Shown: in pieces, positions 1 through 64,000 of the stretch
Layout: every line of letters starts with the position of its first letter
How positions within the stretch are numbered: position 1 is the stretch's first letter
NCBI GenBank assembly: GCA_036376275.1
Contig: DASVAP010000014.1
Location: 23,839-87,838, forward strand
Length of the DNA: 64,000 bases
From: Planctomycetota bacterium
GTDB taxonomy: Bacteria > Planctomycetota > UBA1135 > GCA-002686595
Reading direction: 5' to 3'
Notes under the pieces: generated by a model
Seen by the model: the letters and a program-made list of their open reading frames with translations, nothing else
Told to the model about the DNA's origin: nothing
Database searches by the model: none
Made by a program: the position numbers and the translations under genes

Positions 1-207
1 TCCCGATGTGAAGAAGATCTCCTCCTCGTGGACTCCCAGTGCTGCGGCGACGCGCGCCCGGGCGTCGTCCACGAGCGCGCGCGCACGGCGGCCCGGGGCG
101 TGCAGGCTGGAGGCGTTGCCGAGGCGCTCGCCGGAGACCGCGAGCCAGCGCTCGCGCACCTCGGGCCGCAGGGGCGAGGTCGAGTTGTGGTCGAGGTAGA
201 CGCGCAT
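1..207 (-). CDS. cysteine desulfurase / class V aminotransferase, N-terminal 69 codons only (gene runs off the left edge)
   Basis: Reverse translation from ATG (rc of 205-207) reads MRVYLDHNSTSPLRPEVRERWLAVSGERLGNASSLHAPGRRARALVDDARARVAAALGVHEEEIFFTSG. This is a typical NifS/IscS-family N-terminus (YLDxxxT.P, GN.SS.H, FTSG). The start overlaps the bshA stop by 1 nt (TGATG). Confidence 0.6.
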   Translation of the reverse strand, partial: MRVYLDHNSTSPLRPEVRERWLAVSGERLGNASSLHAPGRRARALVDDARARVAAALGVHEEEIFFTSG

Positions 208-1373
208 CACACGTCGCAGGCCGCGCCGCGCGAGCGTGCCAGCACGCGCCGGTAGAGGTCCTCGTAGCGCGCCACGATCGGGTCGCGCGCGAAGCGCGCC
301 AGCACGTCGGCCCGGGCCGCCGCCCCCATCGCCCGGGCCCGGGCCGGGTCCCGCAGCAGCTCGCGGATGCGCTCGGCGAAGCGCGCCTGGTCGTCGGGCG
401 GCGCCAGCAGGCCGGTCTCCCCGTCACGGATCACCTCGGGCACCCCACCGACGGCCGTCGCGACCACCGGGACCCCGCAGGCGAGCGCCTCCAGGGCCGA
501 GAGGCCGAAGGACTCCTCCGAGGACGACAGCAGGAACACGTCCGCCGGGCCCAGGAGCTCGGGCAGGGCGTCGCGCTCGCCCAGGAAGCGCACGCGCGCC
601 CCCAGCCCGAGCCGGCGCGCGACCTCGCAGGACTCCGAGCGCGTCGGCCCGTCCCCCACCAGGACGAGCTCGGCCTGGGTGCCGTCCGTGGCGCGCGCGA
701 AGGCCTCGACCAGCCAGGGCACGCGCTTGACCGGGCGGAAGTTCGAGACGTGCACCGCCAGCGGGTGCTTGCGACGCGCGCGTGCCCCTGCCGCTTGGGG
801 TGCGAAGCGCTCGGTGTCCACGAAGTTGGGGATCACCTCGATCGCGCAGGGATCCGGACCGGGGCAGAAGTGGCGCCGCGTGTCGCGCGCCAGCGACTCG
901 GACACGGCCGTCGCGGCGTCGCTGGCGGAGAGCAGGTACTGCGTCAGCGGAGCGTAGGAGGGGTCGCTGCCGACGATCGTGATGTCGGTGCCGTGCAGCG
1001 TCGTGACGACCCGCGGGGCCGGCCGGGCGCTGTCGCGCTGGGCCGCCGCGCGGGCCAGGATGGCCGACACGGCGTGCGGGAGGGCGTAGTGCGCGTGCAG
1101 GACGTCGAGGCCCTCGTCGCGGTGCACGCGCAGGACTGCCGAGGTCACCGCCAGGTCGTGCGGCGTGGAGGTGAAGAGCGGGTAGGGCAGCCCCTGCGAG
1201 ACGTGCATCTGCACCGGCCCGCCAGCGTGCGCCAGGCGCGGCGGCACCTGGTGGGAGAAGAGGTGCACGGCATGCCCGCGGTCGGCCAGCGACAGCGCGA
1301 GCTCGCTCGCCACGACCCCCGAGCCGCCATACGTCGGATGGCAGAGGATCCCGATCGACAGACGATCTTCCAT
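207..1373 (-). CDS. bshA: GT4 glycosyltransferase, N-acetyl-alpha-D-glucosaminyl L-malate synthase (BshA-like)
   Basis: 388-aa ORF. The N-terminus SIGILCHPTYGGSGVVASELALSLADRGHAVHLF resembles the BshA signature. The C-terminal GT4 region reads SEESFGLSALEALACGVPVVAT. bshB and bshC lie within 4 kb. Confidence 0.75.
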   Translation of the reverse strand: MEDRLSIGILCHPTYGGSGVVASELALSLADRGHAVHLFSHQVPPRLAHAGGPVQMHVSQGLPYPLFTSTPHDLAVTSAVLRVHRDEGLDVLHAHYALPHAVSAILARAAAQRDSARPAPRVVTTLHGTDITIVGSDPSYAPLTQYLLSASDAATAVSESLARDTRRHFCPGPDPCAIEVIPNFVDTERFAPQAAGARARRKHPLAVHVSNFRPVKRVPWLVEAFARATDGTQAELVLVGDGPTRSESCEVARRLGLGARVRFLGERDALPELLGPADVFLLSSSEESFGLSALEALACGVPVVATAVGGVPEVIRDGETGLLAPPDDQARFAERIRELLRDPARARAMGAAARADVLARFARDPIVARYEDLYRRVLARSRGAACDV

Positions 1374-1376
1374 CCT

Positions 1377-2438
1377 TCAGGAGCCGGCCGAGCGCGTGCG
1401 GCGGGCAGGAGCCAGGGCCGCCGGCAGCGAAGTCTCCGCCTGCGGCGAGGCGGGGACCCCGGGCGCGGGCGTCGCCGCCGGTGCGGCGGGCACCGGGGGA
1501 GCCGGGCGCCGCGGGCGTGCCGCCTTCGGTGCGGGCGGCGGACTCGCCGGAGCCGCCGGGGCGGCCGGCCGGCTGGCCACGGGCACCAGCGGGGCGCGGG
1601 CCTTCTTCTTGGGGGGATCTTCCGTGGTGGCGACGGCCGTGCGCACAAGGACCTCCTGCGACAGGACCTCGTGCGCCAGGGCCGCGAAGTCGCGCGCGCC
1701 GATCGAGTCGGGGGCGTACTGGAAGATCGTCTTCCCGAAGCTGGGCGACTCGGCCAGCTTCACGTTCGAGCTGATCGCGGTGCGGAAGACCTGGGCCGGG
1801 AAGTACTGGCGCAGCTCGGCCAGGACCTCGCGCGCGAGGCGCATGCGGCTGTCGTACAGGCACGGCACGATGCCGCCGAGCTTCAGGCCCGGGTGCAGCC
1901 GCTGCTTCACGAGCTCGATCACCTCGAGCAGCTTCGTCAGCCCCTGCAGCGCCAGGAACTGGGTCTGCACCACGAGGAAGACCTCGTCCGAGGCCGCCAG
2001 GGCGTTCAGCGAGAGCAGCCCGAGGCTCGGCGGGCAGTCGAAGAGCACGTAGTCGGCCGGCTCGGCCCCGCCGTTGCGCCGGCGGTGCTCCTCGCGCCAG
2101 GCGTTCAGCGCGCGGCGCAGGAGCAGCTCGCGCTCCGCCGCCGCGGAGAGCTCCGGCTCGGCGCCCGAGAGGTCCAGGTCGGTCGGCAGGCAGGCGAGGT
2201 TCGGCGTGCTCGTCGCGCTCAGCGCGGCGCCGAAGGCCACCTCGCCGGTGAGCACGCGGTAGCTCGACGGTCCGGACTGGCGCACCTCGAGCCCGAGGTA
2301 GAGCGTCAGGTTCGCCTGCGGGTCGAGATCGACCACGACCACGCGCTTGCCCGCCAGCGCCAGGGCGGCGCCCAGGTTGGCGGTCGTGGTCGTCTTGCCG
2401 ACGCCGCCCTTCTGGTTGATCAAGGCGATGCAGCGCAT
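1377..2438 (-). CDS. parA: ParA/Soj-family partitioning ATPase with about 90-aa Pro/Ala-rich basic C-terminal extension
   Basis: Starts MRCIALINQKGGVGKTTTTANLGAALALAGKRVVVVDLDPQANLT (deviant Walker A KGGVGKT, DLDPQ). I chose the ATG at rc 2436-2438 because the upstream 37 codons of the track ORF are Arg/Pro filler. The ATPase core ends near FAALAHEVL. It is followed by PPKKKARAPLVPVASRPAAPAAPASPPPAPKAARPRRPAPPVPAAPAATPAPG. Confidence 0.9.
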   Translation of the reverse strand: MRCIALINQKGGVGKTTTTANLGAALALAGKRVVVVDLDPQANLTLYLGLEVRQSGPSSYRVLTGEVAFGAALSATSTPNLACLPTDLDLSGAEPELSAAAERELLLRRALNAWREEHRRRNGGAEPADYVLFDCPPSLGLLSLNALAASDEVFLVVQTQFLALQGLTKLLEVIELVKQRLHPGLKLGGIVPCLYDSRMRLAREVLAELRQYFPAQVFRTAISSNVKLAESPSFGKTIFQYAPDSIGARDFAALAHEVLSQEVLVRTAVATTEDPPKKKARAPLVPVASRPAAPAAPASPPPAPKAARPRRPAPPVPAAPAATPAPGVPASPQAETSLPAALAPARRTRSAGS

Positions 2439-2466
2439 CGGGCGGGATTGTAGCCGAGGCCCGGCC

Positions 2467-2593
2467 TCCACACGTTCTCCACAGCGGGCGTGCAGCGCCG
2501 AGGGCGGCGGACGGCACCGCTCCTCGCCCCCACGCGGGGCAAAGTCCACAGCTCGTCCGGACGTTCTGCGCCGCTCTCCACAGTTCTTCCACA
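2467..2593. promoter_or_regulatory. cluster of five same-orientation TCCACA repeats (DnaA-box-like, best copy TTCTCCACA) in the parA-bshB intergenic region
   Basis: TCCACA occurs at 2467-2472, 2478-2483, 2545-2550, 2577-2582 and 2588-2593. Two copies share the longer form GTTCT(C/T)CCACAG. A hexamer with three A/T positions should be rare in this GC-rich DNA. Confidence 0.4.
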
Positions 2594-2670
2594 GGGCGAG
2601 CGGGAGAGTCCGGGCTCCCCGGGCCGGGGGTCCGGAGCCTCCCGCTCGCCTGGGGGCGGCGGTGGAGCGC

Positions 2671-3384
2671 CTACAGCAGGAGCGCCAGGTCGCGCAGGGG
2701 CAGCGGGCCGCGGTGCAGCAGCGGCTCGCCGTGCCGCGCGCCGATGCGCTCGCCGAAGTAGCGCGCGCGCGTCTCGGCCCGGGCCAGGATGTCGGCCCCG
2801 AACAGGAGGTGCTGGCCCGCGTCGTCCGCGTGGGCCGGGGCGAGCTGCGAGGCGTAGCAGCGGATCACCTCGACCTTGCGCGGCCACTCGGCGCTGACGT
2901 CGACCACCAGCGTCGGCTCGAAGGGCACGTGGCCCATGTAGTGGAGCAGGAGGCGCGCCCGCCGCGCCGGCGGCCCGCCGTCGCGCTCGGCCACGCGCGC
3001 GAGACCCGCGAGGTACCAGGCCTCGCGCGCGAGCTGGCCGCTGGCGGCGTGATCGGGATGCAGGTCCTCGACGTGCTGCGCGAGCACCAGCGCGGGCGCG
3101 AGCTCGCGCAGGAGTCGCGCCAGGTTCTCGCGCGCCGTCGGCGTCGCGGCCACGCGCGAGTCGGGTAGCTCGAGGTTGCCGCGCCAGGCGAGCCCGAGGC
3201 GCTCGCTGGCGGCGGCGGTCTCGGCGTCGCGCTCGGCGCGCGAGCCGCGCGTGCCCATCTCGCCGCGCGTGACGTCGAGGACGCCCACGCGCTTGCCGGC
3301 GTCGACCAGCTTCAGGATCGTCCCGCCGACGCAGATCTCGGCGTCGTCGGGGTGCGCGGCGATCACGAGCGCGTCGAGGGTCAT
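2671..3384 (-). CDS. bshB: PIG-L/LmbE-family deacetylase (BshB-like, N-acetylglucosaminyl-malate deacetylase)
   Basis: MTLDALVIAAHPDDAEICVGGTILKL carries the AHPDDxE motif, and HPDH follows later. The ATG at rc 3382-3384 lies 10 nt after the bshC stop. The track start (GTG at 3408) would overlap bshC. Confidence 0.75.
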   Translation of the reverse strand: MTLDALVIAAHPDDAEICVGGTILKLVDAGKRVGVLDVTRGEMGTRGSRAERDAETAAASERLGLAWRGNLELPDSRVAATPTARENLARLLRELAPALVLAQHVEDLHPDHAASGQLAREAWYLAGLARVAERDGGPPARRARLLLHYMGHVPFEPTLVVDVSAEWPRKVEVIRCYASQLAPAHADDAGQHLLFGADILARAETRARYFGERIGARHGEPLLHRGPLPLRDLALLL

Positions 3385-3394
3385 GGCTTGGCGG

Positions 3395-5056
3395 TCACGG
3401 CTGGGCACGGTCCGGAAGGTACACGACCAGATGCTCGGTCGGCAGCGGGTCGATGCCCGCGAGGAGCCCGTCGATCCAGTCCGTGCCGTGGCGCGCGACG
3501 AGCTCCAGGGCGCCGCGCACGCGCTCCTGCGGCGCGCCGTTCGGGAAGAGCCCGTTGGCCAGGCGCCGGTAGTGGCGCCGGCCCGTGCCGGCGCTGTTCT
3601 GCTGGACGCGCTCGAGCTTGGCCGCCAGGCGCTCGATCAGGTCGCCCACCTGGTCGGCGGTGCGCTTGAGCTGCTGCGCGAGGCCAGCGTCGAGCGCGGC
3701 CACGCCCTCGCGCGCCGCCAGCAGCTCGGCGGCGGTGCGCCGCGCCACGGCGCGCAGCGCGCGCGCGGCCGCGGGCTCCTCGGACTCCTCGGCGGGCGGC
3801 TCGATCGCTCCGCGGCGCACCAGCACGTCGCGCACCGCGAGGTCCAGGCGCGCGAGCGACTCGCGCGCGGCCGGATCGACGAGCGTGGCCGAGAGGCGCG
3901 GCACGAAAGGCGTGACCGGGGCGCCGGCCAGCGCGCGCAGGGGCGTCAGCTCGGCGTGATAGTCGAGCTCGCCCCAGCCGCCCACGTAGGCCACGACCGG
4001 CAGCACGAGGTCCTGCAGCACGGGACGCAGGAGCGCGCCGCTCGACCAGTCGAGCGGCGCCTGCACGATCTCGGCCGCCAGCTCGCTGGCGCTGCGTCCG
4101 CCGGCCTCGCCGTCGTAGCGGAACTCGCCGTCGCGCAGCCGCAGCGCGTGGCGCCTGTCGTCGACGTGATGGAAGACGAGCGCCGCCTCGGCCGGCTCGA
4201 TCGCCGGTGCGCGGCCCGTGGCGCGCACGGCCTCGGCCCCGGCCGCCAGCGCGGGGCCGACGCCCTGCGAGACCAGGCGCGCGAGAGCGCGCGAGAGCGC
4301 TGGGCGGATCCACTGCGGCTCGAGCACGACGAGCCCAAGGTGCCCGAGCAGCGCCAGCAGCGTGCGCGTGAAGGCACCCGAGAAGCTCTCGCCAGCGCGC
4401 GGCAGGAAGAGCTCGAGCGCGCGCGCCTGGGATTCGCCCTCCCACAGGTTCTGGCGCAGGACCTCGGCCAGGGCCCCGAGCTTGTGGCGCTCCGCGTCGA
4501 AGACCACGCGCGAGAGCAGCGTGCGCCCGGAGGAGGCCCCCGCCAGTCCGACCTTGCGCAGGTCGAGGTGCGGGTTCTGGATCCACAGGTGGTGGACCTC
4601 GGAGAGGTCGTGGTCGTCGGCGTGGTTCCAGAAGAGCGGCACGACCGGCGCCTCGAAGCGCGCGCTCAGGCTGCGCGCGAGACGCACGGCGTGCAGCGCC
4701 TTGTAGAGGTCGTAGAGCGGTCCGCCCAGGAAGCCGGGCTGCTGTCCGGCGACGACCGCGAAGGTCCCCGGCGCGGCCAGCGCGCGCGCGGACTCGAGCA
4801 CGGCCACCGGCGGCTGGAAGGGCGCGAGCGCGTGCTCGAGCGTGCGCGCCAGCTCGGCGCGCGCCTCCGCCTCGAGCAGCTCGGGCGGGCGCGGCAGGTC
4901 CTCGAGCGTGGCCGGGACGACGAGACCCGGCAGGTCCGGCGGGCGTGGGCGCGCGGCCAGCGCGCGCGCCGCCCAGGGTGCGAGGCCGAGCACGTCGGCC
5001 GGCAGGTACTGGAACTCGAGGGCCACGGGCGCGACGGGCTCCTTCGCGCCGCTCAT
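3395..5056 (-). CDS. bshC: bacillithiol biosynthesis cysteine-adding enzyme BshC
   Basis: 553 aa from the ATG at rc 5054-5056, which overlaps the pyrF stop (ATGA). Contains the BshC hallmark VVAGQQPGFLGGPLYDLYKALHAVRLA followed by PLFWNHADDHD. The upstream 172 codons of the track ORF overlap pyrF and look like filler. Confidence 0.8.
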   Translation of the reverse strand: MSGAKEPVAPVALEFQYLPADVLGLAPWAARALAARPRPPDLPGLVVPATLEDLPRPPELLEAEARAELARTLEHALAPFQPPVAVLESARALAAPGTFAVVAGQQPGFLGGPLYDLYKALHAVRLARSLSARFEAPVVPLFWNHADDHDLSEVHHLWIQNPHLDLRKVGLAGASSGRTLLSRVVFDAERHKLGALAEVLRQNLWEGESQARALELFLPRAGESFSGAFTRTLLALLGHLGLVVLEPQWIRPALSRALARLVSQGVGPALAAGAEAVRATGRAPAIEPAEAALVFHHVDDRRHALRLRDGEFRYDGEAGGRSASELAAEIVQAPLDWSSGALLRPVLQDLVLPVVAYVGGWGELDYHAELTPLRALAGAPVTPFVPRLSATLVDPAARESLARLDLAVRDVLVRRGAIEPPAEESEEPAAARALRAVARRTAAELLAAREGVAALDAGLAQQLKRTADQVGDLIERLAAKLERVQQNSAGTGRRHYRRLANGLFPNGAPQERVRGALELVARHGTDWIDGLLAGIDPLPTEHLVVYLPDRAQP

Positions 5057-5967
5057 TCCGGGGCCAGGGCGAGCGCGAGCTCGCCGACCATCGCCTCGAG
5101 GGCCGCGCGCGTCGCGTCCCGCCAGTCCCGTCCGGCGTGCGCACGCTCGCGCCAGGCGAAGGCCACGCCGCGCGAGGAGTTGACCAGCGCCCCGCGCCAG
5201 GGGCGCCGCGGGTCGGTGAAGGCCGCGCGCACGTCGCGCGCGGAGGCGCCCTGCGCGCCGTAGCCGGGCAAGAGGAGCACGGCCCGCGGCAGGGCCTGGC
5301 GCAGCCGCGCGAGCTCGGCGGGATGCGTCGCCCCCACCACCGCGCCGAGGCTGGAGTAGCCCGAGCGCCCCACCAGCCCGTCGCCCAGCGTCGTGACGGT
5401 CTCCGCGACGCGCGCCCACAGCGGCGGCTCGCCGTGCTGCTGGAGCTCGCCGCTCCCGGGATTCGAGGTGCGCACGAGCACGAACAGGCCCGCGTCCGCC
5501 CGCGCGCAGCACTCGACGAAGGGCGTGAGCGAGTCGGAGCCCAGGTACGGGTTGACCGTGATCGCGTCGCACAGGTGCTCGCGCGGCGTCCCCGGCAGGC
5601 CCTCCAGGAAGGCCGTGGCGTAGGCGGCGGCGGTCGAGGCGATGTCCGAGCGCTTCACGTCACCGATCACGAGCAGCCCGGCGGCGCGCGCGTGGGCCAC
5701 GACGTTCTCCCAGGCCCGCGCCCCGTCGGCCCCGAGCAGCTCGAAGAAGGCGGACTGCGGCTTCACCGCCGCGACGCGGCCGGCCACGAGGTCGATCAGG
5801 GTCCGGCAGAAGGCCTCGACGGCGGCGGCGCGCTCGGCACGCGGCGCGCGCGCGTCGCGCGCGACCGCGAAGGGCTCCGGCAGGAGGTCGAGGTGCGGAT
5901 CGATCCCGACCAGGGCCGGCGTGCGCACGCGCTCGAGCGCGGCGTCGAGTCGGTCGGCGAAGCTCAC
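5053..5967 (-). CDS. pyrF: orotidine 5'-phosphate decarboxylase, type 2
   Basis: 304 aa from GTG (rc 5965-5967). Motifs: VSFADRLDAALERVRTPALVGIDPH, AVKPQSAFFE, VIGDVKRSDIASTAAAY, LLLPGYGAQG. GTGA overlap with the upstream DUF502 gene. Confidence 0.85.
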   Translation of the reverse strand: MSFADRLDAALERVRTPALVGIDPHLDLLPEPFAVARDARAPRAERAAAVEAFCRTLIDLVAGRVAAVKPQSAFFELLGADGARAWENVVAHARAAGLLVIGDVKRSDIASTAAAYATAFLEGLPGTPREHLCDAITVNPYLGSDSLTPFVECCARADAGLFVLVRTSNPGSGELQQHGEPPLWARVAETVTTLGDGLVGRSGYSSLGAVVGATHPAELARLRQALPRAVLLLPGYGAQGASARDVRAAFTDPRRPWRGALVNSSRGVAFAWRERAHAGRDWRDATRAALEAMVGELALALAPE

Positions 5968-6911
5968 GCGCTCTCCTGGCGTGGCCCGGGCAGCGGCACG
6001 GCGGGCGGCGGCGGCTCGCTCGGAAGGACGCCGGGCACGGAACGCACGACGCGCTCCTGGGTCGGGATGAGCACGCCGCCCGTCATGACCAGGCGCACGG
6101 CCTCCTCGATCGGGATGGGGAGCGTGATCACGCGCTCCACGTCTACGAACAGGGTGTAGCCCGTCATCGGCATCGGGGAGGTGGGCAGGAACACGCACAC
6201 GAGCTCCTTGCCGCTGCGCTGGTCGAGCGTGCGCATCGAGCCGTTGGTGACGAAGGCCAGCGCCCACAGGCCGTCGCTCGGATAGGGGATGGCCACGACC
6301 GTGTCGAACTCGATCTTCTTCTTCTCGAAGAAGAACTCGACCAGCTGCTTCGAGTAGGGGTAGATCGACTTGACGACCGGGATCAGGGTCATCGTGCGGT
6401 CGAGGTGCTGCACGAAGCGCCGCCCGACGAAGCCGCCGACCAGCCAGCCGAGCCACAGCACGAGCAGCAGCGAGACCAGCACGCCGATCAGCGGGTGCAC
6501 GCGCTTCTTCACGTCGTCGCGCAGGCGCTCGGACCGGATCGCGAGGTCGTCGAGGTCGCGGAAGAAGCCCAGGTGATCGTGGCGGTGCACGACCAGGGCG
6601 TCGCGGAAGCGCGGATCGTCGAAGCCCTCCGGGCTGCGCGCCAGGGTCTGGATGTCGACCGGCAGGAGCTCCGGAGCGAGGTAGTCGCTGCCGAGCGGAT
6701 CGATCCCCAGGCCCTCGAGGGCGCCCCAGCCGACGGCGTTGCGCTCCAGCGACCAGTAGATGACCGCGTTGATCGGCCCGGTCACGTAGCGGTTCACCAT
6801 CTGGAACAGCAGCCCGAAGATGACCACCGTCAGGACGACGGGCAGCAGCGTCACCACGCCCCGGAAGAAGAAGGCGGCGAGCCCGTTGGGCTTCTTGGAG
6901 TCGGGCGGCAT
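5964..6911 (-). CDS. DUF502-family membrane protein
   Basis: 315 aa. N-terminal transmembrane segment GLAAFFFRGVVTLLPVVLTVVIFGLLF. The C-terminal VCVFLPTSPMPMTGYTLFV block is typical of DUF502. An extra soluble segment of about 100 aa sits between the hydrophobic regions. Confidence 0.7.
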   Translation of the reverse strand: MPPDSKKPNGLAAFFFRGVVTLLPVVLTVVIFGLLFQMVNRYVTGPINAVIYWSLERNAVGWGALEGLGIDPLGSDYLAPELLPVDIQTLARSPEGFDDPRFRDALVVHRHDHLGFFRDLDDLAIRSERLRDDVKKRVHPLIGVLVSLLLVLWLGWLVGGFVGRRFVQHLDRTMTLIPVVKSIYPYSKQLVEFFFEKKKIEFDTVVAIPYPSDGLWALAFVTNGSMRTLDQRSGKELVCVFLPTSPMPMTGYTLFVDVERVITLPIPIEEAVRLVMTGGVLIPTQERVVRSVPGVLPSEPPPPAVPLPGPRQESA

Positions 6912-6939
6912 TCGGCGCGCAGGGCGCGAACGGCGGATC

Positions 6940-8160
6940 TTACTCCCCGCCCGTGGTCGATCTCGCCGCCCGGCAGGCGCCCAGGAGGCGCCGCGCGACC
7001 GCGTCGGCCAGGGGCCAGCCCCGGGTGCTCAGGCGCGTCCTTCCGCCTTGCTCCTCGAGCAGCCCGACCGCCGCGAGCGCGTCGCGCTCGGCCGCAGTCG
7101 GATCCGCCCCTTCGAAGCCGGCCACCCGGCAGGCCTCGGCCGGTTCCACGCCGGCACGGGTGCGCAGGCCGAGCCACCAGGTCTCGCCGAGGCGCAGGGC
7201 CGGCGCGGGAGTCTCCTCCCAGGCGGCAGCCGGCCGTCCCGCGGCGACCGCCTGGCGCCAGGGAACCAGCGAGCGCGGGTTCCCCAGGCGCGTGTGCCCC
7301 ACCTTGCTGACCGCGGAGGGTCCCAGGCCGAGGTAGGGGCCGTTGCGCCAGTAGTTGACGTTATGGAGGCATTGCTGCCCAGTCAGGCAGAAGTTGGACA
7401 CCTCGTAGCCCTCGTAGCCCGCGTCCGCGAGCTGGGCGTGGGTGGCCTCGAAGAAGGCGAGCTCCTCGTCCTCCGAGAGGCGCGAGACGGTGCCCGCCTG
7501 GAGCTGCGCCCACAGGGGCGTGCCCTCCTCGAAGGTGAGCTGGTAGGCGCTGAGGTGATCCGGCCGGAGGGCGAGCACGCGCGCCAGATCGGCCTGCCAG
7601 CGCGCCAGGTCCTGTCCGGGCACGCCGTAGATCAGGTCGACGCTCACTCGCTCGAAGCCCGCCGCGCGGGCGGCCTCGACCGCCGCGAAGCCGGTCGCGA
7701 CGTCGTGGACGCGGCCGAAGAGCTCCAGGATGCGTGGCTCCAGGCTCTGCAACCCGATCGAGAGACGATCGACCCCGAGCTGGCGCAGGAGCCTGGCCTT
7801 GGCGACGTCGAGGCTCTCCGGGTTGCACTCGCAGGTCACCTCGACCGCCGAGGAGCGGAAGCGGGTGACACGCTCGAGCCCGTCGAGCAGACGCTCCAGG
7901 TCCTCGGGGGCGTAGTAGGAGGGGGTCCCACCCCCCAGGTAGACGGTGCGCGGGCGCTCCGGGGCGCGCGCCGCCGCCTCCGCCAGGAGCAGCTCCAGCG
8001 TCCCCGCCAGGTCCTGGCCCTCCCCCGCCAGGGAATAGAAGTCGCAATACGTGCACTTGGCCGCGCAAAAGGGCACGTGCACGTAGAGCGGGGTGCCCGG
8101 GGGCGGGCGCGCCGCGGCCGCGCGCGCGGGGGGCGGGGCGCGATCGCCGGAGCGCGTCAT
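6940..8160 (-). CDS. hemW: radical SAM heme chaperone HemW (HemN-like, oxygen-independent coproporphyrinogen oxidase family)
   Basis: 406 aa. The CxxxCxxC cluster motif appears as VPFCAAKCTYCDF. GGGTPS and LSIGLQS motifs follow, with a HemN-type C-terminal domain. Confidence 0.8.
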   Translation of the reverse strand: MTRSGDRAPPPARAAAARPPPGTPLYVHVPFCAAKCTYCDFYSLAGEGQDLAGTLELLLAEAAARAPERPRTVYLGGGTPSYYAPEDLERLLDGLERVTRFRSSAVEVTCECNPESLDVAKARLLRQLGVDRLSIGLQSLEPRILELFGRVHDVATGFAAVEAARAAGFERVSVDLIYGVPGQDLARWQADLARVLALRPDHLSAYQLTFEEGTPLWAQLQAGTVSRLSEDEELAFFEATHAQLADAGYEGYEVSNFCLTGQQCLHNVNYWRNGPYLGLGPSAVSKVGHTRLGNPRSLVPWRQAVAAGRPAAAWEETPAPALRLGETWWLGLRTRAGVEPAEACRVAGFEGADPTAAERDALAAVGLLEEQGGRTRLSTRGWPLADAVARRLLGACRAARSTTGGE

Positions 8161-8196
8161 GCGCCCGCGAGGGTAGCACCGCCGCTCGGCCGGCGC

Positions 8197-9006
8197 CTAC
8201 TTGCCGCCCATCACGCGCGAGAGCTTGGCCAGCGTCTCGCGCTCGATCTGGCGCACGCGCTCGCGTGTCAGCCCGACGACCTTGCCGATCTCCTTGAGCG
8301 TCATCGGCTCCTGGCCCTCGCCCAGGCCGTAGCGCAGGCGCAGGATCGTCGCCTCGCGCTCGTCGATCACCTCGAGCAGGTCCTTGAGCCGGCTCAGGAG
8401 GTCGGCGTGCTGGATCTCCTCCTCGGGCGACTCGGAGCGCTCGTCCTCGACCGTCTCCTGGGTGCTGGTCATGGCCTCGAGCGAGATCTGCGCGCCCGCG
8501 GCGGTGGACTGGATCGTCTGCTTCAGCAGGCGCCAGCTCTCGGAGGGGATGCCGAGCTCGCGCGCGACCTCCTCGACGCTCGGCGGCCGGCCGAGCCGGA
8601 AGGCGAGCTCGCGCCCGACCACGCGCCAGCGCGAGATCAGCTCGGCCATGTAGCCGGGCACGCGCACCGACTGCAGCGTGTTCGTCAGCGCGCGGCGGAT
8701 CGCCTGCTTGATCCACCACGAGCCGTAGGTCGAGAAGCGGCAGCCGGCGTTGGGGTCGAACTTCTCGGCCGCCTTCAGGAGGCCGATGTTGCCCTCGGCG
8801 ATCAGGTCCTGGAGCGAGAGCCCGCGGTCGGAGTAGAGCTTCGCGATCGACACCACCAGGCGCAGGTTGGCGCGCACGAGGTGCTCGCGCGCGGCCAGGT
8901 CCCCGTCCTGGATGCGGCGGCCGAGCTGCTGCTCCTCCAGGGCCGTGAGGAGCGGGACCTCGTTGATCTCCTGGAGGTAGGTCTCCAGGCAGCGTTCGGC
9001 GGAAAT
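8197..9006 (-). CDS. RNA polymerase sigma-70 family factor (regions 1.2-4 present, no region 1.1); start codon uncertain
   Basis: Region 2: [43 protein letters not shown]. Region 4: [34 protein letters not shown]. The track ORF starts at an internal GTG (8877), but the conserved sequence [29 protein letters not shown] continues upstream in frame. There is no ATG, GTG or TTG in that frame up to the stop at 9373-9375. An ATT at rc 9004-9006 is preceded by AAGGAG (rc 9013-9018) with a 6-nt spacer. Confidence 0.8.
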
Positions 9007-9224
9007 GGCGGGCTCCTTGGCGAGGGACTGCGGTGCGGACTCGGGGTGCTGACTCGGCTGCTGGCGGCCTCGGTCGGGCTCGGCCGCCGCCGGAGTGGGT
9101 GCAAGATCGGCCCCGGTCGGAGGCCGTCTTGAGGCCGACCCGGGCTCGGGCGCGGGTCCGCCGCCGGGCGCCCGGGAAGGGTGTGCTACCTTGACCGTCG
9201 AGCTCCCGCCCCGCCGGGACGCCC

Positions 9225-10535
9225 ATGCAAGAGACCACCTTCGAGAAGCTGATCCTCGAGCGGCAGTTCGTGGGCCTCCTGCAGGCGCACGCCGAGGTCT
9301 TCTTCCGGCTGTCGAATTCCCTTCTCGCGCCCGGCCTGGAGAGCTGGAACAAGAAGCATTTCTTCCAGCTCGTCAGCGAGGCGGACGCCCTGGAGTCGTT
9401 CCTCGACGACTACGGCGCGCGCTACAACCGCACCTATGCCTTCCTGACCGAGCTGGTCGCCTCGCTGCGCTGGTTCGCGCACGCGGGCTACAGCCTGACG
9501 CACATGCTGGCGCGCCTGGAGTCCTACGGCGCGGCCGCCTGGGGGCCCCAGGAGGAGCTGGACGAGGCGCGCGGCGAGCTGGAGCGAGGCCTCGCCTTCC
9601 TGCGCGCGATGGCCACGCGCCTGATCCAGGGGGTGCGGTCCGAGGCCGAGCGGCTCTCGATCGAGCTGACGCCCGAGGCCTTCCCCGAGACGAACTTCCT
9701 GCCGGTGGTGGCCAAGCGCCGGCTGCCACGCAGCGTCGGCCAGTCCGAGCTCGTGAACGAGGAGCAGAAGATCGGCGAGGTCGTGACCAAGTACCTGCGG
9801 GCCTGCGACATGCTGCGCAACCTGCGCGTGCGGCGCATCCACGACCCGCGCGAGCGCCACGCCTACTTCTCGCGCACCTGCACCGAGGCCCAGGCGCGGA
9901 CCTACGAGGCCACGGTCCACAACCTGCAGTCGACCTACGACACCCACATCCAGAACACGGTGCTGGAGGCGCGCGACGAGCGCCTGGCGCGCCTGCGCGG
10001 GCGCGCCTCGGCCGCGCTGCACCTGTTGCAGGCCGTCACGCACCTGGCGCACTTCATCGAGCGTCACGAGACCGACATCCGCAGCGAGGAGGCCAAGCGC
10101 AAGATCAGCGAGCTGGTCGAGCGCGCGGAGGTCGAGGAGGTCGCGCTGAACGTGTTCCTGCACTGGGCCGAGCGCATCCTGCGGAGCGGCGTGGACCTGG
10201 CCGAGAAGCTGCTGCCCGAATACACCAAGCGCCTCGAGCTCGAGCTCGAGCTGCCCGAACACCTGGCCCTGCACGCGCGTCCGGCCGCGCTCGTGGTCGG
10301 GATCGTCAACCACTACTCGACCCCGGTCGAGATGGTGATCGGCGGCAAGGTCTGCAACGCCGGCTCGATCCTGGAGCTCCTGGTGGCCGTCGGCTCCCAG
10401 CCGCGCCAGCGCCGCTTCGTCTTCCGCGGCGACGAGCGGCCCGTGCGCGACATCGCGCGCCTGTTCGAGGCCGAGCTGGGCGAGCTCGGCCTGGAGCGCC
10501 TGCCGGCGGAGCTCGCCTACCTGCGCGCCGACTGA
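9225..10535 (+). CDS. protein with about 340-aa helical N-terminal domain of unknown function fused to a C-terminal HPr (PTS phosphocarrier) domain
   Basis: 436 aa. The C-terminal about 90 aa read [50 protein letters not shown]. These carry the HPr His-15 context (LHARPA) and Ser-46 context (N-A-G-S-I-L). No family is recognised in the N-terminal domain. Confidence 0.7.
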
Positions 10536-10578
10536 GACCCGCGCGCAGGATCGGCGCTGAGGCGAGCCTAGCGCGCCC

Positions 10579-11313
10579 TCACACGCCCAGGCGCAGGCGC
10601 TCTCCGAGCACGGCCGGCAACCCGGCGCGGGCGATGCGTGCCACCTCGGACTCGATGTCGTAGGGCGCGCGCAGGATCGAGGCACGCTGCTCGTGTGCGT
10701 CGTAGAGCGCGTAGGCCGTCTCGGGGTTCTCGTCGCGCGGCTGGCCGACGCTGCCGACGTTGATCAGCGCGCGCACCGTGGTGGCGAGGTCGATCTCGGC
10801 GTCGCAGGTGTAGGCCGTACGCTCCGGATCGTCCTGGAAGCGCATCACGGTCAGCGGGATGTGGCTGTGACCCACGAAGCACACCGGGCGCGTCATCTCG
10901 TCCAGCGACGGGTCCGCGTCGGACAGGCTGAAGATGTAGTCGAAGAGCTCGGGCCGGTGCAGCGTCCCGTGGGCGACCTGGCAGTGCTCCAGCGTCGCCA
11001 CCAGCGGCAGGCCCTTGAGCCAGCGCTTCTCCTCGGCGCTGAGCACGGTGCGCGTCCAGGCCACGGCGGCGCGCGCGTAGGGGTTGAAGGCGCGCTCGTC
11101 GAGCTCCTCCACGCAGGCCGCGTCGTGGTTGCCCTTGACGACGACCGCTCCGCGCTCGCGCAGGAGCGCGATGCACTCCTTCGGCGCGGCCCCGTAGCCG
11201 ACCACGTCCCCCACGCTGAGCAGCGTGTCGACACCCGCGTCGTCCATGCGGGCGAGCACCGTGCGCAGCGCCGAGAGGTTGGCGTGGATGTCGCCGAGGA
11301 TGCCGTACTTCAT
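10579..11313 (-). CDS. metallophosphoesterase family protein
   Basis: 244 aa from the ATG at rc 11311-11313. Motifs: MKYGILGDIHAN, SVGDVVGYG, KGNHD, GHSH. The rest of the 593-aa track ORF upstream is Arg/Pro/Gly filler. Confidence 0.8.
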   Translation of the reverse strand: MKYGILGDIHANLSALRTVLARMDDAGVDTLLSVGDVVGYGAAPKECIALLRERGAVVVKGNHDAACVEELDERAFNPYARAAVAWTRTVLSAEEKRWLKGLPLVATLEHCQVAHGTLHRPELFDYIFSLSDADPSLDEMTRPVCFVGHSHIPLTVMRFQDDPERTAYTCDAEIDLATTVRALINVGSVGQPRDENPETAYALYDAHEQRASILRAPYDIESEVARIARAGLPAVLGERLRLGV

Positions 11314-11960
11314 GACTCGTCCGAGGGGCGCACTCTTCGGACGAGGCGAGCGGCCAGGAAGAGTCCGAGGGCGGCCGCGAGCGCCGGCGCGAGGCGGGCC
11401 CAGGTGAGCGCACCGAAGGGCGCCTGCAGGTCGAGCAGGGCCCACAGGGGCTCGAGCGCCGGAATGCCCGCGCCCAGGGCCGGGAGGAGCCAGGTCGCGG
11501 CGACGAACAGGGCGAGGCGCGGTGCCGGGGGGAGGGACGGGTGGAGGAGCACGAGGCCCAGGCTCCCAAGGTGGAGCAGCCGCGTGAGGATAGCGGGGGC
11601 CAGGAGCCCCACCTCGAGGGGGGCGGCTCCGGCCGCGAGGGCCCCCGCCGATGTAGGAAGTAGCAAAACGGCCCCCGCGGCCATCAGGGCCCCCAGCTCG
11701 GCGCGCCAGCGGGTGTCCGGGTCCAGGCGCGCCAGGAGGCCCGGGATGCTGGTGAGGGCGGCCAGGCCGGCGAGGACCCCCAGGATGGCCGCAAGCGCGC
11801 CCCAGGTGCGAAGCTGCTCGAGGGCATGGGCTGGCCCGGGAAGCGGCGTGAGGGCCTGCTGCAGCGGGATCAGCGCGAGGAAGAGGATGGCGGCGGGGAC
11901 CCCCCAGGGGCTGGTCGCGAGGCGGATCAAGATCCAGCGGCCGAGCACGACGGTGGGCAT
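11310..11960 (-). CDS. hypothetical polytopic membrane protein
   Basis: 216 aa, Leu/Ala/Pro-rich with several hydrophobic segments. ATGA overlap with the downstream metallophosphoesterase gene. No family recognised. Confidence 0.5.
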   Translation of the reverse strand: MPTVVLGRWILIRLATSPWGVPAAILFLALIPLQQALTPLPGPAHALEQLRTWGALAAILGVLAGLAALTSIPGLLARLDPDTRWRAELGALMAAGAVLLLPTSAGALAAGAAPLEVGLLAPAILTRLLHLGSLGLVLLHPSLPPAPRLALFVAATWLLPALGAGIPALEPLWALLDLQAPFGALTWARLAPALAAALGLFLAARLVRRVRPSDES

Positions 11961-12100
11961 CCGGTCCTTCTAACCGCCCAGGAGCTCCTGACCAAGGAGG
12001 AGCTCGAGGTAGGGCGCACCCACTGCATATAGAAGCGTTTGGCTGGCAGGACTCGACATGTAGTGGTGACCTCGATAGCCTCCCCGCTCCCGACCCGAAC

Positions 12101-12114
12101 GTTCCACGTGGAAC
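12101..12114. promoter_or_regulatory. parS centromere-like site
   Basis: Perfect 14-bp palindrome GTTCCACGTGGAAC. The 16-mer cGTTCCACGTGGAACa compares with the consensus TGTTNCACGTGAAACA. It lies about 22 bp upstream of the parB ATG. Confidence 0.75.
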
Positions 12115-12136
12115 ACTCCGTTCCAAGGCACCCATC

Positions 12137-12994
12137 ATGGAAAGACGCCTGGGCAAGGGCCTCGGAGCCCTCCTCGCCGCCGACCCCGCCCCCACCGAGC
12201 CGCGCTCAGAGCTCCCGCTCGCGAAGGTCCGGCCGAACCCCAACCAGCCGCGCAAGTCGTTTCGGCCGGAGGAGCTCGCGGAGCTCCAGGAGAGCATCCG
12301 CCTCCACGGCATCCTCCAGCCGATCCTCGTCCGCCCGTCGGCGGGAGGCTTCGAGATCATCGCCGGCGAGCGTCGTTATCGCGCCGCCCAGGCCCTGGGC
12401 CTGAAGTCGATCCCGGCCGTGGTCCGTGACGCGGCGAGCGACCGCACCATGCTCGAGCTCGCCCTGGTCGAGAACCTTCAGCGCGCCGACCTGGACCCGA
12501 TGGAGAAGGCCAAGGGCTTCCGGCAGCTCCTGGACCAGGGCCTGACCCAGGAGCAGGTGGCCGAGCAGGTCGGGCTCAACCGGGCCACGGTGGCCAACTT
12601 CCTGCGCCTGCTCGAGCTCTCCGAGAGCGTCCCGAAGGTCGTCACCGAGGGCCTGCTGACGATGGGGCACGCCCGGGCGCTCCTCGGCCTGCCCGACCGC
12701 CGCCGTCAGGAGGAGCTGTGTGCCCTGGCCGTCCGCCGCGGACTGTCCGTCCGGGACCTGGAGGCCCGTGTGCGCGAGCTGCAGAGCCGCCCCACGGCGG
12801 AGCGGGACGTGCGCCTCTCCCCTCCCCCACCGCCCTGGGTGCGCGACCTCGAGGCGCGCATCCGCAGCCACCTCGGGTCCAAGGTCCAGGTGCGCAACGG
12901 TGAGGGCTACAAGGGCCAGATCGTGATCGAGTACCACGGTCGCGAGGACCTCGATCGACTGCTCGCCCTTCTGGCGCCGCGCAAGTCGCTGTAG
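12137..12994 (+). CDS. parB: ParB/Spo0J chromosome partitioning protein
   Basis: 285 aa. Motifs: MERRLGKGLGALL, LPLAKVRPNPNQPRKSF, GILQPILVRP, EIIAGERRYRAAQ, and a helix-turn-helix at TQEQVAEQVGLNRATVANFLRLL. Confidence 0.9.
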   Translation: MERRLGKGLGALLAADPAPTEPRSELPLAKVRPNPNQPRKSFRPEELAELQESIRLHGILQPILVRPSAGGFEIIAGERRYRAAQALGLKSIPAVVRDAASDRTMLELALVENLQRADLDPMEKAKGFRQLLDQGLTQEQVAEQVGLNRATVANFLRLLELSESVPKVVTEGLLTMGHARALLGLPDRRRQEELCALAVRRGLSVRDLEARVRELQSRPTAERDVRLSPPPPPWVRDLEARIRSHLGSKVQVRNGEGYKGQIVIEYHGREDLDRLLALLAPRKSL

Positions 12995-13037
12995 GCACCC
13001 CGCGAGGCGGGCGCCCAGTCTCGACCGCGCCCGTCGC

Positions 13038-14060
13038 TCAGAGGATCTCGACGGACTCGATCACCGCGGGATCCTGGGGTCGATCCCCGACCACGGCCCC
13101 GGACTCGATCGTCTCGATCGCCTGCTGCCCCTCGAGCACGCGACCGAAGACCACGGTCTGACCGTCCATCTGGTTCTGGTCGGCGGTCGTGAGGAAGAAC
13201 TGGCTCCCGTGCGAGCGCGTCTCGCCCGGCCCCTTCCAGGCCACCAGTGCGCCCTTGAAGTGACGCAGGCGCGGATCGAGCTCGGGCTCGAGCACTGCCG
13301 CCTCGCCGCCCGTGCCCCACGTTTCGGGCTCACCGCTCACCGAGTTCGGGTCGCCGCCCTGGATCAGGCTTCCGCGCACCACGCGATGGAACTTGGTGCC
13401 GGTGTACAGGCCCTCACGGCACAGGCGCAGGAAGTTCTCGGCGTGGCGCGGAGCGCGGTCCACGTAGAGGCCGACCACGATCGTCCCCTTGCTCGTGACG
13501 ATCCGGACCCGGGGCGCGTCGGCGGGCAGCTCGGGATTCGAGAACAGCATTGCGTGTTCCTTCTCCCAGGCCTGGAGAAGGCCCGCGTTCTTCTGAATCG
13601 CGGCCTCGATGGTGATCGCAGAGCCGTCTTCCCCGGGCACCAGCGGCGTCGTGCTGAGGAGGTGCTCGGGCCACAGCTGGCCTAGCTGGCCGGCCGCCTT
13701 CTGGGCCTCCTCGAACTCCTCTTCCTGGAGGTGGGAGCCGACCTCCAGGGCCTTGGCCCACGCCCCCACCGGCGCCGCGCGGTGCTGGTCGGCGAAGAGC
13801 GCCAGCGCATCCGGCGAGCCGCCCTGGATTCCGCCGAGGAAGCCGCTGGCCAGGTTCGCCTGCGTGCGCAGCTCGTTCCAGGACTCGGCGGCCGTCTCCT
13901 GGGACTTGCGGTTCGCGTAGGTCGGGTAGAGGATCGCGACCGTCGCCACGACGGCCACGATGACGCCGAGCTTCCAGTAGCGTTCGACGAACTGCTGGAA
14001 GAGCGAGGGCTCCTGGATCGAGGCGACCGTGACCTGGGTCGCTGCTTTGTGCTTGGCCAT
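13038..14060 (-). CDS. membrane-anchored cyclophilin-type peptidyl-prolyl cis-trans isomerase
   Basis: 340 aa. N-terminal anchor YWKLGVIVAVVATVAILY, then a helical domain of about 150 aa. The C-terminal cyclophilin motifs are HAENFLRLCREGLYTGTKFHRVV, IQGGDP and GSQFFLT. Confidence 0.85.
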   Translation of the reverse strand: MAKHKAATQVTVASIQEPSLFQQFVERYWKLGVIVAVVATVAILYPTYANRKSQETAAESWNELRTQANLASGFLGGIQGGSPDALALFADQHRAAPVGAWAKALEVGSHLQEEEFEEAQKAAGQLGQLWPEHLLSTTPLVPGEDGSAITIEAAIQKNAGLLQAWEKEHAMLFSNPELPADAPRVRIVTSKGTIVVGLYVDRAPRHAENFLRLCREGLYTGTKFHRVVRGSLIQGGDPNSVSGEPETWGTGGEAAVLEPELDPRLRHFKGALVAWKGPGETRSHGSQFFLTTADQNQMDGQTVVFGRVLEGQQAIETIESGAVVGDRPQDPAVIESVEIL

Positions 14061-14345
14061 GGCTTTATCTGGATCTCAATAGGGGATCAAAGGGCCGGCT
14101 CCGCTCTCCACCACGCCTGCGCTGGTGAAAGCGGTTTCCTTGCCTACAGGCGCCGCGAGGGCCACGGGGCGCGCCGGACGCGCGCGGGGATCCCGAGATC
14201 TCGGCGGGCCACATGGTTACTATGCGCGGCGCTCGGCCGTCAAGGTGGCCCGGTTCCTCCGCGGTGAGAGTCCCTCCAGCCAGGGACCGGGAGAACCATC
14301 CGCCGGGCCTCCCCGCCGCGCGCGCCGCAGCCTCCAATCTCCGCC

Positions 14346-16130
14346 ATGATCTCGTCCCTCGCCCTCGGGCTGCTCCTCGCCCTCGCGCCCCAGGGGCCCG
14401 CACACGCCGGGCTCCATCCCGCCGAAGCCGACCTCTACCTCGAGCTGGTGGAGGTCCAGCGCACGCTCCAGGTCCTGGACAAGGCGCCCCTGGTTCGCTT
14501 CCTGCGCGACGACAAGGTCAAGGTCCTCTTCGAGAAGCTCGGCCAGCCGCTCGACCGGCCCCTGGGCGAGCTCGTCCAGGGCATCCTCGACGGCGCGCTG
14601 GAGGGGGCGGGCTCGACGGAATGGCTCGCGGGCCTGGCCACGATCTCCGCCTCCCTCGCGCCGACCCCCGGCGGGCCCGAGCCGGTCGGGGTGCTCGTGC
14701 TGGCGGACTTCGCCGCGGCCGAGCAGGCCGCCGCCTTCCACGCCGGCGTGCGCGCGAGCTTCGCGCAGCACGAGCCGGTAGAGGGCTCGCTGGCCGGGCT
14801 CGAGCGCCTGGTGCCGGCCGAGGGCGCGGGACGGGAGTTCTGGATCGTCACGCTCGGCACGCGCGTCGCCCTCGGGACGCGCGCCAGCAAGCCCGAGGAC
14901 GTGCCCGCGCGCGCGGAGGGCAAGCAGGGCGGCCTCGCCAAGCACGAGCCCTTCGCCAAGCGGCTCGCCGGGCTCGCGAGCGCCTCCGGCACACCGCTCC
15001 TCTGGTTCGCGCTCGCGCGCCCCCTGAGCGAGGTCACCCAGGCGCTGGGGGAGTCCGCCGGGCCGAGCCTCGAGGTGATCGAGCGCGCCCCCGAGAGCCT
15101 GAACGTGTTCGCCCATCCCTGCGTGGCGCGCATCACCATGGCCGGCGAGCGCATCGTCTCGGAGATGATCACGAGCGAGCCGGCGGGCCCGAGCGACCGG
15201 CCGATCGACCTCGCCTGGCTCGCGCCGGTGCCGTCCGACTCGATGCTCTTCTTCGCGAGCGCCTTCGATGGCGTCGCCGCGGCCAAGCGCCTGCGCGAGA
15301 TCCTGGCGAGTGACGAGCAGGCCGCCGCGGCCCTCGCCGCCATCGAGCAGAAGCTCGGCTACGGCCCCGAGCGCCTGCTGTCGCGCCTCGGGCCGGGCCT
15401 GACCTTCTATGCGGCGGCCCCCGGGGGCCTTGGGCTGCCGGACTCGCGCCTGTGGATCGACTGCGAGGACCCGGCCGCCTTCGCCAGCGAGTTCGAGGCG
15501 CTGATCACGGCGATGGGGGAGCTCCTGCCGGGCTACCAGGCCAAGACCAAGCCCTACAAGGTCAAGGTCCAGGGCAGCGACGAGCGCCTCGAGGTTCCCA
15601 TCACGACCCTGACCCTGCCGCCCGACGCGGTGCAGATCCCGATGGTCAGCATCTCGCCCTCGTTCGCGCCGGTCGGGAAGCGCCTCGTCTTCAGCTTCGG
15701 ATCGATGGAGGTGAAGAGCGAGCTGAAGCGCGTGCACAGCGGCGACGGCGAGCCGATCCAGGCCGACGCGAACCCGCTGGCGGCGCGCGGTTTCGCGCTG
15801 CCCGAGAAGGCCGCGACGGTGGTGGTGATGGACTGGGGCAAGCTCTTCTCCGGCGTGATCGGCACGGCCAAGGCCTTCGCCAGCATGGCGAGCCCCGAGG
15901 ACCTGCCCTTCGATCTCGCGCTCCTGCCGACGCCCGAGCTCCTGCGCCAGTACTTCCAGCCGACCTTCTACTACTCGAAGCCGATCGAGGGCGGCACCTA
16001 TCGCCGCAACGAGGCCTCCTTCGGGCCCGAGACCTGGTTCGGCCTGACGGGCGCGATCGCCTTCGGCATCCGCCAGCAGGCGATGCTCGGCGGGGCCGCG
16101 GCGCCGGCGACGATCGACGGCGGGAAGTAG
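14346..16130 (+). CDS. secreted hypothetical protein
   Basis: 594 aa with signal peptide MISSLALGLLLALAPQGPAHA. The composition is non-filler (Phe, Lys, Tyr, Met, Trp are present). No family recognised with confidence. Confidence 0.6.
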   Translation: MISSLALGLLLALAPQGPAHAGLHPAEADLYLELVEVQRTLQVLDKAPLVRFLRDDKVKVLFEKLGQPLDRPLGELVQGILDGALEGAGSTEWLAGLATISASLAPTPGGPEPVGVLVLADFAAAEQAAAFHAGVRASFAQHEPVEGSLAGLERLVPAEGAGREFWIVTLGTRVALGTRASKPEDVPARAEGKQGGLAKHEPFAKRLAGLASASGTPLLWFALARPLSEVTQALGESAGPSLEVIERAPESLNVFAHPCVARITMAGERIVSEMITSEPAGPSDRPIDLAWLAPVPSDSMLFFASAFDGVAAAKRLREILASDEQAAAALAAIEQKLGYGPERLLSRLGPGLTFYAAAPGGLGLPDSRLWIDCEDPAAFASEFEALITAMGELLPGYQAKTKPYKVKVQGSDERLEVPITTLTLPPDAVQIPMVSISPSFAPVGKRLVFSFGSMEVKSELKRVHSGDGEPIQADANPLAARGFALPEKAATVVVMDWGKLFSGVIGTAKAFASMASPEDLPFDLALLPTPELLRQYFQPTFYYSKPIEGGTYRRNEASFGPETWFGLTGAIAFGIRQQAMLGGAAAPATIDGGK

Positions 16131-16137
16131 CGCCTCC

Positions 16138-16836
16138 GTGTGGGATCGCGCGGAGCGCCGGCGGCGCTGGCGCAAGTTCCGCCGCGGGATCGGGAGCGCC
16201 GTGCTGCCGCACGTGGCGCCCGGCCTGGTGGGGGTGCTGGCGCGGAGCTGGCGTGTGGAGCGCATCGGCGTCGAGCACTGGGAGGCCGCGCGCGCGCATC
16301 CGGGGATGCTCGCGACCCTGTGGCACGGACGCATGGTCGTGGCCATGCCGGCCCACGCGCGCACCGGGCTCGCGGTGCTGGTCTCGCCCTCGGACGACGG
16401 CAAGCTCGTGCTGCCGCTGCTCGAGCACTTCGGGTACGGGACCGTGATCGGCTCCTCGAACAAGAACCCCGCGCGCGCGGTGCGCGAGATGCTGGAGCGC
16501 CTGCGGACCGGCGGGCGCGTCGTGATCACGCCGGACGGCCCGCGCGGCCCGCGCCACTCGACCAACCCGGGCCCGGCCTGGATGGCGCGCGAGACGGGCT
16601 TCCCGATCCTGCCCTTCGGTTGCGCGGCCGACCGCGCCTGGCACCTGAAGAGCTGGGACGCCTTCACGATCCCGAAGTGGCGCGCGCGCGTCGTCCTGAA
16701 CTACGCCGAGCCGCTCGTGGTGCCGCCGGACGCGAGCGAGGAAGCGCTCGCCAGCACCACGGCCGAGCTGCGCGCGCGCATGCTGGCCGCCGAGGAAGAG
16801 GCCTTCCGGCGGCTGGGGATCGCGCCCGACTGGTAG
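16138..16836 (+). CDS. DUF374 / lysophospholipid acyltransferase-like family protein
   Basis: 232 aa from GTG. Carries LWHGRM, SPSDDG and ITPDGPRGPR blocks characteristic of DUF374. Confidence 0.65.
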   Translation: MWDRAERRRRWRKFRRGIGSAVLPHVAPGLVGVLARSWRVERIGVEHWEAARAHPGMLATLWHGRMVVAMPAHARTGLAVLVSPSDDGKLVLPLLEHFGYGTVIGSSNKNPARAVREMLERLRTGGRVVITPDGPRGPRHSTNPGPAWMARETGFPILPFGCAADRAWHLKSWDAFTIPKWRARVVLNYAEPLVVPPDASEEALASTTAELRARMLAAEEEAFRRLGIAPDW

Positions 16837-16840
16837 CACG

Positions 16841-17752
16841 ATGATCCGCGTCGGTCCCGCCGGCTGGTCCTATCCCGACTGGGAGGGGCGCGTCTACCCG
16901 CGCCGGAAGGCGCGCGGCTTCCACCCGTTGCCGTACCTGGCGCGCTGGTTCGACGTGGTCGAGATCAACTCGAGCTTCTACGGGACGCCCAGCGCGCGCA
17001 GCGCCGAGCGCTGGGCCGAGCTGGTGCGCGACCGGCCGCACTTCCGCTTCACGGCCAAGCTGCAGCAGCTCTTCACGCACGAGCCGCTTCCCGCCGGTGC
17101 GCGCGAGCGCGAGGCGGCCGTGCACGCCTTCCAGGCGGGCCTGCGGCCGCTGCGCGACGCGGGGCGCCTGGCCGCGCTCCTGGTGCAGTTCCCGCACTCG
17201 TTCCGGCGCGACGCGGCGGGCGAGGAGCGCCTGGCCTGGATCGCGGAGCACTTCGGGGACGTGCCGCTGGTGCTGGAGCTGCGCCAGCGCTCCTGGTTCG
17301 CGCCGGAGCCGCTGGAGCGCGTGCGCGCGCTCGGCTACACGCTCGCGGCGCTCGACCTCCCGCCCGGCGCCGACCAGCCCGGAGAGGCCGAGCTCGGGAC
17401 GGTGGGGGAGCCGCATGCACGTCATTCGCTCGCCTACCTGCGCCTGCACGGACGCAACGCGCGCGCCTGGTTCGACCCGCGCGCCGGGCGCGACCAGAAG
17501 TACGACTACCTGTACGCCCCCGAGGAGGTGCGTGCGCTCGCCGCGACCGCGCGGCGCCTCGCGGCCGGCGCCGACGAGACCTTCGTGATCACGAACAACC
17601 ACTTCTCGGGCAAGGCCGTGGCCAGCGCGCTCGAGCTGCTGGCGAGCCTCGGCGGCGGGCCCGTGCCCGGCCCGCGCGAGCTGCTCGTGGCCTTTCCGCA
17701 CCTCGCCGCTTGCGTCCGACCCGCGGGCGAGGCGAGCCTCTTCGACCCGTGA
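16841..17752 (+). CDS. DUF72 (YecE-like) family protein
   Basis: 303 aa. Motifs: MIRVGPAGWSYPDWEGRVYP and VEINSSFYGTP. The stop overlaps the next start (TGATG). Confidence 0.75.
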   Translation: MIRVGPAGWSYPDWEGRVYPRRKARGFHPLPYLARWFDVVEINSSFYGTPSARSAERWAELVRDRPHFRFTAKLQQLFTHEPLPAGAREREAAVHAFQAGLRPLRDAGRLAALLVQFPHSFRRDAAGEERLAWIAEHFGDVPLVLELRQRSWFAPEPLERVRALGYTLAALDLPPGADQPGEAELGTVGEPHARHSLAYLRLHGRNARAWFDPRAGRDQKYDYLYAPEEVRALAATARRLAAGADETFVITNNHFSGKAVASALELLASLGGGPVPGPRELLVAFPHLAACVRPAGEASLFDP

Positions 17753-18630
17753 TGCGCGTCCCGACCCACCTGGAAGAGCGCGACTTCCGGCTCGACGACG
17801 AGCACGATCCGCTGCGCACGATCCGCGGGCGCCTGGCCTACCCCGGCGGGGCCGAGGAGGCCGGCGCACCGCTCGCCTGCGTGCTCGTGCTGCACGGCTT
17901 CAAGGGCTTCATGGACTGGGGCTTCTACCCCGCGCTCGTGCGCACGCTCGTGGCGCGCGGCCTGGCCGTGGTGCGCTTCAACTTCTCGGGCTCCGGCGTG
18001 GGCGACGATCCCGAGCGCTTCAGCGAGGAGGCGGCCTTCTTCGCCAACACGCCCTCGCGCGAGGTCGACGACGTCGAACGCGTGCGCGCCTGGCTCGACA
18101 CGGGCGCGGTGCCGTGGATCGATGCGCGGCGCGCTGCGCTGCTCGGTCACAGCCTGGGCGGTGCCGTGGCCCTGATCCACGCCGCGCGGCGCGCGGACTA
18201 CCGCGCCCTGGTCGGCTGGGCGAGCTGCGCGACCTTCCGGCGCTTCCCGCCGGAGGTCGAGGCGCTGTGGCGCCGCCAGGGCCACGTCGAGATCCCCAAC
18301 CTGCGCACGAAGGAGGTGCACCGCCTCGGGCTCGGCTGGCTCGAGGACCTGGAGCGCAATGCGCGCGCGCTCGACGTGCTCGGCGCCGCGCGGCGGCTGA
18401 CGACGCCGGCGCTCTTCCTCCATGGCAGCGCCGACGAGGCCGTGCCGCTCTCCGAGGGCCGCGCGATCCTCGCCGCCTGCGCGCCGGGGGTGGCGGACCT
18501 CGAGGTGGTCGAGGGCGCCAGCCACACCTTCTGGGCCGACCACCCGCTCTCCGGGATGCCGCCCGCGCTGGCCCACGTCCTGCGGCGCAGCGCCGATTTC
18601 CTGGCCGCGCGCTGCCGCGCGCGCGCGTAG
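17752..18630 (+). CDS. alpha/beta hydrolase
   Basis: 292 aa from the ATG at 17752. Has VLHGFKGF, the nucleophile elbow GHSLGG, and a late His in EGASHTFW. Confidence 0.7.
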   Translation: MRVPTHLEERDFRLDDEHDPLRTIRGRLAYPGGAEEAGAPLACVLVLHGFKGFMDWGFYPALVRTLVARGLAVVRFNFSGSGVGDDPERFSEEAAFFANTPSREVDDVERVRAWLDTGAVPWIDARRAALLGHSLGGAVALIHAARRADYRALVGWASCATFRRFPPEVEALWRRQGHVEIPNLRTKEVHRLGLGWLEDLERNARALDVLGAARRLTTPALFLHGSADEAVPLSEGRAILAACAPGVADLEVVEGASHTFWADHPLSGMPPALAHVLRRSADFLAARCRARA

Positions 18631-18650
18631 GGGCCGCGCGCTCCCTCCCT

Positions 18651-20165
18651 TTGCTAGGCTCCCTCGTGCTCGCCTTGCCTCCCCTGAGCCTCGTCCCCCC
18701 GCTCTACGTCGCCCTGCTCGCCGTGCTGGCCGTCTTCGGCCTGCACCGCGTGTGGATGGTGCTGCGCTTCCGGTCCCTGCGCGGGCGCGCGCTCGCGCCC
18801 CTGGCCGAGACCGACCTGCCGCGGGTCACGGTGCAGCTCCCGCTCTACGACGAGCGCACGGTGGCGGCACGCCTGATCCGCAGCGTGGGGGCGCTCGACT
18901 ATCCGGCCGAGCGGCTCGAGATCCAGGTCCTCGACGACTCGACCGACGAGACGCGCGCGATCGTGGACGCCGAGGTGGCCGAGCTCGTGCGCCAGGGGCT
19001 GCGCGCGCGCGTCCTGCGCCGCACCACTCGCACGGGCTTCAAGGCCGGCGCCCTGGCCGAGGGGCTGGCCCACGCGCGCGGCGAGCTGGTGGCCATCTTC
19101 GACGCCGACTTCGTGCCGCGTCGGGACTTCCTGCGCGCGCTCGTGCCGGCCTTCGCGGACGCGCGCGTGGGCATGGTGCAGGCGCGCTGGGAGCACGCCA
19201 ACCGCGACGAGAGCCTGCTGACGCGCGCCCAGGCGACGCTGCTCGACGGCCACTTCGTGATCGAGCACACCGTGCGCCACGAGGCGGGCCTGTACTTCAA
19301 CTTCAACGGCACGGCCGGGATCTGGCGGCGCGCCGCGATCGACGCGGCCGGCGGCTGGCAGCACGACACGCTGACCGAGGACCTGGACCTCTCCTACCGC
19401 GCGCAGCTCGCCGGCTGGAGGTTCGTGTACGCGCCGCACGTGACGGCCCCGGCGGAGGTGCCGGCCGAGCTGGCCGCCTTCCAGGGCCAGCAGCGCCGCT
19501 GGGCGCGCGGCTCGGTGCAGGTCGCGCGCAAGCTCGCGCGGCGGATCCTGCGCGCGCCGGTCCCGCTGCGCATCAAGCTCGAGGCCGCGGCCCACCTGAC
19601 GAGCAACTGCGGCTATCCCTTCGTCCTGGGGCTCGCCTTGCTCCTGCCGCTGGTCGCACGCAGCGGCACGGGCCTGGGAGCGCTGGAGCACCTGGCGGCC
19701 TTCGTCGTGTGCACCTTCTCGGTCGTGCTCTTCTATGCGCGCTCGCAGGCGGCCGTGGGGCGCTCCCTGGCGCGGCGGCTGGTCGACGTACCGGCCGCGC
19801 TGGCGCTCGGCATCGGCATGAGCGTGGCCCAGACGCGCGCCGTGCTCGGCGGCCTGCGCCGCGCCACGGGCGAGTTCGTGCGCACGCCCAAGCGCGGGGA
19901 CGCGCCGGCCCGCGCGCGCTATCGCAGCACGCTGGCCGGCTCGGGCCTGCTGGAGCTCGCCCTCGCGCTCTGGCTCGGCTGGGCCCTGGTCGCGAGCGTG
20001 CGCGCGGGAGCCTGGGGGGCGCTGCCGTTCCACGCGCTCTTCGTGGCCGGCTTCGGCTGGGTCGCGACGCTCTCGCTGTGCGCCTGGGCGAGCCGCGCCT
20101 TCAAGGGGCTGCAAAGACGCCGCGTCGGCGACGTGAGCCTGGCCGGCGAGACCTCTCCGGGCTGA
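18651..20165 (+). CDS. family-2 glycosyltransferase, processive beta-glycan synthase type (CslA/cellulose-synthase-like)
   Basis: D,D,D,QxxRW architecture: VLDDSTDET, AIFDADF, TEDLDLSYRAQ, QGQQRRWARG. Hydrophobic segments flank it at the N and C ends. The start is TTG 18651 or GTG 18666. The 5' part of the track ORF overlaps the hydrolase gene. Confidence 0.8.
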   Translation: MLGSLVLALPPLSLVPPLYVALLAVLAVFGLHRVWMVLRFRSLRGRALAPLAETDLPRVTVQLPLYDERTVAARLIRSVGALDYPAERLEIQVLDDSTDETRAIVDAEVAELVRQGLRARVLRRTTRTGFKAGALAEGLAHARGELVAIFDADFVPRRDFLRALVPAFADARVGMVQARWEHANRDESLLTRAQATLLDGHFVIEHTVRHEAGLYFNFNGTAGIWRRAAIDAAGGWQHDTLTEDLDLSYRAQLAGWRFVYAPHVTAPAEVPAELAAFQGQQRRWARGSVQVARKLARRILRAPVPLRIKLEAAAHLTSNCGYPFVLGLALLLPLVARSGTGLGALEHLAAFVVCTFSVVLFYARSQAAVGRSLARRLVDVPAALALGIGMSVAQTRAVLGGLRRATGEFVRTPKRGDAPARARYRSTLAGSGLLELALALWLGWALVASVRAGAWGALPFHALFVAGFGWVATLSLCAWASRAFKGLQRRRVGDVSLAGETSPG

Positions 20166-20266
20166 GCGAGCCCCGTGCGGGTCGCGCGCCGCGGGCGCGG
20201 GGTCGTACACTCGCTTGAGTCGGTCCGCAGGGCCGGCCGATCGAAGGGGATCCGCCCCCGCCCGCC

Positions 20267-20617
20267 ATGACCGGAACCGCCGCCCACGACCCGCACGATC
20301 CCTCCGGACGACGCATCGTCGTTCCGGGAGGAGCCCGGCTCGCCTTCACCTTCGACGAGGCGCGCGTGGAGGCCTGCGAGGGCGAGACGATCGCCGCCGC
20401 GCTGCTCGCGGCCGGCCGGCAGGTCCTGCGCACGACCGAGCGCCGGGACGAGCCGCGCGGGCTCTTCTGCAACATGGGCGTGTGCTTCGAGTGCCTGGTC
20501 GAGGTGGACGGGCACGCCAACCTGCGCGCCTGCCAGACCGTCGTGCGCGCCGGCATGCGCGTGCGCACGCAGCGCGGGTTCGGGTACCGCGACGCGGCCG
20601 CGGAGCTGGGCGAATGA
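20267..20617 (+). CDS. (2Fe-2S)-binding small subunit, HcnA / opine oxidase / D-hydroxyproline dehydrogenase gamma-like
   Basis: 116 aa. Cys cluster FCNMGVCFECLVEVDG...LRAC. ATGA overlap with the next gene. Confidence 0.75.
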   Translation: MTGTAAHDPHDPSGRRIVVPGGARLAFTFDEARVEACEGETIAAALLAAGRQVLRTTERRDEPRGLFCNMGVCFECLVEVDGHANLRACQTVVRAGMRVRTQRGFGYRDAAAELGE

Positions 20618-22059
20618 TCCGGCGCAAGGTCGTGATCGTGGGCGCCGGTCCGGCCGGCATGTCGGCCGCGCTGGTGCTGGCGCAGGCCGGCGTGCGCCCG
20701 ACGGTGCTGGACGAGAACCCGCGCGTCGGCGGCCAGATCTTCCGCCAGCCGCCGCCCGGCTCGCCGGCCGCCGCGGCGGCGCCCAAGGACGCGAGCGCGC
20801 GCCACGGGGCCGAGCTCCTGCGCCGCTTCGAGGCCGCGCGCGCGCGCATCGAGCTCCTGAACGAGGCCCACGTGTGGGGCGTCTTTCCCGAGCGGCGCCT
20901 GGCGATCGGCAACCAGGGCGGCTGGCAGGTGGTCCAGCCCGAGCACCTGGTGCTGGCCACCGGCGCCTACGAGTACACGCCACCCTTCCCCGGCTGGACG
21001 CTGCCCGGGGTCATGACGCCCGGGGGCGCGCAATCGCTGGTCAAGACCTGGAACGTGCGGCCCGGGAAGAGCGTGGTGGTCGCCGGCACGGGGCCGTTCC
21101 TGCTGGTCGTGGCGCGCCAGCTCCACGCCGCCGGGGTCGAGGTCGAGGCCGTGGTCGAGCTCGCGCGCCGCAGCGAGTTCCTGCGCCACGCTCCGCGGCT
21201 CCTCTCCGCGCCGGGGCTCCTGTTCGAGGGCGGGAGCTACCTGCGCGAGCTCAAGGCGGCCGGCATCCCGGTGCTGTGGGGCCACGTCGTGTTCGCGGCC
21301 GGCGGCGCGGAGGGACGGCTGCAGCACGTCTCGCTCGCGCCCTGCGACGCCGAGGGCACGCCCGACCGCGCGCGCGCGCGCACGCTCGAGACCGACACGC
21401 TGGCGATCGGTTACGGCTTCGTGCCGCGCGTCGAGCTGGCCCAGCTGGCCGGCTGCGAGCTCGTGTTCCAGGACGAGCTCGGCGGCTGGATCCCGCGCAC
21501 CGACGAGAACGGTGAGGCCAGCGTGTCCGGCGTGTGGGTCGCCGGCGACGGCGGCGGCGTGAGCGGCTCGGTCGTGGCCGAGCTGGAGGGCGAGCTGGCG
21601 GGTCTCTCGATCGCCGGGCGCCTGGGCCTGCTCGACGCGGCCACGCTGGCGCGCGAGAAGGAGCAGCGCCTCGCGCGCCTGGCGCCGCTGCGACGCTTCC
21701 GGGCCGCGCTCGACGCCGTGTACCGCGTTCGGCCGGGCCTGGCGCGGCTGGCCGAGCCCGACACGCTCGTGTGCCGCTGCGAGGAGCTGGCGGCCAGCGA
21801 GGTCGACCCCGCGATCGGCTTCGGCGGACACGACTTCCGCACGCTGAAGGTGATGACGCGTCTCGGCATGGGGCCCTGCCAGGCGCGGATGTGCTGGCCG
21901 GCGATGATGCGCCGCATCGCCGACCGCACGCAGAAGTCCTGCGCCGACGTCGGCCCGAGCCGCTTCCGCCCGCCCGTGCGCCCGACGACGGTGGGGGACC
22001 TGGTGCAGCTCATCCCCTTCGAGGACCAGGCCGACGCCCCGGCGGGAGCGGGACGGTGA
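20614..22059 (+). CDS. FAD/NAD(P)-binding oxidoreductase subunit with BFD-like 2Fe-2S domain (HcnB/OoxA-like)
   Basis: 481 aa. Motifs: KVVIVGAGPAGMSAALVLAQAG, a second dinucleotide fold VVVAGTGPFLLVVARQL, and C-terminal LVCRCEE...GMGPCQARMC. Confidence 0.75.
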   Translation: MIRRKVVIVGAGPAGMSAALVLAQAGVRPTVLDENPRVGGQIFRQPPPGSPAAAAAPKDASARHGAELLRRFEAARARIELLNEAHVWGVFPERRLAIGNQGGWQVVQPEHLVLATGAYEYTPPFPGWTLPGVMTPGGAQSLVKTWNVRPGKSVVVAGTGPFLLVVARQLHAAGVEVEAVVELARRSEFLRHAPRLLSAPGLLFEGGSYLRELKAAGIPVLWGHVVFAAGGAEGRLQHVSLAPCDAEGTPDRARARTLETDTLAIGYGFVPRVELAQLAGCELVFQDELGGWIPRTDENGEASVSGVWVAGDGGGVSGSVVAELEGELAGLSIAGRLGLLDAATLAREKEQRLARLAPLRRFRAALDAVYRVRPGLARLAEPDTLVCRCEELAASEVDPAIGFGGHDFRTLKVMTRLGMGPCQARMCWPAMMRRIADRTQKSCADVGPSRFRPPVRPTTVGDLVQLIPFEDQADAPAGAGR

Positions 22060-23282
22060 AGCACCCCGACGTCCTGATCGTCGGCGGCGGCGTGATCGGC
22101 TTCGCCGTCGCGCACGAGCTCGCGCGCCGCGGGCTGGCGGTGCAGCTGCTCGACAAGGACCTGCCGGGCCGCGCCACCTCGGCCTCGGCCGGCGGGCTGT
22201 GGCCGGTGGGGGAGGCGGTCGGGCTCGGCTGCGGCGTGATCTACCAGGCGACCCAGGCCGCCGCGCGCCAGGCGACGGGCGAGCTCGCGGCCGGCGAGGA
22301 GTGTCACGACGGGATCCTGCCCGCGCCGTTCCGCGACCTGCTGGTGGCGAGCAACGCGCTCTTCCCGGCGCTCGCGCGGGAGCTGCAGGAGAGCGCCGGC
22401 ATCGACATCGAGTTCCGCGTCGGCGGCGGGCTGATCTTCGCGGTCTACGAGCCGCGCGAACAGGAGTACGTCGACCGCGTCACCCAGGCCCTGCCGGCGA
22501 GCTGCCGCCTGGAGCAGCTCACGCCCGAGGAGGCCTGGAAGATCGAGCCGCTGCTGACGCGCGAGATCCAGGGCGCGGCGCTGCTCTCCGGCGAGCACCA
22601 GGTGAACCCGATGCTGCTGGCCGAGGGCTTCAAGCGCGCCGCCCTGCGCCAGGGGGCCGAGTTCCACCACGACACGCGCGTGACCGCGCTGCGGCGCGTG
22701 GGTGAGCGCATCGTCGGCGTCGAGGCCGAGGGCGAGTTCTTCCCGGCCGGGACGGTGGTCAACGCCGCCGGGGCCTGGTCGGGCGAGCTGGCGCGCACCG
22801 CCGGCCTGCACTGTCCGGTGTTCCCCGTGCGCGGGCAGATCGTTCTCACACAGGCCCTGCCGCGCGCGATGAACGCGTGCCTGTCGACCTCGGGCTGCTA
22901 CATCGCCCAGAAGCTGCACGGCGAGGTCCTGATCGGCAGCACGACCGAGCGCGTCGGCTTCGACGTCGACGTGACCCCGGAGGGCATCGCCGGCCTGTGC
23001 AAGGGGGCCGTGCGCGCGCTGCCGCTCGTGCGCTACGTGCACATCAAGCGCGTCTGGGCCGGCCTGCGTCCGGGGACCTCCGACGAGCTCCCGATCCTCG
23101 GCCCCGCGCCCGGCATCCAGGGCTACGTCAACGCGACCGGCGCCTTCCGCACCGGCATCGTGGCCGCGCCGCTGACCGCGCGCCTGGTCGCCCAGAGCCT
23201 GCTGGGCGAGCCGACCGACCAGCCGATCGAGCCCTTCCTGGCGGCGCGCTTCGGGGCCCCCGAGCCCGCGCCGGCGGCCTGA
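22056..23282 (+). CDS. FAD-dependent oxidoreductase, DAO family (HcnC/OoxB/glycine-oxidase-like)
   Basis: 408 aa from GTG 22056 (GTGA overlap). Motifs: DVLIVGGGVIGFAVAHELARRG, PVRGQI, WAGLRPGTSDELPILG. Confidence 0.75.
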   Translation: MKHPDVLIVGGGVIGFAVAHELARRGLAVQLLDKDLPGRATSASAGGLWPVGEAVGLGCGVIYQATQAAARQATGELAAGEECHDGILPAPFRDLLVASNALFPALARELQESAGIDIEFRVGGGLIFAVYEPREQEYVDRVTQALPASCRLEQLTPEEAWKIEPLLTREIQGAALLSGEHQVNPMLLAEGFKRAALRQGAEFHHDTRVTALRRVGERIVGVEAEGEFFPAGTVVNAAGAWSGELARTAGLHCPVFPVRGQIVLTQALPRAMNACLSTSGCYIAQKLHGEVLIGSTTERVGFDVDVTPEGIAGLCKGAVRALPLVRYVHIKRVWAGLRPGTSDELPILGPAPGIQGYVNATGAFRTGIVAAPLTARLVAQSLLGEPTDQPIEPFLAARFGAPEPAPAA

Positions 23283-23306
23283 GCGCAGCGCGCACGCCGC
23301 TCGGCG

Positions 23307-25097
23307 TCAGGGAAGCGCGGTGGAGCTCAGGCGCGAGGGCCGCTCCCCGCCGCCGTCCTCGATCGTGTGCAGGAGCCCCGCGGCCAGCTCGGCGAAGCGC
23401 TCGACGCGCCCGTCGGCCCAGGTGACGACGAGCTCGTCGGCCTGGGTCGCCGCGCCGAGCCCGAAGTGCTCGCGCGGGTCGTTGCTCGACAGGAACCCGC
23501 TGTTCGTCCCGATCAGGCGCAGGTGCTGGCGCTCGCCGACGCGCAGGACCAGGCGCGCGCCGATCGCGTCGCGTCCGCCGTTCCCCTTCGTCGGCGCGCC
23601 GATCAGGTGCACGAGCAGCCAGCGGCCGGCGGGCGAGTCGTTGCGCAGCAGCGTCGGAGGCTCGTCGAGGTTGCCGACCAGGAGGTCGGGATCGCCGTCG
23701 CCGTCGACGTCGCCGAGCGCGCTCGTGCGCCCCGCGCGCGGCACGACGAAGTCCGGGCCGCCGCCGCCCGCGGGCACGACGAAGCGCCCGTCGCGCAGCT
23801 CCCAGAGCTGGTTCGCCTGCCGGTAGCTCGTGCCCAGCTCGACCTGGTCGACCTGCGGGTAGGTGTGGCCGTTGATCTCGAACAGCTCGAGGTCGCCGTC
23901 GGAGTCGAAGTCGACGAAACCGCAGCCCCAGCCGACCATGAGCCAGGTGTCCTTGCGCAGGCCCATCTTGCTGGTCACGTCGCGGAAGAAGCCGCCCTCG
24001 AGACCGCGGAAGAGCGTCGAGTAGTCCTCGACGAAGTTCGTGACGAAGAGATCCACCTTCAGGTCGCCGTCGTAGTCGCCCAGCGCCCCGCCCATGCCGC
24101 CTTGCGGCCGGCCGTCCTCGCGCACCGCCACGCCGCTCTGCAGCGAGATCTCGGCGAAGCGCCGGCCGCCGTCGTTGCGCCACAGCAGGTCCTCGAGCAC
24201 GTCGTTGACCACGAACACGTCGAGCCAGCCGTCCTGGTCGGCGTCGAAGGTCAGCACCTGGAAGCTGAAGCGTCGCACGCCGTCGATGCCGACCTCCTGC
24301 GAGGCGTCCACGAAGCGTCCCGCGCCCTCGTTGCGGAAGAAGCGGTCCGGCGAGGGCTCCAGCCCCATCGGGCCCTTCATGACCGGGATGTCCTCCAGGC
24401 GCTTGCCGCCCGCCACCTCCTGGCTGTGCCCGTGCATGGTCGCGCGCGGGCGCTCGCGCAGCATGCTCTCCTCGTCGAACTCCAGGTACTCGCCCACGTA
24501 GAGGTCGAGGTCGCCGTCCTTGTCGAAGTCGAGGAAGGCCGCGCCGGAGCTCCACTCGCGGTCGTCCAGGCCCGAGCGCGCGCTCACGTCGACGAACTTG
24601 CCCCCGCCGACGTTGTCGTAGAGCACGTTCGGGCCGTAGTTCGAGAGGTACATCTCGACGTCGCCGTCGGAGTCGAGATCCACCGTGCGCACGCCGTTGG
24701 TCCAGTGTGGGTCGCCCAGGCCCGCGGCCGACGTCCCGTCGGTGAAGCGCGCCCGGCCGTCGTTCCAGAAGAGCGCGTCGCGCGGCTCCTCGCCCTCGGC
24801 CAGGCCCTCGAGGCGCCCACCGTTCGAGAGGTAGACGTCGAGGTCCCCGTCGCCGTCGGGGTCGAAGAGCGCCGTGCCGGCCCCGAAGGACTCGACCACG
24901 AACTCCTTGTCCGGCGTGCCGTTGACCTGCGTGAAGGCCGCCAGGCCCGATTCGGCGGTGATGTCGGTGAAGAGGTAGGGCAACGCCTCTCCGCCGACGC
25001 TCGTGGCCGGTGCGGCCGCGCCGGGCGCGTCCTCCGCGCAGGAGCAGGCCGCGAGCACGCCCGCCAGCGCGAGGACCGGCACGGCGGTGCAGTTCAC
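23307..25097 (-). CDS. CRTAC1-family FG-GAP/VCBS repeat lipoprotein with ASPIC/UnbV-like C-terminus
   Basis: 596 aa. Lipobox-like VLAACSC. Recurrent DxDGDGDLD units: DPDGDGDLDVYL, DLDSDGDVEMYL, DFDKDGDLDLYV, DADQDGWLDVFV, DFDSDGDLELFE, DVDGDGDPDLLV. C-terminal GTNSGFLSSNDPREHFGLG. Confidence 0.8.
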   Translation of the reverse strand: MNCTAVPVLALAGVLAACSCAEDAPGAAAPATSVGGEALPYLFTDITAESGLAAFTQVNGTPDKEFVVESFGAGTALFDPDGDGDLDVYLSNGGRLEGLAEGEEPRDALFWNDGRARFTDGTSAAGLGDPHWTNGVRTVDLDSDGDVEMYLSNYGPNVLYDNVGGGKFVDVSARSGLDDREWSSGAAFLDFDKDGDLDLYVGEYLEFDEESMLRERPRATMHGHSQEVAGGKRLEDIPVMKGPMGLEPSPDRFFRNEGAGRFVDASQEVGIDGVRRFSFQVLTFDADQDGWLDVFVVNDVLEDLLWRNDGGRRFAEISLQSGVAVREDGRPQGGMGGALGDYDGDLKVDLFVTNFVEDYSTLFRGLEGGFFRDVTSKMGLRKDTWLMVGWGCGFVDFDSDGDLELFEINGHTYPQVDQVELGTSYRQANQLWELRDGRFVVPAGGGGPDFVVPRAGRTSALGDVDGDGDPDLLVGNLDEPPTLLRNDSPAGRWLLVHLIGAPTKGNGGRDAIGARLVLRVGERQHLRLIGTNSGFLSSNDPREHFGLGAATQADELVVTWADGRVERFAELAAGLLHTIEDGGGERPSRLSSTALP

Positions 25098-26044
25098 GGC
25101 CGCTCCTCGCCCGGACGCAGGCGGCGCAGCAGCTCGAGCGCCGGCGCGTGCTGCGCGTCGAGCAGGAGCGCGCGCTCGGCCCAGCGCACGGCCTGCGCCT
25201 CGGCCGCGAGCTCGAGGTAGAGCTCCGCCAGGGCCATGCAGGCCGCCGGATCGCGGCTGTGCTCCTGCTGGTGCGCCAGCGCGGCCGTCAGGCGCTTGCC
25301 GAAGGCGCGCAGGCGCTCGAACTCCGCGCGCATGCGCTCGGCCGCCGCCGGATCGCCGAGCCGTCCGTACAGGACCGCCAGGGCCGAGGGCGGCCCCGGG
25401 TGCGCCGGGTTGGCCGCGCGCGCCGCGAGGTAGGCGTCGCGGGCCTCCTCGAGCCGCTCCTCGCCCTCCAGCGCGAGCCCGAGGCGCAGCAAGAGCTCGT
25501 CGTCCCCCGGCAACAGCGCGCGCGCGCGCGTCAGCTCCTCCACCGCACGCCGTGTGTCGCCCTCGGCGGCGAGCAGGAGGCCGAGCTCCTTGCGCGCGAG
25601 ACCGTGCTCCGGATCGAGCTCGAGCGCGCGCGTGAGTCGCGCCGACGCCTCGGCCCCGCGGTCGGCCTTGGCCAGGCCCCGTCCGGACCAGTAGGCGGCC
25701 TCGGGGTCCTGCGGTGCGAGGAAGCAGGCCTCCTCCAGGTGCTCGATCGCGCGCTCGAGCCGCGCGCGGTCGACCGTCGCCGTCGCGAAGCGCACGTCCG
25801 AGTGGCTGAGGAGGAGCTTGCCGAGGGCCAGATGCGCCTCGGCCCAGTCCGGCGCCAGCTCGGCGGCCCGCTCGAGCTCCGCCGCCGCCTCGAAGGGCTT
25901 CTCCTCCGCGAAGAGGGCGCGCGCGCGGGCCATGGCCTGGACGGCCTCGGCGGAGGGTCTGGCCGGCGCCGGAGCCCCGTCGCCGCAGGCGGGGCCGAGC
26001 GCGATCAGGAGCCCGAGGAGCATCGAGTGGGGGAGCGAGATCAA
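25094..26044 (-). CDS. TPR-repeat lipoprotein
   Basis: About 310 aa. Signal plus LGPAC lipobox. Repeated 34-aa Ala/Leu/Glu-rich helical pairs (AHLALGKLLL, AAYWSGRGLAKA, LLRLGLALEGEE and others). GTGA overlap with the CRTAC1 gene. The start is TTG 26044 or ATG 26023. Confidence 0.7.
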   Translation of the reverse strand: MISLPHSMLLGLLIALGPACGDGAPAPARPSAEAVQAMARARALFAEEKPFEAAAELERAAELAPDWAEAHLALGKLLLSHSDVRFATATVDRARLERAIEHLEEACFLAPQDPEAAYWSGRGLAKADRGAEASARLTRALELDPEHGLARKELGLLLAAEGDTRRAVEELTRARALLPGDDELLLRLGLALEGEERLEEARDAYLAARAANPAHPGPPSALAVLYGRLGDPAAAERMRAEFERLRAFGKRLTAALAHQQEHSRDPAACMALAELYLELAAEAQAVRWAERALLLDAQHAPALELLRRLRPGEERP

Positions 26045-26199
26045 TTCGGGGGGCCCAGGAAGGAACGGAATCTATCGTCCCCGCTGGGCGGGAAGTCGCG
26101 TGATCTCTGGCCCGCGGCGGGCTCGGGAGCTTTCCCGCCGCGCGAACGCCCGGGTCCTGGACGGAGAGCTATCCTCGTCCGCTGGAGGTCTCGTTGCAC

Positions 26200-27678
26200 A
26201 TGAAACTTGCGCTGGCGTCGGCCGTGCTCTTCCCGTCCCTCCTCGCGGCCCAGGCGACGATCCGCGTGCCCGCGGACGTGCCCACGATCCAGGGCGCGAT
26301 CGAGCTCGCCCAGGACGGCGACACGGTGCTCGTCGCGGCCGGGACCTACGGCGAGCTCGTCGACTTCCTCGGCAAGGCGATCACCGTCACGAGCGAGAAC
26401 GGCGCGGCCGTGACCACGATCGACGCGACGGGTCTGTTCGACAGCGTCGTGCGCTTCGGGAGCGGCGAGGGGCCGGACTCCGTCCTGCGCGGATTCACGG
26501 TCACGGGCGGCAACGGCGGCTCGCAGGTCGGTGGGATCCACGCCCTGGGAGCCTCGCCGCGCATCGAGGCCTGCATCGTGCGCGGCAACACCACGGCCGC
26601 GTCGGTCGCCGCGGGCGTCGGCGGGAACGTGCGCATGGTGGACTGCCTGGTCGAGGGCAACATCGGCTTCGCCATCGCCGGCGGGGTGTGGGGCGAGGCC
26701 GTGCTGCGCCGCTGCACCGTGCGCGGCAACCAGGGCTACGACGCGGGCGGGATCGCGCTGCTGGGCAGCGGTCGCGCCACCGACTGCGTCATCACCGGGA
26801 ACACCTCCGAGGAGGGGACCTATGGCGGCGGCGTCAACCTCGCTGGCGCAGCCACCTCGCTCGTGCGCTGCGTGATCGCCGAGAACACGGCCGTCTCCCG
26901 CGGCATGTACCCCGTCTCCAGCGCGGGGGTCTTCACCTTCAGCGCCAGCGGCGCGCCGCTGATCCTGAACTGCACGGTCGTGCGCAACGCCGTGGTCTCC
27001 CCGCACGTGCCGCCGGGCGAGGACTGCGGCGGGATCCAGGGCCCGGCGCAGGTCGTCAACACGATCGTGCGCGACAACGACGGGCTCCAGATCGGCCTGC
27101 GGGCGACGCCCCAGGTCGCCTTCTCGAACGTCGCGGGCGGCCACCCGGGCCCCGGCAACTTCGACCTCGACCCGCTCTTCGTCGATCCGGCGAGCGGTGA
27201 CTACCACCTGCAGCCGGGCTCGCCCTGCGTGGACGCCGGCGCGCCCCAGTCGCCCCCCGATCCCGACGGCACGCGCGCCGACGTGGGCGCGTTCCACCTC
27301 CCGCAGGCGTTCGTGGTCGTGCGCAACGGCACCGGCCTCAACCCGATCCTCCTGACGAGCGTGACGGCACCCCGAATCGGCGCCGACTGGCACGCGCGCG
27401 TCGACTCGAGCTTCCTGGCCGGCGCCGGGCTGAGCGTGATCACGGTCCGCACCCTCGGGCTCGACCCGGGCCTCGTCCTGCCGCAGGGTGAGCTCCTGGT
27501 GGACGGGAGCGAGCTCCACCGCGCGGTCGCGGCGAGCTCGGGCGGGACCGACGACCTGCTGGTTCCGATCCCGAACGTCGCGGCCCTGGTCGGACGTGTC
27601 GCCCACGCGCAGGGGATCCTGTTGGCGGGCCGGCGCTTCCGCCTGGGGAACGCGCTCGAGCTGCACCTCGGACACTGA
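26200..27678 (+). CDS. secreted right-handed parallel beta-helix repeat protein
   Basis: Signal peptide MKLALASAVLFPSLLAAQA. Repeating units of about 22 aa with C-V/I-x-G-N: IEACIVRGNT, MVDCLVEGN, LRRCTVRGNQ, ATDCVITGNT, LVRCVIAENT, ILNCTVVRN. GGAGG lies 11 nt before ATG 26200. Confidence 0.7.
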   Translation: MKLALASAVLFPSLLAAQATIRVPADVPTIQGAIELAQDGDTVLVAAGTYGELVDFLGKAITVTSENGAAVTTIDATGLFDSVVRFGSGEGPDSVLRGFTVTGGNGGSQVGGIHALGASPRIEACIVRGNTTAASVAAGVGGNVRMVDCLVEGNIGFAIAGGVWGEAVLRRCTVRGNQGYDAGGIALLGSGRATDCVITGNTSEEGTYGGGVNLAGAATSLVRCVIAENTAVSRGMYPVSSAGVFTFSASGAPLILNCTVVRNAVVSPHVPPGEDCGGIQGPAQVVNTIVRDNDGLQIGLRATPQVAFSNVAGGHPGPGNFDLDPLFVDPASGDYHLQPGSPCVDAGAPQSPPDPDGTRADVGAFHLPQAFVVVRNGTGLNPILLTSVTAPRIGADWHARVDSSFLAGAGLSVITVRTLGLDPGLVLPQGELLVDGSELHRAVAASSGGTDDLLVPIPNVAALVGRVAHAQGILLAGRRFRLGNALELHLGH

Positions 27679-27682
27679 TCCG

Positions 27683-28339
27683 TCAGAGGAGCGCGAAGGC
27701 CCGCACGGGGAACGAGCCCACCCCGCGCACCTTCGGCGGCACCGCGAAGAAGCGGAAGCCGCGCTCCGGCAGCGCCGCCAGGTTCGTCAGGTGCTCGACG
27801 ATGCGCACGCCGCGCGCGAGCAGCAGGCTGTGCACCGGCCGCTCGCCCGTCGCCGTGTCGTCGATGTTGAGCGAGTCGATCCCGACCAGGGCCACGCCGC
27901 ACGCGACGAGCCGTTCCGCCGCCCCCTTCGTGAGGAACGGGTGCCCGACCCCGTACTCCGGCCGCCCGAAGTGCTGCGACCAGCCCGTCGCGACCAGCAC
28001 CGCGTGGCCGTGCAGCTCGCCGAGCCCCGCGAAGCGCTCCGCCTCGATCGCGCGCACCTCCGGCGGCACGCGCACGACCACGCCCGGCAGGTCGGCCAGC
28101 GACTCCAGCGCGAGCGCGGCGATGTCCTGCCCGCCCTCGAAGCGGTGGAAGGGCGCGTCGAGGTACGTCCCCGTGTTCGCCACCATCTCGATCCGCCCGA
28201 TCGAGAACTCCGTGCCCTCCGCGTAGTGCGCGCGCGAGCTCTTCCGGTCGAGGTGCTCGCCGACCCGCGCCGCCGGCAGGCCCGGATAGGTCACGAGCCC
28301 GTCGTGGATCGTGTGGGAGAGGTCGACGAGGCGGGGCAC
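27683..28339 (-). CDS. cyclase-family (kynurenine-formamidase-like) protein, variant metal motif
   Basis: 218 aa from GTG (rc 28337-28339), 11 nt after the transketolase stop. The core block NTGTYLDAPFHRF aligns with the family motif HxGTHxDAPxH, but its first two His are Asn and Tyr. Confidence 0.65.
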   Translation of the reverse strand: MPRLVDLSHTIHDGLVTYPGLPAARVGEHLDRKSSRAHYAEGTEFSIGRIEMVANTGTYLDAPFHRFEGGQDIAALALESLADLPGVVVRVPPEVRAIEAERFAGLGELHGHAVLVATGWSQHFGRPEYGVGHPFLTKGAAERLVACGVALVGIDSLNIDDTATGERPVHSLLLARGVRIVEHLTNLAALPERGFRFFAVPPKVRGVGSFPVRAFALL

Positions 28340-28350
28340 GCTACGGCCCC

Positions 28351-30684
28351 CTACACCACCCGCAGCTCCGCCAGGCGCTGCTCGCGCTCCTGCGCGAAGC
28401 GGGCGATGCCCTGCCACAGCGACTCGGGGTCGATGTGGGCCTCCTTCTTCAGCTCCTCGACGCTGCCGCCGGTGCGCCAGCGGTCGTCCCAGTCGGAGGA
28501 CATGGCGTAGCGCTCGGCGGTCCGGTGGGGGAGCCAGTCGTGCATCAGGCGGCGCGCGCCGTTCGTGATCACGGTCGAGTCGAGCCAGTCGGCGCGCGGG
28601 AGGACCGAGTCGCGGTAGGCCTGCGGTTGCATCTGGAAGAGCTCCCAGGAGACGGCCTGGACCAGCTTCACGTTGGGGCCCTGGCCGGCGTGGAAGCGGG
28701 AGAGGAGCGCGTAGACCGACTCGGTCGTGCTCGTGCCCTGGACGATCAGCGTGCCCTCCTTGGCGCGGTGCGGATCGTGGGGCTTGAGCACGTAGGCGCC
28801 GCGCGCCGCCTCGAGGTGCGAGGGGATGCCGAGCTTGGCGCGGTCGGGCACGGTCACGGGCGGGCGCGTCAGGTGCAGCGCGACGATCGGCCGGCCGCTG
28901 CGCAGCGCGGCGGCCAGCGCGGGCGCGACCTCGTTCGTCTCCCAGGGGTGCAGGTTGACGACGTGGCCGTCGGGGAAGAGCTGCGTCACGCCCGGGGCGA
29001 AGATGCCGAAGTGCGTGCGGCTGTCCTCGGCCGTCTCGGGGCCGGAGTGGCCGACGACCCAGATCAGCTTGCCGAGCTTCAGCGGGCAGTCCTGCGCCAG
29101 CTGGCTGAAGAGGCGCATCAGGCCGTACTTCAGGTACGAGAAGCTGCCGTAGGTCGAGCAGGCGCCCCAGTAGCCGAGGAACTCACGCTCCGGCTCGGCG
29201 GCCATGTTCGTGACGGCCAGGCCCGCGACGAGGCCGGCGTTCGTGAACTCGGTGATCTGCTGCGGGAGCAGCGCGCCCTCGGGGCGCTTCGCGCGGTCGT
29301 ACCAGTCGAAGCCCTTGAAGTCGCCGAAGCTCTTCGCGAAGCCCGAGATGTTGGTCGAGTCGGCCAGATCCGCCGAGCAGGCCAGCACCAGCGGGCGGCC
29401 CATGTGCTTCGCGGCCTCGGCGTTCAGCCAGGCGCCGAAGCTCGCGAAGCCCTGGCGGTTCGGGGCCTTGGTGCCGGGGGCGACGAAGAGCGCGGCGGGG
29501 AGCTTCTCCGGCGCGAGCCAGCCCGTGTCCTGCGCCAGGTTGACCGGAGAGGCCAGGCGGAAGGCCTTCGGCTTCGTCGGCACGGACTCGCCCAGCTCGA
29601 CCAGCGTGTCGGAGAGGTACTCGACCAGCTCGCGATCCTCGCGCAGCACCTCGAAGACGGTCTCGAACCAGCCCTTCGTCTGCGCGCGGCACTGCTCCTC
29701 GCCCGGATCCTCCACGTCGCCGAAGCCGGCGAACTTCACGCCGTGGCGCTCCTGGAAGTCGGCGCGGCACTTCCAGAACAGCTCCGAGTTGCGCTTGTGG
29801 GGCGAGCCGTGCGAGTGGTAGTCGAACTTGTGGTAGCCGCGCCCCTTGCGGGTCTCGAACCACACCATGCCGGGCCGGCCGGCCGGCGTGCGGTCGCGCA
29901 CGATCGCCGCGAGGGCCTGCTCGATCTCGACGTAGTCCTCGCCCTTCTTCGTGCCGGCCACGCGCCAGCCGTAGGGCTCGTACCACGAGGTCGGGTTGCC
30001 GTGCACGACGCTCGAGTTCGGGTTCGGGTCGATGCCGTGGTCGTTCCAGTCGAAGAGCACGATCAAGTTGTCGAGCCCGAGGCCATGGGCCGAGTTCTTC
30101 GACTCGTGGTGCGCGCCGGCGGTGTGCCCGCCCTCGCCCTCGACCGCGAAGACGCGCACCTCGCCCGCGCCGGCGTGCTTCAGCGCCAGGGCCTCGCCGA
30201 CGGCGGCCGGCATGCCGTGGCCCGACGGACCGGTGTTGAACTTGAAGAAGAGCGTCTTGCCCTCCATCTCCGCGTGCCCCGGCAGGTGCCCGTTGTGGCG
30301 CAGCCACAGCAGGTCCTCCCACACGAGCTGGCGCTCGGCCGCCTTCGGCACGAGGAAGCGCGCGTCGCGCGTGCGCTCGTGGCGGATGCGCAGGGCCTCG
30401 TTGTAGACCGCGAGCAGGGCGTAGACCGCCGGGCAGCAGTGCCCCGCCACGAGCACGAAGCGGTCGCCGAAGGCCTTCTCGGGGTGGCGGATGTCCCAGC
30501 GCAGCGCGGCGCCGAGCGTGCTCGCCACCAGCATCGGCACCTTCGAGCGCGAGCCGCCGGGATGGCCGCTCTGGCGCAGGTTCAGCATCAGGTCGATGCA
30601 CTGGTCGACCAGGTCGCCGGTCTTCTGCCAGCGCAGGTGATGGGCCGAGGACGCTTCGACGTGCGGCGACGGGGCGGTTTTCAT
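28351..30684 (-). CDS. divergent transketolase-family thiamine-diphosphate enzyme (777 aa)
   Basis: Blocks homologous to TktA: SGHPGGS, VAGHCC, LPGHAE, FNTGPSGHG, VEGEGGHTAG (GDG position reads GEG), FDWNDHGID, HSHGSP. The Pyr and C-terminal domains follow. It is about 110 aa longer than classical transketolases. Confidence 0.8.
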   Translation of the reverse strand: MKTAPSPHVEASSAHHLRWQKTGDLVDQCIDLMLNLRQSGHPGGSRSKVPMLVASTLGAALRWDIRHPEKAFGDRFVLVAGHCCPAVYALLAVYNEALRIRHERTRDARFLVPKAAERQLVWEDLLWLRHNGHLPGHAEMEGKTLFFKFNTGPSGHGMPAAVGEALALKHAGAGEVRVFAVEGEGGHTAGAHHESKNSAHGLGLDNLIVLFDWNDHGIDPNPNSSVVHGNPTSWYEPYGWRVAGTKKGEDYVEIEQALAAIVRDRTPAGRPGMVWFETRKGRGYHKFDYHSHGSPHKRNSELFWKCRADFQERHGVKFAGFGDVEDPGEEQCRAQTKGWFETVFEVLREDRELVEYLSDTLVELGESVPTKPKAFRLASPVNLAQDTGWLAPEKLPAALFVAPGTKAPNRQGFASFGAWLNAEAAKHMGRPLVLACSADLADSTNISGFAKSFGDFKGFDWYDRAKRPEGALLPQQITEFTNAGLVAGLAVTNMAAEPEREFLGYWGACSTYGSFSYLKYGLMRLFSQLAQDCPLKLGKLIWVVGHSGPETAEDSRTHFGIFAPGVTQLFPDGHVVNLHPWETNEVAPALAAALRSGRPIVALHLTRPPVTVPDRAKLGIPSHLEAARGAYVLKPHDPHRAKEGTLIVQGTSTTESVYALLSRFHAGQGPNVKLVQAVSWELFQMQPQAYRDSVLPRADWLDSTVITNGARRLMHDWLPHRTAERYAMSSDWDDRWRTGGSVEELKKEAHIDPESLWQGIARFAQEREQRLAELRVV

Positions 30685-30777
30685 GAGTCAGGGGAGGGCG
30701 GAGCTCCCTACGGTAGCGCAGGAAGGGACGCGCCGGTTGTGGGCTCCGCGCGGGGGGGCTCTAATCCGGGGCGACGC

Positions 30778-32724
30778 GTGCCGGTCCTGCGCTCCAGACG
30801 ACCCCTGCCGATCCTGCTGGCGCTCGTCGCCGCCTGCGGTGAGCGCGGTCCGCGCGAGGAGATGCCGGTGGTCGTCGTCGAGCGCGACTTCCTGGAGCCG
30901 GGGACCTGGGAGGTCGTGCGCGCGCGCGCGGACGCCCCGCCCTCGGTCCAGGCCCTGACCCCGTCGCTGGCGCCGGGTCAGGGGGACATGCCGGCCCTGG
31001 TCGTGCCGCCGCCGGGCGTGGTGAAGATCGAGGTCCCGGCCGGGGCCGTGCCCGCGCGCCTGATGACGCGCGTCGGCGTGGACGCCCTGATGTATCGCGG
31101 GCTGACCGAGGCCGAGCCGAGCCTGCGCATCGTGTTCGAGGCGCGCGCGGGCGAGCGCCTCCTGGCCCGCGAGGAGCTGGAGCTGGTGCGCGAGCGCCAC
31201 GCCGAGAACGCCTGGCGCGACCTGGGCGGACCGGAGGGGCTCGCGCTCGACGTGCCCCAGACGATCACGCTGCACACCTCCGCCGTGTGGCCCGACGGGC
31301 GCGAGCGTGCGCTGCCCCACCCCGTGCAGGCGGGCTTCGGGGGCCTGCGCCTCGAGCGGCGTCTCGCGCGCACCCGCACGCGCTCATCGCCGCGCGCGCC
31401 GAACGTCGTCCTGGTGGTGATGGACACGCTGCGCGCCGACCGGCTCTCGACCTACGGCTACGCGAAGCCGACCGCGCCGCACCTCGACGCCCTGGCGGCG
31501 CGCGGCACGCGCTTCGAGGCCTGCTACTCGACCGCGAGCTGGACCTGGCCCGCCACGGCCTCGCTCCTGACCGGGCTCACCCCGGCCGAGCACCGCGTGA
31601 TCAACGAGGGCGCGAGCTACCTGGTCGAGGCCGCGCCGACCCTGGCCGAGGCCCTGCAGCGTGCCGGCCTCACGACGGCGGCCTGGAGCGCCAACCCGAT
31701 CGTCTCGCCGGCGCGCAACTTCGACCAGGGCTTCGAGCGCTTCGAGCCGGCCGGGACGGCCTTCCGCAAGACCCAGGAGTTCTTCGAGGAGGTGCGCGCC
31801 TTCCTGCGCGAGCGCCGCGACACGCGCTTCTTCCTCTACCTGCACCTGGCCGACCCGCACACGCCGCTGCGCCCGCTGCCGGAGGGCCTGCGCGCGGTCG
31901 CGCCGGAGGTGCCGCCCGGCTTCGCGGAGCGGAGCGACCGCCTGTACCGCGCCACGAGCAAGGGCCAGGCGGTCAAGGGTGAGGGCGAGCTCGACTTCGC
32001 GGGCATCGCCACGCCCGAGGAACGCGCCTGGACCAGCCAGCTCTACGACGCGAGCGTGTGGAGCGGGGACCACTGGCTCGGCGCGCTCGTGGCGGAGCTC
32101 GCGGCGCTCGAGCTCACCGACCGGACCGTCGTGGCCTTCACCAGCGACCACGGCGAGGAGCTCTTCGAGCGCGGCTTCCTCGGCCATGGCCAGAGCGTGC
32201 GCAGCGAGCTCGTGCGCGTGCCGCTGGTCGTGGCGGGGCCCGGGGTCCCGGCGGGCCGGGTGGAGCCGGGCGCGGTCTCGGCGCGCGTCGTCGCCCCGCT
32301 GCTCGCGGGTCTGGCGGGTGTCGCCTTCGACTCCGACGCGCGCGCCCTGGGCGTGCTGCGCGAGGGGCGCCGCTTCGAGGAGCTCGTCACCTTCACGACC
32401 CGCAAGGGCTCCTGGAAGGGCCGCAACCTCGTGCACGTCGACGGCGCGCTCGAGGGCGCGCTCAAGCTCGAGCTCGCGCGCAACGGGGCGCCGTGGGGCG
32501 CCGCGGCGCCCTCCGAGGAAGGCGACTGCGCGCTGTTCGACCTGCGCGCGGATCCGGGCGAGACCCGGGACCTCTCCGCGGCGCGCAAGGCCGAAGCCGC
32601 GCGGCTGAGGGCGGCCCTGGACGAGCTGCTCGCGAGCCAGCACCGCATCGGCTACGACGTGCCCGCCGGTGGCCTGACGCAGAAGATGCTCGAGGACCTC
32701 GGCTACTCGGGCGACGGGCACTGA
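30778..32724 (+). CDS. sulfatase-like (alkaline-phosphatase superfamily) lipoprotein with about 200-aa N-terminal extra domain
   Basis: 648 aa from GTG 30778, in frame. Signal and lipobox LALVAAC. Motifs: VVLVVMDTLRADRL, then STASWTWPATASLLTG at the position of the C/S-x-P-x-R sulfatase motif, HLADPH, FTSDHGEE. The first 780 codons of the 1429-aa track ORF are antisense to the transketolase gene. Confidence 0.8.
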   Translation: MPVLRSRRPLPILLALVAACGERGPREEMPVVVVERDFLEPGTWEVVRARADAPPSVQALTPSLAPGQGDMPALVVPPPGVVKIEVPAGAVPARLMTRVGVDALMYRGLTEAEPSLRIVFEARAGERLLAREELELVRERHAENAWRDLGGPEGLALDVPQTITLHTSAVWPDGRERALPHPVQAGFGGLRLERRLARTRTRSSPRAPNVVLVVMDTLRADRLSTYGYAKPTAPHLDALAARGTRFEACYSTASWTWPATASLLTGLTPAEHRVINEGASYLVEAAPTLAEALQRAGLTTAAWSANPIVSPARNFDQGFERFEPAGTAFRKTQEFFEEVRAFLRERRDTRFFLYLHLADPHTPLRPLPEGLRAVAPEVPPGFAERSDRLYRATSKGQAVKGEGELDFAGIATPEERAWTSQLYDASVWSGDHWLGALVAELAALELTDRTVVAFTSDHGEELFERGFLGHGQSVRSELVRVPLVVAGPGVPAGRVEPGAVSARVVAPLLAGLAGVAFDSDARALGVLREGRRFEELVTFTTRKGSWKGRNLVHVDGALEGALKLELARNGAPWGAAAPSEEGDCALFDLRADPGETRDLSAARKAEAARLRAALDELLASQHRIGYDVPAGGLTQKMLEDLGYSGDGH

Positions 32725-32742
32725 AGCGCGGCGCGCGGCACG

Positions 32743-33622
32743 TCACGCCAGGCGCGGCGCGGCGCGCGAGACCAGGCACGCGCTCCCGCAGGCCAGCAGG
32801 CGCACCCAGCCCGCCTCCGCCGGCCCGCGCAGGAGCCGCGACCCCGCGGACTCGAGCGCGGCCAGCTCGGCCGCGTGCCAGCGCAGCACGAAGGCGAGCT
32901 GGCGCCCGCGCAGGGGTCCGAGCGCCGCGCACAGCTCCCAGCCCTTGGCATAGAAGCCGCGCGTCCAGTCGATCTGGCGCTGGACGACGCGCACGAGCTC
33001 CGGGCCGGCGCGCTCGCCGGTCAGCTCGGCGAGCATCACGCCGCCGCGCGCCAGCTCCTCGGCCGGGAGGCGCAGGCGCCCGTGCGCGAAGGCCGGACCG
33101 AGCTCCGCCAGCCAGGCGGTGAGCTGCAGCGCCAGCGCCAGCGCGTCGGCCAGGGCCTCGTTGCGCGGGCTCTCGGCGCCGGCCAGGCGCAGGTAGAGCC
33201 GCCCCTCCGGCACCGCCAGCGCGCGCGTGGCCCAGCAGCGCCTCGCGCGTCTCGAAGGCGCCCAGGTCGTCGCGCCGGCGCTCGTGCAGCGGGCGGCGCA
33301 GGAGCTCCTCCGGCAGCGCATGGCGGCGCAGTGCGAAGGACAGCGCCGTGCCGAGGGGCGACGTGGGGCGCTCCTCGAGGGCCGCGTCGAGCTCGCGGAT
33401 CAGGGCCTCGAGCCCGCGGCGGCGCTCGAAGCCGTCCGGCAGGGCCGCGAGCTCGCGTCCGAGCGCGTGCCAGGCGAGCAGCGCGAGCCAGCTCTCGCGG
33501 CCCTCGCGCGGCAGCGCGGCCAGCGCCAGGCGTCTTCGCCCGCGGCGCGGCGCGAGGTAGCTCCGGCAGCGCTCGCTCGCTTCCGCGCGCGAGAGGCTCT
33601 GGGGCAGGAGCAGCGCGTGCAC
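32743..33622 (-). pseudogene. phytoene/squalene-synthase-fold gene with an apparent frameshift (or assembly indel) and no recognisable Asp-rich motifs
   Basis: The N-terminal half is in the frame of 33622 (up to LPEELLRRPLHERRRDDLGAFETREALLGHAR). The C-terminal half is in the frame of 33321 (ALAVPEGRLYLRLAGAESPRNEALADALALALQLTAWL...GRLRLPAEELARGGV...IDWTRGFYAKGWE). The switch falls at a GCGCGCGCG run near 33219-33227. Confidence 0.45.
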
Positions 33623-33684
33623 GCGCGCATTCTAGGGAGGCGCGGCGCTTGCCCCCGCCGGTGGGCGCGGGTCTCATCCGTGAC

Positions 33685-34539
33685 ATGGTGCCGGTCTCGT
33701 CGCGCTCCTCCCGCGCCGGCTGCGAGGTTCGCGAGCGTCAGGCGGTCGAGGCCCTGGCGCGGGAGCTGGGCGCGCAGGGCGCGGGCGGCCGGCCCCTGGC
33801 GATCGTGCTCGGCTCGGGGCTCGGCGAGCTGGTCGAGGCGCTGGCGGAGCGCCGCACGATCCCGGGGGGGGCGCTGGCGAGCCTCCCGGCCGCGCGCGTC
33901 GCGGGCCACGCGGGCGCGATCGAGCTCGGCACGCTCGGCGGTCTGCCGGTGCTCGTGCAGAGCGGCCGCGTGCACCTCTACGAGGGCCGCAGCCCGCACG
34001 AGACGACGCGCATGGTGCGGGCCCTCGCGCAGCTCGGCGTGCGCGCCGTCCTGCTGACCAACGCGTCCGGCGGGCTCGTGCCGGAGTGGCCGCCGGGCAC
34101 CCTCGTGCGCCTCGACGACCACCTGAACCTGCAGGGCCGCTCGGCCCTGCTGCGCGGCGAGGGCGGGCGCGCCAGCCCCTACGACGCCGAGCTCGGCGCA
34201 CACCTCGACGCGGCCGCGCGCACGGCCCGCGTGCGCCTCGAGCACGGCGTCTACGCGGGCATGCTCGGGCCCTCCTACGAGACGCCGGCCGAGATCCGCG
34301 CGCTGCGCCGGCTGGGGGCGCACGTGGTCGGGATGAGCACGGTGGCCGAGGCGAGCGCAGCGCACGCCGCCGGGCTGCGCGTGGTCGCGCTCTCCTGCGT
34401 GGCGAACCCCGCCGCGGGCCTCGGGCCCGAGGCCCTGCGGCACGAGGACGTGCTCGGGGTCATGCGCCGCTCGGCCGGCGCGCTCGCGCGTCTCCTGGCG
34501 GCGGCCGCGCCGGCCTGGGAGCACGCCCTCGCCCGCTGA
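33685..34539 (+). CDS. punA: purine nucleoside phosphorylase, trimeric PNP/PunA type
   Basis: 284 aa from ATG 33685. Motifs: IVLGSGLG, GRVHLYEG, LLTNASGG, MLGPSYETPAEIR, VGMSTVAE. Confidence 0.85.
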   Translation: MVPVSSRSSRAGCEVRERQAVEALARELGAQGAGGRPLAIVLGSGLGELVEALAERRTIPGGALASLPAARVAGHAGAIELGTLGGLPVLVQSGRVHLYEGRSPHETTRMVRALAQLGVRAVLLTNASGGLVPEWPPGTLVRLDDHLNLQGRSALLRGEGGRASPYDAELGAHLDAAARTARVRLEHGVYAGMLGPSYETPAEIRALRRLGAHVVGMSTVAEASAAHAAGLRVVALSCVANPAAGLGPEALRHEDVLGVMRRSAGALARLLAAAAPAWEHALAR

Positions 34540-34657
34540 ACTCCGGCCAGGCAGCGGCTCGTGACCGACAGGACTCGCGCGTGGTCGGGCTGGCCCGCCG
34601 CGGTCGAGCTCGCTCGAGGCTGGACGGCATCATCGCGGGGCCGTCCGTGGCTGGAGG

Positions 34658-35356
34658 TCAGCCGGGCTCGTCCTGGAGGGCCTCGCGCAGGATCGCGAGC
34701 GAGGCGGAGGTGCCGAGGCGCGTCGCGCCGGCCGCCAGGAGCTCGCGTGCAAGGGCGGCGCTCTTGATGCCGCCCGAGGCCTTGACGCCCAGGCGCAGGC
34801 CGACGCACTGGCGCAGCAGCAGGACGTCCGCGCGCGTCGCGCCGCGCGGGCCGAAGCCGGTGCTGGTCTTCACGAAGCTCGCCCCGCTGGCCTCGGCGAT
34901 CCGGCAGGCGCGGCGGGTCTCCTCCGCGTCGAGCAGGCCCGTCTCCAGGATCGCCTTGACCAGGCCGCCCGCGGCGCGCGCCGCCGCCACGACGCCTGCC
35001 AGGTCGTGCTCCACGAGCGCGTGATCGCCCGCCCGCAGGGCCCCGAGCTGCAGCACGACGTCGAGCTCCTCGGCCCCGTCCGCCAGCGCGATCTCGGCCG
35101 CGCGGCGCTTGGCCCCGGGCGCGTCGGCGCCCAGCGGGAAGCCCACCACGCAGGCGACGCGCACGGCGCTGCCGGCGAGCCGCGCGCGGCAGCGCGCGAC
35201 GTGCACGCCGTTCACGCACACGCTGGCGAAGCCGTGCGCGCGCGCCTCGTCGCACAGGCGCTCGACGTCCGCGGCCGTCGCCGTGGGGGCCAGCAGGGTG
35301 TGGTCGATCGCGGCGGCCAGCTCGGCGGCGCCGCCGCGCTCCGCGGTGGATCCCAT
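34658..35356 (-). CDS. deoC: deoxyribose-phosphate aldolase
   Basis: 232 aa. Motifs: IDHTLL, SVCVNG, VVGFPLG, KAILETG, the catalytic Lys block FVKTSTGF, and VKASGGI. Confidence 0.85.
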   Translation of the reverse strand: MGSTAERGGAAELAAAIDHTLLAPTATAADVERLCDEARAHGFASVCVNGVHVARCRARLAGSAVRVACVVGFPLGADAPGAKRRAAEIALADGAEELDVVLQLGALRAGDHALVEHDLAGVVAAARAAGGLVKAILETGLLDAEETRRACRIAEASGASFVKTSTGFGPRGATRADVLLLRQCVGLRLGVKASGGIKSAALARELLAAGATRLGTSASLAILREALQDEPG

Positions 35357-35403
35357 CCGGCGCGCAGGATAGTCGCGCGGGGGATCGCCCGGCGACGGCT
35401 GGC

Positions 35404-35910
35404 TCAGGGGCTGCCGGAGGGCCGGGACATCCAGCCCTCCCGGCGCAGGAACTCGACGATCGCGAACTCGTCCTGAACGCAGGAGTCGCTGGCGACGAGC
35501 TTCACGCGCGTGCAGTCGAGCCGCTCCAGCGAGCAGGCCGCCTCGGCCACGCGCACCAGGTCCAGCACGCGGTCCTCCAGGCGCCGTCCGGAGGGGTACT
35601 GGACGACGAGGTCGGTCCCGCCGCCCTCCACGGTCGTGAAGTCCAGCTCCTCGCCCGAGGCCTCGGGACAGGCCCGCAGGCGGATCTCGAGCCCCTCGTC
35701 GGCGAAGGCCGAGCGCGCCAGGAGCGCGGTCAGGCGCGCCCCGTCATGGGCGCGCAGGCGTAGCTCGAGGACCTCGACCCCGGGTCGCGACAGCTCGGGT
35801 CGCGGGAAGATCGCGAGCTGGCGGGGTTCCTTGGAGAGTCGCTGGAGCCGCGCGCGCCAGAACTCCGGGTCCATGAGAAGATGCCTCGAGGCGTCTCCGG
35901 TCAGACCCAT
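35404..35910 (-). CDS. hypothetical protein; weak resemblance to the N-terminal part of AXE1-type acetyl esterases but too short and without GxSxG
   Basis: 168 aa. DPEFWRARLQRLSKEPRQLAIFPRPELSRPGVEVLELRLRAHDGARLTALL resembles the AXE1 N-terminus. The nucleophile-elbow position reads VASDS, and the protein ends soon after. Confidence 0.45.
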   Translation of the reverse strand: MGLTGDASRHLLMDPEFWRARLQRLSKEPRQLAIFPRPELSRPGVEVLELRLRAHDGARLTALLARSAFADEGLEIRLRACPEASGEELDFTTVEGGGTDLVVQYPSGRRLEDRVLDLVRVAEAACSLERLDCTRVKLVASDSCVQDEFAIVEFLRREGWMSRPSGSP

Positions 35911-36083
35911 AGCGGCGCCCTAGCCGACGTGCCCCCGCTGCGCGAACGGCCTTTGTCAGAAAAGATCCGTCGCTCACCACCCTCGGTGGCGGCCCTGGGG
36001 GGGCGTCTCTATCATTCCTGCGCCCCGCCGCTGGCGCTCCGACCACACCGGAGCGCCCGGCAAACCCTTCCGCCCCTCGGAGA

Positions 36084-37433
36084 GTGATGCTGGCCGGTCT
36101 TCTCCTCTCTCTCCCCACGCCGACCCTCCCCTCTCCGCAGGCGCAGAGCTCCGGACCCACGGAAGGCGAGCGCATCGCGATCCGCGCCGAGCGCATCATC
36201 CTGCGCCCGGGCGTGGAGCTCACGAAGGGCACGCTGCTGCTCGAGCGCGGCGTCGTCGTGCGCGTCGGCCAGGACCTCTCGATCCCCGAGGGCGTGCGCG
36301 TGGTCGAGGGCGCCGTCGCCTGCGCCGGCTTCGTCGATCCCTGGTCGAGCCTGGGACTCGATCCCGACAGCGTGGGCGACCTCGGGGCCAGCGCGGCGAC
36401 GCGCTCGATCGACGCGCTCGACCCCTGGCTGGTGCCGGCCGAGCGGCGCGAGGCCCTGCTGGCGGGTGTCACCTCCGCGCGCGTGCAGATCGCGCGTGGC
36501 GCCCTGATCGCCGGCATCGGCGCCCTGGTGCAGACCACCGAGCGCAGCGAGCCGAGCGTCGTGCGCGAGGACGCCTGCCTGGCCGGGAGCGTCGGCGTCA
36601 GCCGCGGCGGGCGCACCGGCGACATCTTCGACCGCGCGGGCGAGGTGGACCGCCTGGTCGGCGCGCTGGAGAAGGGCAAGCGCTATCGCGAGTCCCAGGT
36701 CGACTTCAAGAAGGAGCTCGAGACCTGGACCAAGGCCATCGCCGAGAAGCTCGCCGAGCTCGAGAAGGACTTCAAGAAGGCCAAGAAGGACCGCGAGAAG
36801 GACGAGAAGGACGCCAAGGAGAAGGGCAAGGAGTTCAAGGACAAGAAGTACAAGGAGGACAAGAAGCCCCGGCGCCCGCGCTTCGATCCGGACGACGAGG
36901 CCCTGGCGCGCGCGGTCGACGGCGAGCTGCCCCTGGTGGTCGAGGTCCACCGCGCCAGCGAGATCCGCCGCCTCCTGGACCGCACGGCCGGCTTCGATCG
37001 CCTGCGCCTGGTCCTGGCGGGCGCGACCGAGGCCCTGGCCTTCGCCGACGAGCTGGTCGAGCGCCGGATCCCGGTGATCCTGTGGCCCGCGCCGATGGGC
37101 ACCTCGCGCCCGGACGAGTACGAGGGCCACGACCTGGCCCTGGCCGGCGCGCTGGCGCGCGAGGGCGTGCGGGTCCTGATCGGGAGCGGCGGCGGCGGCG
37201 ACGCCCAGGAGCTGCGCTTCCTGGCGGCGCTGGCGGTCGGGCACGGGATGGAGCCGGCGGCGGCACTGGCGGCGATCACCAGCGCACCGGCGGCGGTCTT
37301 CGACGCCGGCGATCGGCTGGGAACGCTCGAGCCAGGCCGCTCGGGCGACGTGCTGGTCTTCGACGGCGATCCGCTGGACACGCGCGCGACCCTGCGCGCC
37401 GTCGTCTCGCGTGGAGAGGTGGTGTTCCCGTGA
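36084..37433 (+). CDS. amidohydrolase-fold protein 1 of array (HxH lost; Lys/Glu-rich insertion)
   Basis: 449 aa. N-terminal sandwich RAERIILRPG...ERGVVVRVG. The HxH position reads AGFVDPWSSLG. Insertion: RYRESQVDFKKELETWTKAIAEKLAELEKDFKKAKKDREKDEKDAKEKGKEFKDKKYKEDKK. C-terminal LGTLEPGRSGDVLVFDGDPL. Confidence 0.8.
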   Translation: MMLAGLLLSLPTPTLPSPQAQSSGPTEGERIAIRAERIILRPGVELTKGTLLLERGVVVRVGQDLSIPEGVRVVEGAVACAGFVDPWSSLGLDPDSVGDLGASAATRSIDALDPWLVPAERREALLAGVTSARVQIARGALIAGIGALVQTTERSEPSVVREDACLAGSVGVSRGGRTGDIFDRAGEVDRLVGALEKGKRYRESQVDFKKELETWTKAIAEKLAELEKDFKKAKKDREKDEKDAKEKGKEFKDKKYKEDKKPRRPRFDPDDEALARAVDGELPLVVEVHRASEIRRLLDRTAGFDRLRLVLAGATEALAFADELVERRIPVILWPAPMGTSRPDEYEGHDLALAGALAREGVRVLIGSGGGGDAQELRFLAALAVGHGMEPAAALAAITSAPAAVFDAGDRLGTLEPGRSGDVLVFDGDPLDTRATLRAVVSRGEVVFP

Positions 37434-38635
37434 GCCTGGCCCTGTTCGTGCTCGCTTTCGCTCCCGGCGAGCCGGTCGCACCGCGCGAGGGCGTGCTGCA
37501 GATCCAGGCGGCCGAGATCTGGACCGCCGGCGGCGAGCGCATCCAGGACGGCCTGCTGCGGATCGAGGACGGTCGCGTGCGCTCGGTCTCGACCGGGAAG
37601 CAATCCGACCCCGCGCTGCCGCTCGTGCGTCATCCGGGCGTCGTCACGGCCGGGCTGATCGGGCTGCGCTCGCAGGCGGGCGTGGGCGGCGAGCTGCAGG
37701 AGGACACGCGCTCGGTCCTGGCGGAGGCGCGCGCAGTGCACGCCTTCGATCCGGCGCATCCGGACGTGGCGCGCGCGCTGGCGGCGGGGATCACCGCGCT
37801 CGAGCTGGCCCCTGCGCCCGGCAACGTGGTCGGCGGGCTGGCCTGCGTGGTCAAGACGTCCGGCGGGCGCGTGCTCACCAGCGAGGCCTCGCTCGCGCTC
37901 TCGCTGACCAGCGCGGCCCTGGGGCGCTCGACCGGGCCGTCCTTCTTCGTGTTCGGCGCGGCCGAGGTGCCGGGCGAGGCCCAGGCGCAGCCGGACGGCG
38001 GGCCCGAGTGGAGCGAGCGCACGCCGCGCGGCAACCGCGAGCCCACCAGCTACGCCGGGGCCCTCGCGCTCCTGCGCCGGAGCTTCGCCGAGGGCCAGGG
38101 GCCGTTCGCGCGCGCGAAGCGCGGCGACCTCGCGGTCACGATCGAGGCCTGGGACCGTCACGAGGTCCTGCGGGCCGTCGAGCTGGCGCGCGAGCTGGGT
38201 CTCGCGGGCGCGGTGCGCGGTGCGCCGCTGGCCGGCGATCCGGCCGTGGTGCAGGCCCTGAAGGAGAGCAAGCTGGGCGTGATCGTCGGCCCGTACTCCG
38301 CGGGCCAGACGCGGGCCTCGCTGGAGAGCGTGAAGACCCTCGCCGCGGCCGGCGTCCCGGTGGCCTTCGCGCTCGGCGATCCCGCGCGCTCGCCCGAGGC
38401 GCTGCGCCTGTCCGCCGCGCGCGCGCTGCGCGCCGGCGCGCCGCCGGCGGCGGTCTGGAAGGCGCTCACCGAGGACGCCGCGAAGCTGGCCGGCGTGGGC
38501 GCCTCGCTCGGGACCCTCGCGGCCGGACGCGAGGCCGATTTCGTCCTGTGGAGCGGCGATCCGCTCGATCTCCAGAGCCGCGTGGTCGCCGTCTACGTCG
38601 ACGGCCAGCGCGCCTGGCCGGCCCCGGGTCACTAG
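37430..38635 (+). CDS. amidohydrolase-fold protein 2 of array (HxH lost)
   Basis: 401 aa from GTG 37430 (GTGA overlap). The HxH position reads AGLIGLRSQAG. C-terminal LGTLAAGREADFVLWSGDPL. Confidence 0.75.
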   Translation: MSLALFVLAFAPGEPVAPREGVLQIQAAEIWTAGGERIQDGLLRIEDGRVRSVSTGKQSDPALPLVRHPGVVTAGLIGLRSQAGVGGELQEDTRSVLAEARAVHAFDPAHPDVARALAAGITALELAPAPGNVVGGLACVVKTSGGRVLTSEASLALSLTSAALGRSTGPSFFVFGAAEVPGEAQAQPDGGPEWSERTPRGNREPTSYAGALALLRRSFAEGQGPFARAKRGDLAVTIEAWDRHEVLRAVELARELGLAGAVRGAPLAGDPAVVQALKESKLGVIVGPYSAGQTRASLESVKTLAAAGVPVAFALGDPARSPEALRLSAARALRAGAPPAAVWKALTEDAAKLAGVGASLGTLAAGREADFVLWSGDPLDLQSRVVAVYVDGQRAWPAPGH

Positions 38636-38640
38636 CTGCC

Positions 38641-39837
38641 ATGCTGCTCCTCATCGCTCCGCTCCTCGCCGCGCTCCCGCCGGGCGACGACGACTGGACC
38701 ATCCAGGCCGCCACGGTCCACACCGTCTCCGGCGCGCCGATCGAGAACGGCTTCGTGCGCGTGCAGGGCGGCAAGATCGCCGCCGTCGGCAAGGGCGGCG
38801 GAGGCGCCACGCTCGAGTGCGCGGCGGTGACGCCCGGCCTGATCGACCTCGCGCTCGGGATCGACACGGGGCCGCTCTCGGTCGAGCAGTCGAGCGAGAC
38901 CGCCGCGCGCCTGAGCGCGAGCGACGGCCTCGACCTCTTCTCCTACCGCTGGGAGCGCGCGCTGCGCAGCGGCATCACGACCGCGCTGGCCCAGCCGGCC
39001 GACTACGACGTGATCGGGGGTCTCGGGCTCGTGCTCAAGACCGGCGGAGCCCCGACGCTCGCCGCGCGCCTGGTGAAGCCCGAGGCCTGCCTGCGCGGCG
39101 CGATCGGGGCCCAGCCGAGCAACGGCAACGCGATCCCGCGCTTCCAGGAGCCGCAGACCTTCTACTTCCGCCGCCCGACGACGCGCATGGGCGTCGAGTG
39201 GGTCTTCCGCAAGGCCTTCCACGACACGCTGCAGGGTCAGGGCGAGGACGATCCGGCCACGGCCGCCGACCACGCCGTGCTGCGCCGCGTCCTGGCGGGC
39301 GAGCTGCCGCTCGTCGTGCAGGCCAAGGCGACGCAGGACGTGCGCACGGCGATCTACCTCAAGGAGGAGTTCGGCATCCCGCGCCTGGTCCTCGACCACG
39401 CGATCGAGGCCTGGCGCGAGCCGGAGCTGCTGAAGCGCTCGGGCGTGGCCGTCATCCTGCCGCCCTTCACGGCCGACGGCCGGCACGCGGACGGGTTCGT
39501 GAACGACAGCTACTTCCTGCCGCTCGATGCGGCCCGGAAGCTGCACGAGTGGGGCGTGCCCTTCGCGCTCTCGGCCCACGAGGGCGCCGGCGCCGGCGCG
39601 CGCCTGGCGGACCAGGCGGCGGCCGCGCAGCGTGGCGGGCTCCCGCTCGCGGCCGCGCTCGAGGCCGTGACCCTGACCCCGGCGCGCCTGCTGGGCGTCG
39701 AGGCGCGCGTCGGCTCGCTGGAGGCCGGCAAGGACGCCGACCTCGTGCTGTGGAACGGTCCGCCGCTCCAGCCGACCTCGCGCATCATCGGCGTGCTGCT
39801 CCAGGGCCGCCTCGTGCTCGATCCCCGCTCGAAGTGA
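38641..39837 (+). CDS. amidohydrolase-fold protein 3 of array (HxH lost)
   Basis: 398 aa. Hydrophobic N-terminus MLLLIAPLLAAL. The HxH position reads PGLIDLALGID. C-terminal VGSLEAGKDADLVLWNGPPL. Confidence 0.8.
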   Translation: MLLLIAPLLAALPPGDDDWTIQAATVHTVSGAPIENGFVRVQGGKIAAVGKGGGGATLECAAVTPGLIDLALGIDTGPLSVEQSSETAARLSASDGLDLFSYRWERALRSGITTALAQPADYDVIGGLGLVLKTGGAPTLAARLVKPEACLRGAIGAQPSNGNAIPRFQEPQTFYFRRPTTRMGVEWVFRKAFHDTLQGQGEDDPATAADHAVLRRVLAGELPLVVQAKATQDVRTAIYLKEEFGIPRLVLDHAIEAWREPELLKRSGVAVILPPFTADGRHADGFVNDSYFLPLDAARKLHEWGVPFALSAHEGAGAGARLADQAAAAQRGGLPLAAALEAVTLTPARLLGVEARVGSLEAGKDADLVLWNGPPLQPTSRIIGVLLQGRLVLDPRSK

Positions 39838-39856
39838 GGCCGCGCCTCTCCAACGG

Positions 39857-41353
39857 ATGAACATGAAACGACTGCTCGCACCCGCGCTCCTCCTGGCCGC
39901 CCTCCTGGCCGCGCCGCTCCCGGCCCAGCAGGGCGGCAGGCTCGTGATCGAGGCCGGCCGCATCGTGACCCAGGCCGGGCCCGACATCGAGAACGGCCGC
40001 ATCGTGATCGACGGTGGCCGCATCACGGCCGTGGGCAAGGCCGAGGAGGTCGAGAAGCCCTGGGACGCGACCGTGATCGGCGGCAAGGCCTTCGTCGCCT
40101 TCCCCGGCTTCGTCGAGGCGCACACCTCGCAGGGCATGGATCGCGCCAACGAGAACATCGACGTCGCGCCGTTCCTCGACATCCGCGACTCGATCGACCC
40201 GGTGGCCTACTTCTTCGAGGACTGCCTGCGCCAGGGGATCACCACGATCAACGTGCAGCAGGGCGCCAACTGCGTCGTGGGCGGACGCGGCATGGTCGTG
40301 CGGCCGATCGGGATGACGGTCGAGGAGATGGCGATGCGTCCGCTGTTCGGGCTGAAGCTCTCGACCCGTCCCAAGGGCGGCAAGTCGCGCGCGACGCAGA
40401 TGCAGGCGCTGCGCTTCGCCTTCGAGGACCTGAGGCTGTACCTCGAGGGCCTGGTCGAGAAGGAGCGCGACGACGCCGGCTACGCCAAGCGCGAGGCGCT
40501 CTTCCAGGGCCGTGACCTGGAGGCCGAGGCCGCCCAGGGCCGGGCGATGGGCGGCACCGCCTGGAAGGTCGACGGACTCGAGCTGGTGCCGCGCGGGGCC
40601 CTGGACGAGCGCTACGCGCCGCTGCTCGAGCTGCTCGAGGGCCGCTACACCGCCTTCGTGCACTGCGGCGATCCGCTCGACGTCGTGCACGCGCTCGAGG
40701 TCGTGCGCGCCCAGGGGATCCTGGCCCGGACCGTGCTCGTGATCGAGCAGGACTGCTGGAAGGCCGCCGACCGCATCGCCGAGGCCGGCGTGCCGGTGAT
40801 CCTCGAGGGCGCGCTGCTCGACGTGCAGCGCGACCCGATCACGGGCGAGGAGGTCGAGACCTTCGTGCCCAAGGTCCTGCAGGAGAAGGGCATCCGCTTC
40901 GCGCTCTCCTCCGAGGACCCCAACACGCGCGCGCCGGCCTACCAGGCGGCCCTGGCGATCGCGCACGGGATGGAGCGCACGGCCGCGCTCGACGCCGTGA
41001 CCCGCGTGCCGGCCGAGATCCTGGGTCTGGGCGACGAGGTCGGCTCGCTCGAGCGCGGCAAGCTCGGCAACGTCCTGCTCTGCTCGGGCGACCCGCTCTC
41101 GGTCACCACCTGGGTCGAGCACGTCGTGATCGAGGGCCGGCTGGTCTACGAGCGCGCCAAGGACGTGCGCAACAAGCACCTGCTCGAGGGCGTGCAGCCG
41201 CTCGGCACGGCGCCGCCGACCTCGGCCGAGGCCGGCGAGGACCCCGAGCACGAGCACGAGAAGGCCGACGAGGACGCGGGCGCCGAGAAGGACGCCGGCG
41301 ACGAGCAGAAGGGCAAGGACGAGGACAAGGAGAAGGAGGACGGCGGACGATGA
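39857..41353 (+). CDS. amidohydrolase-fold protein 4 of array (HxH lost; acidic/Lys C-terminal tail)
   Basis: 498 aa. Signal peptide MNMKRLLAPALLLAALLAAPLPAQQ. The HxH position reads PGFVEAHTSQG. C-terminal VGSLERGKLGNVLLCSGDPL. The tail is EDPEHEHEKADEDAGAEKDAGDEQKGKDEDKEKEDGG. Confidence 0.8.
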   Translation: MNMKRLLAPALLLAALLAAPLPAQQGGRLVIEAGRIVTQAGPDIENGRIVIDGGRITAVGKAEEVEKPWDATVIGGKAFVAFPGFVEAHTSQGMDRANENIDVAPFLDIRDSIDPVAYFFEDCLRQGITTINVQQGANCVVGGRGMVVRPIGMTVEEMAMRPLFGLKLSTRPKGGKSRATQMQALRFAFEDLRLYLEGLVEKERDDAGYAKREALFQGRDLEAEAAQGRAMGGTAWKVDGLELVPRGALDERYAPLLELLEGRYTAFVHCGDPLDVVHALEVVRAQGILARTVLVIEQDCWKAADRIAEAGVPVILEGALLDVQRDPITGEEVETFVPKVLQEKGIRFALSSEDPNTRAPAYQAALAIAHGMERTAALDAVTRVPAEILGLGDEVGSLERGKLGNVLLCSGDPLSVTTWVEHVVIEGRLVYERAKDVRNKHLLEGVQPLGTAPPTSAEAGEDPEHEHEKADEDAGAEKDAGDEQKGKDEDKEKEDGGR

Positions 41354-44307
41354 GCGCTCGCCTGCTCGGCCTCGCGCTCGTCGCCGCGCCGCTCGGCCTC
41401 CTCGCGCCGCGCGCCGGGGACGGCCCGCCCGCGCCGGCCGGCCGCGGCTTCGTCGCCGTGCGCGCCGGCACGATCCACCTGGTCGAGGACGGGCGCGTGC
41501 TCTCCGGGGCGACGATCCTGGTGAAGGACGGCAAGATCCAGGCGGTCGGCGCCGACGTGGCGCTGCCGCCGGACGCGCTCGTCGTCGACTACGGACCCGA
41601 TGCGGTGATCGTGCCGGGGCTGGTGGCGGCCTACAGCTCCTACGCCCTCGGGTTCCCGAGCGAGCGCACGGCCGATCCGACCCTCTCGGCCCTGGACGCC
41701 TTCGACACCTACCGCGTCAACGGCGACGCGCTCTCCGGCGGCGTCACCAGCGCCTACCTCACGCCGGCCGACAACCGCCTGATCGCCGGCACGGCCGCGG
41801 TCGTCAAGCTGGCCGGTCAGCGTGACGCGGCGCGCGTGCTCAGCGCGGAGGCCGCGCTGCACGGCGCGATCGACGCCAGCGCGCGTTCCACGCCGGGCTA
41901 CTGGGACCCGCCCATCCCGGTCATGGTCGACGTCGAGCTCGGCTACGCGCGCCCGCAGCTCCCGCGCACGACCATGGGCGCGATCGTGGCCCTGGGCGAG
42001 CTGCTCGACCTCGCCGGCGATCCGGACGACGCGCGCCTGGTGAGCGAGTACGGGCCCCGCACCGGCCTCGCCCTGGCCCGCGCGCTGGCAGCCAAGGTCC
42101 CGCTGCGCCTGGCGGCCTCGGACGCGGAGGAGATCCGCGCCCTGCTCGCCTTCGCGGCCGAGCGGCGCGTGCCGCTCGTGCTCGACCGCGCCGAGGGCGC
42201 CGGAGCCGTGGCGGACGAGATCGCCGCGGCCGGCGTGCCCGTGGTCTACCGCCTGCCCTGGGTCCCGAACGCTCCGGCCGTCGACCGCGGCAAGGAGGAG
42301 GACGCGCGCTGGCCCACGCTCGACGTTCCGGCCCGGCTCGTGAAGGCCGGCGCGCGCGTGGCGATCACCGGCAGCTCCCCGCGCGACCTCTTGTTCGCGG
42401 CGCGCCTGGCCTCGCGCGGCGGGCTCGAGCCGGCCGCGGCCCTGCGCGCGATCACGCTGGCGCCGGCCGAGATCCTGGGCGTGGCCCAGCGCGTCGGCAG
42501 CCTGCGCGCCGGCAAGGACGCCGACCTGTGCGTCCTGAACGGCGACCCCCTGGCGTCCAGCACGAGCGTGCTGGCGACCTGGGTCGACGGCGAGGTGGCC
42601 TGGACGCCCGACCGGCACGCCCGCGAGGACGCGCGCGGCTCGCGCGCCACCGTGATCGAGGTCGAGGAGCTGCACGTCGGTGACGGTGAGGTGCTGCGCC
42701 CGGGGCAGCTCCTGATCCAGGACGGGCGCATCCGCGAGGTCGGCGCGCGCGTCTCGCACCCGCGCGGCGCCACCGTCGTGCGCGGCAAGACCTGCATGCC
42801 GGGGATGATCGACGCCTTCGGCCACCTGGGCCTGGAGGGCTCGCGCAAGGTGCCGGGAACCGACTTCACCCTGGCCACGATCCTCGACCCGGGCGATGCG
42901 CTCGACCGCCGCGTCGCCCGGCAGGGCATCACGACCGTCGTGCTCACCCCGCGCTCGGCCAGCGACAGCGGGGCCCCGGTCGCGGCCTACAAGCCCGCGG
43001 CGCGCGAGCTCGAGCACCTGATGGTCGCCGACCCGGCCGCCCTGCGCCTGCGCTGGGACGACCCCGTGCGCCTGCGCTCCGGCCAGAACGTGCGCGGCCT
43101 GCTCGCCAAGGCCCGCGACTACCGCCAGAAGTGGCTCGAGTACGAGCAGGCCATGGCCAAGTGGGTCCCGCCGGCCGAGCCGGCCGCCGAGCCCGAGAAG
43201 AAGGAGGACGAGAAGGCCGCCGACGCGAAGGAAGGCCAGACCTCCGAGGCCAAGGAGGAGAAGAAGGAGGAGTCCGACAAGAAGGAGGACAAGAAGGACG
43301 AGAAGAAGGACTCCAGGTCGAAGAAGAAGAAGGGCGAGCCCGAGGAGCTCGAGCCCGATCCGATCACCGGCCTGTGGCAGGCCGACCTGCCCCAGCCGGA
43401 GCCGGCCGCGCCGGCCAAGCTCAAGCTGCGCGCGAAGCTCGCCAGGGCCGGCGAGAGCGCAGCGGTCGAGGGCAACCTGCGCTGCGACGCGCTCTCGGCC
43501 ACGCTGATCGAGTTCGAGGGCTGGTTCGATCGCGAGGCGCGCACGCTGACGCTGAGCGGGGTCGGCAGCCGCGGCTGGGTCGAGCTCACGGGCGAGCTGA
43601 AGGAGGGCAAGCTCGCGGTCAAGGCGCGCGTCGACGGCAAGGAGCACGAGGCGACGCTCGAGCGCACCTCGAAGGAATACGTCGTCGCCGGACGCAGCGA
43701 GCGCGGCACAGAGAAGAGCGAGACCCCCAAGGAGCCCAAGGGCAAGCCCAGGGAACCCAAGCTCGACGGCAAGCTCGAGCCCCTGCGGCGCGCGATGGAC
43801 GGCACGGCGGCCCTGGTGGTCGAGGTCGAGCGCGCGCGCGACATCCTCGATTGCGTGGCGGCCTGCAACGAGGCCGGCATCCGCCCGGTGCTGTACGGCG
43901 CGCGCGAGGCGCACCTCGTGCTCGAGCAGATCGCCGGCAAGGTCGCGGGCGTCCTGCCCGCCTCCACGGTGGTCGTGGCCGAGGCCGAGCGCGGCACCGA
44001 CTACCGTGTGCCCTACGCCGAGCTGCAGAACGCCGGCATCCGCGTGGCCTTCCCGTCGGAGGCCGAGGAGGGCGCGATCGACCTGCCGCTGCGCGCGGCC
44101 TACGCGGTCGCGAACGGCATGAGCCCGGAGGGCGCCCTGCGCGCGCTGACGGCCGACGCCGCGGCCATGCTGGCGATCGACGGACGGGTCGGGCGCCTGG
44201 CCCCCGGGCTCGACGCCGACGTGCTGCTGCTGGACGGACCGCCGCTGGACCCCGCCACGAGCGTGCTGCGCGCGTGGGTGGCCGGCGAGGAAGTGGAGGC
44301 CCACTGA
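41350..44307 (+). CDS. double amidohydrolase-fold protein 5 of array (two tandem domains, both HxH lost; Lys/Glu-rich linker plus extra module in second domain)
   Basis: 985 aa with an ATGA overlap. Domain a has PGLVAAYSSYALG and ends VGSLRAGKDADLCVLNGDPL. Domain b has PGMIDAFGHLGLEG and ends VGRLAPGLDADVLLLDGPPL. The insertion reads DYRQKWLEYEQAMAKW...EPEKKEDEKAADAKEGQTSEAKEEKKEESDKKEDKKDEKKDSRSKKKKGEPEE. Confidence 0.8.
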   Translation: MSARLLGLALVAAPLGLLAPRAGDGPPAPAGRGFVAVRAGTIHLVEDGRVLSGATILVKDGKIQAVGADVALPPDALVVDYGPDAVIVPGLVAAYSSYALGFPSERTADPTLSALDAFDTYRVNGDALSGGVTSAYLTPADNRLIAGTAAVVKLAGQRDAARVLSAEAALHGAIDASARSTPGYWDPPIPVMVDVELGYARPQLPRTTMGAIVALGELLDLAGDPDDARLVSEYGPRTGLALARALAAKVPLRLAASDAEEIRALLAFAAERRVPLVLDRAEGAGAVADEIAAAGVPVVYRLPWVPNAPAVDRGKEEDARWPTLDVPARLVKAGARVAITGSSPRDLLFAARLASRGGLEPAAALRAITLAPAEILGVAQRVGSLRAGKDADLCVLNGDPLASSTSVLATWVDGEVAWTPDRHAREDARGSRATVIEVEELHVGDGEVLRPGQLLIQDGRIREVGARVSHPRGATVVRGKTCMPGMIDAFGHLGLEGSRKVPGTDFTLATILDPGDALDRRVARQGITTVVLTPRSASDSGAPVAAYKPAARELEHLMVADPAALRLRWDDPVRLRSGQNVRGLLAKARDYRQKWLEYEQAMAKWVPPAEPAAEPEKKEDEKAADAKEGQTSEAKEEKKEESDKKEDKKDEKKDSRSKKKKGEPEELEPDPITGLWQADLPQPEPAAPAKLKLRAKLARAGESAAVEGNLRCDALSATLIEFEGWFDREARTLTLSGVGSRGWVELTGELKEGKLAVKARVDGKEHEATLERTSKEYVVAGRSERGTEKSETPKEPKGKPREPKLDGKLEPLRRAMDGTAALVVEVERARDILDCVAACNEAGIRPVLYGAREAHLVLEQIAGKVAGVLPASTVVVAEAERGTDYRVPYAELQNAGIRVAFPSEAEEGAIDLPLRAAYAVANGMSPEGALRALTADAAAMLAIDGRVGRLAPGLDADVLLLDGPPLDPATSVLRAWVAGEEVEAH

Positions 44308-45587
44308 TGCTCTTCGCGCTCGTGCTCGCGCTGGCCGGCTCCGACCCGCCCGATCCCGGCGCTCCGGGCGGCTCCGGGCTGGCCCTGCTGGCCGCCAAGG
44401 TCCTGGCCGTGCCCTACCAGGGCCCGCAGGTGATCGATCGCGCCGTCGTGCTGATCAAGGACGGCAAGATCCAGGCGCTGGGCGAGCGCGAGACGCTCGC
44501 GATCCCGGCCGGCTACGCGGTCGAGGACCTGGGCGAGGCCTGGCTGACGCCGGGCTTCATCGACCTGCACTGCCACGCGGCCGGGGCCAACCTCTTCGCG
44601 GGCGTGAACGACCTGAACGACATGGTCTACCTCACGAACCCCGGGCTGCGCGCCTCGTCGGCGGTCGAGCCGTGGGTGTGGGAGATGCGCCAGGCGATCG
44701 CCGGCGGCGTCACGACCGTGCTCTACATCCCCGGTTCGGGCACGAACATCGGCGGCCAGGGCGTGCTCGTCAAGACGGCCTTCAACCACTACGAGGAGAA
44801 CCTCGTGCGCGATCCGGGCTCGATGAAGCTCGCGCAGTGGGGCAACCCCGAGGGCTGGGGTCCGGGCATCGGCATGGCCTTCGAGAACTGGAACACGCGC
44901 ACCGTGATCCAGCGCGGCGTGGCCTACGCCGAGCGCTGGCAGGCCCACGAGGAGAAGAAGGGCGCGAAGCCGCTGCGCAACATCGAGCTCGACGGCTTCC
45001 GCGACCTGGTGGCGGGCGAGATGGCCTTCTCGGTGCACACGCAGGTCTACCAGGTCGTCTTGATGACGATCACGATGCTGGCGGGCGAGTTCGGCCTGCC
45101 GGTCTTCACCGACCACTCCGAGGTCGGCGGCTGGCTGGCCGCGCCGGAGGCCAAGAAGCACGGCGTCCCGGCCATCATCGGCCCACGCAACGTCGACCAC
45201 GTCTACGCGCGCGGCTTCATCTCCTGGGCCCGCAACAAGCACGAGGGCACGCGCGGCCTGGCCGCCGGCTGGCAGTCGCTCGGCCAGGAGGACATCGGCT
45301 TCAACACCGACTCGCCCTTCGTGCCGGAGGAGGAGCTCTTCGTGCAGGCCACCATGGGCGTGCGCTACGGCCTGGACGACTCGAACCTCTCCTCGCTGCG
45401 CGGGCTGACGATCGTCCCCGCGCGCGCGGCCAGGATCGACGCCCAGGTCGGCTCGCTCGAGCCCGGCAAGGACGCGGACATCCTGGTGTGCGACGGCTAC
45501 CCGGTCGACCCGCGCACGACCGTGCGGCTGGTCTTCGTCGACGGCCGCCGGGCCTACGACGCCGAGCGCGACGGGCGCCGCTGGTAG
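44307..45587 (+). CDS. amidohydrolase 6 of array, catalytic residues intact
   Basis: 426 aa. Motifs: PGFIDLHCHAAG (HxH), SVHTQ, TDHSEV, IGFNTDSPFVP (beta-8 Asp). C-terminal VGSLEPGKDADILVCDGYPV. Confidence 0.85.
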   Translation: MLFALVLALAGSDPPDPGAPGGSGLALLAAKVLAVPYQGPQVIDRAVVLIKDGKIQALGERETLAIPAGYAVEDLGEAWLTPGFIDLHCHAAGANLFAGVNDLNDMVYLTNPGLRASSAVEPWVWEMRQAIAGGVTTVLYIPGSGTNIGGQGVLVKTAFNHYEENLVRDPGSMKLAQWGNPEGWGPGIGMAFENWNTRTVIQRGVAYAERWQAHEEKKGAKPLRNIELDGFRDLVAGEMAFSVHTQVYQVVLMTITMLAGEFGLPVFTDHSEVGGWLAAPEAKKHGVPAIIGPRNVDHVYARGFISWARNKHEGTRGLAAGWQSLGQEDIGFNTDSPFVPEEELFVQATMGVRYGLDDSNLSSLRGLTIVPARAARIDAQVGSLEPGKDADILVCDGYPVDPRTTVRLVFVDGRRAYDAERDGRRW

Positions 45588-45595
45588 GAACCGCC

Positions 45596-46891
45596 GTGCG
45601 CCCCGCGACCCACGCCGCCGTGCTCGTGCTGCTCGCCCTGGTGGGCGGCTGCCGCGCCACGGACGGCGCCGCGGCGGCGCGGCGCGAGGCCCTCGCGCCG
45701 CTCGCGCCGGGCGAGGCGGGGCTGGCGCTCGTGGTGGGCAAGCTCCTGACGCTCGACGCCGAGGAGCGCGTCTTCGACCCGGGTCTGGTGCTCGTGCGCG
45801 GCGAGAAGCTGGCCTACGCCGGCGCGCTGGTCGAGATCCCGGCCGGCTACGAGCGCCTCGATGCGCCGGACCTGTGGGCCTTCCCCGGCTTCGTCGACCT
45901 GCACACGCACATCCACGGCGCCGGCTGGTCCGACCTGAACGACATGGTGCGCCCGCTCAACCCCGAGCTGCGCGCGCGCCCCGCGATCGATCCGTGGGAG
46001 GAGCGCCTGGCGTACGCGCGCGCCGCCGGCGTGACGACGCTCTTCGGGATCCCCGGCAGCGGCACGAGCCTCTCGGGCTTCGGCACGCTGTACAAGCCCG
46101 AGCGCGACGCCGGCTACGAGGCGATGGTCCTGCGCGACCCGGGCGGCATGAAGATCGCCCAGAACTTCAACCCACAGCGCGGCGCCGGCGACCTGGGCGC
46201 CTCCTGGAGCGGCCTGGGCTGGAACCTCGAGTACCTGAACGATCGCGTGCACGCGGCCGCCACGCGGCAGGCTGAATCGGGCCAGGCCGCGGCGGGCCAG
46301 GCCACCCTTCCGGACTGGGAGCTCGAGAACCTGGAGCGCGCCCACCGCGGCGAGCTGCCGGTCCTGATCCACGCCGCCAGCGCCGAGGGCATCGCCAACG
46401 CGATCCGCATGTGGAAGCTGCGCTACGGCATGCATGCGGTGGTCTCGCACGGCTGCTGGGACGCCTGGCGCGCGGCGCGCTTCGCGGCCGAGACCGGGAC
46501 GCCCGTCAACGTCGGCCCGCGCACCGAGAACCTGCTGGCCATGCGGCGCGAGGACCGCTTCGTCGGCATCGCCGCCGAGTACGTGAAGGCCGGCGTGCCG
46601 CACGTCTCGCTCAACACCGACTCGCCCGTCGTGCCGCAGGAGGAGCTCTTCCTGCAGGGCACGATGTCGGCGCGGCGCGGCGCCGACCCCTACCAGATGC
46701 TGCGCGCGCTGACGGCCAACCCGGCGCTCGCCTTCCAGATCGGGGAGCGCGTGGGCAGCCTCGAGCCCGGCAAGGATGCCGACCTCGTGCTGGCCAGCGG
46801 CGACCCGCTCGACCCGCGCACCCACATCGAGCTCGTCCTGATCGACGGGCGCGTCCAGTACTCCCGCCGTGACGACGGGCCCATGCTCTAG
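45596..46891 (+). CDS. amidohydrolase 7 of array, catalytic residues intact, lipoprotein
   Basis: 431 aa from GTG 45596. Lipobox LALVGGC. Motifs: PGFVDLHTHIHG (HxH), VLIHAAS, VVSHGCW, VSLNTDSPVVP. C-terminal VGSLEPGKDADLVLASGDPL. Confidence 0.85.
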   Translation: MRPATHAAVLVLLALVGGCRATDGAAAARREALAPLAPGEAGLALVVGKLLTLDAEERVFDPGLVLVRGEKLAYAGALVEIPAGYERLDAPDLWAFPGFVDLHTHIHGAGWSDLNDMVRPLNPELRARPAIDPWEERLAYARAAGVTTLFGIPGSGTSLSGFGTLYKPERDAGYEAMVLRDPGGMKIAQNFNPQRGAGDLGASWSGLGWNLEYLNDRVHAAATRQAESGQAAAGQATLPDWELENLERAHRGELPVLIHAASAEGIANAIRMWKLRYGMHAVVSHGCWDAWRAARFAAETGTPVNVGPRTENLLAMRREDRFVGIAAEYVKAGVPHVSLNTDSPVVPQEELFLQGTMSARRGADPYQMLRALTANPALAFQIGERVGSLEPGKDADLVLASGDPLDPRTHIELVLIDGRVQYSRRDDGPML

Positions 46892-47053
46892 TGTCCTGAC
46901 CCAGAAGTTCGCATGCACCTTCCGCCGTCCTCCACCGCCTGGCGTCGTTGCTCCTCCTCGGCGTATCACCCTGGATACGCGGTCGTCGTCGCGCCTAGCC
47001 AGCCGGCGGATGCCGGCGGAAGCTGCATGCGAACCTCTGGGTCAGGACACTAG
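46888..47053. repeat. 166-bp element with 40-nt imperfect inverted arms (38/40 complementary) flanking an 86-nt spacer
   Basis: Arm 1 is 46888-46927: ctagtgtcctgacccagaagttcgcatgcaccttccgccg. Arm 2 is 47014-47053: cggcggaagctgcatgcgaacctctgggtcaggacactag. Mismatches occur only at 46906/47035 and 46918/47023. The spacer has its own 6-bp hairpin, cgtatc-accctg-gatacg. Arm 1 covers the stop of gene 7, and arm 2 abuts the AGGAG of gene 8. Confidence 0.9.
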
Positions 47054-47062
47054 GAGCCAGCG

Positions 47063-48391
47063 ATGCTCTCCCTCTTCCTCTCCAGCCTCCTGCTCGCGCC
47101 GCCGCCCGGCGGCGGCGACCTGGTGGCGATCCGCGTCAAGCGCGCCGAGACGATCGCCAGCGGTCCGCTCGAGCACGCCCTGATCCTCGTCGAGGACGGC
47201 AAGATCGTCGCGCTGGGCGAGGATCTGCCGGTCGAGCGCGGCATCCCGGTGCTCGACCGCCCCGACTGGGTCGTGACCCCGGGCCTGGTCAACGCCCACA
47301 CGCGCGTGGCCGGCGAGCGCTCGCCCGCGCGCCTGTTCGAGCCGCAGTCGCGCCCCACCTTCGACGTCGACCCGCGCCACGAGGCCTGGGAGGAGCTGCT
47401 CGAGCTCGGGATCACGACCGTGGGCTTCTACCCCGACGGCTCCGGCATCCCCGGCCAGGCGCTCGTGCTGCGCCCGCACGGCGAGACGCTGGCCGAGATG
47501 CTCGTGTCCGACTCCGCGTACCTGAAGATCCAGCTCCAGGCCAGCGCTTCCTCGAAGAAGGCCGTGCGCGAGGCCTTCGCCAAGGTCGACGAGTACCTCG
47601 AGAAGGTCGCCAAGGAGCGCGAGAAGTGGGAGAAGGACCAGGAGAAGAAGAAGAAGTCCTCCTCCAAGACGAGCTCCAAGAAGGAGGAGGAGAAGAAGGA
47701 CGATCCGAAGGCCGAGGAGAAGAAGGAAGGCGCCCTGACCCCTGAGGACGAGAAGGAGGAGGAGAAGCAGGACGACAAGAAGTCGACCGACGACAAGAAG
47801 GGCGACGTCTTCGTCCCGCCCGCGCCCGACGAGAAGGTCAAGCCCTTCCTCGACCTGCGCGAGAAGTCCCTGACGGCGATGATGTCGATTCGCAAGGCGG
47901 CCGACTACCTGCACCTCCTGGACGTGCTGAAGAAGGAGAAGGACGTGCAGTTCTTCCTGCAGTTCCCGCTGTCGGACGACGGCGACCTGTACGAGGTCGC
48001 CACGAAGATCGGCGAGAAGGGCCTGACCGTCGTGACGGTGCCCGAGGTGACGCTGCAGGTGAACAGCCTGCGCGAGCGCAACATCCCGGCCGAGCTCGTG
48101 CGCGCTGGCGCCAAGCTCGTGCTGACGCCGCGCTTCGACACCGTGCGCGGCCACGAGGACTGGCGCGCCGACGTCGGCCGCCTGGTGGGCCAGGGGCTCG
48201 CGCGCGAGGCGGCCCTGGCGGCGATCACGCTCGAGGCCGCGCGCGCCCTCGGTCAGGCGGAGGAGATCGGCAGCCTGGAGGTCGGCAAGCGCGCCGACCT
48301 CGTGTTCTGGAGCGGCGACCCGCTGGAACCGTCCTCGAAGGTCGAGGCCGTCATGCTGGGCGGCGAGTTCGTGGTGGGAGACGTGCCGTGA
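47063..48391 (+). CDS. amidohydrolase-fold protein 8 of array (HxH lost; Lys/Glu-rich insertion)
   Basis: 442 aa. The HxH position reads PGLVNAHTRVAG. Insertion: VDEYLEKVAKEREKWEKDQEKKKKSSSKTSSKKEEEKKDDPKAEEKKEGALTPEDEKEEEKQDDKKSTDDKKGD. C-terminal IGSLEVGKRADLVFWSGDPL. Confidence 0.8.
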   Translation: MLSLFLSSLLLAPPPGGGDLVAIRVKRAETIASGPLEHALILVEDGKIVALGEDLPVERGIPVLDRPDWVVTPGLVNAHTRVAGERSPARLFEPQSRPTFDVDPRHEAWEELLELGITTVGFYPDGSGIPGQALVLRPHGETLAEMLVSDSAYLKIQLQASASSKKAVREAFAKVDEYLEKVAKEREKWEKDQEKKKKSSSKTSSKKEEEKKDDPKAEEKKEGALTPEDEKEEEKQDDKKSTDDKKGDVFVPPAPDEKVKPFLDLREKSLTAMMSIRKAADYLHLLDVLKKEKDVQFFLQFPLSDDGDLYEVATKIGEKGLTVVTVPEVTLQVNSLRERNIPAELVRAGAKLVLTPRFDTVRGHEDWRADVGRLVGQGLAREAALAAITLEAARALGQAEEIGSLEVGKRADLVFWSGDPLEPSSKVEAVMLGGEFVVGDVP

Positions 48392-50010
48392 GCGATCGCA
48401 TCCGACGAAGCGTGATCTACCCCCTCTCCGCGCTGCTGCTGGCACTCGCCCCGGTGCTGGCGCCGATCTCCGCCCAGGAGGGCGAGGGCGGCGGCCCGCC
48501 GCCCGAGGAGGGCGGCGAGGAGGCCAAGACCGACGACGAGAAGGGCGCCAAGTACTTCGCGATCGTCGGCGGCGACGTGCACACCGGCACCGGTGCCGTG
48601 CTGCGCGGCGCGACGGTGCTGGCGCGCAACGGCAAGATCAAGGAGATCGGCTACGACGTCTTCGTGCCGCCGGAGGCCGAGAAGGTCGACGCCACGGGCC
48701 TGCGCGTCTACCCGGGCCTGGTCGCGCTCGGCGCGACCACGCGCCTCTCGCAGGGTCTGGGCGCGGCCGAGGGGCCGGAGCTGGGCGAGGACGAGTTCGA
48801 GCACCCGCACGACAAGCCGCGCGAGATCCAGTGGGACGGGCTCCTGCCCGTGGCGCTCGCGCCGGAGTCGCACGTCGGCGGCGACGACGAGCACCCCGAG
48901 CTGCAGGCCGAGGAGGAGGGTGCCGAGGAGGAGAAGAGCGAGATCGAGGACACCTTCGATCCCTTCAACTCGTTCCTCGTGCTGGCCCTGGCGACCGGGA
49001 TCACGACCGCCCAGCAGTCGACCGCGGCGGTCAAGCTCAAGCGCTACGAGATCGACGGCGTGCTGCTCTCCGACCGCAACCTGGCCAGCGTCACCTGGGG
49101 CCTCGCCAACCCGATCGGGATCCAGTCGACGCGCAAGAAGTTCGCCAAGGCCGCCGAGTACCTGCGCGAGCTGCGCGCCTGGCGCGCGCGCAACGACAAG
49201 AACGAGAAGGAGCCCAGCCGGCGCGGCGTCGACACGACGGCCCTCAAGGTGCTCTCAGGCGAGGCCCAGGCGCTGTTCCGTGCCAGCGCGCGCGAGGAGC
49301 TGCTCGGCATCGCGCGCTTCGCCCAGGAGCACGGCTTCCGCCCGGTCATCGAGGGCTGCGACGAGGGCTGGACCGTGGCCGACGAGCTGGGCCGCGCGGG
49401 CGCCACCGTCATCCTGACGCCGCGCGGGCGCAGCCCGAAGGACGAGCGCTTCGTGCGCCCGGGCGGGGCCTCGATCGAGAACGCCGCCCGGCTCCACGCC
49501 GCCGGCGTGCAGATCGCCGTGCGCCCCGAGAGCACCTCGATCGACTTCGTCGGCACGGCCGGGCGCGACCTGATCGCGCTGCCGGTCGAGGCCGGCTTCG
49601 CCGTGCGCGGCGGGCTCTCCGAGCAGGCCGCGCTGGAGGCGATCACGATCGTCCCCGCGCGCGTGCTCGGCATCGCCCACCGGGTGGGCACGCTCGAGCC
49701 CGGCAAGGACTGCGACGCGATCGTCACCGACGGCGACCTGCTGCACTACCAGACCTTCGTCCAGTACACGGTCGTCGACGGCAAGCTCGTCTACGACAAG
49801 GAGCAGGAGATCTACTTCGCCCACATCCGCCCGCGCCCGAAGAAGCCGGAGCCGGCGAAGGAGGAGGCCGAGGCGGCGGGCGCGGAGAAGGCCGAGACGC
49901 CCGCCGAGGAAGGCGCCGAGGAGCCCGAGAAGGGCGCCGAGGCCGAGGACGAGGACGAAGCCGAGGAAGAGGCCAAGGACGAGAAGAAGGACGACTCGAA
50001 GGACGAGTAG
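48388..50010 (+). CDS. amidohydrolase-fold protein 9 of array (HxH lost; acidic insertions and tail)
   Basis: 540 aa from GTG (GTGA overlap). Signal peptide RRSVIYPLSALLLALAPVLAPISAQ. The HxH position reads PGLVALGATTRLS and is followed by an acidic insertion. C-terminal VGTLEPGKDCDAIVTDGDLL. The tail is KKPEPAKEEAEAAGAEKAETPAEEGAEEPEKGAEAEDEDEAEEEAKDEKKDDSKDE. Confidence 0.8.
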   Translation: MSDRIRRSVIYPLSALLLALAPVLAPISAQEGEGGGPPPEEGGEEAKTDDEKGAKYFAIVGGDVHTGTGAVLRGATVLARNGKIKEIGYDVFVPPEAEKVDATGLRVYPGLVALGATTRLSQGLGAAEGPELGEDEFEHPHDKPREIQWDGLLPVALAPESHVGGDDEHPELQAEEEGAEEEKSEIEDTFDPFNSFLVLALATGITTAQQSTAAVKLKRYEIDGVLLSDRNLASVTWGLANPIGIQSTRKKFAKAAEYLRELRAWRARNDKNEKEPSRRGVDTTALKVLSGEAQALFRASAREELLGIARFAQEHGFRPVIEGCDEGWTVADELGRAGATVILTPRGRSPKDERFVRPGGASIENAARLHAAGVQIAVRPESTSIDFVGTAGRDLIALPVEAGFAVRGGLSEQAALEAITIVPARVLGIAHRVGTLEPGKDCDAIVTDGDLLHYQTFVQYTVVDGKLVYDKEQEIYFAHIRPRPKKPEPAKEEAEAAGAEKAETPAEEGAEEPEKGAEAEDEDEAEEEAKDEKKDDSKDE

Positions 50011-50018
50011 TCGTTCCC

Positions 50019-50267
50019 ATGCCCCCGCGAGCGACCCCTCTTCGCGCACGCGCGCTCCTGGCCGCGACCCTGGCCCTGCTGGCCTCGGCCTGCGTGAGCA
50101 ATCCCGACGGCGGCTGCCCGCGCGCCGGCGTCGAGACGGCCCGCCGCTGCAGGCGCCTGTGCGTGCTCGACCCGGGCCGCGCGACGATGCCGGTCTCCTG
50201 CACCTGCATGGCCGAGTGCATGTGCTGGCAGATGGCGGGGCACTCCCGCCGGCTCCCGACCCAGTGA
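50019..50267 (+). CDS. small Cys/Met-rich putative lipoprotein (82 aa)
   Basis: ATG 50019 lies 8 nt after the gene-9 stop. The translation is MPPRATPLRARALLAATLALLASAC (signal plus lipobox) followed by VSNPDGGCPRAGVETARRCRRLCVLDPGRATMPVSCTCMAECMCWQMAGHSRRLPTQ. Third codon positions are mostly G/C, as in neighbouring genes. It is part of a longer out-of-frame track ORF. Confidence 0.5.
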   Translation: MPPRATPLRARALLAATLALLASACVSNPDGGCPRAGVETARRCRRLCVLDPGRATMPVSCTCMAECMCWQMAGHSRRLPTQ

Positions 50268-50285
50268 CGGCGTCCCGGGTGCGGC

Positions 50286-52310
50286 TCAGAACGGGAACCC
50301 GACCGAGACGTGCAGGACGAGCTCGTCCTCGTCGTCACGCGGGTTCGGGTTGATGCCGAGGTCGACGCGCAGCGGGCCGATCGGCAAGAGGTAGCGCAGG
50401 CCCAGGCCGTAGCCGCTGCGGAAGCCGTCGAAGTCGAGGTAGTCCTCGACCTCCTCGGTGACGTTGCCGGCGTCGAAGAAGAGCGCAGCGGCCAGGTTGC
50501 CCGTCAGGAGGCGGCGGTACTCGAGGTTGAGGGTCGTGGCGGCCTCGCCGCCCAGGGGCTCGCCGCTGCGGCCCTCGGGCAGGAGCTCGTCCTCCTGGAA
50601 CGAGCGCACGCTGTTCTCGCCGCCGTTGAAGAAGCGCTCCGGCAGCGGGATCTCGTCGGTCGCGCCGAAGGGCGTGATCCAGCCGGTGCGCGCGGCGCTG
50701 GCCAGGATGGAGCGCTCCGAGAGCGTCCACAGGTGCACGATCTCGAGCTGCGTGCGGATGAACTCGGTGTCCGAGCCCAGGCCGTCGTCGGCCCACTCGA
50801 CCTTGGCGCGCACCAGGCGCCCGCGGCTCGGGAGCAGCGGGCTGTCGCGGTCGTTGAAGGTCAAGGAGGCCGAGAGCGCGGCCACGTCGATGTCGGACTC
50901 GAGGTCGGGCGTCAGCGGCGGCACGTCGTCCTCGGTCACGTCGGTCGGGCGGAACTCGTAGCCGGTCGAGGAGCTCCACTCGTCGGTCCACTCGCGGCGC
51001 AGGAAGAAGCCCACGCCGCGGCGCACGAACGCGTAGGAGGGCTCCTCGCGCTGCTCGACGAAGGCGCTCGTCTCGGAGGTGAACTCCGTGTCCAGGAAGT
51101 CGCGGTCGATCCAGGCGAGTCGCAGGGCCTGGGCCTTGAGGCTGGCGCTGCCCTCGAGCTGCACGATCTGGCCCAGGCCGGCGAAGTTCTTCTCCTGGAT
51201 GGCGACCAGGACGCGCGGGCCCTCGTAGGAGCCGTAGCCCGGCTCGAGGCGGATCTCGACCGTGCGCGCCTCGACCACCTCGACCGCCAGGGTGCGCTCC
51301 TCGCCCTCGCCCTCGAGCGAGATCTCGACCGACTCGAACAGACCCGTGCGGTAGAGCTCGCGGAAGGCCGCGCGCACGCGCTCGGAGTCGTAGAGCTCGC
51401 CGCGCTCGATGTCGAGGAACTGCAGGATGGCCGCGTCGCGCGTGCGCACGTTGCCGGCGATGCGGAAGTGCGCGATGCGCGCGCGCACGCCGGTCTCGAT
51501 CGCGACGCGCAGGCGCGTGTCCCCGCTGACCTCGTCCGGCTCCGCGCGGGCCTCCACGCGCACGTCGGGATGGCCGGCGCGCCGGTAGGCCTCGATCAGG
51601 GTGTGCTCGACCTCGGGCGCGACGCGCGGGAGCGCGGGCTTGCCCACGTGGCGCGCGACGAGCTGACGCTCGAGCCTGGCCAGGGCCGGGGTGCCCCCCG
51701 AGAAATCGAGCGCGACGACGCGGAAGACCGGCCCTTCCACGAACTCGACGCGCACCTCGACCGCGCTGCGGTCCTCGTCGAAAGTGACCTCCGGAGCGCG
51801 GTAGGCGAAGCGCAGCAAGCCCCGCTCGCGGGAATCGGCGCGCAGGCGCGCCAGGGCCGCCGCCAGGCGGCGCTCGTCGTAGGGCCCGCCACTCGCCATC
51901 GGCTCGAGCCGGGCGCGCACGTCCTCGCTCGGGATCGCCGACAGCCCCTCGAGGTGCAGCGCGCGCACGCGCACGAGCGGTCCCTCCTCGATGCGGAAGC
52001 GCGCCAGCGGCGTTCCGTCGCGCGGCTCGAACTCGTAGTCGACCAGGGCGTCGTGGTGACCGCGCGCGCGGTAGGCGAGCTCCAGCGCGAAGGCGGCGTC
52101 GTCGACGGCCGCCTTGTCGAGCTCGGTCACCTCCAGGCGCGCCAGCTCGCGCAGCACGGCCTCGCGCAGGTCCTCCTCCGGGATGGCCTGCTCGCCCTCG
52201 AAGGCGAGCTCGAGCGGGAAGGGCACCTCGGCCTCGCCGTGCTGGCCCGCGCGGCAGGCGCCGAGGGCCAGCAGCAGCCCCGCGCAGAGCCCCGGTCGCC
52301 AGGCGCTCAT
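50286..52310 (-). CDS. Omp85-family outer-membrane protein (BamA/TamA-like) with POTRA repeats
   Basis: 674 aa from the ATG at rc 52308-52310. Signal LCAGLLLALGAC. POTRA-like repeats (VRALHLEG, VVALDFSG, IAHFRIAGN). The C-terminal barrel has FFNGGENSVRSF, GYGLGLRYLLPIGPLRVDLGINP and the terminal HVSVGFPF. Confidence 0.85.
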   Translation of the reverse strand: MSAWRPGLCAGLLLALGACRAGQHGEAEVPFPLELAFEGEQAIPEEDLREAVLRELARLEVTELDKAAVDDAAFALELAYRARGHHDALVDYEFEPRDGTPLARFRIEEGPLVRVRALHLEGLSAIPSEDVRARLEPMASGGPYDERRLAAALARLRADSRERGLLRFAYRAPEVTFDEDRSAVEVRVEFVEGPVFRVVALDFSGGTPALARLERQLVARHVGKPALPRVAPEVEHTLIEAYRRAGHPDVRVEARAEPDEVSGDTRLRVAIETGVRARIAHFRIAGNVRTRDAAILQFLDIERGELYDSERVRAAFRELYRTGLFESVEISLEGEGEERTLAVEVVEARTVEIRLEPGYGSYEGPRVLVAIQEKNFAGLGQIVQLEGSASLKAQALRLAWIDRDFLDTEFTSETSAFVEQREEPSYAFVRRGVGFFLRREWTDEWSSSTGYEFRPTDVTEDDVPPLTPDLESDIDVAALSASLTFNDRDSPLLPSRGRLVRAKVEWADDGLGSDTEFIRTQLEIVHLWTLSERSILASAARTGWITPFGATDEIPLPERFFNGGENSVRSFQEDELLPEGRSGEPLGGEAATTLNLEYRRLLTGNLAAALFFDAGNVTEEVEDYLDFDGFRSGYGLGLRYLLPIGPLRVDLGINPNPRDDEDELVLHVSVGFPF

Positions 52311-55300
52311 CGCGGCCGGAACAGGAGCCCGAAGGCGTAGTTGACGCGGTCGTACTCGTCGATCTCGGCCGTCAGGTACGTGGCGCGCGTGGCGCGGCGC
52401 GAGTCGGGCTTCAGGTAGAAGACCACGCGTCCGGTCGGCTGGCCCGAGCGCGAGGTCTTGGCGCCCACGTCGATCTCGAAGCGCTCCAGCAGGCTCTCGG
52501 TGTCGTCCTCGTCGCCGCCGAACCAGCGCACCAGCGCGTCGCGCGCCAGGAACACCGCCAGCGACTCCATCGCGGCCGTGCTGCGGTCCTCGCCGCGCGC
52601 CACGGGGAGCTGCCCGGTCAGCACCAGCACCCACAGGTCGTCGTCGGCCAGCGGGGGGCTCGAGGACAGCGCGACCTCGGGTGAGAGCATCGAGCCAGTC
52701 AACGTCGCACGCACCGTGTGCGAGCGCACGCGCATCTCGGCCGTGAGGTCGAGGTCCGGCAGGAGCGGCCGGTCCGGGCGGAAGGTCAGCACGCCCGAGG
52801 TCAGCTCGAGCGTGTTCGAGGGCAGCTCGAGCTCGGCCTCCTCGACGTAGGCCGAGCCCTCCAGGGTCGGGAACGCGCCCGTCCCGCGCAGCCACAGGTC
52901 CGGGCGCAGCGAGGCCGTCAGGAGGTTCGTGCGGTACTCGAAGGTGCGCGGTCCGGCGAAGTGCAGGGCGAGCTCGGCGTCGGCCAGCACGCCGTCGGTC
53001 CACAGCGCGAAGCCGTGCGGCTCGGGCCGCGCCGGGCGGCCCTCGGGCGCGGCGCGACGCGCGGCGCGCAGCAGCTCCTCCAGCGGGCTGAACTCGGTCG
53101 TGTAGCGGCCCTCGGCGATCTGCAGCTCGCCCGACAGCGCCACGCGGCTCGGCGTGCCCTTCACGCGCAGGTCGGCATCGGCCCGCAGGCGCAGGCGCGA
53201 GTCGCGCGCCAGCAGGAGGTTCTGGCCGGAGACGAGCAGGTCGAAGCGCCGCACGGGCCCGAAGGGCTCGAGCGTGCCGGTCACGAGCACCGGCGCGCCG
53301 CCGATCTCGCCGCGCAGCGACTGCACGCGCACGACGTCGTCCTCGAGCACCAGCTCGGACACGACGTCGCGGATCGGCGTGGCCATGCCGGACAGGCGCA
53401 GCTCGCCGCCGCGCAGCTCCAGCGCGCCGCCGAAGGAGGGCTGCAGGGCCGTGCCGGTGACGCTCACGCGCCCGGCGACCTGGCCCGCGGTCCGGCGCAC
53501 GTCGCCCGAGAGGCCCGCGACCCAGGAAACATCCGCCAGGTCGACGCGCGCCTCGAGCGCGACCGGTGCGTCGAGCAGGGCCCAGCGGTCCGAGAGCCAG
53601 CGCGGCAGGTCGAGCGCGCGCTCGACCTCGCCCGTGACCTCGATCGTGCCGCTCGGCGCCGCCAGCAGCGCGCGCGCGATGCGCAGGCGCTCACCGAACT
53701 CCAGCGAGGCCTCCAGGTCGGCCGCGCGCGCCCCGGCCTCCTTGCCGAGCGTCACGTCCTCGGCGAACAGCGTCAGGCTTCCGTCGAGGCGTTCCCAGGC
53801 GCCGGCCAGCTCGAGGGCCAGGGTGCAGGGTCCGGTGCGCGTGAGCTCCGGCGCGCGGCCGACGCGCGCGAGGGTGCGCACCAGGTCGCCGGTCTCGACG
53901 TCGAGGCGCAGCTCGACCGGCCCCGGGACGAAGGCCAGCGACCGGGCCGGGTCGAGGGGCATGCGCAGCGAGCCGGAGAGGCGCGGGGCCTCCGCGTCGG
54001 CGGCACGCAGCTCGAGGTGCTCAAGCGCGAGCCGCCGCGCGTCCAGCTCCCCCCGCAGGACCGCCGACAGCTCCGGCCAGGCCGGCCCCGCGCCCCAGTC
54101 GTCGAGGCGGAGGTCGAGCGCCAGCACGGCCGCCTCTTCCTCGGCGCCCAGCCCCAGGGCCTCGGCGTCGAGCTCGCCGCGCACCGTGCCGTGCACGCGC
54201 CCGCCGCGGAAGCCCGCCGGCAGGAAGGGCGCCAGCAGCGCGCCGGCCTGGTAGTCCTCGAAGACGACGCTCGCGCGCGTGCGCCCGGCGCCGTGGCGCA
54301 CGGCGACCTCGGCCCGCCCCGCGCCGGCCGTGCCCTCCGAGGTCAGGACCAGACCCTCGACCTCGAAGCGCCCCGGCCCGAAGGCGAGCTCGGCGCCCCG
54401 CGCCAGCTCGACGCGCGTGTCGCGCCACAGCAGCGCCAGGGTCGCGAGGCTGGCCTCGCCGCCGTTCTCGCGCAGGCGCAGCGTCCCGGCGGCCTCGAGC
54501 GTCGTCTCGCCGCTCGAGAGGTGCAGCTCGGCCACCTCCAGCGTGCCACCCTCGATGCGCCCGCGGGCCTCGCAGTCGTCGAGGTACAGCGCTCCGAGGT
54601 CCACGCCGCGCGCGCTGACCTCGAAGGAGCCGGTCGGTGCGCCGAGGGGCCCGTCGAGGCGCGCGTGCAGGAAGGCGTCCGTGCAGGGGAAGGGGAGCAG
54701 CTGCCCCAGCGCGCCGGCCTCGGCCGAGACGACCAGCGCGAGGTCCTCGAAGGCCAGCGGATCGAGGCGCAGCGCGCCGCGCAGCACGGCGGTCAGGTCC
54801 GGGCCCTCGATCTCGCAGCGCTCGAAGCGCGCGCGCTCGCCGTCGGTCTCGACGTCCACCTCGAGCGTGTCCAGCGTGACCCCGGCCACGCGCAGGCGCT
54901 CGCCCTGGCCGACGAAGCGTCCGATCGGGGCCCGGAGCGGCCCGGAGACCTCGATCGCGCCGCGCCAGGCCCCGGCCAGGTCCAGCCCGAAGGCGCGACC
55001 GAGCGGCCCGACGTCGTCGAACTCGCCGGTCAGCTCGAGGTCGAGCTGCAGCTCGTCCCACGCGCCGCTGGCGGGCAGCACCAGCTCGCCGCGTCCGAGC
55101 TCGAGGCGCCCGCCCTCCACCGCCAGGCGCCCGCGCACCTGCGCGCAGCCGCCGGCGGTGGAGAGCTCGAGCTCGGCCGAGCGCAGCGGGAGGCCGAGCA
55201 GCTCGGCCACCTGCCGTGGATCGGGGAGCTCGGCGCGCGCCGCACCGCGCAGCTTGCGTGCGAGCTCGAGCTCGCTCCCGGGCTCGTCCCGACCGAGGGG

Positions 55301-55924
55301 CGCGAGGTCGACCAGCGCCTCGGAGATAATCAGGCGGTTCTGGCCGACCACGAGCCGCAGGTCCTCGAGCGCCGCCTCGCTGCCCGCCAGGACGACGCCA
55401 CCGCTCAGGCGGTCCAGGCGCACCTCGCTCGCGCCGGGCCGACGCAGGCGCAGGTCGGCGAGGTCGAGCTCGAGGCGCAGGGTCGGGAGCGTGCCGCCCG
55501 CCTCCTCCGTGGCGCTACCGGCCTCCGCCGGCGGCCGGGCCAGCTCGAGGCCGCGCCCCTGGATGCGCAGCGCGAGGTCGGGCTCGCCCCGCAGGGCCCC
55601 GAGCAGCGAGTAGGAGACCTCGATGCGCGCCTCCTCCACGGCGAGCAGGGGCGCGCGCGCCCCCCGCAGCTGCACCCCCTCGAGCACGAGGTCGCGCCAC
55701 AGCGAGCCCGAGACGCGCGTGAGCGTCAGCTCGCCGCCCAGCTCCTTCCGCACCCAGTCCCGCGCCGCGCGCGCGATCAGCGGGCCGGCCCAGCGCTCGC
55801 GCGTGACGACGAGCGTGGCCGGGACCAGCACCAGCAGCGCGGCGAGCCAGCGCCACCGGCGGCGCGGCCGTGCGGCCCCGCGCGGCCTCTCCGGCGGCGG
55901 GGGCGGGCTCGCGTCGGTGCCCAT
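52307..55924 (-). CDS. tamB: TamB/AsmA-like translocation and assembly module protein (DUF490-type C-terminus)
   Basis: 1205 aa from the ATG at rc 55922-55924. N-terminal anchor RRRWRWLAALLVLVPATLVVT. Long repetitive beta-rich body (LRL/LEL/VEV periodicity). The C-terminus is GRVVFYLKP...NYAFGLLFRPR. ATGA overlap with the downstream Omp85 gene. Confidence 0.7.
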   Translation of the reverse strand: MGTDASPPPPPERPRGAARPRRRWRWLAALLVLVPATLVVTRERWAGPLIARAARDWVRKELGGELTLTRVSGSLWRDLVLEGVQLRGARAPLLAVEEARIEVSYSLLGALRGEPDLALRIQGRGLELARPPAEAGSATEEAGGTLPTLRLELDLADLRLRRPGASEVRLDRLSGGVVLAGSEAALEDLRLVVGQNRLIISEALVDLAPLGRDEPGSELELARKLRGAARAELPDPRQVAELLGLPLRSAELELSTAGGCAQVRGRLAVEGGRLELGRGELVLPASGAWDELQLDLELTGEFDDVGPLGRAFGLDLAGAWRGAIEVSGPLRAPIGRFVGQGERLRVAGVTLDTLEVDVETDGERARFERCEIEGPDLTAVLRGALRLDPLAFEDLALVVSAEAGALGQLLPFPCTDAFLHARLDGPLGAPTGSFEVSARGVDLGALYLDDCEARGRIEGGTLEVAELHLSSGETTLEAAGTLRLRENGGEASLATLALLWRDTRVELARGAELAFGPGRFEVEGLVLTSEGTAGAGRAEVAVRHGAGRTRASVVFEDYQAGALLAPFLPAGFRGGRVHGTVRGELDAEALGLGAEEEAAVLALDLRLDDWGAGPAWPELSAVLRGELDARRLALEHLELRAADAEAPRLSGSLRMPLDPARSLAFVPGPVELRLDVETGDLVRTLARVGRAPELTRTGPCTLALELAGAWERLDGSLTLFAEDVTLGKEAGARAADLEASLEFGERLRIARALLAAPSGTIEVTGEVERALDLPRWLSDRWALLDAPVALEARVDLADVSWVAGLSGDVRRTAGQVAGRVSVTGTALQPSFGGALELRGGELRLSGMATPIRDVVSELVLEDDVVRVQSLRGEIGGAPVLVTGTLEPFGPVRRFDLLVSGQNLLLARDSRLRLRADADLRVKGTPSRVALSGELQIAEGRYTTEFSPLEELLRAARRAAPEGRPARPEPHGFALWTDGVLADAELALHFAGPRTFEYRTNLLTASLRPDLWLRGTGAFPTLEGSAYVEEAELELPSNTLELTSGVLTFRPDRPLLPDLDLTAEMRVRSHTVRATLTGSMLSPEVALSSSPPLADDDLWVLVLTGQLPVARGEDRSTAAMESLAVFLARDALVRWFGGDEDDTESLLERFEIDVGAKTSRSGQPTGRVVFYLKPDSRRATRATYLTAEIDEYDRVNYAFGLLFRPR

Positions 55925-56021
55925 GGCTCGCGGCAGGATAGCGCCCGGCGGTGGGGGTTCACGGACCGGCGGCGCGCGTTGTCCGCCGAATCGGCCTCCG
56001 CTAGGCTGCCCTTTCCCCTGC

Positions 56022-57083
56022 ATGATCCTGCGCGACCTCCTGCGCGTCCTGGGCTCGAACGACCGCCGGGACGGGCGCAACCTGACCCACGAGGAGGCCT
56101 ACCGCGCCTTCCTGACGATCCTGGACGGCGAGGAGAGCGAGATCCGCATCGGCGCCTTCCTGATCGCCCTGCGCTGGAAGGGCGTCACGGTCGACGAGGT
56201 CACCGGCTTCGCGCGCGCGGCCCGCGAGCGCGCCACGATCCCCTGCCAGGGCATGGCCGGCCTCGTGTGCCTGTGCCCGCCGCACGACGGCTACGACCTG
56301 ACGCCGCCGCTCGAGGTCGCGGCCGGCATCGTGGCGGCCGGGGCCGGGGCGCGCGTCCTGCTCGTGGCCGACCGCGGCGTGCCGCCCAAGCGCGGATTGA
56401 CCGGCGCGCACGTCCTGGAGGAGCTCGAGGCGCCGATGAGCTGGGACCCGGCCGAGGCCGAGCGCCACGTGAAGGAGGCCGGCTTCGGCGCGATCGCGGC
56501 CCCGGGCATGCTGCCGGCGCTGCTCGGCCTGCGGCGCGTGCGCGGCGACGTCGGCGTGCGCACGCCGCTCTCGACGGTCGAGAAGCTGATCGTGCCGGCC
56601 AGCTCGGCGCTGCTGCTCGGCTCGAACCCCGGCGCCGTGCTCGGCCTCGCGGCCGGCACGATGGCGGGCCTCGGCCACTCGGCCGGGATCGCGATCCAGG
56701 GCGTCGGCGGCGGGATCATCCCCTCGCTCACGCGCCGCACGCGCGGGGTCGAGATCGCCGGCCTGCACCAGGTCCCGCTCTCGGTCGAGCCGGCCGACTT
56801 CGGCCTCGACGCCCCGGAGAACCCCGAGCTCCCGATGTACGGCCCGCCCGACGAGGGCCAGGGCCCGGGCGACAACCCGGCCCTCGTGCGCGACGCCGGC
56901 GCGATGACGCGCTCGGTCCTGGCGGGCGAGGCGGGCGCGGCGCGCAACGCGACGCTGCTCGGCGCGGCCGTGATCCTGAAGGCCGCCGGCCGCGCGCTGA
57001 CCCTGGCCGAGGGCGTGGACGCGGCCATGAAGAGCCTCGAGTCGGGCAAGGCGCGCGCGGTGCTGGCCAAGCTGAAGGCGTAG
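56022..57083 (+). CDS. glycosyl transferase family 3 (TrpD-like) protein, GTGGD motif not conserved
   Basis: 353 aa. N-terminal helical domain EAYRAFLTILDGEESEIRIGAFLIALRWKGVTVDEVTGFA. The core aligns with TrpD (RVRGDVGVRTPLSTVEKLIVP). The GTGGDG position reads CPPHDGY. Confidence 0.65.
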   Translation: MILRDLLRVLGSNDRRDGRNLTHEEAYRAFLTILDGEESEIRIGAFLIALRWKGVTVDEVTGFARAARERATIPCQGMAGLVCLCPPHDGYDLTPPLEVAAGIVAAGAGARVLLVADRGVPPKRGLTGAHVLEELEAPMSWDPAEAERHVKEAGFGAIAAPGMLPALLGLRRVRGDVGVRTPLSTVEKLIVPASSALLLGSNPGAVLGLAAGTMAGLGHSAGIAIQGVGGGIIPSLTRRTRGVEIAGLHQVPLSVEPADFGLDAPENPELPMYGPPDEGQGPGDNPALVRDAGAMTRSVLAGEAGAARNATLLGAAVILKAAGRALTLAEGVDAAMKSLESGKARAVLAKLKA

Positions 57084-57151
57084 GGCGCCCGGCGAGCGCG
57101 CCGGCTTCCTCGGGCCGTGCTACGCTCGCGCTCCCACGGAGGGAGGAGCCC

Positions 57152-58009
57152 ATGCCGCGCGCTGTCCTGTTCCTGCTCGTCCTGGTCGCCAGCGCGTTCG
57201 CGCCCGCACCGCTCCAGGAGCGCGTCAAGGGCGTCCGGCAGCTCGTCCTGGAGGTCCAGGTCGACCCCGAGCGCGCGCGCGCGGTCGGCTGGGGGGCGGC
57301 GGACGACGCGGGCGTCGTCGCGCTCGCCGCGAAGGTGGTGAAGCGTCGTCTGGTGGCCATGGGGCGCGAGGTCGCGGTCGAGCTCGTGTCCGGCGAGGAG
57401 CGCTTCCGCCTGTCGCTGCCGAGCGTCGACCCGCGCGACCCGGAGCGCCTGCGCGGCCTGGTGCACAGCCTCGGCGCGCTGGAGTTCCTGTTCGTCGCCG
57501 AGCAGGAGGCCGAGCGCGAGGCTCCGCGACTCGCTGCCTGGCGCCGGGTGAACCCGGAAGCGCCGCTGGAGGAGCTCAACCACCTCGCGCCCGACGATGG
57601 CGGCCCGCCGGAGGGCTTCGCGTGGTTCGAGACGGTCTACCACTCGGAGACCGGCGAGCCGACGGCCGGACCGCCCTACTTGCTGCGCCTGCCCGCCGAG
57701 CCCGCCGATCACGTCGGCGCGGCCGACCTCGCACGCACACACCTCGTCACCGACCCAACTGGCTTTCCCGCGATCGGCTTCGAGCTCAGGCCCGGCCGCG
57801 TGGACGACTTCGCGCGCCTCACCGGGTCGCACCTGAACCGACGCATGGCGATCGTGATCGCCGGTCGCGTCCGCTCCGTCCCTACATTGAACTCCAGGCT
57901 CGGTGCAGGCGGAGTCATCGAGGGGCGCTTCGGCAAGGACGAGATCGAGCGCCTGACGCGCGAGATCGCCGCGGGAGCCGGGCCGCTGCGCGTCCTCGAG
58001 CCGCGCTGA
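57152..58009 (+). CDS. secreted/anchored protein resembling the periplasmic P1 domain of SecD, without the SecD membrane domain
   Basis: 285 aa. GGAGGAG lies upstream of ATG 57152. N-terminal hydrophobic MPRAVLFLLVLVASAFAPAP. Contains LVLEVQVD, LGALEFLFVAEQ and RMAIVIAGRVRSVPTLNSRLGAGGVIEGRFGKDEIERLTREIAAGAGPL, which parallel SecD P1 blocks. It ends before any further TM segment. Confidence 0.55.
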   Translation: MPRAVLFLLVLVASAFAPAPLQERVKGVRQLVLEVQVDPERARAVGWGAADDAGVVALAAKVVKRRLVAMGREVAVELVSGEERFRLSLPSVDPRDPERLRGLVHSLGALEFLFVAEQEAEREAPRLAAWRRVNPEAPLEELNHLAPDDGGPPEGFAWFETVYHSETGEPTAGPPYLLRLPAEPADHVGAADLARTHLVTDPTGFPAIGFELRPGRVDDFARLTGSHLNRRMAIVIAGRVRSVPTLNSRLGAGGVIEGRFGKDEIERLTREIAAGAGPLRVLEPR

Positions 58010-58018
58010 GAGCCGCCT

Positions 58019-59446
58019 TCAGCCCTTCACGACCACGAACGGCTTCAGCCTGGCCACCGGCCGCGCCAGGCCCGCACGCACGACGACGTCGATCACGTCG
58101 GCGACGTCCTTGTAGGCCTCGCTGATCTCCTCCTCGACCGTGGCGCGGCCGGCGGCCTGGAGCGAGATGCCCCGCTTGGCGAGTTCGCGGCCGATGTCGC
58201 GGCCGCGGGCGACCTCGCGCGCCTTGGTACGGCTCAGGACGCGTCCGGCGCCGTGGCAGCAGGAGCCGAAGGAGCGCTGCTCGGCCTCCCTCGTCCCCAG
58301 CAGGACGAAGGAGTAGCGGCCCATGTCGCCCGGGACGAGCACGGGCTGGCCGAGCTCGCGGTAGGGGAGCGGGACGTCCGGGTGCCCGGGCCCGAAGGCG
58401 CGCGTGGCGCCCTTGCGGTGCACGACCAGCTCGCGCTCGACGCCGTCGACGACGTGGCGCTCCGACTTCGCGATGTTGTGGCACACGTCGTAGACCACGC
58501 GCACGTCGAGGTCGCCGAAGGCCTTGGTGAGAACCTGGCGCACGCGGTGCGTGATCACCTGACGGTTGGCGAAGGCGAAGTTCATGGCCGCGCCCATGGC
58601 GCCGAAGTAGGCCCGGCCCTCGTCGGAGTCGAACGGTGCCGCGCAGAGCTGGCGGTCGGGGAGCTCGATCCCGTAGCGCCGCGAGGCGCTCTGCATGCGC
58701 GCCAGGTAGTCGTCGCACACCTGGTGTCCGAATCCACGTGAGCCGGTGTGGATCAGGACCGTCAGCTCGCCCGCGAGGAGCCCGAGCGCGCGCGCGGCCG
58801 GCTCGTCGAGGACCTCGGCCACCGTCTGCACCTCGAGAAAATGGTTGCCGGAGCCCAGCGTGCCGAGCTGCGGCGCACCGCGGATGCGCGCGTCGGCCGA
58901 GACGAAGCGCGGGTCGGCCCAGGCGGCGCAGCCGCGCTCCTCGAGCCGCTCCAGGTCCTCGGGCGTGCCGTACTCGCGCTCGACGGCCCAGGCGGCACCC
59001 TTGCGGGCCACCTGGTCGAGCTCGTGGGCCTTGAGCTGGATCGCCCCGCCGCGCCCCGCGCCGGCCGGGACCGCCTGGAGCAGCGCCTTGGCGATCTCGC
59101 CGCGGTGCTCGCGCGCCTTCTTCGGCCGCACGCCGCGCACGGAGAGCAGGCGCACGCCGCAGTTGATGTCGAAGCCGACCCCGCCGGGCGAGATCACGCC
59201 GCCCTCCTTCGGATCGAAGGCCGCCACGCCGCCGATCGGGAAGCCGTAGCCCCAGTGGATGTCCGGCATCGCGATCGAGGCCGAGACGATCCCGGGCAGG
59301 CAGGCGACGTTGGCGACCTGGCCGAGGCAGGGGTCGTCGCGGATCGAGCGCAGCAGCGTCTCCGAGGCGAAGATGCGCCCGGGCACGCGCATCGCTCCGG
59401 ACTGCGGGAGCTCCCACTCGTCGGGGCCGACCTGGACCAGGGCCAT
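58019..59446 (-). CDS. rtcB: RNA-splicing ligase RtcB
   Basis: 475 aa from the ATG at rc 59444-59446. Motifs: MPDIHWGYGFPIGGV, GGVGFDINCG, LGSGNHFLE, HTGSRGFGHQ, CHNIA, CCHGAGR. Confidence 0.9.
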   Translation of the reverse strand: MALVQVGPDEWELPQSGAMRVPGRIFASETLLRSIRDDPCLGQVANVACLPGIVSASIAMPDIHWGYGFPIGGVAAFDPKEGGVISPGGVGFDINCGVRLLSVRGVRPKKAREHRGEIAKALLQAVPAGAGRGGAIQLKAHELDQVARKGAAWAVEREYGTPEDLERLEERGCAAWADPRFVSADARIRGAPQLGTLGSGNHFLEVQTVAEVLDEPAARALGLLAGELTVLIHTGSRGFGHQVCDDYLARMQSASRRYGIELPDRQLCAAPFDSDEGRAYFGAMGAAMNFAFANRQVITHRVRQVLTKAFGDLDVRVVYDVCHNIAKSERHVVDGVERELVVHRKGATRAFGPGHPDVPLPYRELGQPVLVPGDMGRYSFVLLGTREAEQRSFGSCCHGAGRVLSRTKAREVARGRDIGRELAKRGISLQAAGRATVEEEISEAYKDVADVIDVVVRAGLARPVARLKPFVVVKG

Positions 59447-59583
59447 GGGGAAGAGCGTAGGGCCGGCACGGCCCACGCGGGAGCGATTCCGGGGCGGCGA
59501 GGGAGAGCCGGGGCCGTGCAAGAGACGTGGAAGAAGCCGCCCGGAGCCGCGCCGCCGGCCGGCCGCGCCGCATCCTGGCGCGC

Positions 59584-60747
59584 ATGCTCCCGGCGCTCAC
59601 GCTCGCCCTGTTCCCCGCGCTCCTCGTTCCCCAGACCCCCGCGGGCGCCGCCGAGCTCGATCCCGCGCGCGTGGAGCGCCTCGTGGCGGAGCTCGAGCGC
59701 CTGGCCGAGCTGCACCGCGTGCCCGGCTTCTCGGCCGCGCTCGTCCACCGGCGGAAGCTCGCCTGGAGCCACGGATCCGGCCACGCCGACCTCGAGCACG
59801 ACCTGTGGGCCACGCCGGAGACGCGCTACCGCATCGCCTCGGTCTCGAAGCCCCTCGCGGCGGTGCTGATCCTGCAGCTCGTCGAGCAGGGCAAGCTCTC
59901 CCTCGACGCGCCGATGAAGGACTTCCGCATCCACCGCTGGTTCGCGCCGGATCCGGCGCGCTACCAGGCGCAGCCGATCCTCCTGCGCCACGTCCTGACG
60001 CACACGAGCGAGGGCGTGCCGGGCGAGAGCTACGCCTACAACGGCAACATCTTCGTCGACCTGACCTGGGTGCTCGAGGAGGTGACGCGCACGGCCTACC
60101 CGCGGCTGTTGCAGGCGCGCCTCTTCGATCCGCTCGGGATGGAGCGCTCCGTGCCCGGCCACGCGCGGCCCGGCACGAGCGAGCGGGTCGAGCTGGCGCG
60201 CCCCTACCAGCCCGACGGCGATGGGTACGTGCCGGCCCCGTACCAGATGATCGATCCGGATCCGGCCCTCGACCTGACCGGCTTCGACCCGATCTTCAAC
60301 CTGCCCGAGGAGGCGCTGGCCGCCCGCCGCGAGCTCCTGGGCGACGGCTTCCTGCACCTGAACGGCGTCAGCACGTCGAGCGGCGTCGTCACGACCGTGC
60401 TCGACCTCGCGCGCTTCGACGTGGCGCTCGACGAGGGACGCCTCCTCTCGGCCGCCAGCCGCGAGCGCATGTTCACGGCGGCCGTCACGAGCACCGGCGC
60501 GAGCCTGCCCTACGGCCTGGGCTGGTTCGTCGAGACGATCGCCGGCCGCAAGGTGCTGTGGCACTACGGCTGGCTCCCGCCGTGCGTCTCGGCGCTCTAC
60601 GTCAAGGTGCCCGAGGCCGAGCTGAGCTTCGTCCTGCTCGGGGCCAACGACCGGCTCAGCGCGGGCTTCGCCTGGGGCCGCGAGGGGTTGCGCGCCTCGC
60701 CCTTTGCGCGGGCCTTCCTGGAGGCCTTCGCGCTCGACGGCGCCTGA
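59584..60747 (+). CDS. serine hydrolase, beta-lactamase/PBP4*-like family
   Basis: Signal MLPALTLALFPALLVPQTPAGAA. SxxK appears as IASVSKPL and YxN as YAYNGN. The start is ATG 59584 (alternative GTG 59527). Confidence 0.8.
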   Translation: MLPALTLALFPALLVPQTPAGAAELDPARVERLVAELERLAELHRVPGFSAALVHRRKLAWSHGSGHADLEHDLWATPETRYRIASVSKPLAAVLILQLVEQGKLSLDAPMKDFRIHRWFAPDPARYQAQPILLRHVLTHTSEGVPGESYAYNGNIFVDLTWVLEEVTRTAYPRLLQARLFDPLGMERSVPGHARPGTSERVELARPYQPDGDGYVPAPYQMIDPDPALDLTGFDPIFNLPEEALAARRELLGDGFLHLNGVSTSSGVVTTVLDLARFDVALDEGRLLSAASRERMFTAAVTSTGASLPYGLGWFVETIAGRKVLWHYGWLPPCVSALYVKVPEAELSFVLLGANDRLSAGFAWGREGLRASPFARAFLEAFALDGA

Positions 60748-60767
60748 GCGCAACCCCGGGCGGCACA

Positions 60768-61226
60768 CTACTCCGGCGGCAGCTCGTAGATCCCGTGCCC
60801 GACCGAGAGCAGGCGCTTCTGGCGCGCCAGCTCCTCCCACACCTCGCGCGGGTAGCGCTCGGGCGGGCGCATGCCGAGGATGCCCGACTCGCGGCCCTTG
60901 CTCATCGGCCCGCCGCCGATCGAGGACTCGGCGTCGAGGCGCGTGACCTTCAGGGACTTGCGGAAGGCCTTCAGCGCCCGGCTCAGGAGCTCGCGGTCCT
61001 GCGGGGGCAGGAGGCGCTTGCCCGAGCGCCAGCCCGCGACGAGCTCGCGCAGGGCGGCGAGGTCGCGCCCGTCGAGCACGCGCGCCAGCTCGGGCTCCTG
61101 GGAGCGGGTCGGGCCGAGCGCCTGGAGCGCACGCCGCCAGGCGTCGTCGCGCGTGGCCTCGGCCTCCAGCTCCTCGAGGAGGCCCGCGAGCTGGGCGCTC
61201 AGGAGTTGCATCGGTGCGTCGTGCAT
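60768..61226 (-). CDS. hypothetical protein
   Basis: 152 aa from the ATG at rc 61224-61226. Non-filler composition (MHDAPMQLLSAQLAGLLEELEAEATRDDAWRRALQ...SVGHGIYELPPE). The upstream 334 codons of the track ORF are antisense to the methyltransferase gene. Confidence 0.45.
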   Translation of the reverse strand: MHDAPMQLLSAQLAGLLEELEAEATRDDAWRRALQALGPTRSQEPELARVLDGRDLAALRELVAGWRSGKRLLPPQDRELLSRALKAFRKSLKVTRLDAESSIGGGPMSKGRESGILGMRPPERYPREVWEELARQKRLLSVGHGIYELPPE

Positions 61227-61403
61227 GGGGGTGGGTCTCCGGGGAGCGAAGGCGGGGCCCCAGGGTAGCGGCCGGTGCGCGCGCGAGGGGTGGAGCCGGC
61301 CCGGAAGGTAGCGGCAAGACCTGCCCGGGACCGCGGGGGGACGGAAGGCGTTGCCCGGTGGGTTCTCCCGGCGCGGCGTGCGGAATCCCCGGGGCCCGAG
61401 CCG

Positions 61404-62189
61404 ATGAATCGGCGGGCTTCCAGGGCCCGAACCCGGCCGATGTTCGTCTTCGTCTACGCAGTGGGCGCCTACGTGGTGTTCGTGCTCACGCTGCTCTACG
61501 CCGTCGCCTTCGTCGGCAACTGGGACGTGACCTTCACCCTCGACGGCTTGCCCGGGGGGATCGCCAGCCACCCGGGCGCCTGGCTCGGGAGCGCGCTGGC
61601 CCTGGGGACCTTCGGAGCGCTGCACGTCGCGCTCGGGCGCCCCGAGTTCCGCCGCGCCTGGAGGCGGTACCTCCCGCCCGCGCTGGAGCGCAGCACGCGC
61701 GTCCTGGTGTCGTCCGTGGCGCTGATGCTCGTGTTCCTGCTGTGGCGGCCGGTGCCCGTCGTGCTGTGGGACCTGGGCTATGGTCCGTTCGCCTTCGCGG
61801 TGGAGGTGCTGTCCTGGTGCGGCTGGGGTCTGGCGCTCGCGAGCACCTTCCTGCGCGACCACCTCGAGCTCTTCGGCCTGAAGCAGGCGATCGCGCACGC
61901 GCGCGGCGAGGAGCCGGCCCCGTCCGCGCTCCAGCTCGACGCCCTCACGCGCCGCGTGCGTCAGCCGCTCACCCTCGGGCTCCTGGTCGCGCTCTGGTGC
62001 GCACCGCTCATGACCCTGGGGCACCTCGTCTTCGGCGGGCTGGTCACGGGCTACCTGCTGTTCCTCGTGCGTCAGGAGGAGGCGGAGCTGGCGCGCCTCC
62101 ATCCCCAGTACCGCGCCTACCAGGCGCACGTGCCCATGCTCAACCCTTTCGGGCGCCGGGCGCGGGGTCGTGCGCGGCGCGCGGCCTGA
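61404..62189 (+). CDS. membrane methyltransferase of the ICMT/PEMT family (MddA-like)
   Basis: About 261 aa. Hydrophobic N-terminus MFVFVYAVGAYVVFVLTLLYAVAFVGNW. Also DHLELFGLKQ and the C-terminal block RQEEAELARLHPQYRAYQAHVPMLNPF, typical of this family. The start is ATG 61404 or 61440. Confidence 0.6.
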   Translation: MNRRASRARTRPMFVFVYAVGAYVVFVLTLLYAVAFVGNWDVTFTLDGLPGGIASHPGAWLGSALALGTFGALHVALGRPEFRRAWRRYLPPALERSTRVLVSSVALMLVFLLWRPVPVVLWDLGYGPFAFAVEVLSWCGWGLALASTFLRDHLELFGLKQAIAHARGEEPAPSALQLDALTRRVRQPLTLGLLVALWCAPLMTLGHLVFGGLVTGYLLFLVRQEEAELARLHPQYRAYQAHVPMLNPFGRRARGRARRAA

Positions 62190-62226
62190 GGGGCGCACCG
62201 GCGGCCGGCGCGCTATCCTCGCGCGC

Positions 62227-62448
62227 ATGCGCAGGAAGCGGAGCGAGCACGAGCCGGAGCGCCACCGCGACGTGGAGGCGAGCTACGTGTGCGGCTCCTG
62301 CGGCGAGGAGATCGTCGTGCCGCTCGATCCGTCGGGCGGCGAGCGCCAGCAGTACGTCGAGGACTGTCCGGTGTGCTGCACGCCCAACGAGGTCTTCGTC
62401 GACTACGACGAGGACGGCTCGGCGCGCGTGTCCGCGCGGGCCGAGTAG
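62227..62448 (+). CDS. CPXCG-motif cysteine-rich (zinc-ribbon) small protein
   Basis: 73 aa with YVCGSCGEEIVVPLDP...QQYVEDCPVCCTPNEVFVDYDEDG. Confidence 0.6.
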   Translation: MRRKRSEHEPERHRDVEASYVCGSCGEEIVVPLDPSGGERQQYVEDCPVCCTPNEVFVDYDEDGSARVSARAE

Positions 62449-63155
62449 GCCGCGCGCGGCGGCACGCCTCCCGTGACCAGGGCCGCACGCAGGCGGCCGC
62501 GCGAGTAGAGCGTGCGGTCGACGAAGAGCGCGAAGAGGTGCTCGAGACGCGCGCGCACCGCGGGGCCCTCCAGGATGCCGAGCGCGCGCGCCACGGACTC
62601 GAAGGTGGCCAGGCAGGCGCGGTCGGGATGGGAGCGCAGGCGGTAGCGCGAGGGCGGCCCCGCGGGCAGGGAGACGCGCTCGAGCTCCGCCAGGGCCGGC
62701 TCGCGCGTGGCCATGCGCCGGGCCGCGCGCCAGGTGCCGTCCGGGACGACGAGCGTCACGGGATGCTCGAGCGCGGCCTCCGGCGCCAGCTCGGGCGCGC
62801 CGGGCTCCGGGAAGAGCAGCAGCGTCCGGCGCCCCGGGGCCGCGAGCTCCTCCCGGGCGAGAGGCTGCGCCGGATCGCGCGCCAGGAGCGACGCGTCGGC
62901 CAGGACGAGCGGCACGAGCCGGCCCGTGTTCGTCGGCTGCGGCGCCTCGCGCGCCGTGCGCACGATCACGACGCGCGTCGCCAGCGCGAGCGGCTGTAGC
63001 TCCGCGCACAGGCAAAGCCGCTCGTGCAGCCCGCAGCGCCGGCAGCGCGGCAGCGTCCCGGTGCGGTCGCGGTGGGGATGGCACGGAGCGGGGCCCAGGC
63101 GGGCGAGGATACCCGCTCGCGGGTCGCGACGCGGCTCAGTGGAGTCGCAGGACAT
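62403..63155 (-). CDS. DTW-domain tRNA-uridine aminocarboxypropyltransferase (TapT/TuaA-like)
   Basis: 250 aa. N-terminal Cys cluster RCRRCGLHERLCLCAE and the motif VVPDGTWRAARRM. The 3' end overlaps the convergent CPXCG gene by 46 nt. Confidence 0.75.
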   Translation of the reverse strand: MSCDSTEPRRDPRAGILARLGPAPCHPHRDRTGTLPRCRRCGLHERLCLCAELQPLALATRVVIVRTAREAPQPTNTGRLVPLVLADASLLARDPAQPLAREELAAPGRRTLLLFPEPGAPELAPEAALEHPVTLVVPDGTWRAARRMATREPALAELERVSLPAGPPSRYRLRSHPDRACLATFESVARALGILEGPAVRARLEHLFALFVDRTLYSRGRLRAALVTGGVPPRAAYSARADTRAEPSSS

Positions 63156-64000
63156 GGACCATCGCGCAGGCGAGCAGGACCACGGCGAACACGATCAGCG
63201 CCGCTCGGAGATGCCGCCTCACCCACTCGCTGCGCAGGCTCAGCCCCGCCAGCCCCAGGACGAGCGGCGGCACGAGGACCATGAAGTAGCGTCCCTGCAG
63301 GCCGAGCACGACCGGGCGTCCGACGGGCGTGAGCAGGAAGAGCGGCACGTGGATCAGCACGGTCTGGATCAGCACGGTCCCCAGCAGGACCGCGCGCTGC
63401 GCGGGAGTCGGCCGCGTCAGCTCGTCCTGGCTGCGGAGGAGCACGACGCAGGCGCAACCCACGAGGACGTAGGTCAGCGGAGCCAGCGTCGAGGAGCTCT
63501 GCCCCGAGCGGAAGACGAGCCCCTCCCAGAGGCCCTGCAGGCCGAGGTAGAGCGTGTTCACGACCACGCCCAGGAAGGCGAGCGGTGAGCCGGTGACGAG
63601 AGCCATCTGCGCCTCGCGCTGGCCGTCCTCGACCGGGATTCCCATGCCGAACCAGAAGAGTCCCAGCGCCAGGGCCGCGCCGTTCAGGGCGAGCGTGCCG
63701 AGGACGAACGCCCCGTGCGCGCGCGGGCCGCGGAAGTGCCGACGCGGCACGAGGAGCACCAGGAGGGCCATGGCCGTGTAGCCCGGCTTCAGCAGCGTGC
63801 CCCCCAGCGAGAGGAGCACCGCGAGGCCGAGCTCGCGCCGGGTCGCGGAGCGCGTCCCGTGCGCCAGGGCCAGGACGTGAGCCGAGAAGTAGAGCAGGAC
63901 GCCGAAGTGCAGCGCGTCGTAGCTGACCGAGGCCATCTGCTGGAAGGCCTCGGGCAGCAGCGCGACCAGTGCGAACACGAGCTTGCCCGTGGGCGCCACG
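63136..64000 (-). CDS. polytopic membrane protein, C-terminal part only (possibly DUF2142/GT-C-like); N-terminus beyond the right edge
   Basis: The open frame runs to the window edge. It has many hydrophobic segments (LVFALVALLPEAF, VLLYFSAHVLALA, AFVLGTLALNGAALALGLFWF, VLLGTVLIQTVLIHVPLFLL). The family assignment is tentative. Confidence 0.5.
   Translation of the reverse strand, partial: VAPTGKLVFALVALLPEAFQQMASVSYDALHFGVLLYFSAHVLALAHGTRSATRRELGLAVLLSLGGTLLKPGYTAMALLVLLVPRRHFRGPRAHGAFVLGTLALNGAALALGLFWFGMGIPVEDGQREAQMALVTGSPLAFLGVVVNTLYLGLQGLWEGLVFRSGQSSSTLAPLTYVLVGCACVVLLRSQDELTRPTPAQRAVLLGTVLIQTVLIHVPLFLLTPVGRPVVLGLQGRYFMVLVPPLVLGLAGLSLRSEWVRRHLRAALIVFAVVLLACAMVHVLRLH

Follow-up and report, generated by a model that had tools for sequence, protein, structure and literature searches.

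What is encoded by nine consecutive genes of a single enzyme family, and do their products act together? The question is raised by a segment (positions 36084-50010, + strand) of the window analysed here, a 64 000-nucleotide stretch of Planctomycetota DNA, which contains nine co-directional paralogous genes (g1 to g9) encoding ten domains, two of them within g5. An earlier note, made from the sequence alone, had interpreted the array as an extracytoplasmic multi-subunit system of amidohydrolase-fold proteins dominated by inactive copies; as a whole, this interpretation is partly supported. The coordinates, start codons and stop codons that it gave for the nine ORFs were all correct, as were its gene junctions (GTGA, 5 nt, 19 nt, ATGA, TGATG, 8 nt, 171 nt, GTGA and 8 nt), with overlapping stop and start codons at four of the eight junctions within the array. 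None of the nine reading frames is broken, all show strong codon-position G+C signals, and an independent gene caller based on codon-position G+C picks every one, the sole discrepancy being the g9 start (48412 versus 48388). Of the one or two transcription units that had been suggested, the best reading is one ancestral operon, because the 171 nt gap between g7 and g8 is a hairpin insertion peculiar to the window genome and absent from related loci L001 and L002, in which the gap is 22 and 10 nt respectively. This 166 nt hairpin (46888-47053, no strand assigned) fills the gap, with 56 nt arms that are 89 % complementary and a folding energy of -116 kcal/mol (z -11.2); an Rfam search with it gave no match. 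The ninth junction leads to an 82-aa ORF (50019-50267) taken previously for a small lipoprotein gene, for which we find no support. Its codon-position G+C is atypical (0.67/0.69/0.93, where real genes have second-position values of 0.40-0.49), it has no Pfam or NCBIfam match and no tblastn counterpart among 82 related loci, and it is probably spurious.

The placement in the amidohydrolase superfamily is confirmed by profile searches, in which all nine proteins exceed the Pfam gathering scores of both Amidohydro_1 (PF01979; 29.7-77.5 bits against 25) and Amidohydro_3 (PF07969; 31.3-62.9 bits against 29.7). As described earlier, all ten domains have the C-terminal block G[ST]L..G...D......G.P in common; the N-terminal motif PG[FLM][IV], thought to be equally general, has its PG in eight of ten domains and AG instead in g1 and g2. 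The top PDB match is 3OOQ for each of the seven proteins searched (g1, g2, g4, g6, g8 and g9 by sequence, g5 by structure), with E-values of 7e-34 over nearly the full length of g6 and 4e-14 to 2e-25 for subunits with degenerate active sites, and for most subunits the E-values of the next PDB matches are weaker by 7 to 25 orders of magnitude. A (beta/alpha)8 barrel with an N/C-terminal beta-sandwich is seen in the AF2 model of g5 (pLDDT 86, pTM 0.69), which Foldseek aligns to 3OOQ with a TM of 0.82; evidence for the fold is thus a structure model for g5 and sequence matches to 3OOQ for the remaining subunits. Two more specific assignments were tried and rejected. Imidazolonepropionase (HutI), the JGI annotation name, scores 23-65 bits with TIGR01224 against an equivalog cut-off of 298, and the Xaa-Pro dipeptidase/Cc2672-type carboxypeptidase model NF051886 gives at best 89.9 bits (g5; 61.6 for g6 and 60.9 for g7) against an equivalog cut-off of 500. 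As far as such scores can be read, the likeness to NF051886 is a chemical resemblance, short of membership.

We scored the binuclear-metal set of the superfamily, comprising HxH (strand 1), a carboxylated Lys (strand 4), His (strand 5), His (strand 6) and Asp (strand 8). The claim that inactive copies dominate is borne out, with the set retained in g6 and g7 only and lost in eight domains. The g6 ligand positions are invariant in 56-58 of 58 orthologues and those of g7 in 23-24 of 24, and the degenerate types (g1, g2, g3, g4, g5a, g5b, g8 and g9, here termed P1 to P8) keep at most two of six positions each, in a tally of the window plus 25-38 orthologues per type. The degenerate types are mutually 22-31 % identical, and their former active sites carry conserved replacements specific to each type. 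They have lost catalytic residues yet are conserved under selection, and on this residue pattern we regard the eight domains as fold members, not competent metalloenzymes.

The nine array genes lie on the + strand. P1 is g1 (36084-37433; 449 aa), which has Pfam support, a signal-like N-terminus, a 3OOQ match at E 6.5e-18 and W.S/A/H/A/G in place of the ligands; its low-complexity insert (36708-36905; at least 50 % K/E/D in 20-aa windows) is found in 21 of 22 P1 orthologues. P2 is g2 (37430-38635; 401 aa; 3OOQ E 1.7e-25), whose start overlaps the g1 stop as GTGA, and P3 is g3 (38641-39837; 398 aa), supported by Pfam and by positional orthology in 298 of 298 comparisons between distant arrays. 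P4, encoded by g4 (39857-41353; 498 aa; Pfam), has what looks like a classic signal peptide, one His and the Lys as its only remaining ligands, and a C-terminal tail of acidic/basic composition (41216-41350); it is the most conserved of the degenerate subunits and has orthologues in cultured Pirellulaceae. Gene g5 (41350-44307) is a natural fusion, with two Pfam domains, of P5 (aa 34-424; 41449-42621) and P6 (aa 434-985; 42649-44304), both degenerate, and the pTM of its model points to defined packing between the two. Within P6 lie a K/E-rich disordered loop (43156-43368; pLDDT <50 at aa 613-663), present in all 22 P6 orthologues, and an inserted module of eight modelled beta strands (aa 674-774; 43369-43671; block pLDDT mostly 84-94) that matches no Pfam family. 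Segments resembling this module sit between the domains of three-domain fusions. The full HxH/K/H/H/D set is found in the catalytic subunit g6 (44307-45587; 426 aa) and in the second catalytic subunit g7 (45596-46891; 431 aa), a predicted lipoprotein; g6-type and g7-type copies form separate clades in a neighbour-joining tree. P7 is g8 (47063-48391; 442 aa; Pfam, ligand loss), with a long insert of K/E/D-rich composition (47567-47836), and P8 is g9 (48388-50010; 540 aa; Pfam), with a putative signal peptide, positional orthology in 297 of 298 comparisons and, by composition, acidic inserts and an acidic tail (48484-48564, 48874-48972 and 49837-50007).

Absence or scrambling of the array in relatives had been named as grounds for abandoning the idea of a system, and we find neither; distant relatives have kept both the order and the number of the genes. 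The layout is the same in all 22 complete arrays, with six degenerate, then one to four catalytic and then two degenerate domains. These arrays come from Planctomycetota, in records that bear the labels Phycisphaerales and Pirellula, and one lies in the complete genome of a cultured Pirellula. When distant arrays are compared, positional orthology holds in 2562 of 2953 comparisons (87 %, with about 11 % expected by chance), and each paralogue type forms its own clade in the neighbour-joining tree, at the same array position, in arrays that are about 30 % identical. Degenerate subunits are conserved to the same extent as catalytic ones (53-67 % identity for g4 and 53-57 % for g6 in the close clade). 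Fusion of P5 to P6 is universal (22/22 arrays), that of P1 to P2 is seen in 3/22 (the Pirellula clade), and no other junction is fused. A literature search found nothing on this array, nor any characterized operon corresponding to it.

The products are likely to be exported. Each of the nine proteins has a hydrophobic N-terminal segment and g7 a lipobox (LVGGC), as noted before, and the extracytoplasmic location is supported by inspection by eye of N-termini, both those of the window and those of orthologues called independently: in L001, L002 and L083 the latter are signal-peptide-like, including 19 of 20 called genes in L001 and L002. Hydrophobicity is at least 2.0 in 78 % of N-terminal regions across arrays, and the window N-termini of g1, g2, g3, g6 and g8 are without a charged n-region. 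The g7 lipobox recurs in orthologues of L001 (LAGSC), L002 (LLVAC) and L005, but a regular expression finds one in only 3 of 14 last-catalytic copies.

The closest structure, 3OOQ, is an uncharacterized Thermotoga maritima amidohydrolase from structural genomics. Its metal ligands are those of g6 and g7, and it shares with the array proteins the site of a helical, Lys/Glu-rich insertion. Its crystal contains ten chains with dihedral symmetry (from the chain count and a benchmark paper) and related COG1228 entries contain 8 or 16, so the amidohydrolase fold appears to be habitually oligomeric. Unlike the array, 3OOQ is a homo-oligomer of one intact enzyme without degenerate partners, and Thermotogota have an intact pair of such genes next to Opp/Dpp peptide ABC transporters; the one Thermotogota N-terminus inspected lacks a signal peptide, in contrast to the signal-peptide-like N-termini of the array proteins. 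The second-best matches in sequence and structure are peptidase-like COG1228 enzymes with the same binuclear HxH/K/H/H/D chemistry as g6 and g7 (the Cc2672 Lys/Arg carboxypeptidase 3MTW, the Sgx9260b prolidase 3FEQ/3N2C, ochratoxinase/ADH3 and aminoacylases), although structural alignment gives only 12-19 % identity and a TM of about 0.5, and these are single-gene homo-oligomers, not arrays. According to a list compiled from the literature, COG1228 relatives cleave amide bonds to a C-terminal amino acid.

We consider it somewhat probable that the array encodes one Sec-exported, hetero-oligomeric, peptidase-like amidohydrolase built mostly of pseudoenzyme paralogues. Its ancestor would have been a homo-oligomeric, 3OOQ-like, binuclear-metal amide hydrolase that gave rise to the array by repeated duplication. 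The complex would be periplasmic and possibly tethered to the membrane via the g7 lipoprotein; the one or two types that kept an active site (g6 and g7) would be the catalysts, most probably hydrolysing an amide bond in a peptide or an N-acyl-amino acid. P1 to P8 would be kept as single copies in an unvarying order and would serve as structural or substrate-handling subunits; five of them carry long charged disordered segments. We infer the multi-subunit character from the fixed order, the fusions, translational coupling and the oligomeric homologue, and we likewise infer, rather than observe, physical assembly, its stoichiometry, the class of substrate and what the charged loops do. The proposed substrate class draws on distant homology and on transporter linkage in two lineages only. 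Each subunit has its own putative export signal, and therefore any assembly would come after export. A catalytic copy number of one to four does not fit well with a single rigid stoichiometry. A rather unlikely elaboration is that the ten domains form one pseudo-symmetric periplasmic particle on the dihedral ten-chain plan of 3OOQ, with five paralogous dimers in gene order ([P1-P2][P3-P4][P5-P6][C-C'][P7-P8]), a single catalytic dimer, and extra catalytic genes as swapped-in isoforms.

The same separate, putative signal peptides, together with catalytic copy number varying independently of the degenerate set, would also suit co-regulated but independent periplasmic proteins, the two enzymes acting alone as homo-oligomers and the eight dead paralogues each having a non-catalytic task of its own (ligand binding, sensing or sequestration, for instance); the wide divergence of the degenerate types and their type-specific active-site replacements point the same way. 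We regard this as a credible reading that is nonetheless the less likely one, since all eight types strictly co-occur in fixed order over deep divergence, neighbouring types are fused, stop and start codons overlap, and the fold from which they descend appears to be oligomeric.

The accessory segments suggest another reading. Position-specific, K/E/D-rich disordered segments are conserved in five of the eight degenerate types (P1, P4, P6, P7 and P8) and in none of 50 catalytic copies, P6 carries its ordered beta module, and the simplest arrays have eight degenerate domains to a single catalytic one. The degenerate subunits might thus be a periplasmic or envelope scaffold that acts through its charged loops and beta module, for example in binding a polymer, the wall or the membrane, with the catalytic copies only processing or maturing something there. 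We think this improbable, since the absolute conservation of catalytic residues and the up to four-fold amplification of catalytic genes argue for a central role of catalysis, the array has no conserved neighbour that acts in envelope biogenesis, and TamA/TamB adjoin it in this window only.

Flanking genes offer little guidance to function, and a neighbourhood analysis of 137 of them showed nothing enriched. A small divergent gene without a Pfam match (35404-35874, - strand; 156 aa) lies directly upstream of the array at 16 loci by tblastn; it is a conserved neighbour in the closer clade only, is absent beside distant arrays and lacks a signal peptide, and it is doubtful that it belongs to the system. 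The array is flanked by genes for DeoC, a purine-nucleoside phosphorylase (PNP_UDP_1) and a Glycos_transf_3 protein, both in the window and at 14-16 closer-clade loci, from which a role in nucleoside or nucleobase catabolism could be proposed. We judge this very improbable, however, since these genes gave no match at distant arrays (L024-L039 and L052, nor among the called genes of L083), their products lack export signals where the array proteins carry export-type N-termini, and the g6/g7 ligands are of the amide/ester hydrolase type. A binuclear HxH/K/H/H/D site characterizes amide/ester hydrolases, among them dihydroorotase and the Cc2672-type carboxypeptidases, and differs from the mononuclear site of nucleobase deaminases. 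Finally, a recent lineage-specific tandem duplication with most copies decaying, which in a single genome would likewise show tandem paralogues with lost catalytic residues, is refuted by the conserved order, number and orthology, the intact frames with strong codon-position G+C, same-position orthologues even in arrays about 30 % identical, and the mutual identity of only 22-38 % among the array proteins, which marks the duplications as old.

Simpler versions of the system occur in other phyla: intact pairs, a catalytic copy paired with or fused to a dead one, and triple fusions in which a catalytic domain stands between two dead ones. Live-dead pairs and two- or three-domain fusions of the same subfamily are found in Acidobacteriota, Gemmatimonadota, Gemmataceae, Pirellulales and Kuenenia, with putative signal peptides in the triple fusions inspected and with recurrent low-complexity linkers and a segment resembling the beta module. 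These have two or three domains as against nine to twelve in the array, and they are separate systems from the array, since one Gemmataceae MAG can contain both (L033 and L078). In the Pseudomonas aeruginosa aspartate transcarbamoylase-pseudo-dihydroorotase dodecamer, an amidohydrolase-superfamily pseudoenzyme is an obligatory structural subunit (PMC7053772). That complex has one dead paralogue with an unrelated enzyme partner in the cytoplasm, whereas the array has eight together with their own live paralogue and is predicted to be exported. Assemblies of many distinct paralogues include the proteasome, with three of seven beta types active in the 20S particle, and CCT. The COMMD heterodecamer is a further eukaryotic paralogue-diversified assembly (PMC13392464). 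All three have a fixed set of distinct paralogues derived from a homo-oligomer, mostly catalytically silent and each type separately conserved; they are an analogy only, being unrelated in fold and function to the array, which is bacterial and predicted to be periplasmic.

If the array does encode one complex, bacteria would have an extracytoplasmic equivalent of such eukaryote-style assemblies, with a degree of subunit diversification otherwise linked to eukaryotic machines. With eight distinct, separately conserved pseudoenzymes and one or two live subunits, it would also be by far the most paralogue-rich bacterial hetero-oligomer known to us. Living lineages provide a series from homomer through two intact copies, live-dead pair, fused pair and dead-live-dead triple to 9-12 types, on which one can test directly how obligate hetero-oligomers evolve and how dead enzymes are retained. 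Thousands of Planctomycetota genes are misnamed 'imidazolonepropionase-like amidohydrolase' or 'atrazine chlorohydrolase', and most of these cannot encode enzymes. The system is widespread in this environmentally abundant phylum, and experiments are feasible since its carriers include cultured organisms with complete genomes (Pirellula sp. SH-Sr6A and strains SH449 and SH501).

The nine ORFs g1–g9 on the + strand (window 36084–50010) are also those chosen by a codon-position-GC gene caller, which agrees with the earlier note. Spurious ORFs are plentiful here since the window has a G+C content of about 74 %; g1–g9 have a third-position GC of 0.95–0.98 and a second-position GC of 0.40–0.49, and their translations are uninterrupted. 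The gene junctions are exactly as had been claimed: −4 (GTGA), 5, 19, −4 (ATGA), −1 (TGATG), 8, 171 and −4 (GTGA) nt within the array, and 8 nt between g9 and an 82-aa ORF. Stop and start codons overlap at four of the eight internal junctions, a Shine–Dalgarno-like motif precedes most array starts, and the junctions are equally tight in the related loci L001 (815-kb contig) and L002 (563-kb contig). A scan of 35300–50500 gave no promoter-like sites and terminator-like sites at chance level, and there are no Rfam matches across 35800–50400. The 82-aa ORF (50019–50267), previously called a small lipoprotein gene, is probably not a gene: its second-position GC is 0.69, compared with 0.40–0.49 in g1–g9, it matches no known family, and it has a counterpart in none of 82 related loci. 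The gap between g7 and g8 (171 nt) consists almost wholly of a long hairpin (46888–47053), which is present once and exceeds every other inverted repeat of the window in length, with 56-nt arms that are 89 % complementary and terminal 27-mers that match save for one mismatch; as RNA it folds with −116 kcal/mol (z = −11.2). L001 and L002 have only 22 and 10 nt, respectively, at this junction, and the hairpin looks like a MITE-like insertion or an element of mRNA processing or stability that is peculiar to this genome.

All nine proteins score above the curated cut-offs of both Amidohydro_1 and Amidohydro_3 in Pfam, as expected from the family assignment in the earlier note, and g5 comprises two domains. 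When the ten domains are aligned, the C-terminal block described for them is common to all, while the N-terminal PG[FLM][IV] motif, said to begin every domain, is found in eight, g1 and g2 having AG. In an all-vs-all comparison the paralogues are 22–38 % identical, g6 and g7 forming the only clearly closest pair, and the array paralogues are old. The closest solved structure of every protein tested is 3OOQ (E-values of 6.5e-18 for g1, 1.7e-25 for g2, 4e-21 for g4, 7e-34 for g6, 3.7e-14 for g8 and 3.8e-18 for g9), an uncharacterized amidohydrolase of Thermotoga maritima solved by structural genomics. For g5, an AlphaFold2 model (91 homologues; mean pLDDT 86, pTM 0.69) aligns with 3OOQ at a TM-score of 0.82, followed at about 0.5 by Cc2672 carboxypeptidase, prolidases and isoaspartyl dipeptidase. 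Because 3OOQ is the best match throughout and other structures reach only about 0.5, the array proteins are placed in a separate 3OOQ-like subfamily close to the peptidase-like COG1228 enzymes. They are neither imidazolonepropionases nor members of the Xaa-Pro dipeptidase equivalog, scoring 23–90 bits where the respective NCBIfam cut-offs are 298 and 500. The database names of members, ‘imidazolonepropionase-like amidohydrolase’ and ‘atrazine chlorohydrolase’, are misleading for the array proteins.

Inactive copies dominate the array, as the earlier note had proposed: the ten-domain alignment shows the six binuclear-metal residues to be kept by g6 (44307–45587; DLHCH...K...H...H...D) and g7 (45596–46891; DLHTH...) only. 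The domains without this ligand set, here called dead, occupy positions P1 to P4 (g1–g4), P5–P6 (the two halves of g5), P7 (g8) and P8 (g9), with g6 and g7 at the catalytic position, C. Across 34 array loci, with each domain assigned to its best window paralogue and everything aligned to one profile, the six ligand positions are invariant in the g6 group (56–58 of 58) and the g7 group (23–24 of 24) and absent from all eight other groups (25–38 sequences each), although in a profile alignment of such divergent sequences single ligand columns may be off by one or two residues; a misalignment of this kind is the probable reason for what the fifth ligand column shows in Thermotogota and Clostridia. 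Some dead types have conserved replacements of their own, for example Trp in P1, His-x-Ser and Lys in P4, and Tyr-x-Arg in P7, and the dead subunits are as well conserved as the live ones.

The array is a conserved system and not a local accident. The two-domain protein g5 has more than 120 database clusters (51–94 % identity, all about 950–1030 aa), P4, run exhaustively against 1.84 billion representatives, matched 244 clusters at E≤1e-30 and 2,960 at E≤1e-10, and a scan with one genome per species yielded 80 loci. Gene order proved to be conserved, g1-g2-g3-g4-g5-g6(×1–4)-g7-g8-g9 recurring in about 30 Planctomycetota MAG loci, among them arrays only about 30 % identical from records that their depositors labelled Phycisphaerales, Pirellula, Gemmataceae and Brocadiaceae; for the related loci the ORFs run from stop to stop, and their N-termini are approximate. 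L001 has the same nine genes in order and size, L002 has eleven, and the cultured Pirellula sp. SH-Sr6A (L083; complete genome, CP011272) has seven genes with nine domains. All 22 complete arrays, as well as the window, have the domain order six dead, one to four catalytic and two dead. Each of the eight dead types is single-copy in every complete array and catalytic copy number alone varies: one copy in eight arrays, two in four (and in the window), three in six (and in L007, where P6 is split into fragments) and four in four (likewise in L021). Between four divergent array groups, 2562 of 2953 best matches (87 %, against about 11 % by chance) fall at the same position, rising to 99–100 % for P3, P4, P5, C and P8. 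Each type forms its own clade in a neighbour-joining tree, and the catalytic copies split into g6-type and g7-type, the tree being a crude one with saturated distances and no bootstrap. Recent duplication followed by decay is refuted by the low paralogue identities, the fixed census, the conservation of dead subunits and the positional orthology. On the evidence of sequence, the array is a conserved operon in at least two planctomycete classes, with eight distinct and individually conserved dead paralogues that flank one to four live ones in fixed order, all having export-type N-termini.

Signal peptides were judged by inspection. Classic n-h-c signal peptides are seen in g4, g5 and g9, and the lipobox LVGGC ascribed to one protein is indeed present in g7; the N-termini of g1, g2, g3, g6 and g8 are short and hydrophobic without a charged n-region. 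In L001, L002 and L083, where the orthologues were called independently, most of them show textbook signal peptides that end in an Ala-x-Ala-type motif. Lipoboxes of g7 orthologues include LAGSC and LLVAC; a search by position across arrays was inconsistent, and we claim a lipobox for g7 and three orthologues only. The Thermotogota and Clostridia relatives examined begin directly with the first beta strand. A control of N-terminal hydrophobicity against cytoplasmic-type pairs comprised four sequences, too small a number to carry much weight. Omp85/TamA- and TamB-family proteins are typical of bacteria with an outer membrane, and since the window encodes both, we infer that the array proteins are exported to the periplasm or tethered to the membrane through g7. 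A weak hint of expression and export, the sole experimental one found, comes from the subcellular proteome of Tuwongella immobilis, where supplement file 3 lists GMBLW1_16190 (annotated ‘hutI’; 96 kDa, two PF01979 domains), with a predicted Sec signal peptide, as detected in the Tris-soluble fraction only (PMC8567305); it is probably a fused catalytic-dead pair of this subfamily.

Such pairs belong to a wider family outside the arrays. Two intact adjacent genes occur in Thermotogota, Clostridia and others, one catalytic and one dead gene in Acidobacteriota, Gemmatimonadota and some Planctomycetota, and catalytic-dead fusions of about 900 aa in Gemmataceae, Pirellulales and Kuenenia. One MAG contains both a fused pair and an array (L033 and L078). 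The exhaustive search, in the 50 %-identity representative library, also found many proteins of 1,300–1,590 aa, and those inspected have a signal peptide and a dead-catalytic-dead triple fusion (P0268, P0272, P0278, P0280, P0284, P0296, P0300, P0341 and P0353). In the Thermotogota locus L066 the intact pair is bordered on one side by a TRAP transporter and on the other by a complete peptide ABC transporter of the Opp/Dpp type; L074 has the same setting and is closely related, and thus not independent. Opp genes lie about 7 kb from the intact pair in the Clostridia locus L053. Beyond these, no neighbour is enriched among 137 genes flanking two- and three-domain versions: the 218 Pfam families occur in at most three loci each, so that genomic context assigns no function.

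The window genes around the array are likewise not counted as parts of the system, nor is the 82-aa ORF: the DeoC, 156-aa and Glycos_transf_3 flanks are conserved in the closer clade only, and the TamA/TamB, SecDF-like and RtcB genes have a counterpart in none of the related loci. The Omp85/POTRA (TamA-like) and TamB genes (50286–55924, − strand) are convergent to the array and sit between g9 and the Glycos_transf_3 gene (56022–57083); because in 16 related loci the latter comes right after the array, the pair appears to have been inserted or rearranged at this place in this genome. The 156-aa gene (35404–35874, − strand) is divergent from g1, has neither a Pfam match nor a signal peptide, and keeps its position in 16 closer-clade loci; its N-terminus presumably resembles the start of an acetyl-xylan-esterase-type hydrolase, with no catalytic domain. 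Another 156-aa ORF (32743–33213, − strand) matches the C-terminal half only (125–254 of 263) of a squalene/phytoene synthase profile, and may be a truncated gene or a wrong start call in a stretch of 78 % GC. In Pirellula sp. SH-Sr6A a PF04909 (Amidohydro_2) gene (L083 4514–5785) is directly upstream of the array and co-directional; this gene, from another amidohydrolase family, is not seen beside the window's array.

Several features bear on assembly. P5 and P6 share one reading frame in all 22 arrays, with 0–16 residues between domain envelopes, and the three Pirellula-clade arrays have P1 joined to P2; fusions are seen at none of the other junctions. The pTM of the g5 model, reached despite 90 disordered residues, implies a defined packing of its two domains. 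The 3OOQ entry has ten chains, a docking benchmark lists it among dihedral assemblies, and several related PDB entries have 8 or 16 chains. Across the 22 arrays, long K/E/D-rich low-complexity segments are specific to position, being present in P1 (21 of 22 orthologues), P4 (20), P6 (22), P7 (18) and P8 (17), rare or absent in P2 (0), P3 (1) and P5 (0), and absent from all 50 catalytic copies; the segment of g5 is disordered in the model (aa 613–663). Inside P6, a beta module of eight strands without a Pfam family is confidently predicted at aa 674–774 of g5 (window 43369–43671). Several triple fusions combine low-complexity linkers with a module of this kind, segments resembling it by eye lying between the domains of P0278, P0296, P0341 and P0353, which points to a recurring accessory module of the subfamily.

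The reading to which we give slightly better than even weight is that the array encodes a Sec-exported hetero-oligomer of live and dead paralogues in which g6 and g7 would hydrolyse an amide bond; its assembly, stoichiometry, substrate and the role of its loops are what we infer. A homo-oligomeric, binuclear-metal amide hydrolase of the 3OOQ type would have been duplicated repeatedly in an early planctomycete, and the products would co-assemble because paralogues of homo-oligomer origin keep their mutual interfaces; that they are instead independent periplasmic proteins with no common complex seems rather unlikely. A more speculative form of the hetero-oligomer, and a doubtful one, has five paralogous dimers, [P1-P2][P3-P4][P5-P6][C-C'][P7-P8], arranged as a pseudo-D5 decamer, which would explain the constant eight, the ‘in-phase’ place of both fusion events and the ten-chain homologue. 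The fusions are consistent with it, although two independent events (chance probability about 0.25) are weak statistics, and the triple fusions indicate that fused neighbours need not be dimers. In the hetero-oligomer one or two types would have kept the active site, and the eight that lost it would have become indispensable to the particle, shaping access, binding substrate or partners through the charged loops and the beta module, and perhaps tethering the particle; a scaffold whose purpose lies in the dead subunits is distinctly improbable. That the array serves nucleoside catabolism, an idea prompted by its deoC/PNP/Glycos_transf_3 flanks, is very hard to credit, since these flanks are limited to the closer clade and the ligand set points to amide hydrolases rather than deaminases. 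The most probable substrate of the hetero-oligomer would be a peptide, a C-terminal residue or an N-acyl-amino acid, given the ligand set, the nearest characterized relatives in the literature and the linkage of the simplest versions to peptide transporters.

Live enzymes that are served by dead paralogues are already known. The aspartate transcarbamoylase of Pseudomonas aeruginosa requires an inactive dihydroorotase-like chain, an amidohydrolase-fold instance of a dead partner with which the array may be compared (PMC7053772). A full-text search of the open-access literature found no description of such an array or of a heteromeric 3OOQ-like amidohydrolase. The array proteins add new members to a known superfamily, and what appears to be new, as far as that literature goes, is the system itself, an array of eight dead paralogues and one to four live ones.

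Follow-up and report, generated by a model that had tools for sequence, protein, structure and literature searches.

The stretch of DNA analysed here (the window; 64,000 nucleotides) contains, at 36084-50010 on the plus strand, a cluster of nine tightly coupled genes (g1 to g9) coding for ten domains of amidohydrolase fold. Each of the nine proteins reaches the Pfam gathering threshold of Amidohydro_1. A GC3 frame plot shows nine successive plus-strand genes with no frame disruption, and their GC3 of 0.95-0.99 matches the rest of the genome, which confirms the intact reading frames and normal codon bias reported in an earlier note on this DNA. The segment 44307-46891 highlighted there corresponds exactly to g6 (44307-45587) plus g7 (45596-46891). 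The NCBI start of g1 is the ATG at 36087; the protein P0125, labelled 'MAG TPA: amidohydrolase family protein [Planctomycetota bacterium]', is 100% identical to g1. In the operon loci compared, the median intergenic distance is 9.5 nt and overlaps occur at 46 of 136 junctions, nearly always at those of g6/g7 and g8/g9. All features are compiled in Table 1; "dead" denotes loss of the canonical metal centre, not of every single ligand.

Table 1. Features of the operon and its surroundings, in window coordinates.
Feature	Position	Strand	Remarks
Divergent upstream gene	35404..35910	-	168 aa, no assigned family
g1, dead paralogue	36084..37433	+	449 aa; Amidohydro_1 37.7 bits; ligand mapping
g1 insert	36624..36824	+	Lys/Glu/Asp-rich, between beta-4 and beta-5
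g2, dead paralogue	37430..38635	+	401 aa; start overlaps g1 stop (GTGA)
g3, dead paralogue	38641..39837	+	398 aa
g4, dead paralogue	39857..41353	+	498 aa
g5a, first dead domain of g5	41350..42630	+	g5: two domains, 985 aa
g5b, second dead domain of g5	42631..44307	+	
g5b charged insert	43084-43341		disordered
g5b inserted beta domain	43369-43671		eight strands
g6, catalytic-type subunit	44307..45587	+	426 aa; six ligands present
g6 ligand codons H88, H90, K174	44568-70, 44574-76, 44826-28		
g6 ligand codons H244, H270, D335	45036-38, 45114-16, 45309-11		
g7, second catalytic-type subunit	45596..46891	+	431 aa; six ligands present: H103, H105, K186, H259, H285, D342
g7 lipobox Cys19	45650-45652		lipoprotein signal
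Near-perfect hairpin	46888..47053	.	166 nt, fills g7-g8 spacer
g8, dead paralogue	47063..48391	+	442 aa
g8 charged insert	47552-47845		large, Lys/Glu-rich
g9, dead paralogue	48388..50010	+	540 aa; start overlaps g8 stop

The ligand positions were determined by three independent methods, which were in agreement: profile-profile alignment of each orthologue group with the g6 group, HMMER alignments of g6 and of the g1 and g5 profiles to the solved structure 3OOQ, and Foldseek comparison of AlphaFold2 models of g1 and g5 with the PDB. The claim that only g6 and g7 possess an HxH motif was borne out; both contain the complete binuclear-metal set of HxH, Lys, His, His, and Asp. In a phmmer alignment with 3OOQ (E 7e-34), all six ligands of g6 are aligned. 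They are invariant in 37 g6-type sequences of clade A and in 17 distant orthologues. Among 17 g7 orthologues, five ligands are invariant and the Asp is found in 16, the remaining one having a gap. The lysine of strand beta-4, absent from the earlier note, occurs without variation in both g6 and g7 and marks a binuclear centre. The sister paralogue of g6 is g7, given an hhalign score of 696 compared to 130-360 for any other pair, and a bootstrap of 100% for their clade. The ancestral single live member is g6.

The motifs previously read after the conserved PG[FLM][IV] strand were all recovered verbatim: DPWSS (g1), GLRSQ (g2), DLALG (g3), EAHTS (g4), AAYSS (g5a), DAFGH (g5b), DLHCH (g6), DLHTH (g7), NAHTR (g8), and ALGAT (g9). 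Likewise, at beta-8 the translations contain IGFNTDSPFVP in g6, VSLNTDSPVVP in g7, and GSGGGGD, FALGDPA, LSAHEGA, LSSEDPN, ITGSSPR, FPSEAEE, LTPRFDT, and VRPESTS in the other eight domains. In every orthologue examined, g1, g2, g3, g4, g5a, g5b, g8, and g9 are devoid of the full ligand set, and a proper alignment revealed no displaced His or Asp ligands in these eight domains, for which a loss of catalysis is predicted from the sequences. In the orthologue alignments of g1, g2, g3, g4, g5a, and g5b, no histidine is found among the residues that are at least 90% conserved; g8 and g9 each have two such histidines, none of them at a ligand position.

In g1, Trp replaces the first His, and Gly replaces both the beta-6 His and the beta-8 Asp. 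D370 is the sole conserved residue of g2 among H, D, E, C, and K. When g5a is aligned to 3OOQ (E 3.9e-42), its ligand positions are occupied by Y/S, H (for Lys), A, R, and S. The beta-5 ligand position of g5b is a Glu by register with g1 (VVEVHRA versus VVEVERA); hhalign placed this position within the inserted domain. All 16 g8 orthologues contain an Arg instead of the second His, while the beta-4 Lys is kept in 13 and the beta-8 Asp in 15 of them; in g9, an Asp near beta-8 is often kept. The least degenerate dead paralogue is g4, which retains H89 as the first His, K167 as the beta-4 Lys, and the conserved C270, and lacks the second His, the beta-5 His, the beta-6 His, and the beta-8 Asp. 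With its conserved His, Lys, and Cys, g4 may have retained the capacity to bind a metal or a ligand. For the relationships among the dead paralogues, a proposed pairing into two classes (A/B) reached a bootstrap of only 0-3%.

The AlphaFold2 model of g1 (pLDDT 87.9, pTM 0.85) has 3OOQ as its top Foldseek match in the PDB (TM 0.81). The same is true for the monomer model of g5 (pLDDT 81.9, pTM 0.50; TM 0.82-0.83), which contains no confident 5a-5b interface. Other amidohydrolases match both models with a TM of 0.6 or less. The profiles of g1 and g5 align to 3OOQ with E-values of 1.9e-36 and 3.9e-42, respectively. This protein is therefore the nearest relative both by sequence (g6, see above) and by fold (TM 0.81-0.83), and shares all six metal-ligand positions with g6 and g7. 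3OOQ is a structural-genomics entry for a Thermotoga maritima MSB8 amidohydrolase that is uncharacterised and has 10 chains of one sequence; its decameric state is taken from the crystal entry and from a secondary source rather than from measurements in solution. A benchmark limited to complexes of 10-30 chains (bioRxiv 10.64898/2026.08.06.736029) includes 3OOQ among the dihedral homomers. Whereas 3OOQ is the homomeric product of one gene of cytoplasmic type, and the relatives examined have single genes or pairs, the operon comprises nine or ten differentiated paralogues, eight of them ligand-less, with signal peptides, charged inserts, an inserted beta domain, and gene fusions. A simpler version of the arrangement exists at one Acidobacteriota locus (L078), where a live and a dead gene stand in tandem, each with a signal peptide. 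No consistent hint at the substrate emerged from the genes flanking single-gene relatives in Firmicutes.

Export of the operon proteins, which had been claimed before, is plausible judging from their N-termini. These are hydrophobic in all nine proteins, and the same hydrophobicity test is passed by 73-94% of independently called orthologues and failed by cytoplasmic controls. Classical Sec signal peptides are present in g4 and g9 and in their orthologues, and the lipobox Cys of g7 occurs in 10 of 16 orthologues. The insert of g1 is modelled as a single helix of 67 residues; its sequence is strongly conserved with invariant F229, K230, K231, K234, R236, E257, and P261. Similar charged inserts are found in g5b and g8, acidic C-terminal tails in g4 and g9, and a further acidic insert after beta-1 in g9. 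The K+E+D fraction of these inserts and tails (g1, g5b, g8, g4, g9) is 0.44-0.58. The strands of the beta domain inserted in g5b comprise residues 674-774 of the AlphaFold2 model, and the domain had no Pfam match.

The gene order g1-g2-g3-g4-g5-g6(x1-3)-g7-g8-g9 is the same in 16 related MAG loci. Each dead type is represented by exactly one intact copy in every complete locus, and copy number varies for the g6 type only, from one to three. In some relatives, g7 is accompanied by two or three copies of g6, which gives up to twelve domains (three g6, g7, and eight dead). A nine-type form with one catalytic g6 and eight dead domains exists in Pirellulales, Ca. Kuenenia, and other Planctomycetota. 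The catalytic pair proposed in the earlier note thus holds for the related loci, but not for these distant lineages, where g7 is absent and only g6 is catalytic. Most domains of Pirellulaceae SH467, Aureliella, Ca. Kuenenia, and others obtain their highest score with the HMM of the domain at the corresponding position; exceptions are a number of short segments with low scores, especially at the g8 position and in some g5b or g1 halves. This sequence pattern suggests that the nine paralogue types differentiated before these lineages split. The g5a-g5b fusion is found in every locus examined, and g1 and g2 are fused in Pirellulaceae.

The mean pairwise identity of orthologues is 0.42-0.57 for the dead types, compared to 0.52-0.54 for g6 and g7. 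In the least saturated pair of loci (L014/L017), the nine genes all have a dN/dS (NG86) of 0.045-0.10. In comparison with the closest relative (L081), values of 0.12-0.28 were obtained for g1-g5 and 0.14 for g6, versus 0.25-0.36 for the neighbouring sulfatase and PNP genes. Intact, single-copy, and with low dN/dS, the orthologues of the dead copies are under purifying selection.

With moderate confidence, we favour the explanation that the products of the nine genes assemble into a single hetero-oligomer of 3OOQ-like amidohydrolase-fold proteins, which would be exported and probably periplasmic. Tight spacing, overlaps, and two natural fusions are signs of a stoichiometric complex, and operon structure, gene fusions, and co-inheritance lead us to infer that the dead proteins all belong to a single complex. 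The earlier view of them as scaffold, substrate-binding, or regulatory subunits is supported, as it withstood both the search for displaced ligands and the analysis of selection. Hydrolysis would be confined to g6-type subunits, which are g6 and g7 here and g6 alone in distant lineages, and the two metals of their centre would be bridged by a carboxylated lysine. Dipeptidases, carboxypeptidases, and cyclic amidases have this type of centre, so that g6 and g7 would probably cleave an amide or peptide bond. The eight ligand-less domains have lost the metal centre and would be kept as position-specific scaffold, substrate-binding, or gating subunits. The g7 lipoprotein would tether the assembly to a membrane, and the Lys/Glu-rich helices, the tails, and the beta domain of g5b would add interaction surfaces. 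Because 3OOQ, with its ten identical chains, is listed as a dihedral homomer, the simplest geometry would, by analogy, perhaps be a differentiated decamer with ten positions filled by the ten domains of the operon. The number of domains is not always ten: there are nine types in the distant lineages and up to twelve domains in some relatives.

The operon was also compared with COG1228-type peptidases, namely the Xaa-Pro dipeptidases Sgx9260b/c (3FEQ, 3N2C, 3MKV), the Arg/Lys carboxypeptidase Cc2672 (3MTW), isoaspartyl dipeptidase (1ONW), and ochratoxinase (4C60). The COG1228-type peptidases share superfamily and domain layout with the operon proteins and form large homo-oligomers, many entries having eight chains. 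Their binuclear HxH/Lys/His/His/Asp centre resembles that of g6 and g7 in type, which is the level of this comparison, rather than residue by residue. However, they are distant (TM 0.5-0.6), and none of the nine proteins reaches an NCBIfam equivalog cut-off; for NF051886, g6 and g7 score 61-62 bits and the nine proteins 17-90 bits, compared to a cut-off of 500 bits. We know of no such peptidase with a set of dead paralogue partners. Pseudoenzymes of the amidohydrolase superfamily are the CRMP/dihydropyrimidinase-related proteins and the inactive dihydroorotase-like PyrC', the scaffold of aspartate transcarbamoylase in Pseudomonas; they have kept the fold, lost the metal ligands, and been maintained by selection as non-catalytic binding or scaffold subunits. 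In contrast to the eight ordered paralogues accompanied by a live sibling in one operon, each is a single dead protein, and the similarity of CRMP2 to the operon proteins is restricted to a generic C-terminal region (E about 1e-8). The proposed logic, in which distinct paralogues, mostly non-catalytic yet essential for assembly, occupy the positions of a homo-oligomer, is that of the eukaryotic 20S proteasome (three of seven beta subunit types active), CCT, and the COMMD heterodecamer. These have unrelated folds and are mostly eukaryotic or cytoplasmic; the assembly encoded by the operon is putative. Differentiation into ten kinds would be unusual in a bacterial complex. No description of this pseudoenzyme-rich system was found in the literature searched, and the retention of eight dead domains across the phylum points to an undescribed multi-subunit machine consisting mostly of pseudoenzymes.

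A less likely alternative, which nevertheless deserves serious consideration, is that the proteins do not associate: the dead ones would be stand-alone periplasmic binding or sensor proteins, or metal-independent enzymes, that share a single pathway with g6 and g7 and act there on a family of related substrates, and co-transcription would serve co-regulation only. Each dead type has conserved polar residues of its own, e.g. W86 in g1, R81, D359, and H284 in g8, and H89, K167, and C270 in g4; moreover, the g5 model lacks confident inter-domain packing (pTM 0.50), and the variable copy number of g6 shows that live members are modular. Some members of the superfamily, the LigI-type lactonases, do function without metal. 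However, metal-independent enzymes of the superfamily retain the His and Asp residues that the dead domains lack. Furthermore, in most dead types the residues at the former active site differ from clade to clade: opposite the first His, for instance, g1 has W in clade A but F, G, R, S, N, or H outside it. This variation speaks against a pocket conserved for catalysis or ligand binding. One-copy co-inheritance of eight types at phylum-level divergence, stop/start overlaps, and two fusions are also more typical of obligate complexes.

It is rather improbable that the operon encodes an envelope element, i.e. a periplasmic or surface lattice of amidohydrolase-fold bricks in which the activity of g6 would be secondary and directed at lattice maturation or turnover or at peptidoglycan peptides. 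The presence of the operon in heterotrophic Pirellulales and in the autotrophic anammox bacterium Kuenenia suggests a housekeeping role in the envelope rather than nutrient scavenging, and the lipoprotein anchor of g7 and the conserved, long, highly charged helices and tails would suit a lattice. TamA/TamB adjoin the operon in the window, but this neighbourhood is not conserved, a TrpD-like gene directly following g9 in 14 related loci; nor did the literature searched link such proteins to envelope structures. That the eight dead domains are decaying duplicates heading for loss, for which the loss of catalytic ligands and nothing else speaks, is refuted by frames intact at every locus, by dN/dS values (0.045-0.28) equal to or below those of g6, g7, and neighbouring housekeeping genes, by orthologues identifiable by position in Pirellulales, Brocadiales, and the clade of the window, and by a GC3 (0.95-0.99) like that of the genome at large.

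The hairpin between g7 and g8 has arms of 56 nt that are 89% complementary, and a folding energy of -113 kcal/mol (z = -11.8). It is absent from the orthologous operons, where the corresponding spacers are 5-55 nt long, and lies outside the protein system. The divergent gene upstream of g1 is conserved next to the operon in 10 related loci.

The boundaries of nine consecutive genes on the forward strand, g1 to g9, were determined from a GC3 frame plot and the translations; the G+C content of the window is 72–78%. Stop and start codons overlap at four junctions (g1/g2, g4/g5, g5/g6 and g8/g9), and gaps of 5–19 nt are found at three further ones. The proteins g1 and g5 are 100% identical to NCBI entries named 'MAG TPA: amidohydrolase family protein [Planctomycetota bacterium]'. 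In public records, members are labelled 'amidohydrolase family protein', 'imidazolonepropionase-like amidohydrolase' or 'hypothetical protein'; the 'imidazolonepropionase-like' labels are generic.

Coordinates of the amidohydrolase genes, their inserts and their neighbours in the window
Feature	Position	Strand	Remarks
Small divergent gene	35404-35910	-	168 aa; conserved in 10 related loci on the upstream side of the operon
g1	36084-37433	+	
Charged insert of g1	36624-36824		between β4 and β5
g2	37430-38635	+	
g3	38641-39837	+	
g4	39857-41353	+	
g5	41350-44307	+	985 aa, domains g5a and g5b
Charged insert of g5b	43084-43341		between β4 and β5
Inserted β domain of g5b	43369-43671		g5 residues 674-774
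g6	44307-45587	+	
g7	45596-46891	+	
g7-g8 hairpin	46888-47053		
g8	47063-48391	+	
Charged insert of g8	47552-47845		between β4 and β5
g9	48388-50010	+	
TamA (Omp85/POTRA) and TamB pair	50286-56080	-	convergent to g9
TrpD-like gene	55623-57083		

Superfamily membership was judged by the Pfam gathering score for PF01979 (Amidohydro_1) or PF07969 (Amidohydro_3). All nine proteins match PF01979 with 29.7–77.5 bits at a gathering cut-off of 25. The top NCBIfam family is the Xaa-Pro dipeptidase NF051886, which scores 61–62 bits for g6 and g7 and 17–90 bits for the nine proteins (cut-off 500), and the imidazolonepropionase HutI (TIGR01224) scores at most 64.7 bits (cut-off 298). No NCBIfam equivalog cut-off was reached by any of g1–g9, and judged by sequence the proteins are placed outside the HutI and Xaa-Pro dipeptidase equivalogs. 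The nearest solved relative is 3OOQ, an uncharacterised amidohydrolase from Thermotoga maritima, to which residues 47–419 of g6 align. The E-values for this structure are 7e-34 for g6, 1.9e-36 for the g1 profile and 3.9e-42 for the g5 profile, with the next-best structures at 1e-9 to 1e-12. AlphaFold2 models were obtained for g1 (pLDDT 87.9, pTM 0.85) and g5 (pLDDT 81.9, pTM 0.50 for the whole fusion) and are confident at the level of single domains; both are predicted to adopt the (β/α)8 barrel with a composite β-sandwich domain. Applying Foldseek, the two models, which represent domains without a metal centre, matched amidohydrolase structures at probability 1.00; the top match was 3OOQ in both cases (target-normalised TM 0.81–0.83), other amidohydrolases reaching at most 0.6. 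The fold of g2, g3, g4, g8 and g9 was deduced from hhalign comparisons with g6 (probability about 99.9% or more). All nine proteins belong to the amidohydrolase superfamily, in an unnamed branch to which 3OOQ is nearest by both sequence and fold.

For the analysis of the metal centre, orthologues of each gene were collected from 18 related loci, namely 16 that contain the operon wholly or for the most part and the partial contigs L001 and L002, and hhalign was used to align each orthologue group with that of g6 (probabilities 99.86–100%). Ligand positions were assigned in three ways: by profile–profile alignment, by HMMER alignments to 3OOQ and from the AlphaFold2 models. A domain was regarded as live if it contained HxH at β1, a Lys to be carboxylated at β4, His at β5 and at β6, and Asp at β8. 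In g6 these ligands are H88, H90, K174, H244, H270 and D335, none of which varies among the 37 g6-type sequences of the clade. Five are invariant in the 17 orthologues of g7, and the Asp is present in 16 of these, with a gap in the last. In distant Planctomycetota, the six ligands occur in g6 alone (17 of 17 sequences). The full binuclear set, whose carboxylation and metal content are predicted, is present in g6 and g7 only. An earlier note on this DNA, made from the sequence alone, had confined HxH and the β8 Asp to these two genes and had regarded the eight other domains as pseudoenzymes. Every motif that it quoted was found in the translations, and its distinction between live and dead domains was borne out in all three mappings and across the orthologues.

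The eight dead domains (g1, g2, g3, g4, g5a, g5b, g8 and g9) keep at most two of the six ligands and are devoid of a canonical metal centre. For example, the ligand columns of g1 read W (15 of 15), S/A, G, E, G (15 of 15) and G, and those of g8 read Y/H, R (16 of 16), K, A, R/D and D, with Lys and Asp being kept. In g4, the first His (14 of 17) and the Lys (16 of 17) are retained and no others. The register of the HMMER alignments to 3OOQ agrees with the hhalign mapping for g6, the g1 profile and g5a. In g5b, where hhalign put the β5 position in the inserted domain, it is a Glu by register with g1. The earlier note had allowed that a structural alignment might reveal shifted ligands. No shifted His was found: the residues of g1, g2, g3, g4, g5a and g5b that are conserved to at least 90% include not a single one. 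The agreement of the three mappings and the lack of shifted ligands show that the pattern of ligand loss is real and not an artefact of alignment. In most g4 orthologues across the phylum, the β1 His, the β4 Lys and a Cys beside β5 are kept; g4 may retain the capacity to bind a metal or a ligand.

The idea that the dead genes are decaying duplicates can be excluded. Their mean pairwise identities (0.48, 0.42, 0.53, 0.57, 0.50, 0.51, 0.51 and 0.53; 14–18 orthologues) are like those of the live types g6 (0.52; 36 sequences) and g7 (0.54). Furthermore, no dead gene was disrupted or missing in any locus, and every dead type is single-copy throughout. The ratio dN/dS was calculated according to NG86. 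Only two pairs of loci are informative, since in more distant pairs, such as the window and locus L003, the synonymous sites are saturated or else constrained by a GC3 of about 97%. For the least saturated pair, L014/L017, dN/dS is 0.045–0.10 in all nine genes. Between the window and its closest relative L081 (92–97% identity), it is 0.12–0.28 for g1–g5 and 0.14 for g6; the neighbouring genes for a sulfatase and PNP gave 0.25 and 0.36. The dead copies are under purifying selection, as the earlier note had expected.

A scan of one genome per species detected relatives of g6 in 387 stretches, and 80 of these loci were searched by tblastn with all nine proteins. The full order g1-g2-g3-g4-g5-g6-g7-g8-g9 was found in 16 loci (of 80), all from Planctomycetota MAGs, at 45–80% identity and with one to three copies of g6 per locus. 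More distant Planctomycetota contain g1, g2, g3, g4, g5, g6, one g8-like gene and g9, and are without g7; among them are Pirellulaceae bacterium SH467 (complete genome), Aureliella, Pirellula and Ca. Kuenenia stuttgartiensis. The g5a–g5b fusion is present in every locus examined, and in Pirellulaceae g1 and g2 are additionally fused to one protein of about 860 aa. Orthology of the distant domains was assessed with HMMs built from the close orthologue groups. Most domains scored highest against the HMM of their positional counterpart; the exceptions were several short, low-scoring segments, above all at the position of g8 and in some halves of g5b or g1. The nine paralogue types thus appear to be older than the split of these lineages.

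In the phylogenetic tree, bootstrap support is 100% for a clade of g6 and g7 and 85% for the split that sets all dead types apart from this clade and the outgroup enzymes. This topology fits a single ancient loss of the metal centre followed by a radiation, a reading that long-branch effects may influence. The branching order among the dead types is without support. A division into two dead classes (g1, g4, g5b and g8 versus g2, g3, g5a and g9, i.e. four A/B pairs) was rejected, the neighbour-joining bootstrap values being 0–3%. The live set consists of one ancient amidohydrolase, g6, which was duplicated to g7 in this clade. The catalytic pair of the earlier note stands for the window, where both members are live, but the ancestral state is one catalytic subunit, g7 being absent in the distant lineages.

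Outside the phylum, relatives occur as single genes or pairs. In the Acidobacteriota MAG locus L078, a live 3OOQ-like gene (9896-11224) is followed by a dead one (11143-12495), which contains HTT, keeps the Lys, lacks the β5 and β6 His and has a Glu instead of the Asp. Each of the two has a signal peptide and a short Lys-rich insert, and this two-gene version may resemble the ancestral state. The pattern of the dead partner is similar to that of g4. In L048, a locus from Bacillota, the second gene has partly degenerated, the Lys and the β6 His being lost. The single-gene relatives in Desulfofundulus, Wansuia and Pelotomaculum have no recurrent neighbour (a peptidase C26 is adjacent once) and gave no hint of the substrate. 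In Tuwongella immobilis, GMBLW1_16190 was found in the soluble fraction only (PMC8567305, supplement). This protein of 96 kDa contains PF01979 twice and is predicted to have a Sec signal peptide; the nine-gene operon is absent around its gene.

The N-termini of all nine proteins are hydrophobic. Orthologues of g4 and g9 have classical Sec signal peptides, and a lipobox cysteine is present in g7 (Cys19 in the window; 10 of 16 orthologues). Using independent gene calls, a test for N-terminal hydrophobicity was passed by 94%, 73% and 80% of the g6, g1 and g5 orthologues, respectively, and failed by cytoplasmic proteins of the window. Inserts rich in Lys, Glu and Asp are located in the barrels of g1, g5b and g8, and g4 and g9 have charged tails; K+E+D make up a fraction of 0.44–0.58 of these stretches, which differ from random low complexity. 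For the g1 insert, AlphaFold2 predicts one 67-residue helix. Its invariant residues are F229, K230, K231, K234, R236, E257 and P261, and several Lys, Phe and Arg are invariant across 49 orthologues, which argues for a constrained sequence and not a spacer. The barrel of g5b further contains an inserted all-β domain of eight strands, which sits after a disordered Lys/Glu-rich linker and has no Pfam match at E-values up to 10.

Taken together, the live amidohydrolase and the eight ancient paralogues without a metal centre are co-transcribed from overlapping genes, partly fused, strictly co-inherited, constrained to the same degree and exported-looking. The interpretation of the earlier note, a catalytic pair embedded in conserved dead paralogues, is supported by these findings, and the dead paralogues would serve as subunits. 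The ten domains of the window would then form one hetero-oligomer, an association to which gene order, overlaps, the g5a–g5b and g1–g2 fusions and strict co-inheritance point. The 3OOQ entry comprises ten chains of one sequence, and a benchmark restricted to complexes with 10–30 chains counts it among the dihedral homomers (bioRxiv 10.64898/2026.08.06.736029), which implies, from this second-hand source, a D5 decamer. Other relatives of the branch are large homo-oligomers, many with eight chains per entry. If the positions of such a homo-oligomer had become filled by distinct paralogues, this would explain the ten domains, the fusion of neighbouring genes and the need for every dead type. Characterised enzymes with a centre of the g6/g7 type hydrolyse amide or peptide bonds, and g6 and g7 would do the same. 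The occurrence of the operon in polymer-degrading Pirellulales and in autotrophic Kuenenia would favour a housekeeping role in the periplasm or envelope over nutrient scavenging.

In its most specific form, the proposal is a bacterial hetero-decamer, a 3OOQ-like D5 particle whose ten positions would be occupied by ten different paralogues. Only a single dimer position would be catalytic (g6/g6 ancestrally, g6/g7 here), giving a periplasmic, lipid-anchored counterpart of proteasome-style differentiation that is conserved in several Planctomycetota orders and probably has a core function in envelope or peptide processing. We consider this full picture rather doubtful. The pTM of 0.50 in the g5 fusion model speaks against the hetero-oligomer, and the nine or twelve domains in other genomes speak against a particle with ten fixed positions.

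CRMPs and PyrC', known pseudoenzymes of this superfamily, are analogues of the dead domains, and the proposed ensemble is comparable to paralogue-differentiated assemblies, for example the 20S proteasome or the COMMD decamer. Bacterial enzyme complexes are usually homomers or consist of few subunit types. If the proposal is true, paralogue differentiation would be extreme here for a prokaryote, with eight position-specific pseudoenzymes surrounding one or two live subunits, and the operon would offer a tractable model for the transition from a homo-oligomer to an obligate heteromer. The family is large: each subunit type accounts for hundreds of protein clusters (90% identity). Databases name them 'amidohydrolase' or 'imidazolonepropionase-like', although most members are predicted to be unable to act as hydrolases of that kind. 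No description of the operon was found in the full-text literature on Planctomycetota amidohydrolases, Kuenenia, Rhodopirellula, superfamily pseudoenzymes or 3OOQ, a search that mainly covered journals open without subscription. The set is kept in planctomycetes that differ as much as Pirellulales and the anammox bacterium Kuenenia and therefore probably represents an unrecognised, conserved part of planctomycete periplasmic or envelope biology.

The genes flanking the operon are mostly not conserved among relatives. The small divergent gene upstream has no family match. In 14 related loci a TrpD-like gene directly follows g9; the TamAB pair was thus inserted, or moved by a rearrangement, in this genome only. 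The spacer between g7 and g8 (171 nt; 5–55 nt in orthologous loci) is one near-perfect hairpin, which extends from the stop codon of g7 to about 10 nt before the start of g8 and has 56-nt arms that are 89% complementary (-113 kcal/mol, z = -11.8). No second copy exists within the window. The hairpin has the appearance of an inserted palindrome of the MITE/REP type or of an RNA structure within the operon.
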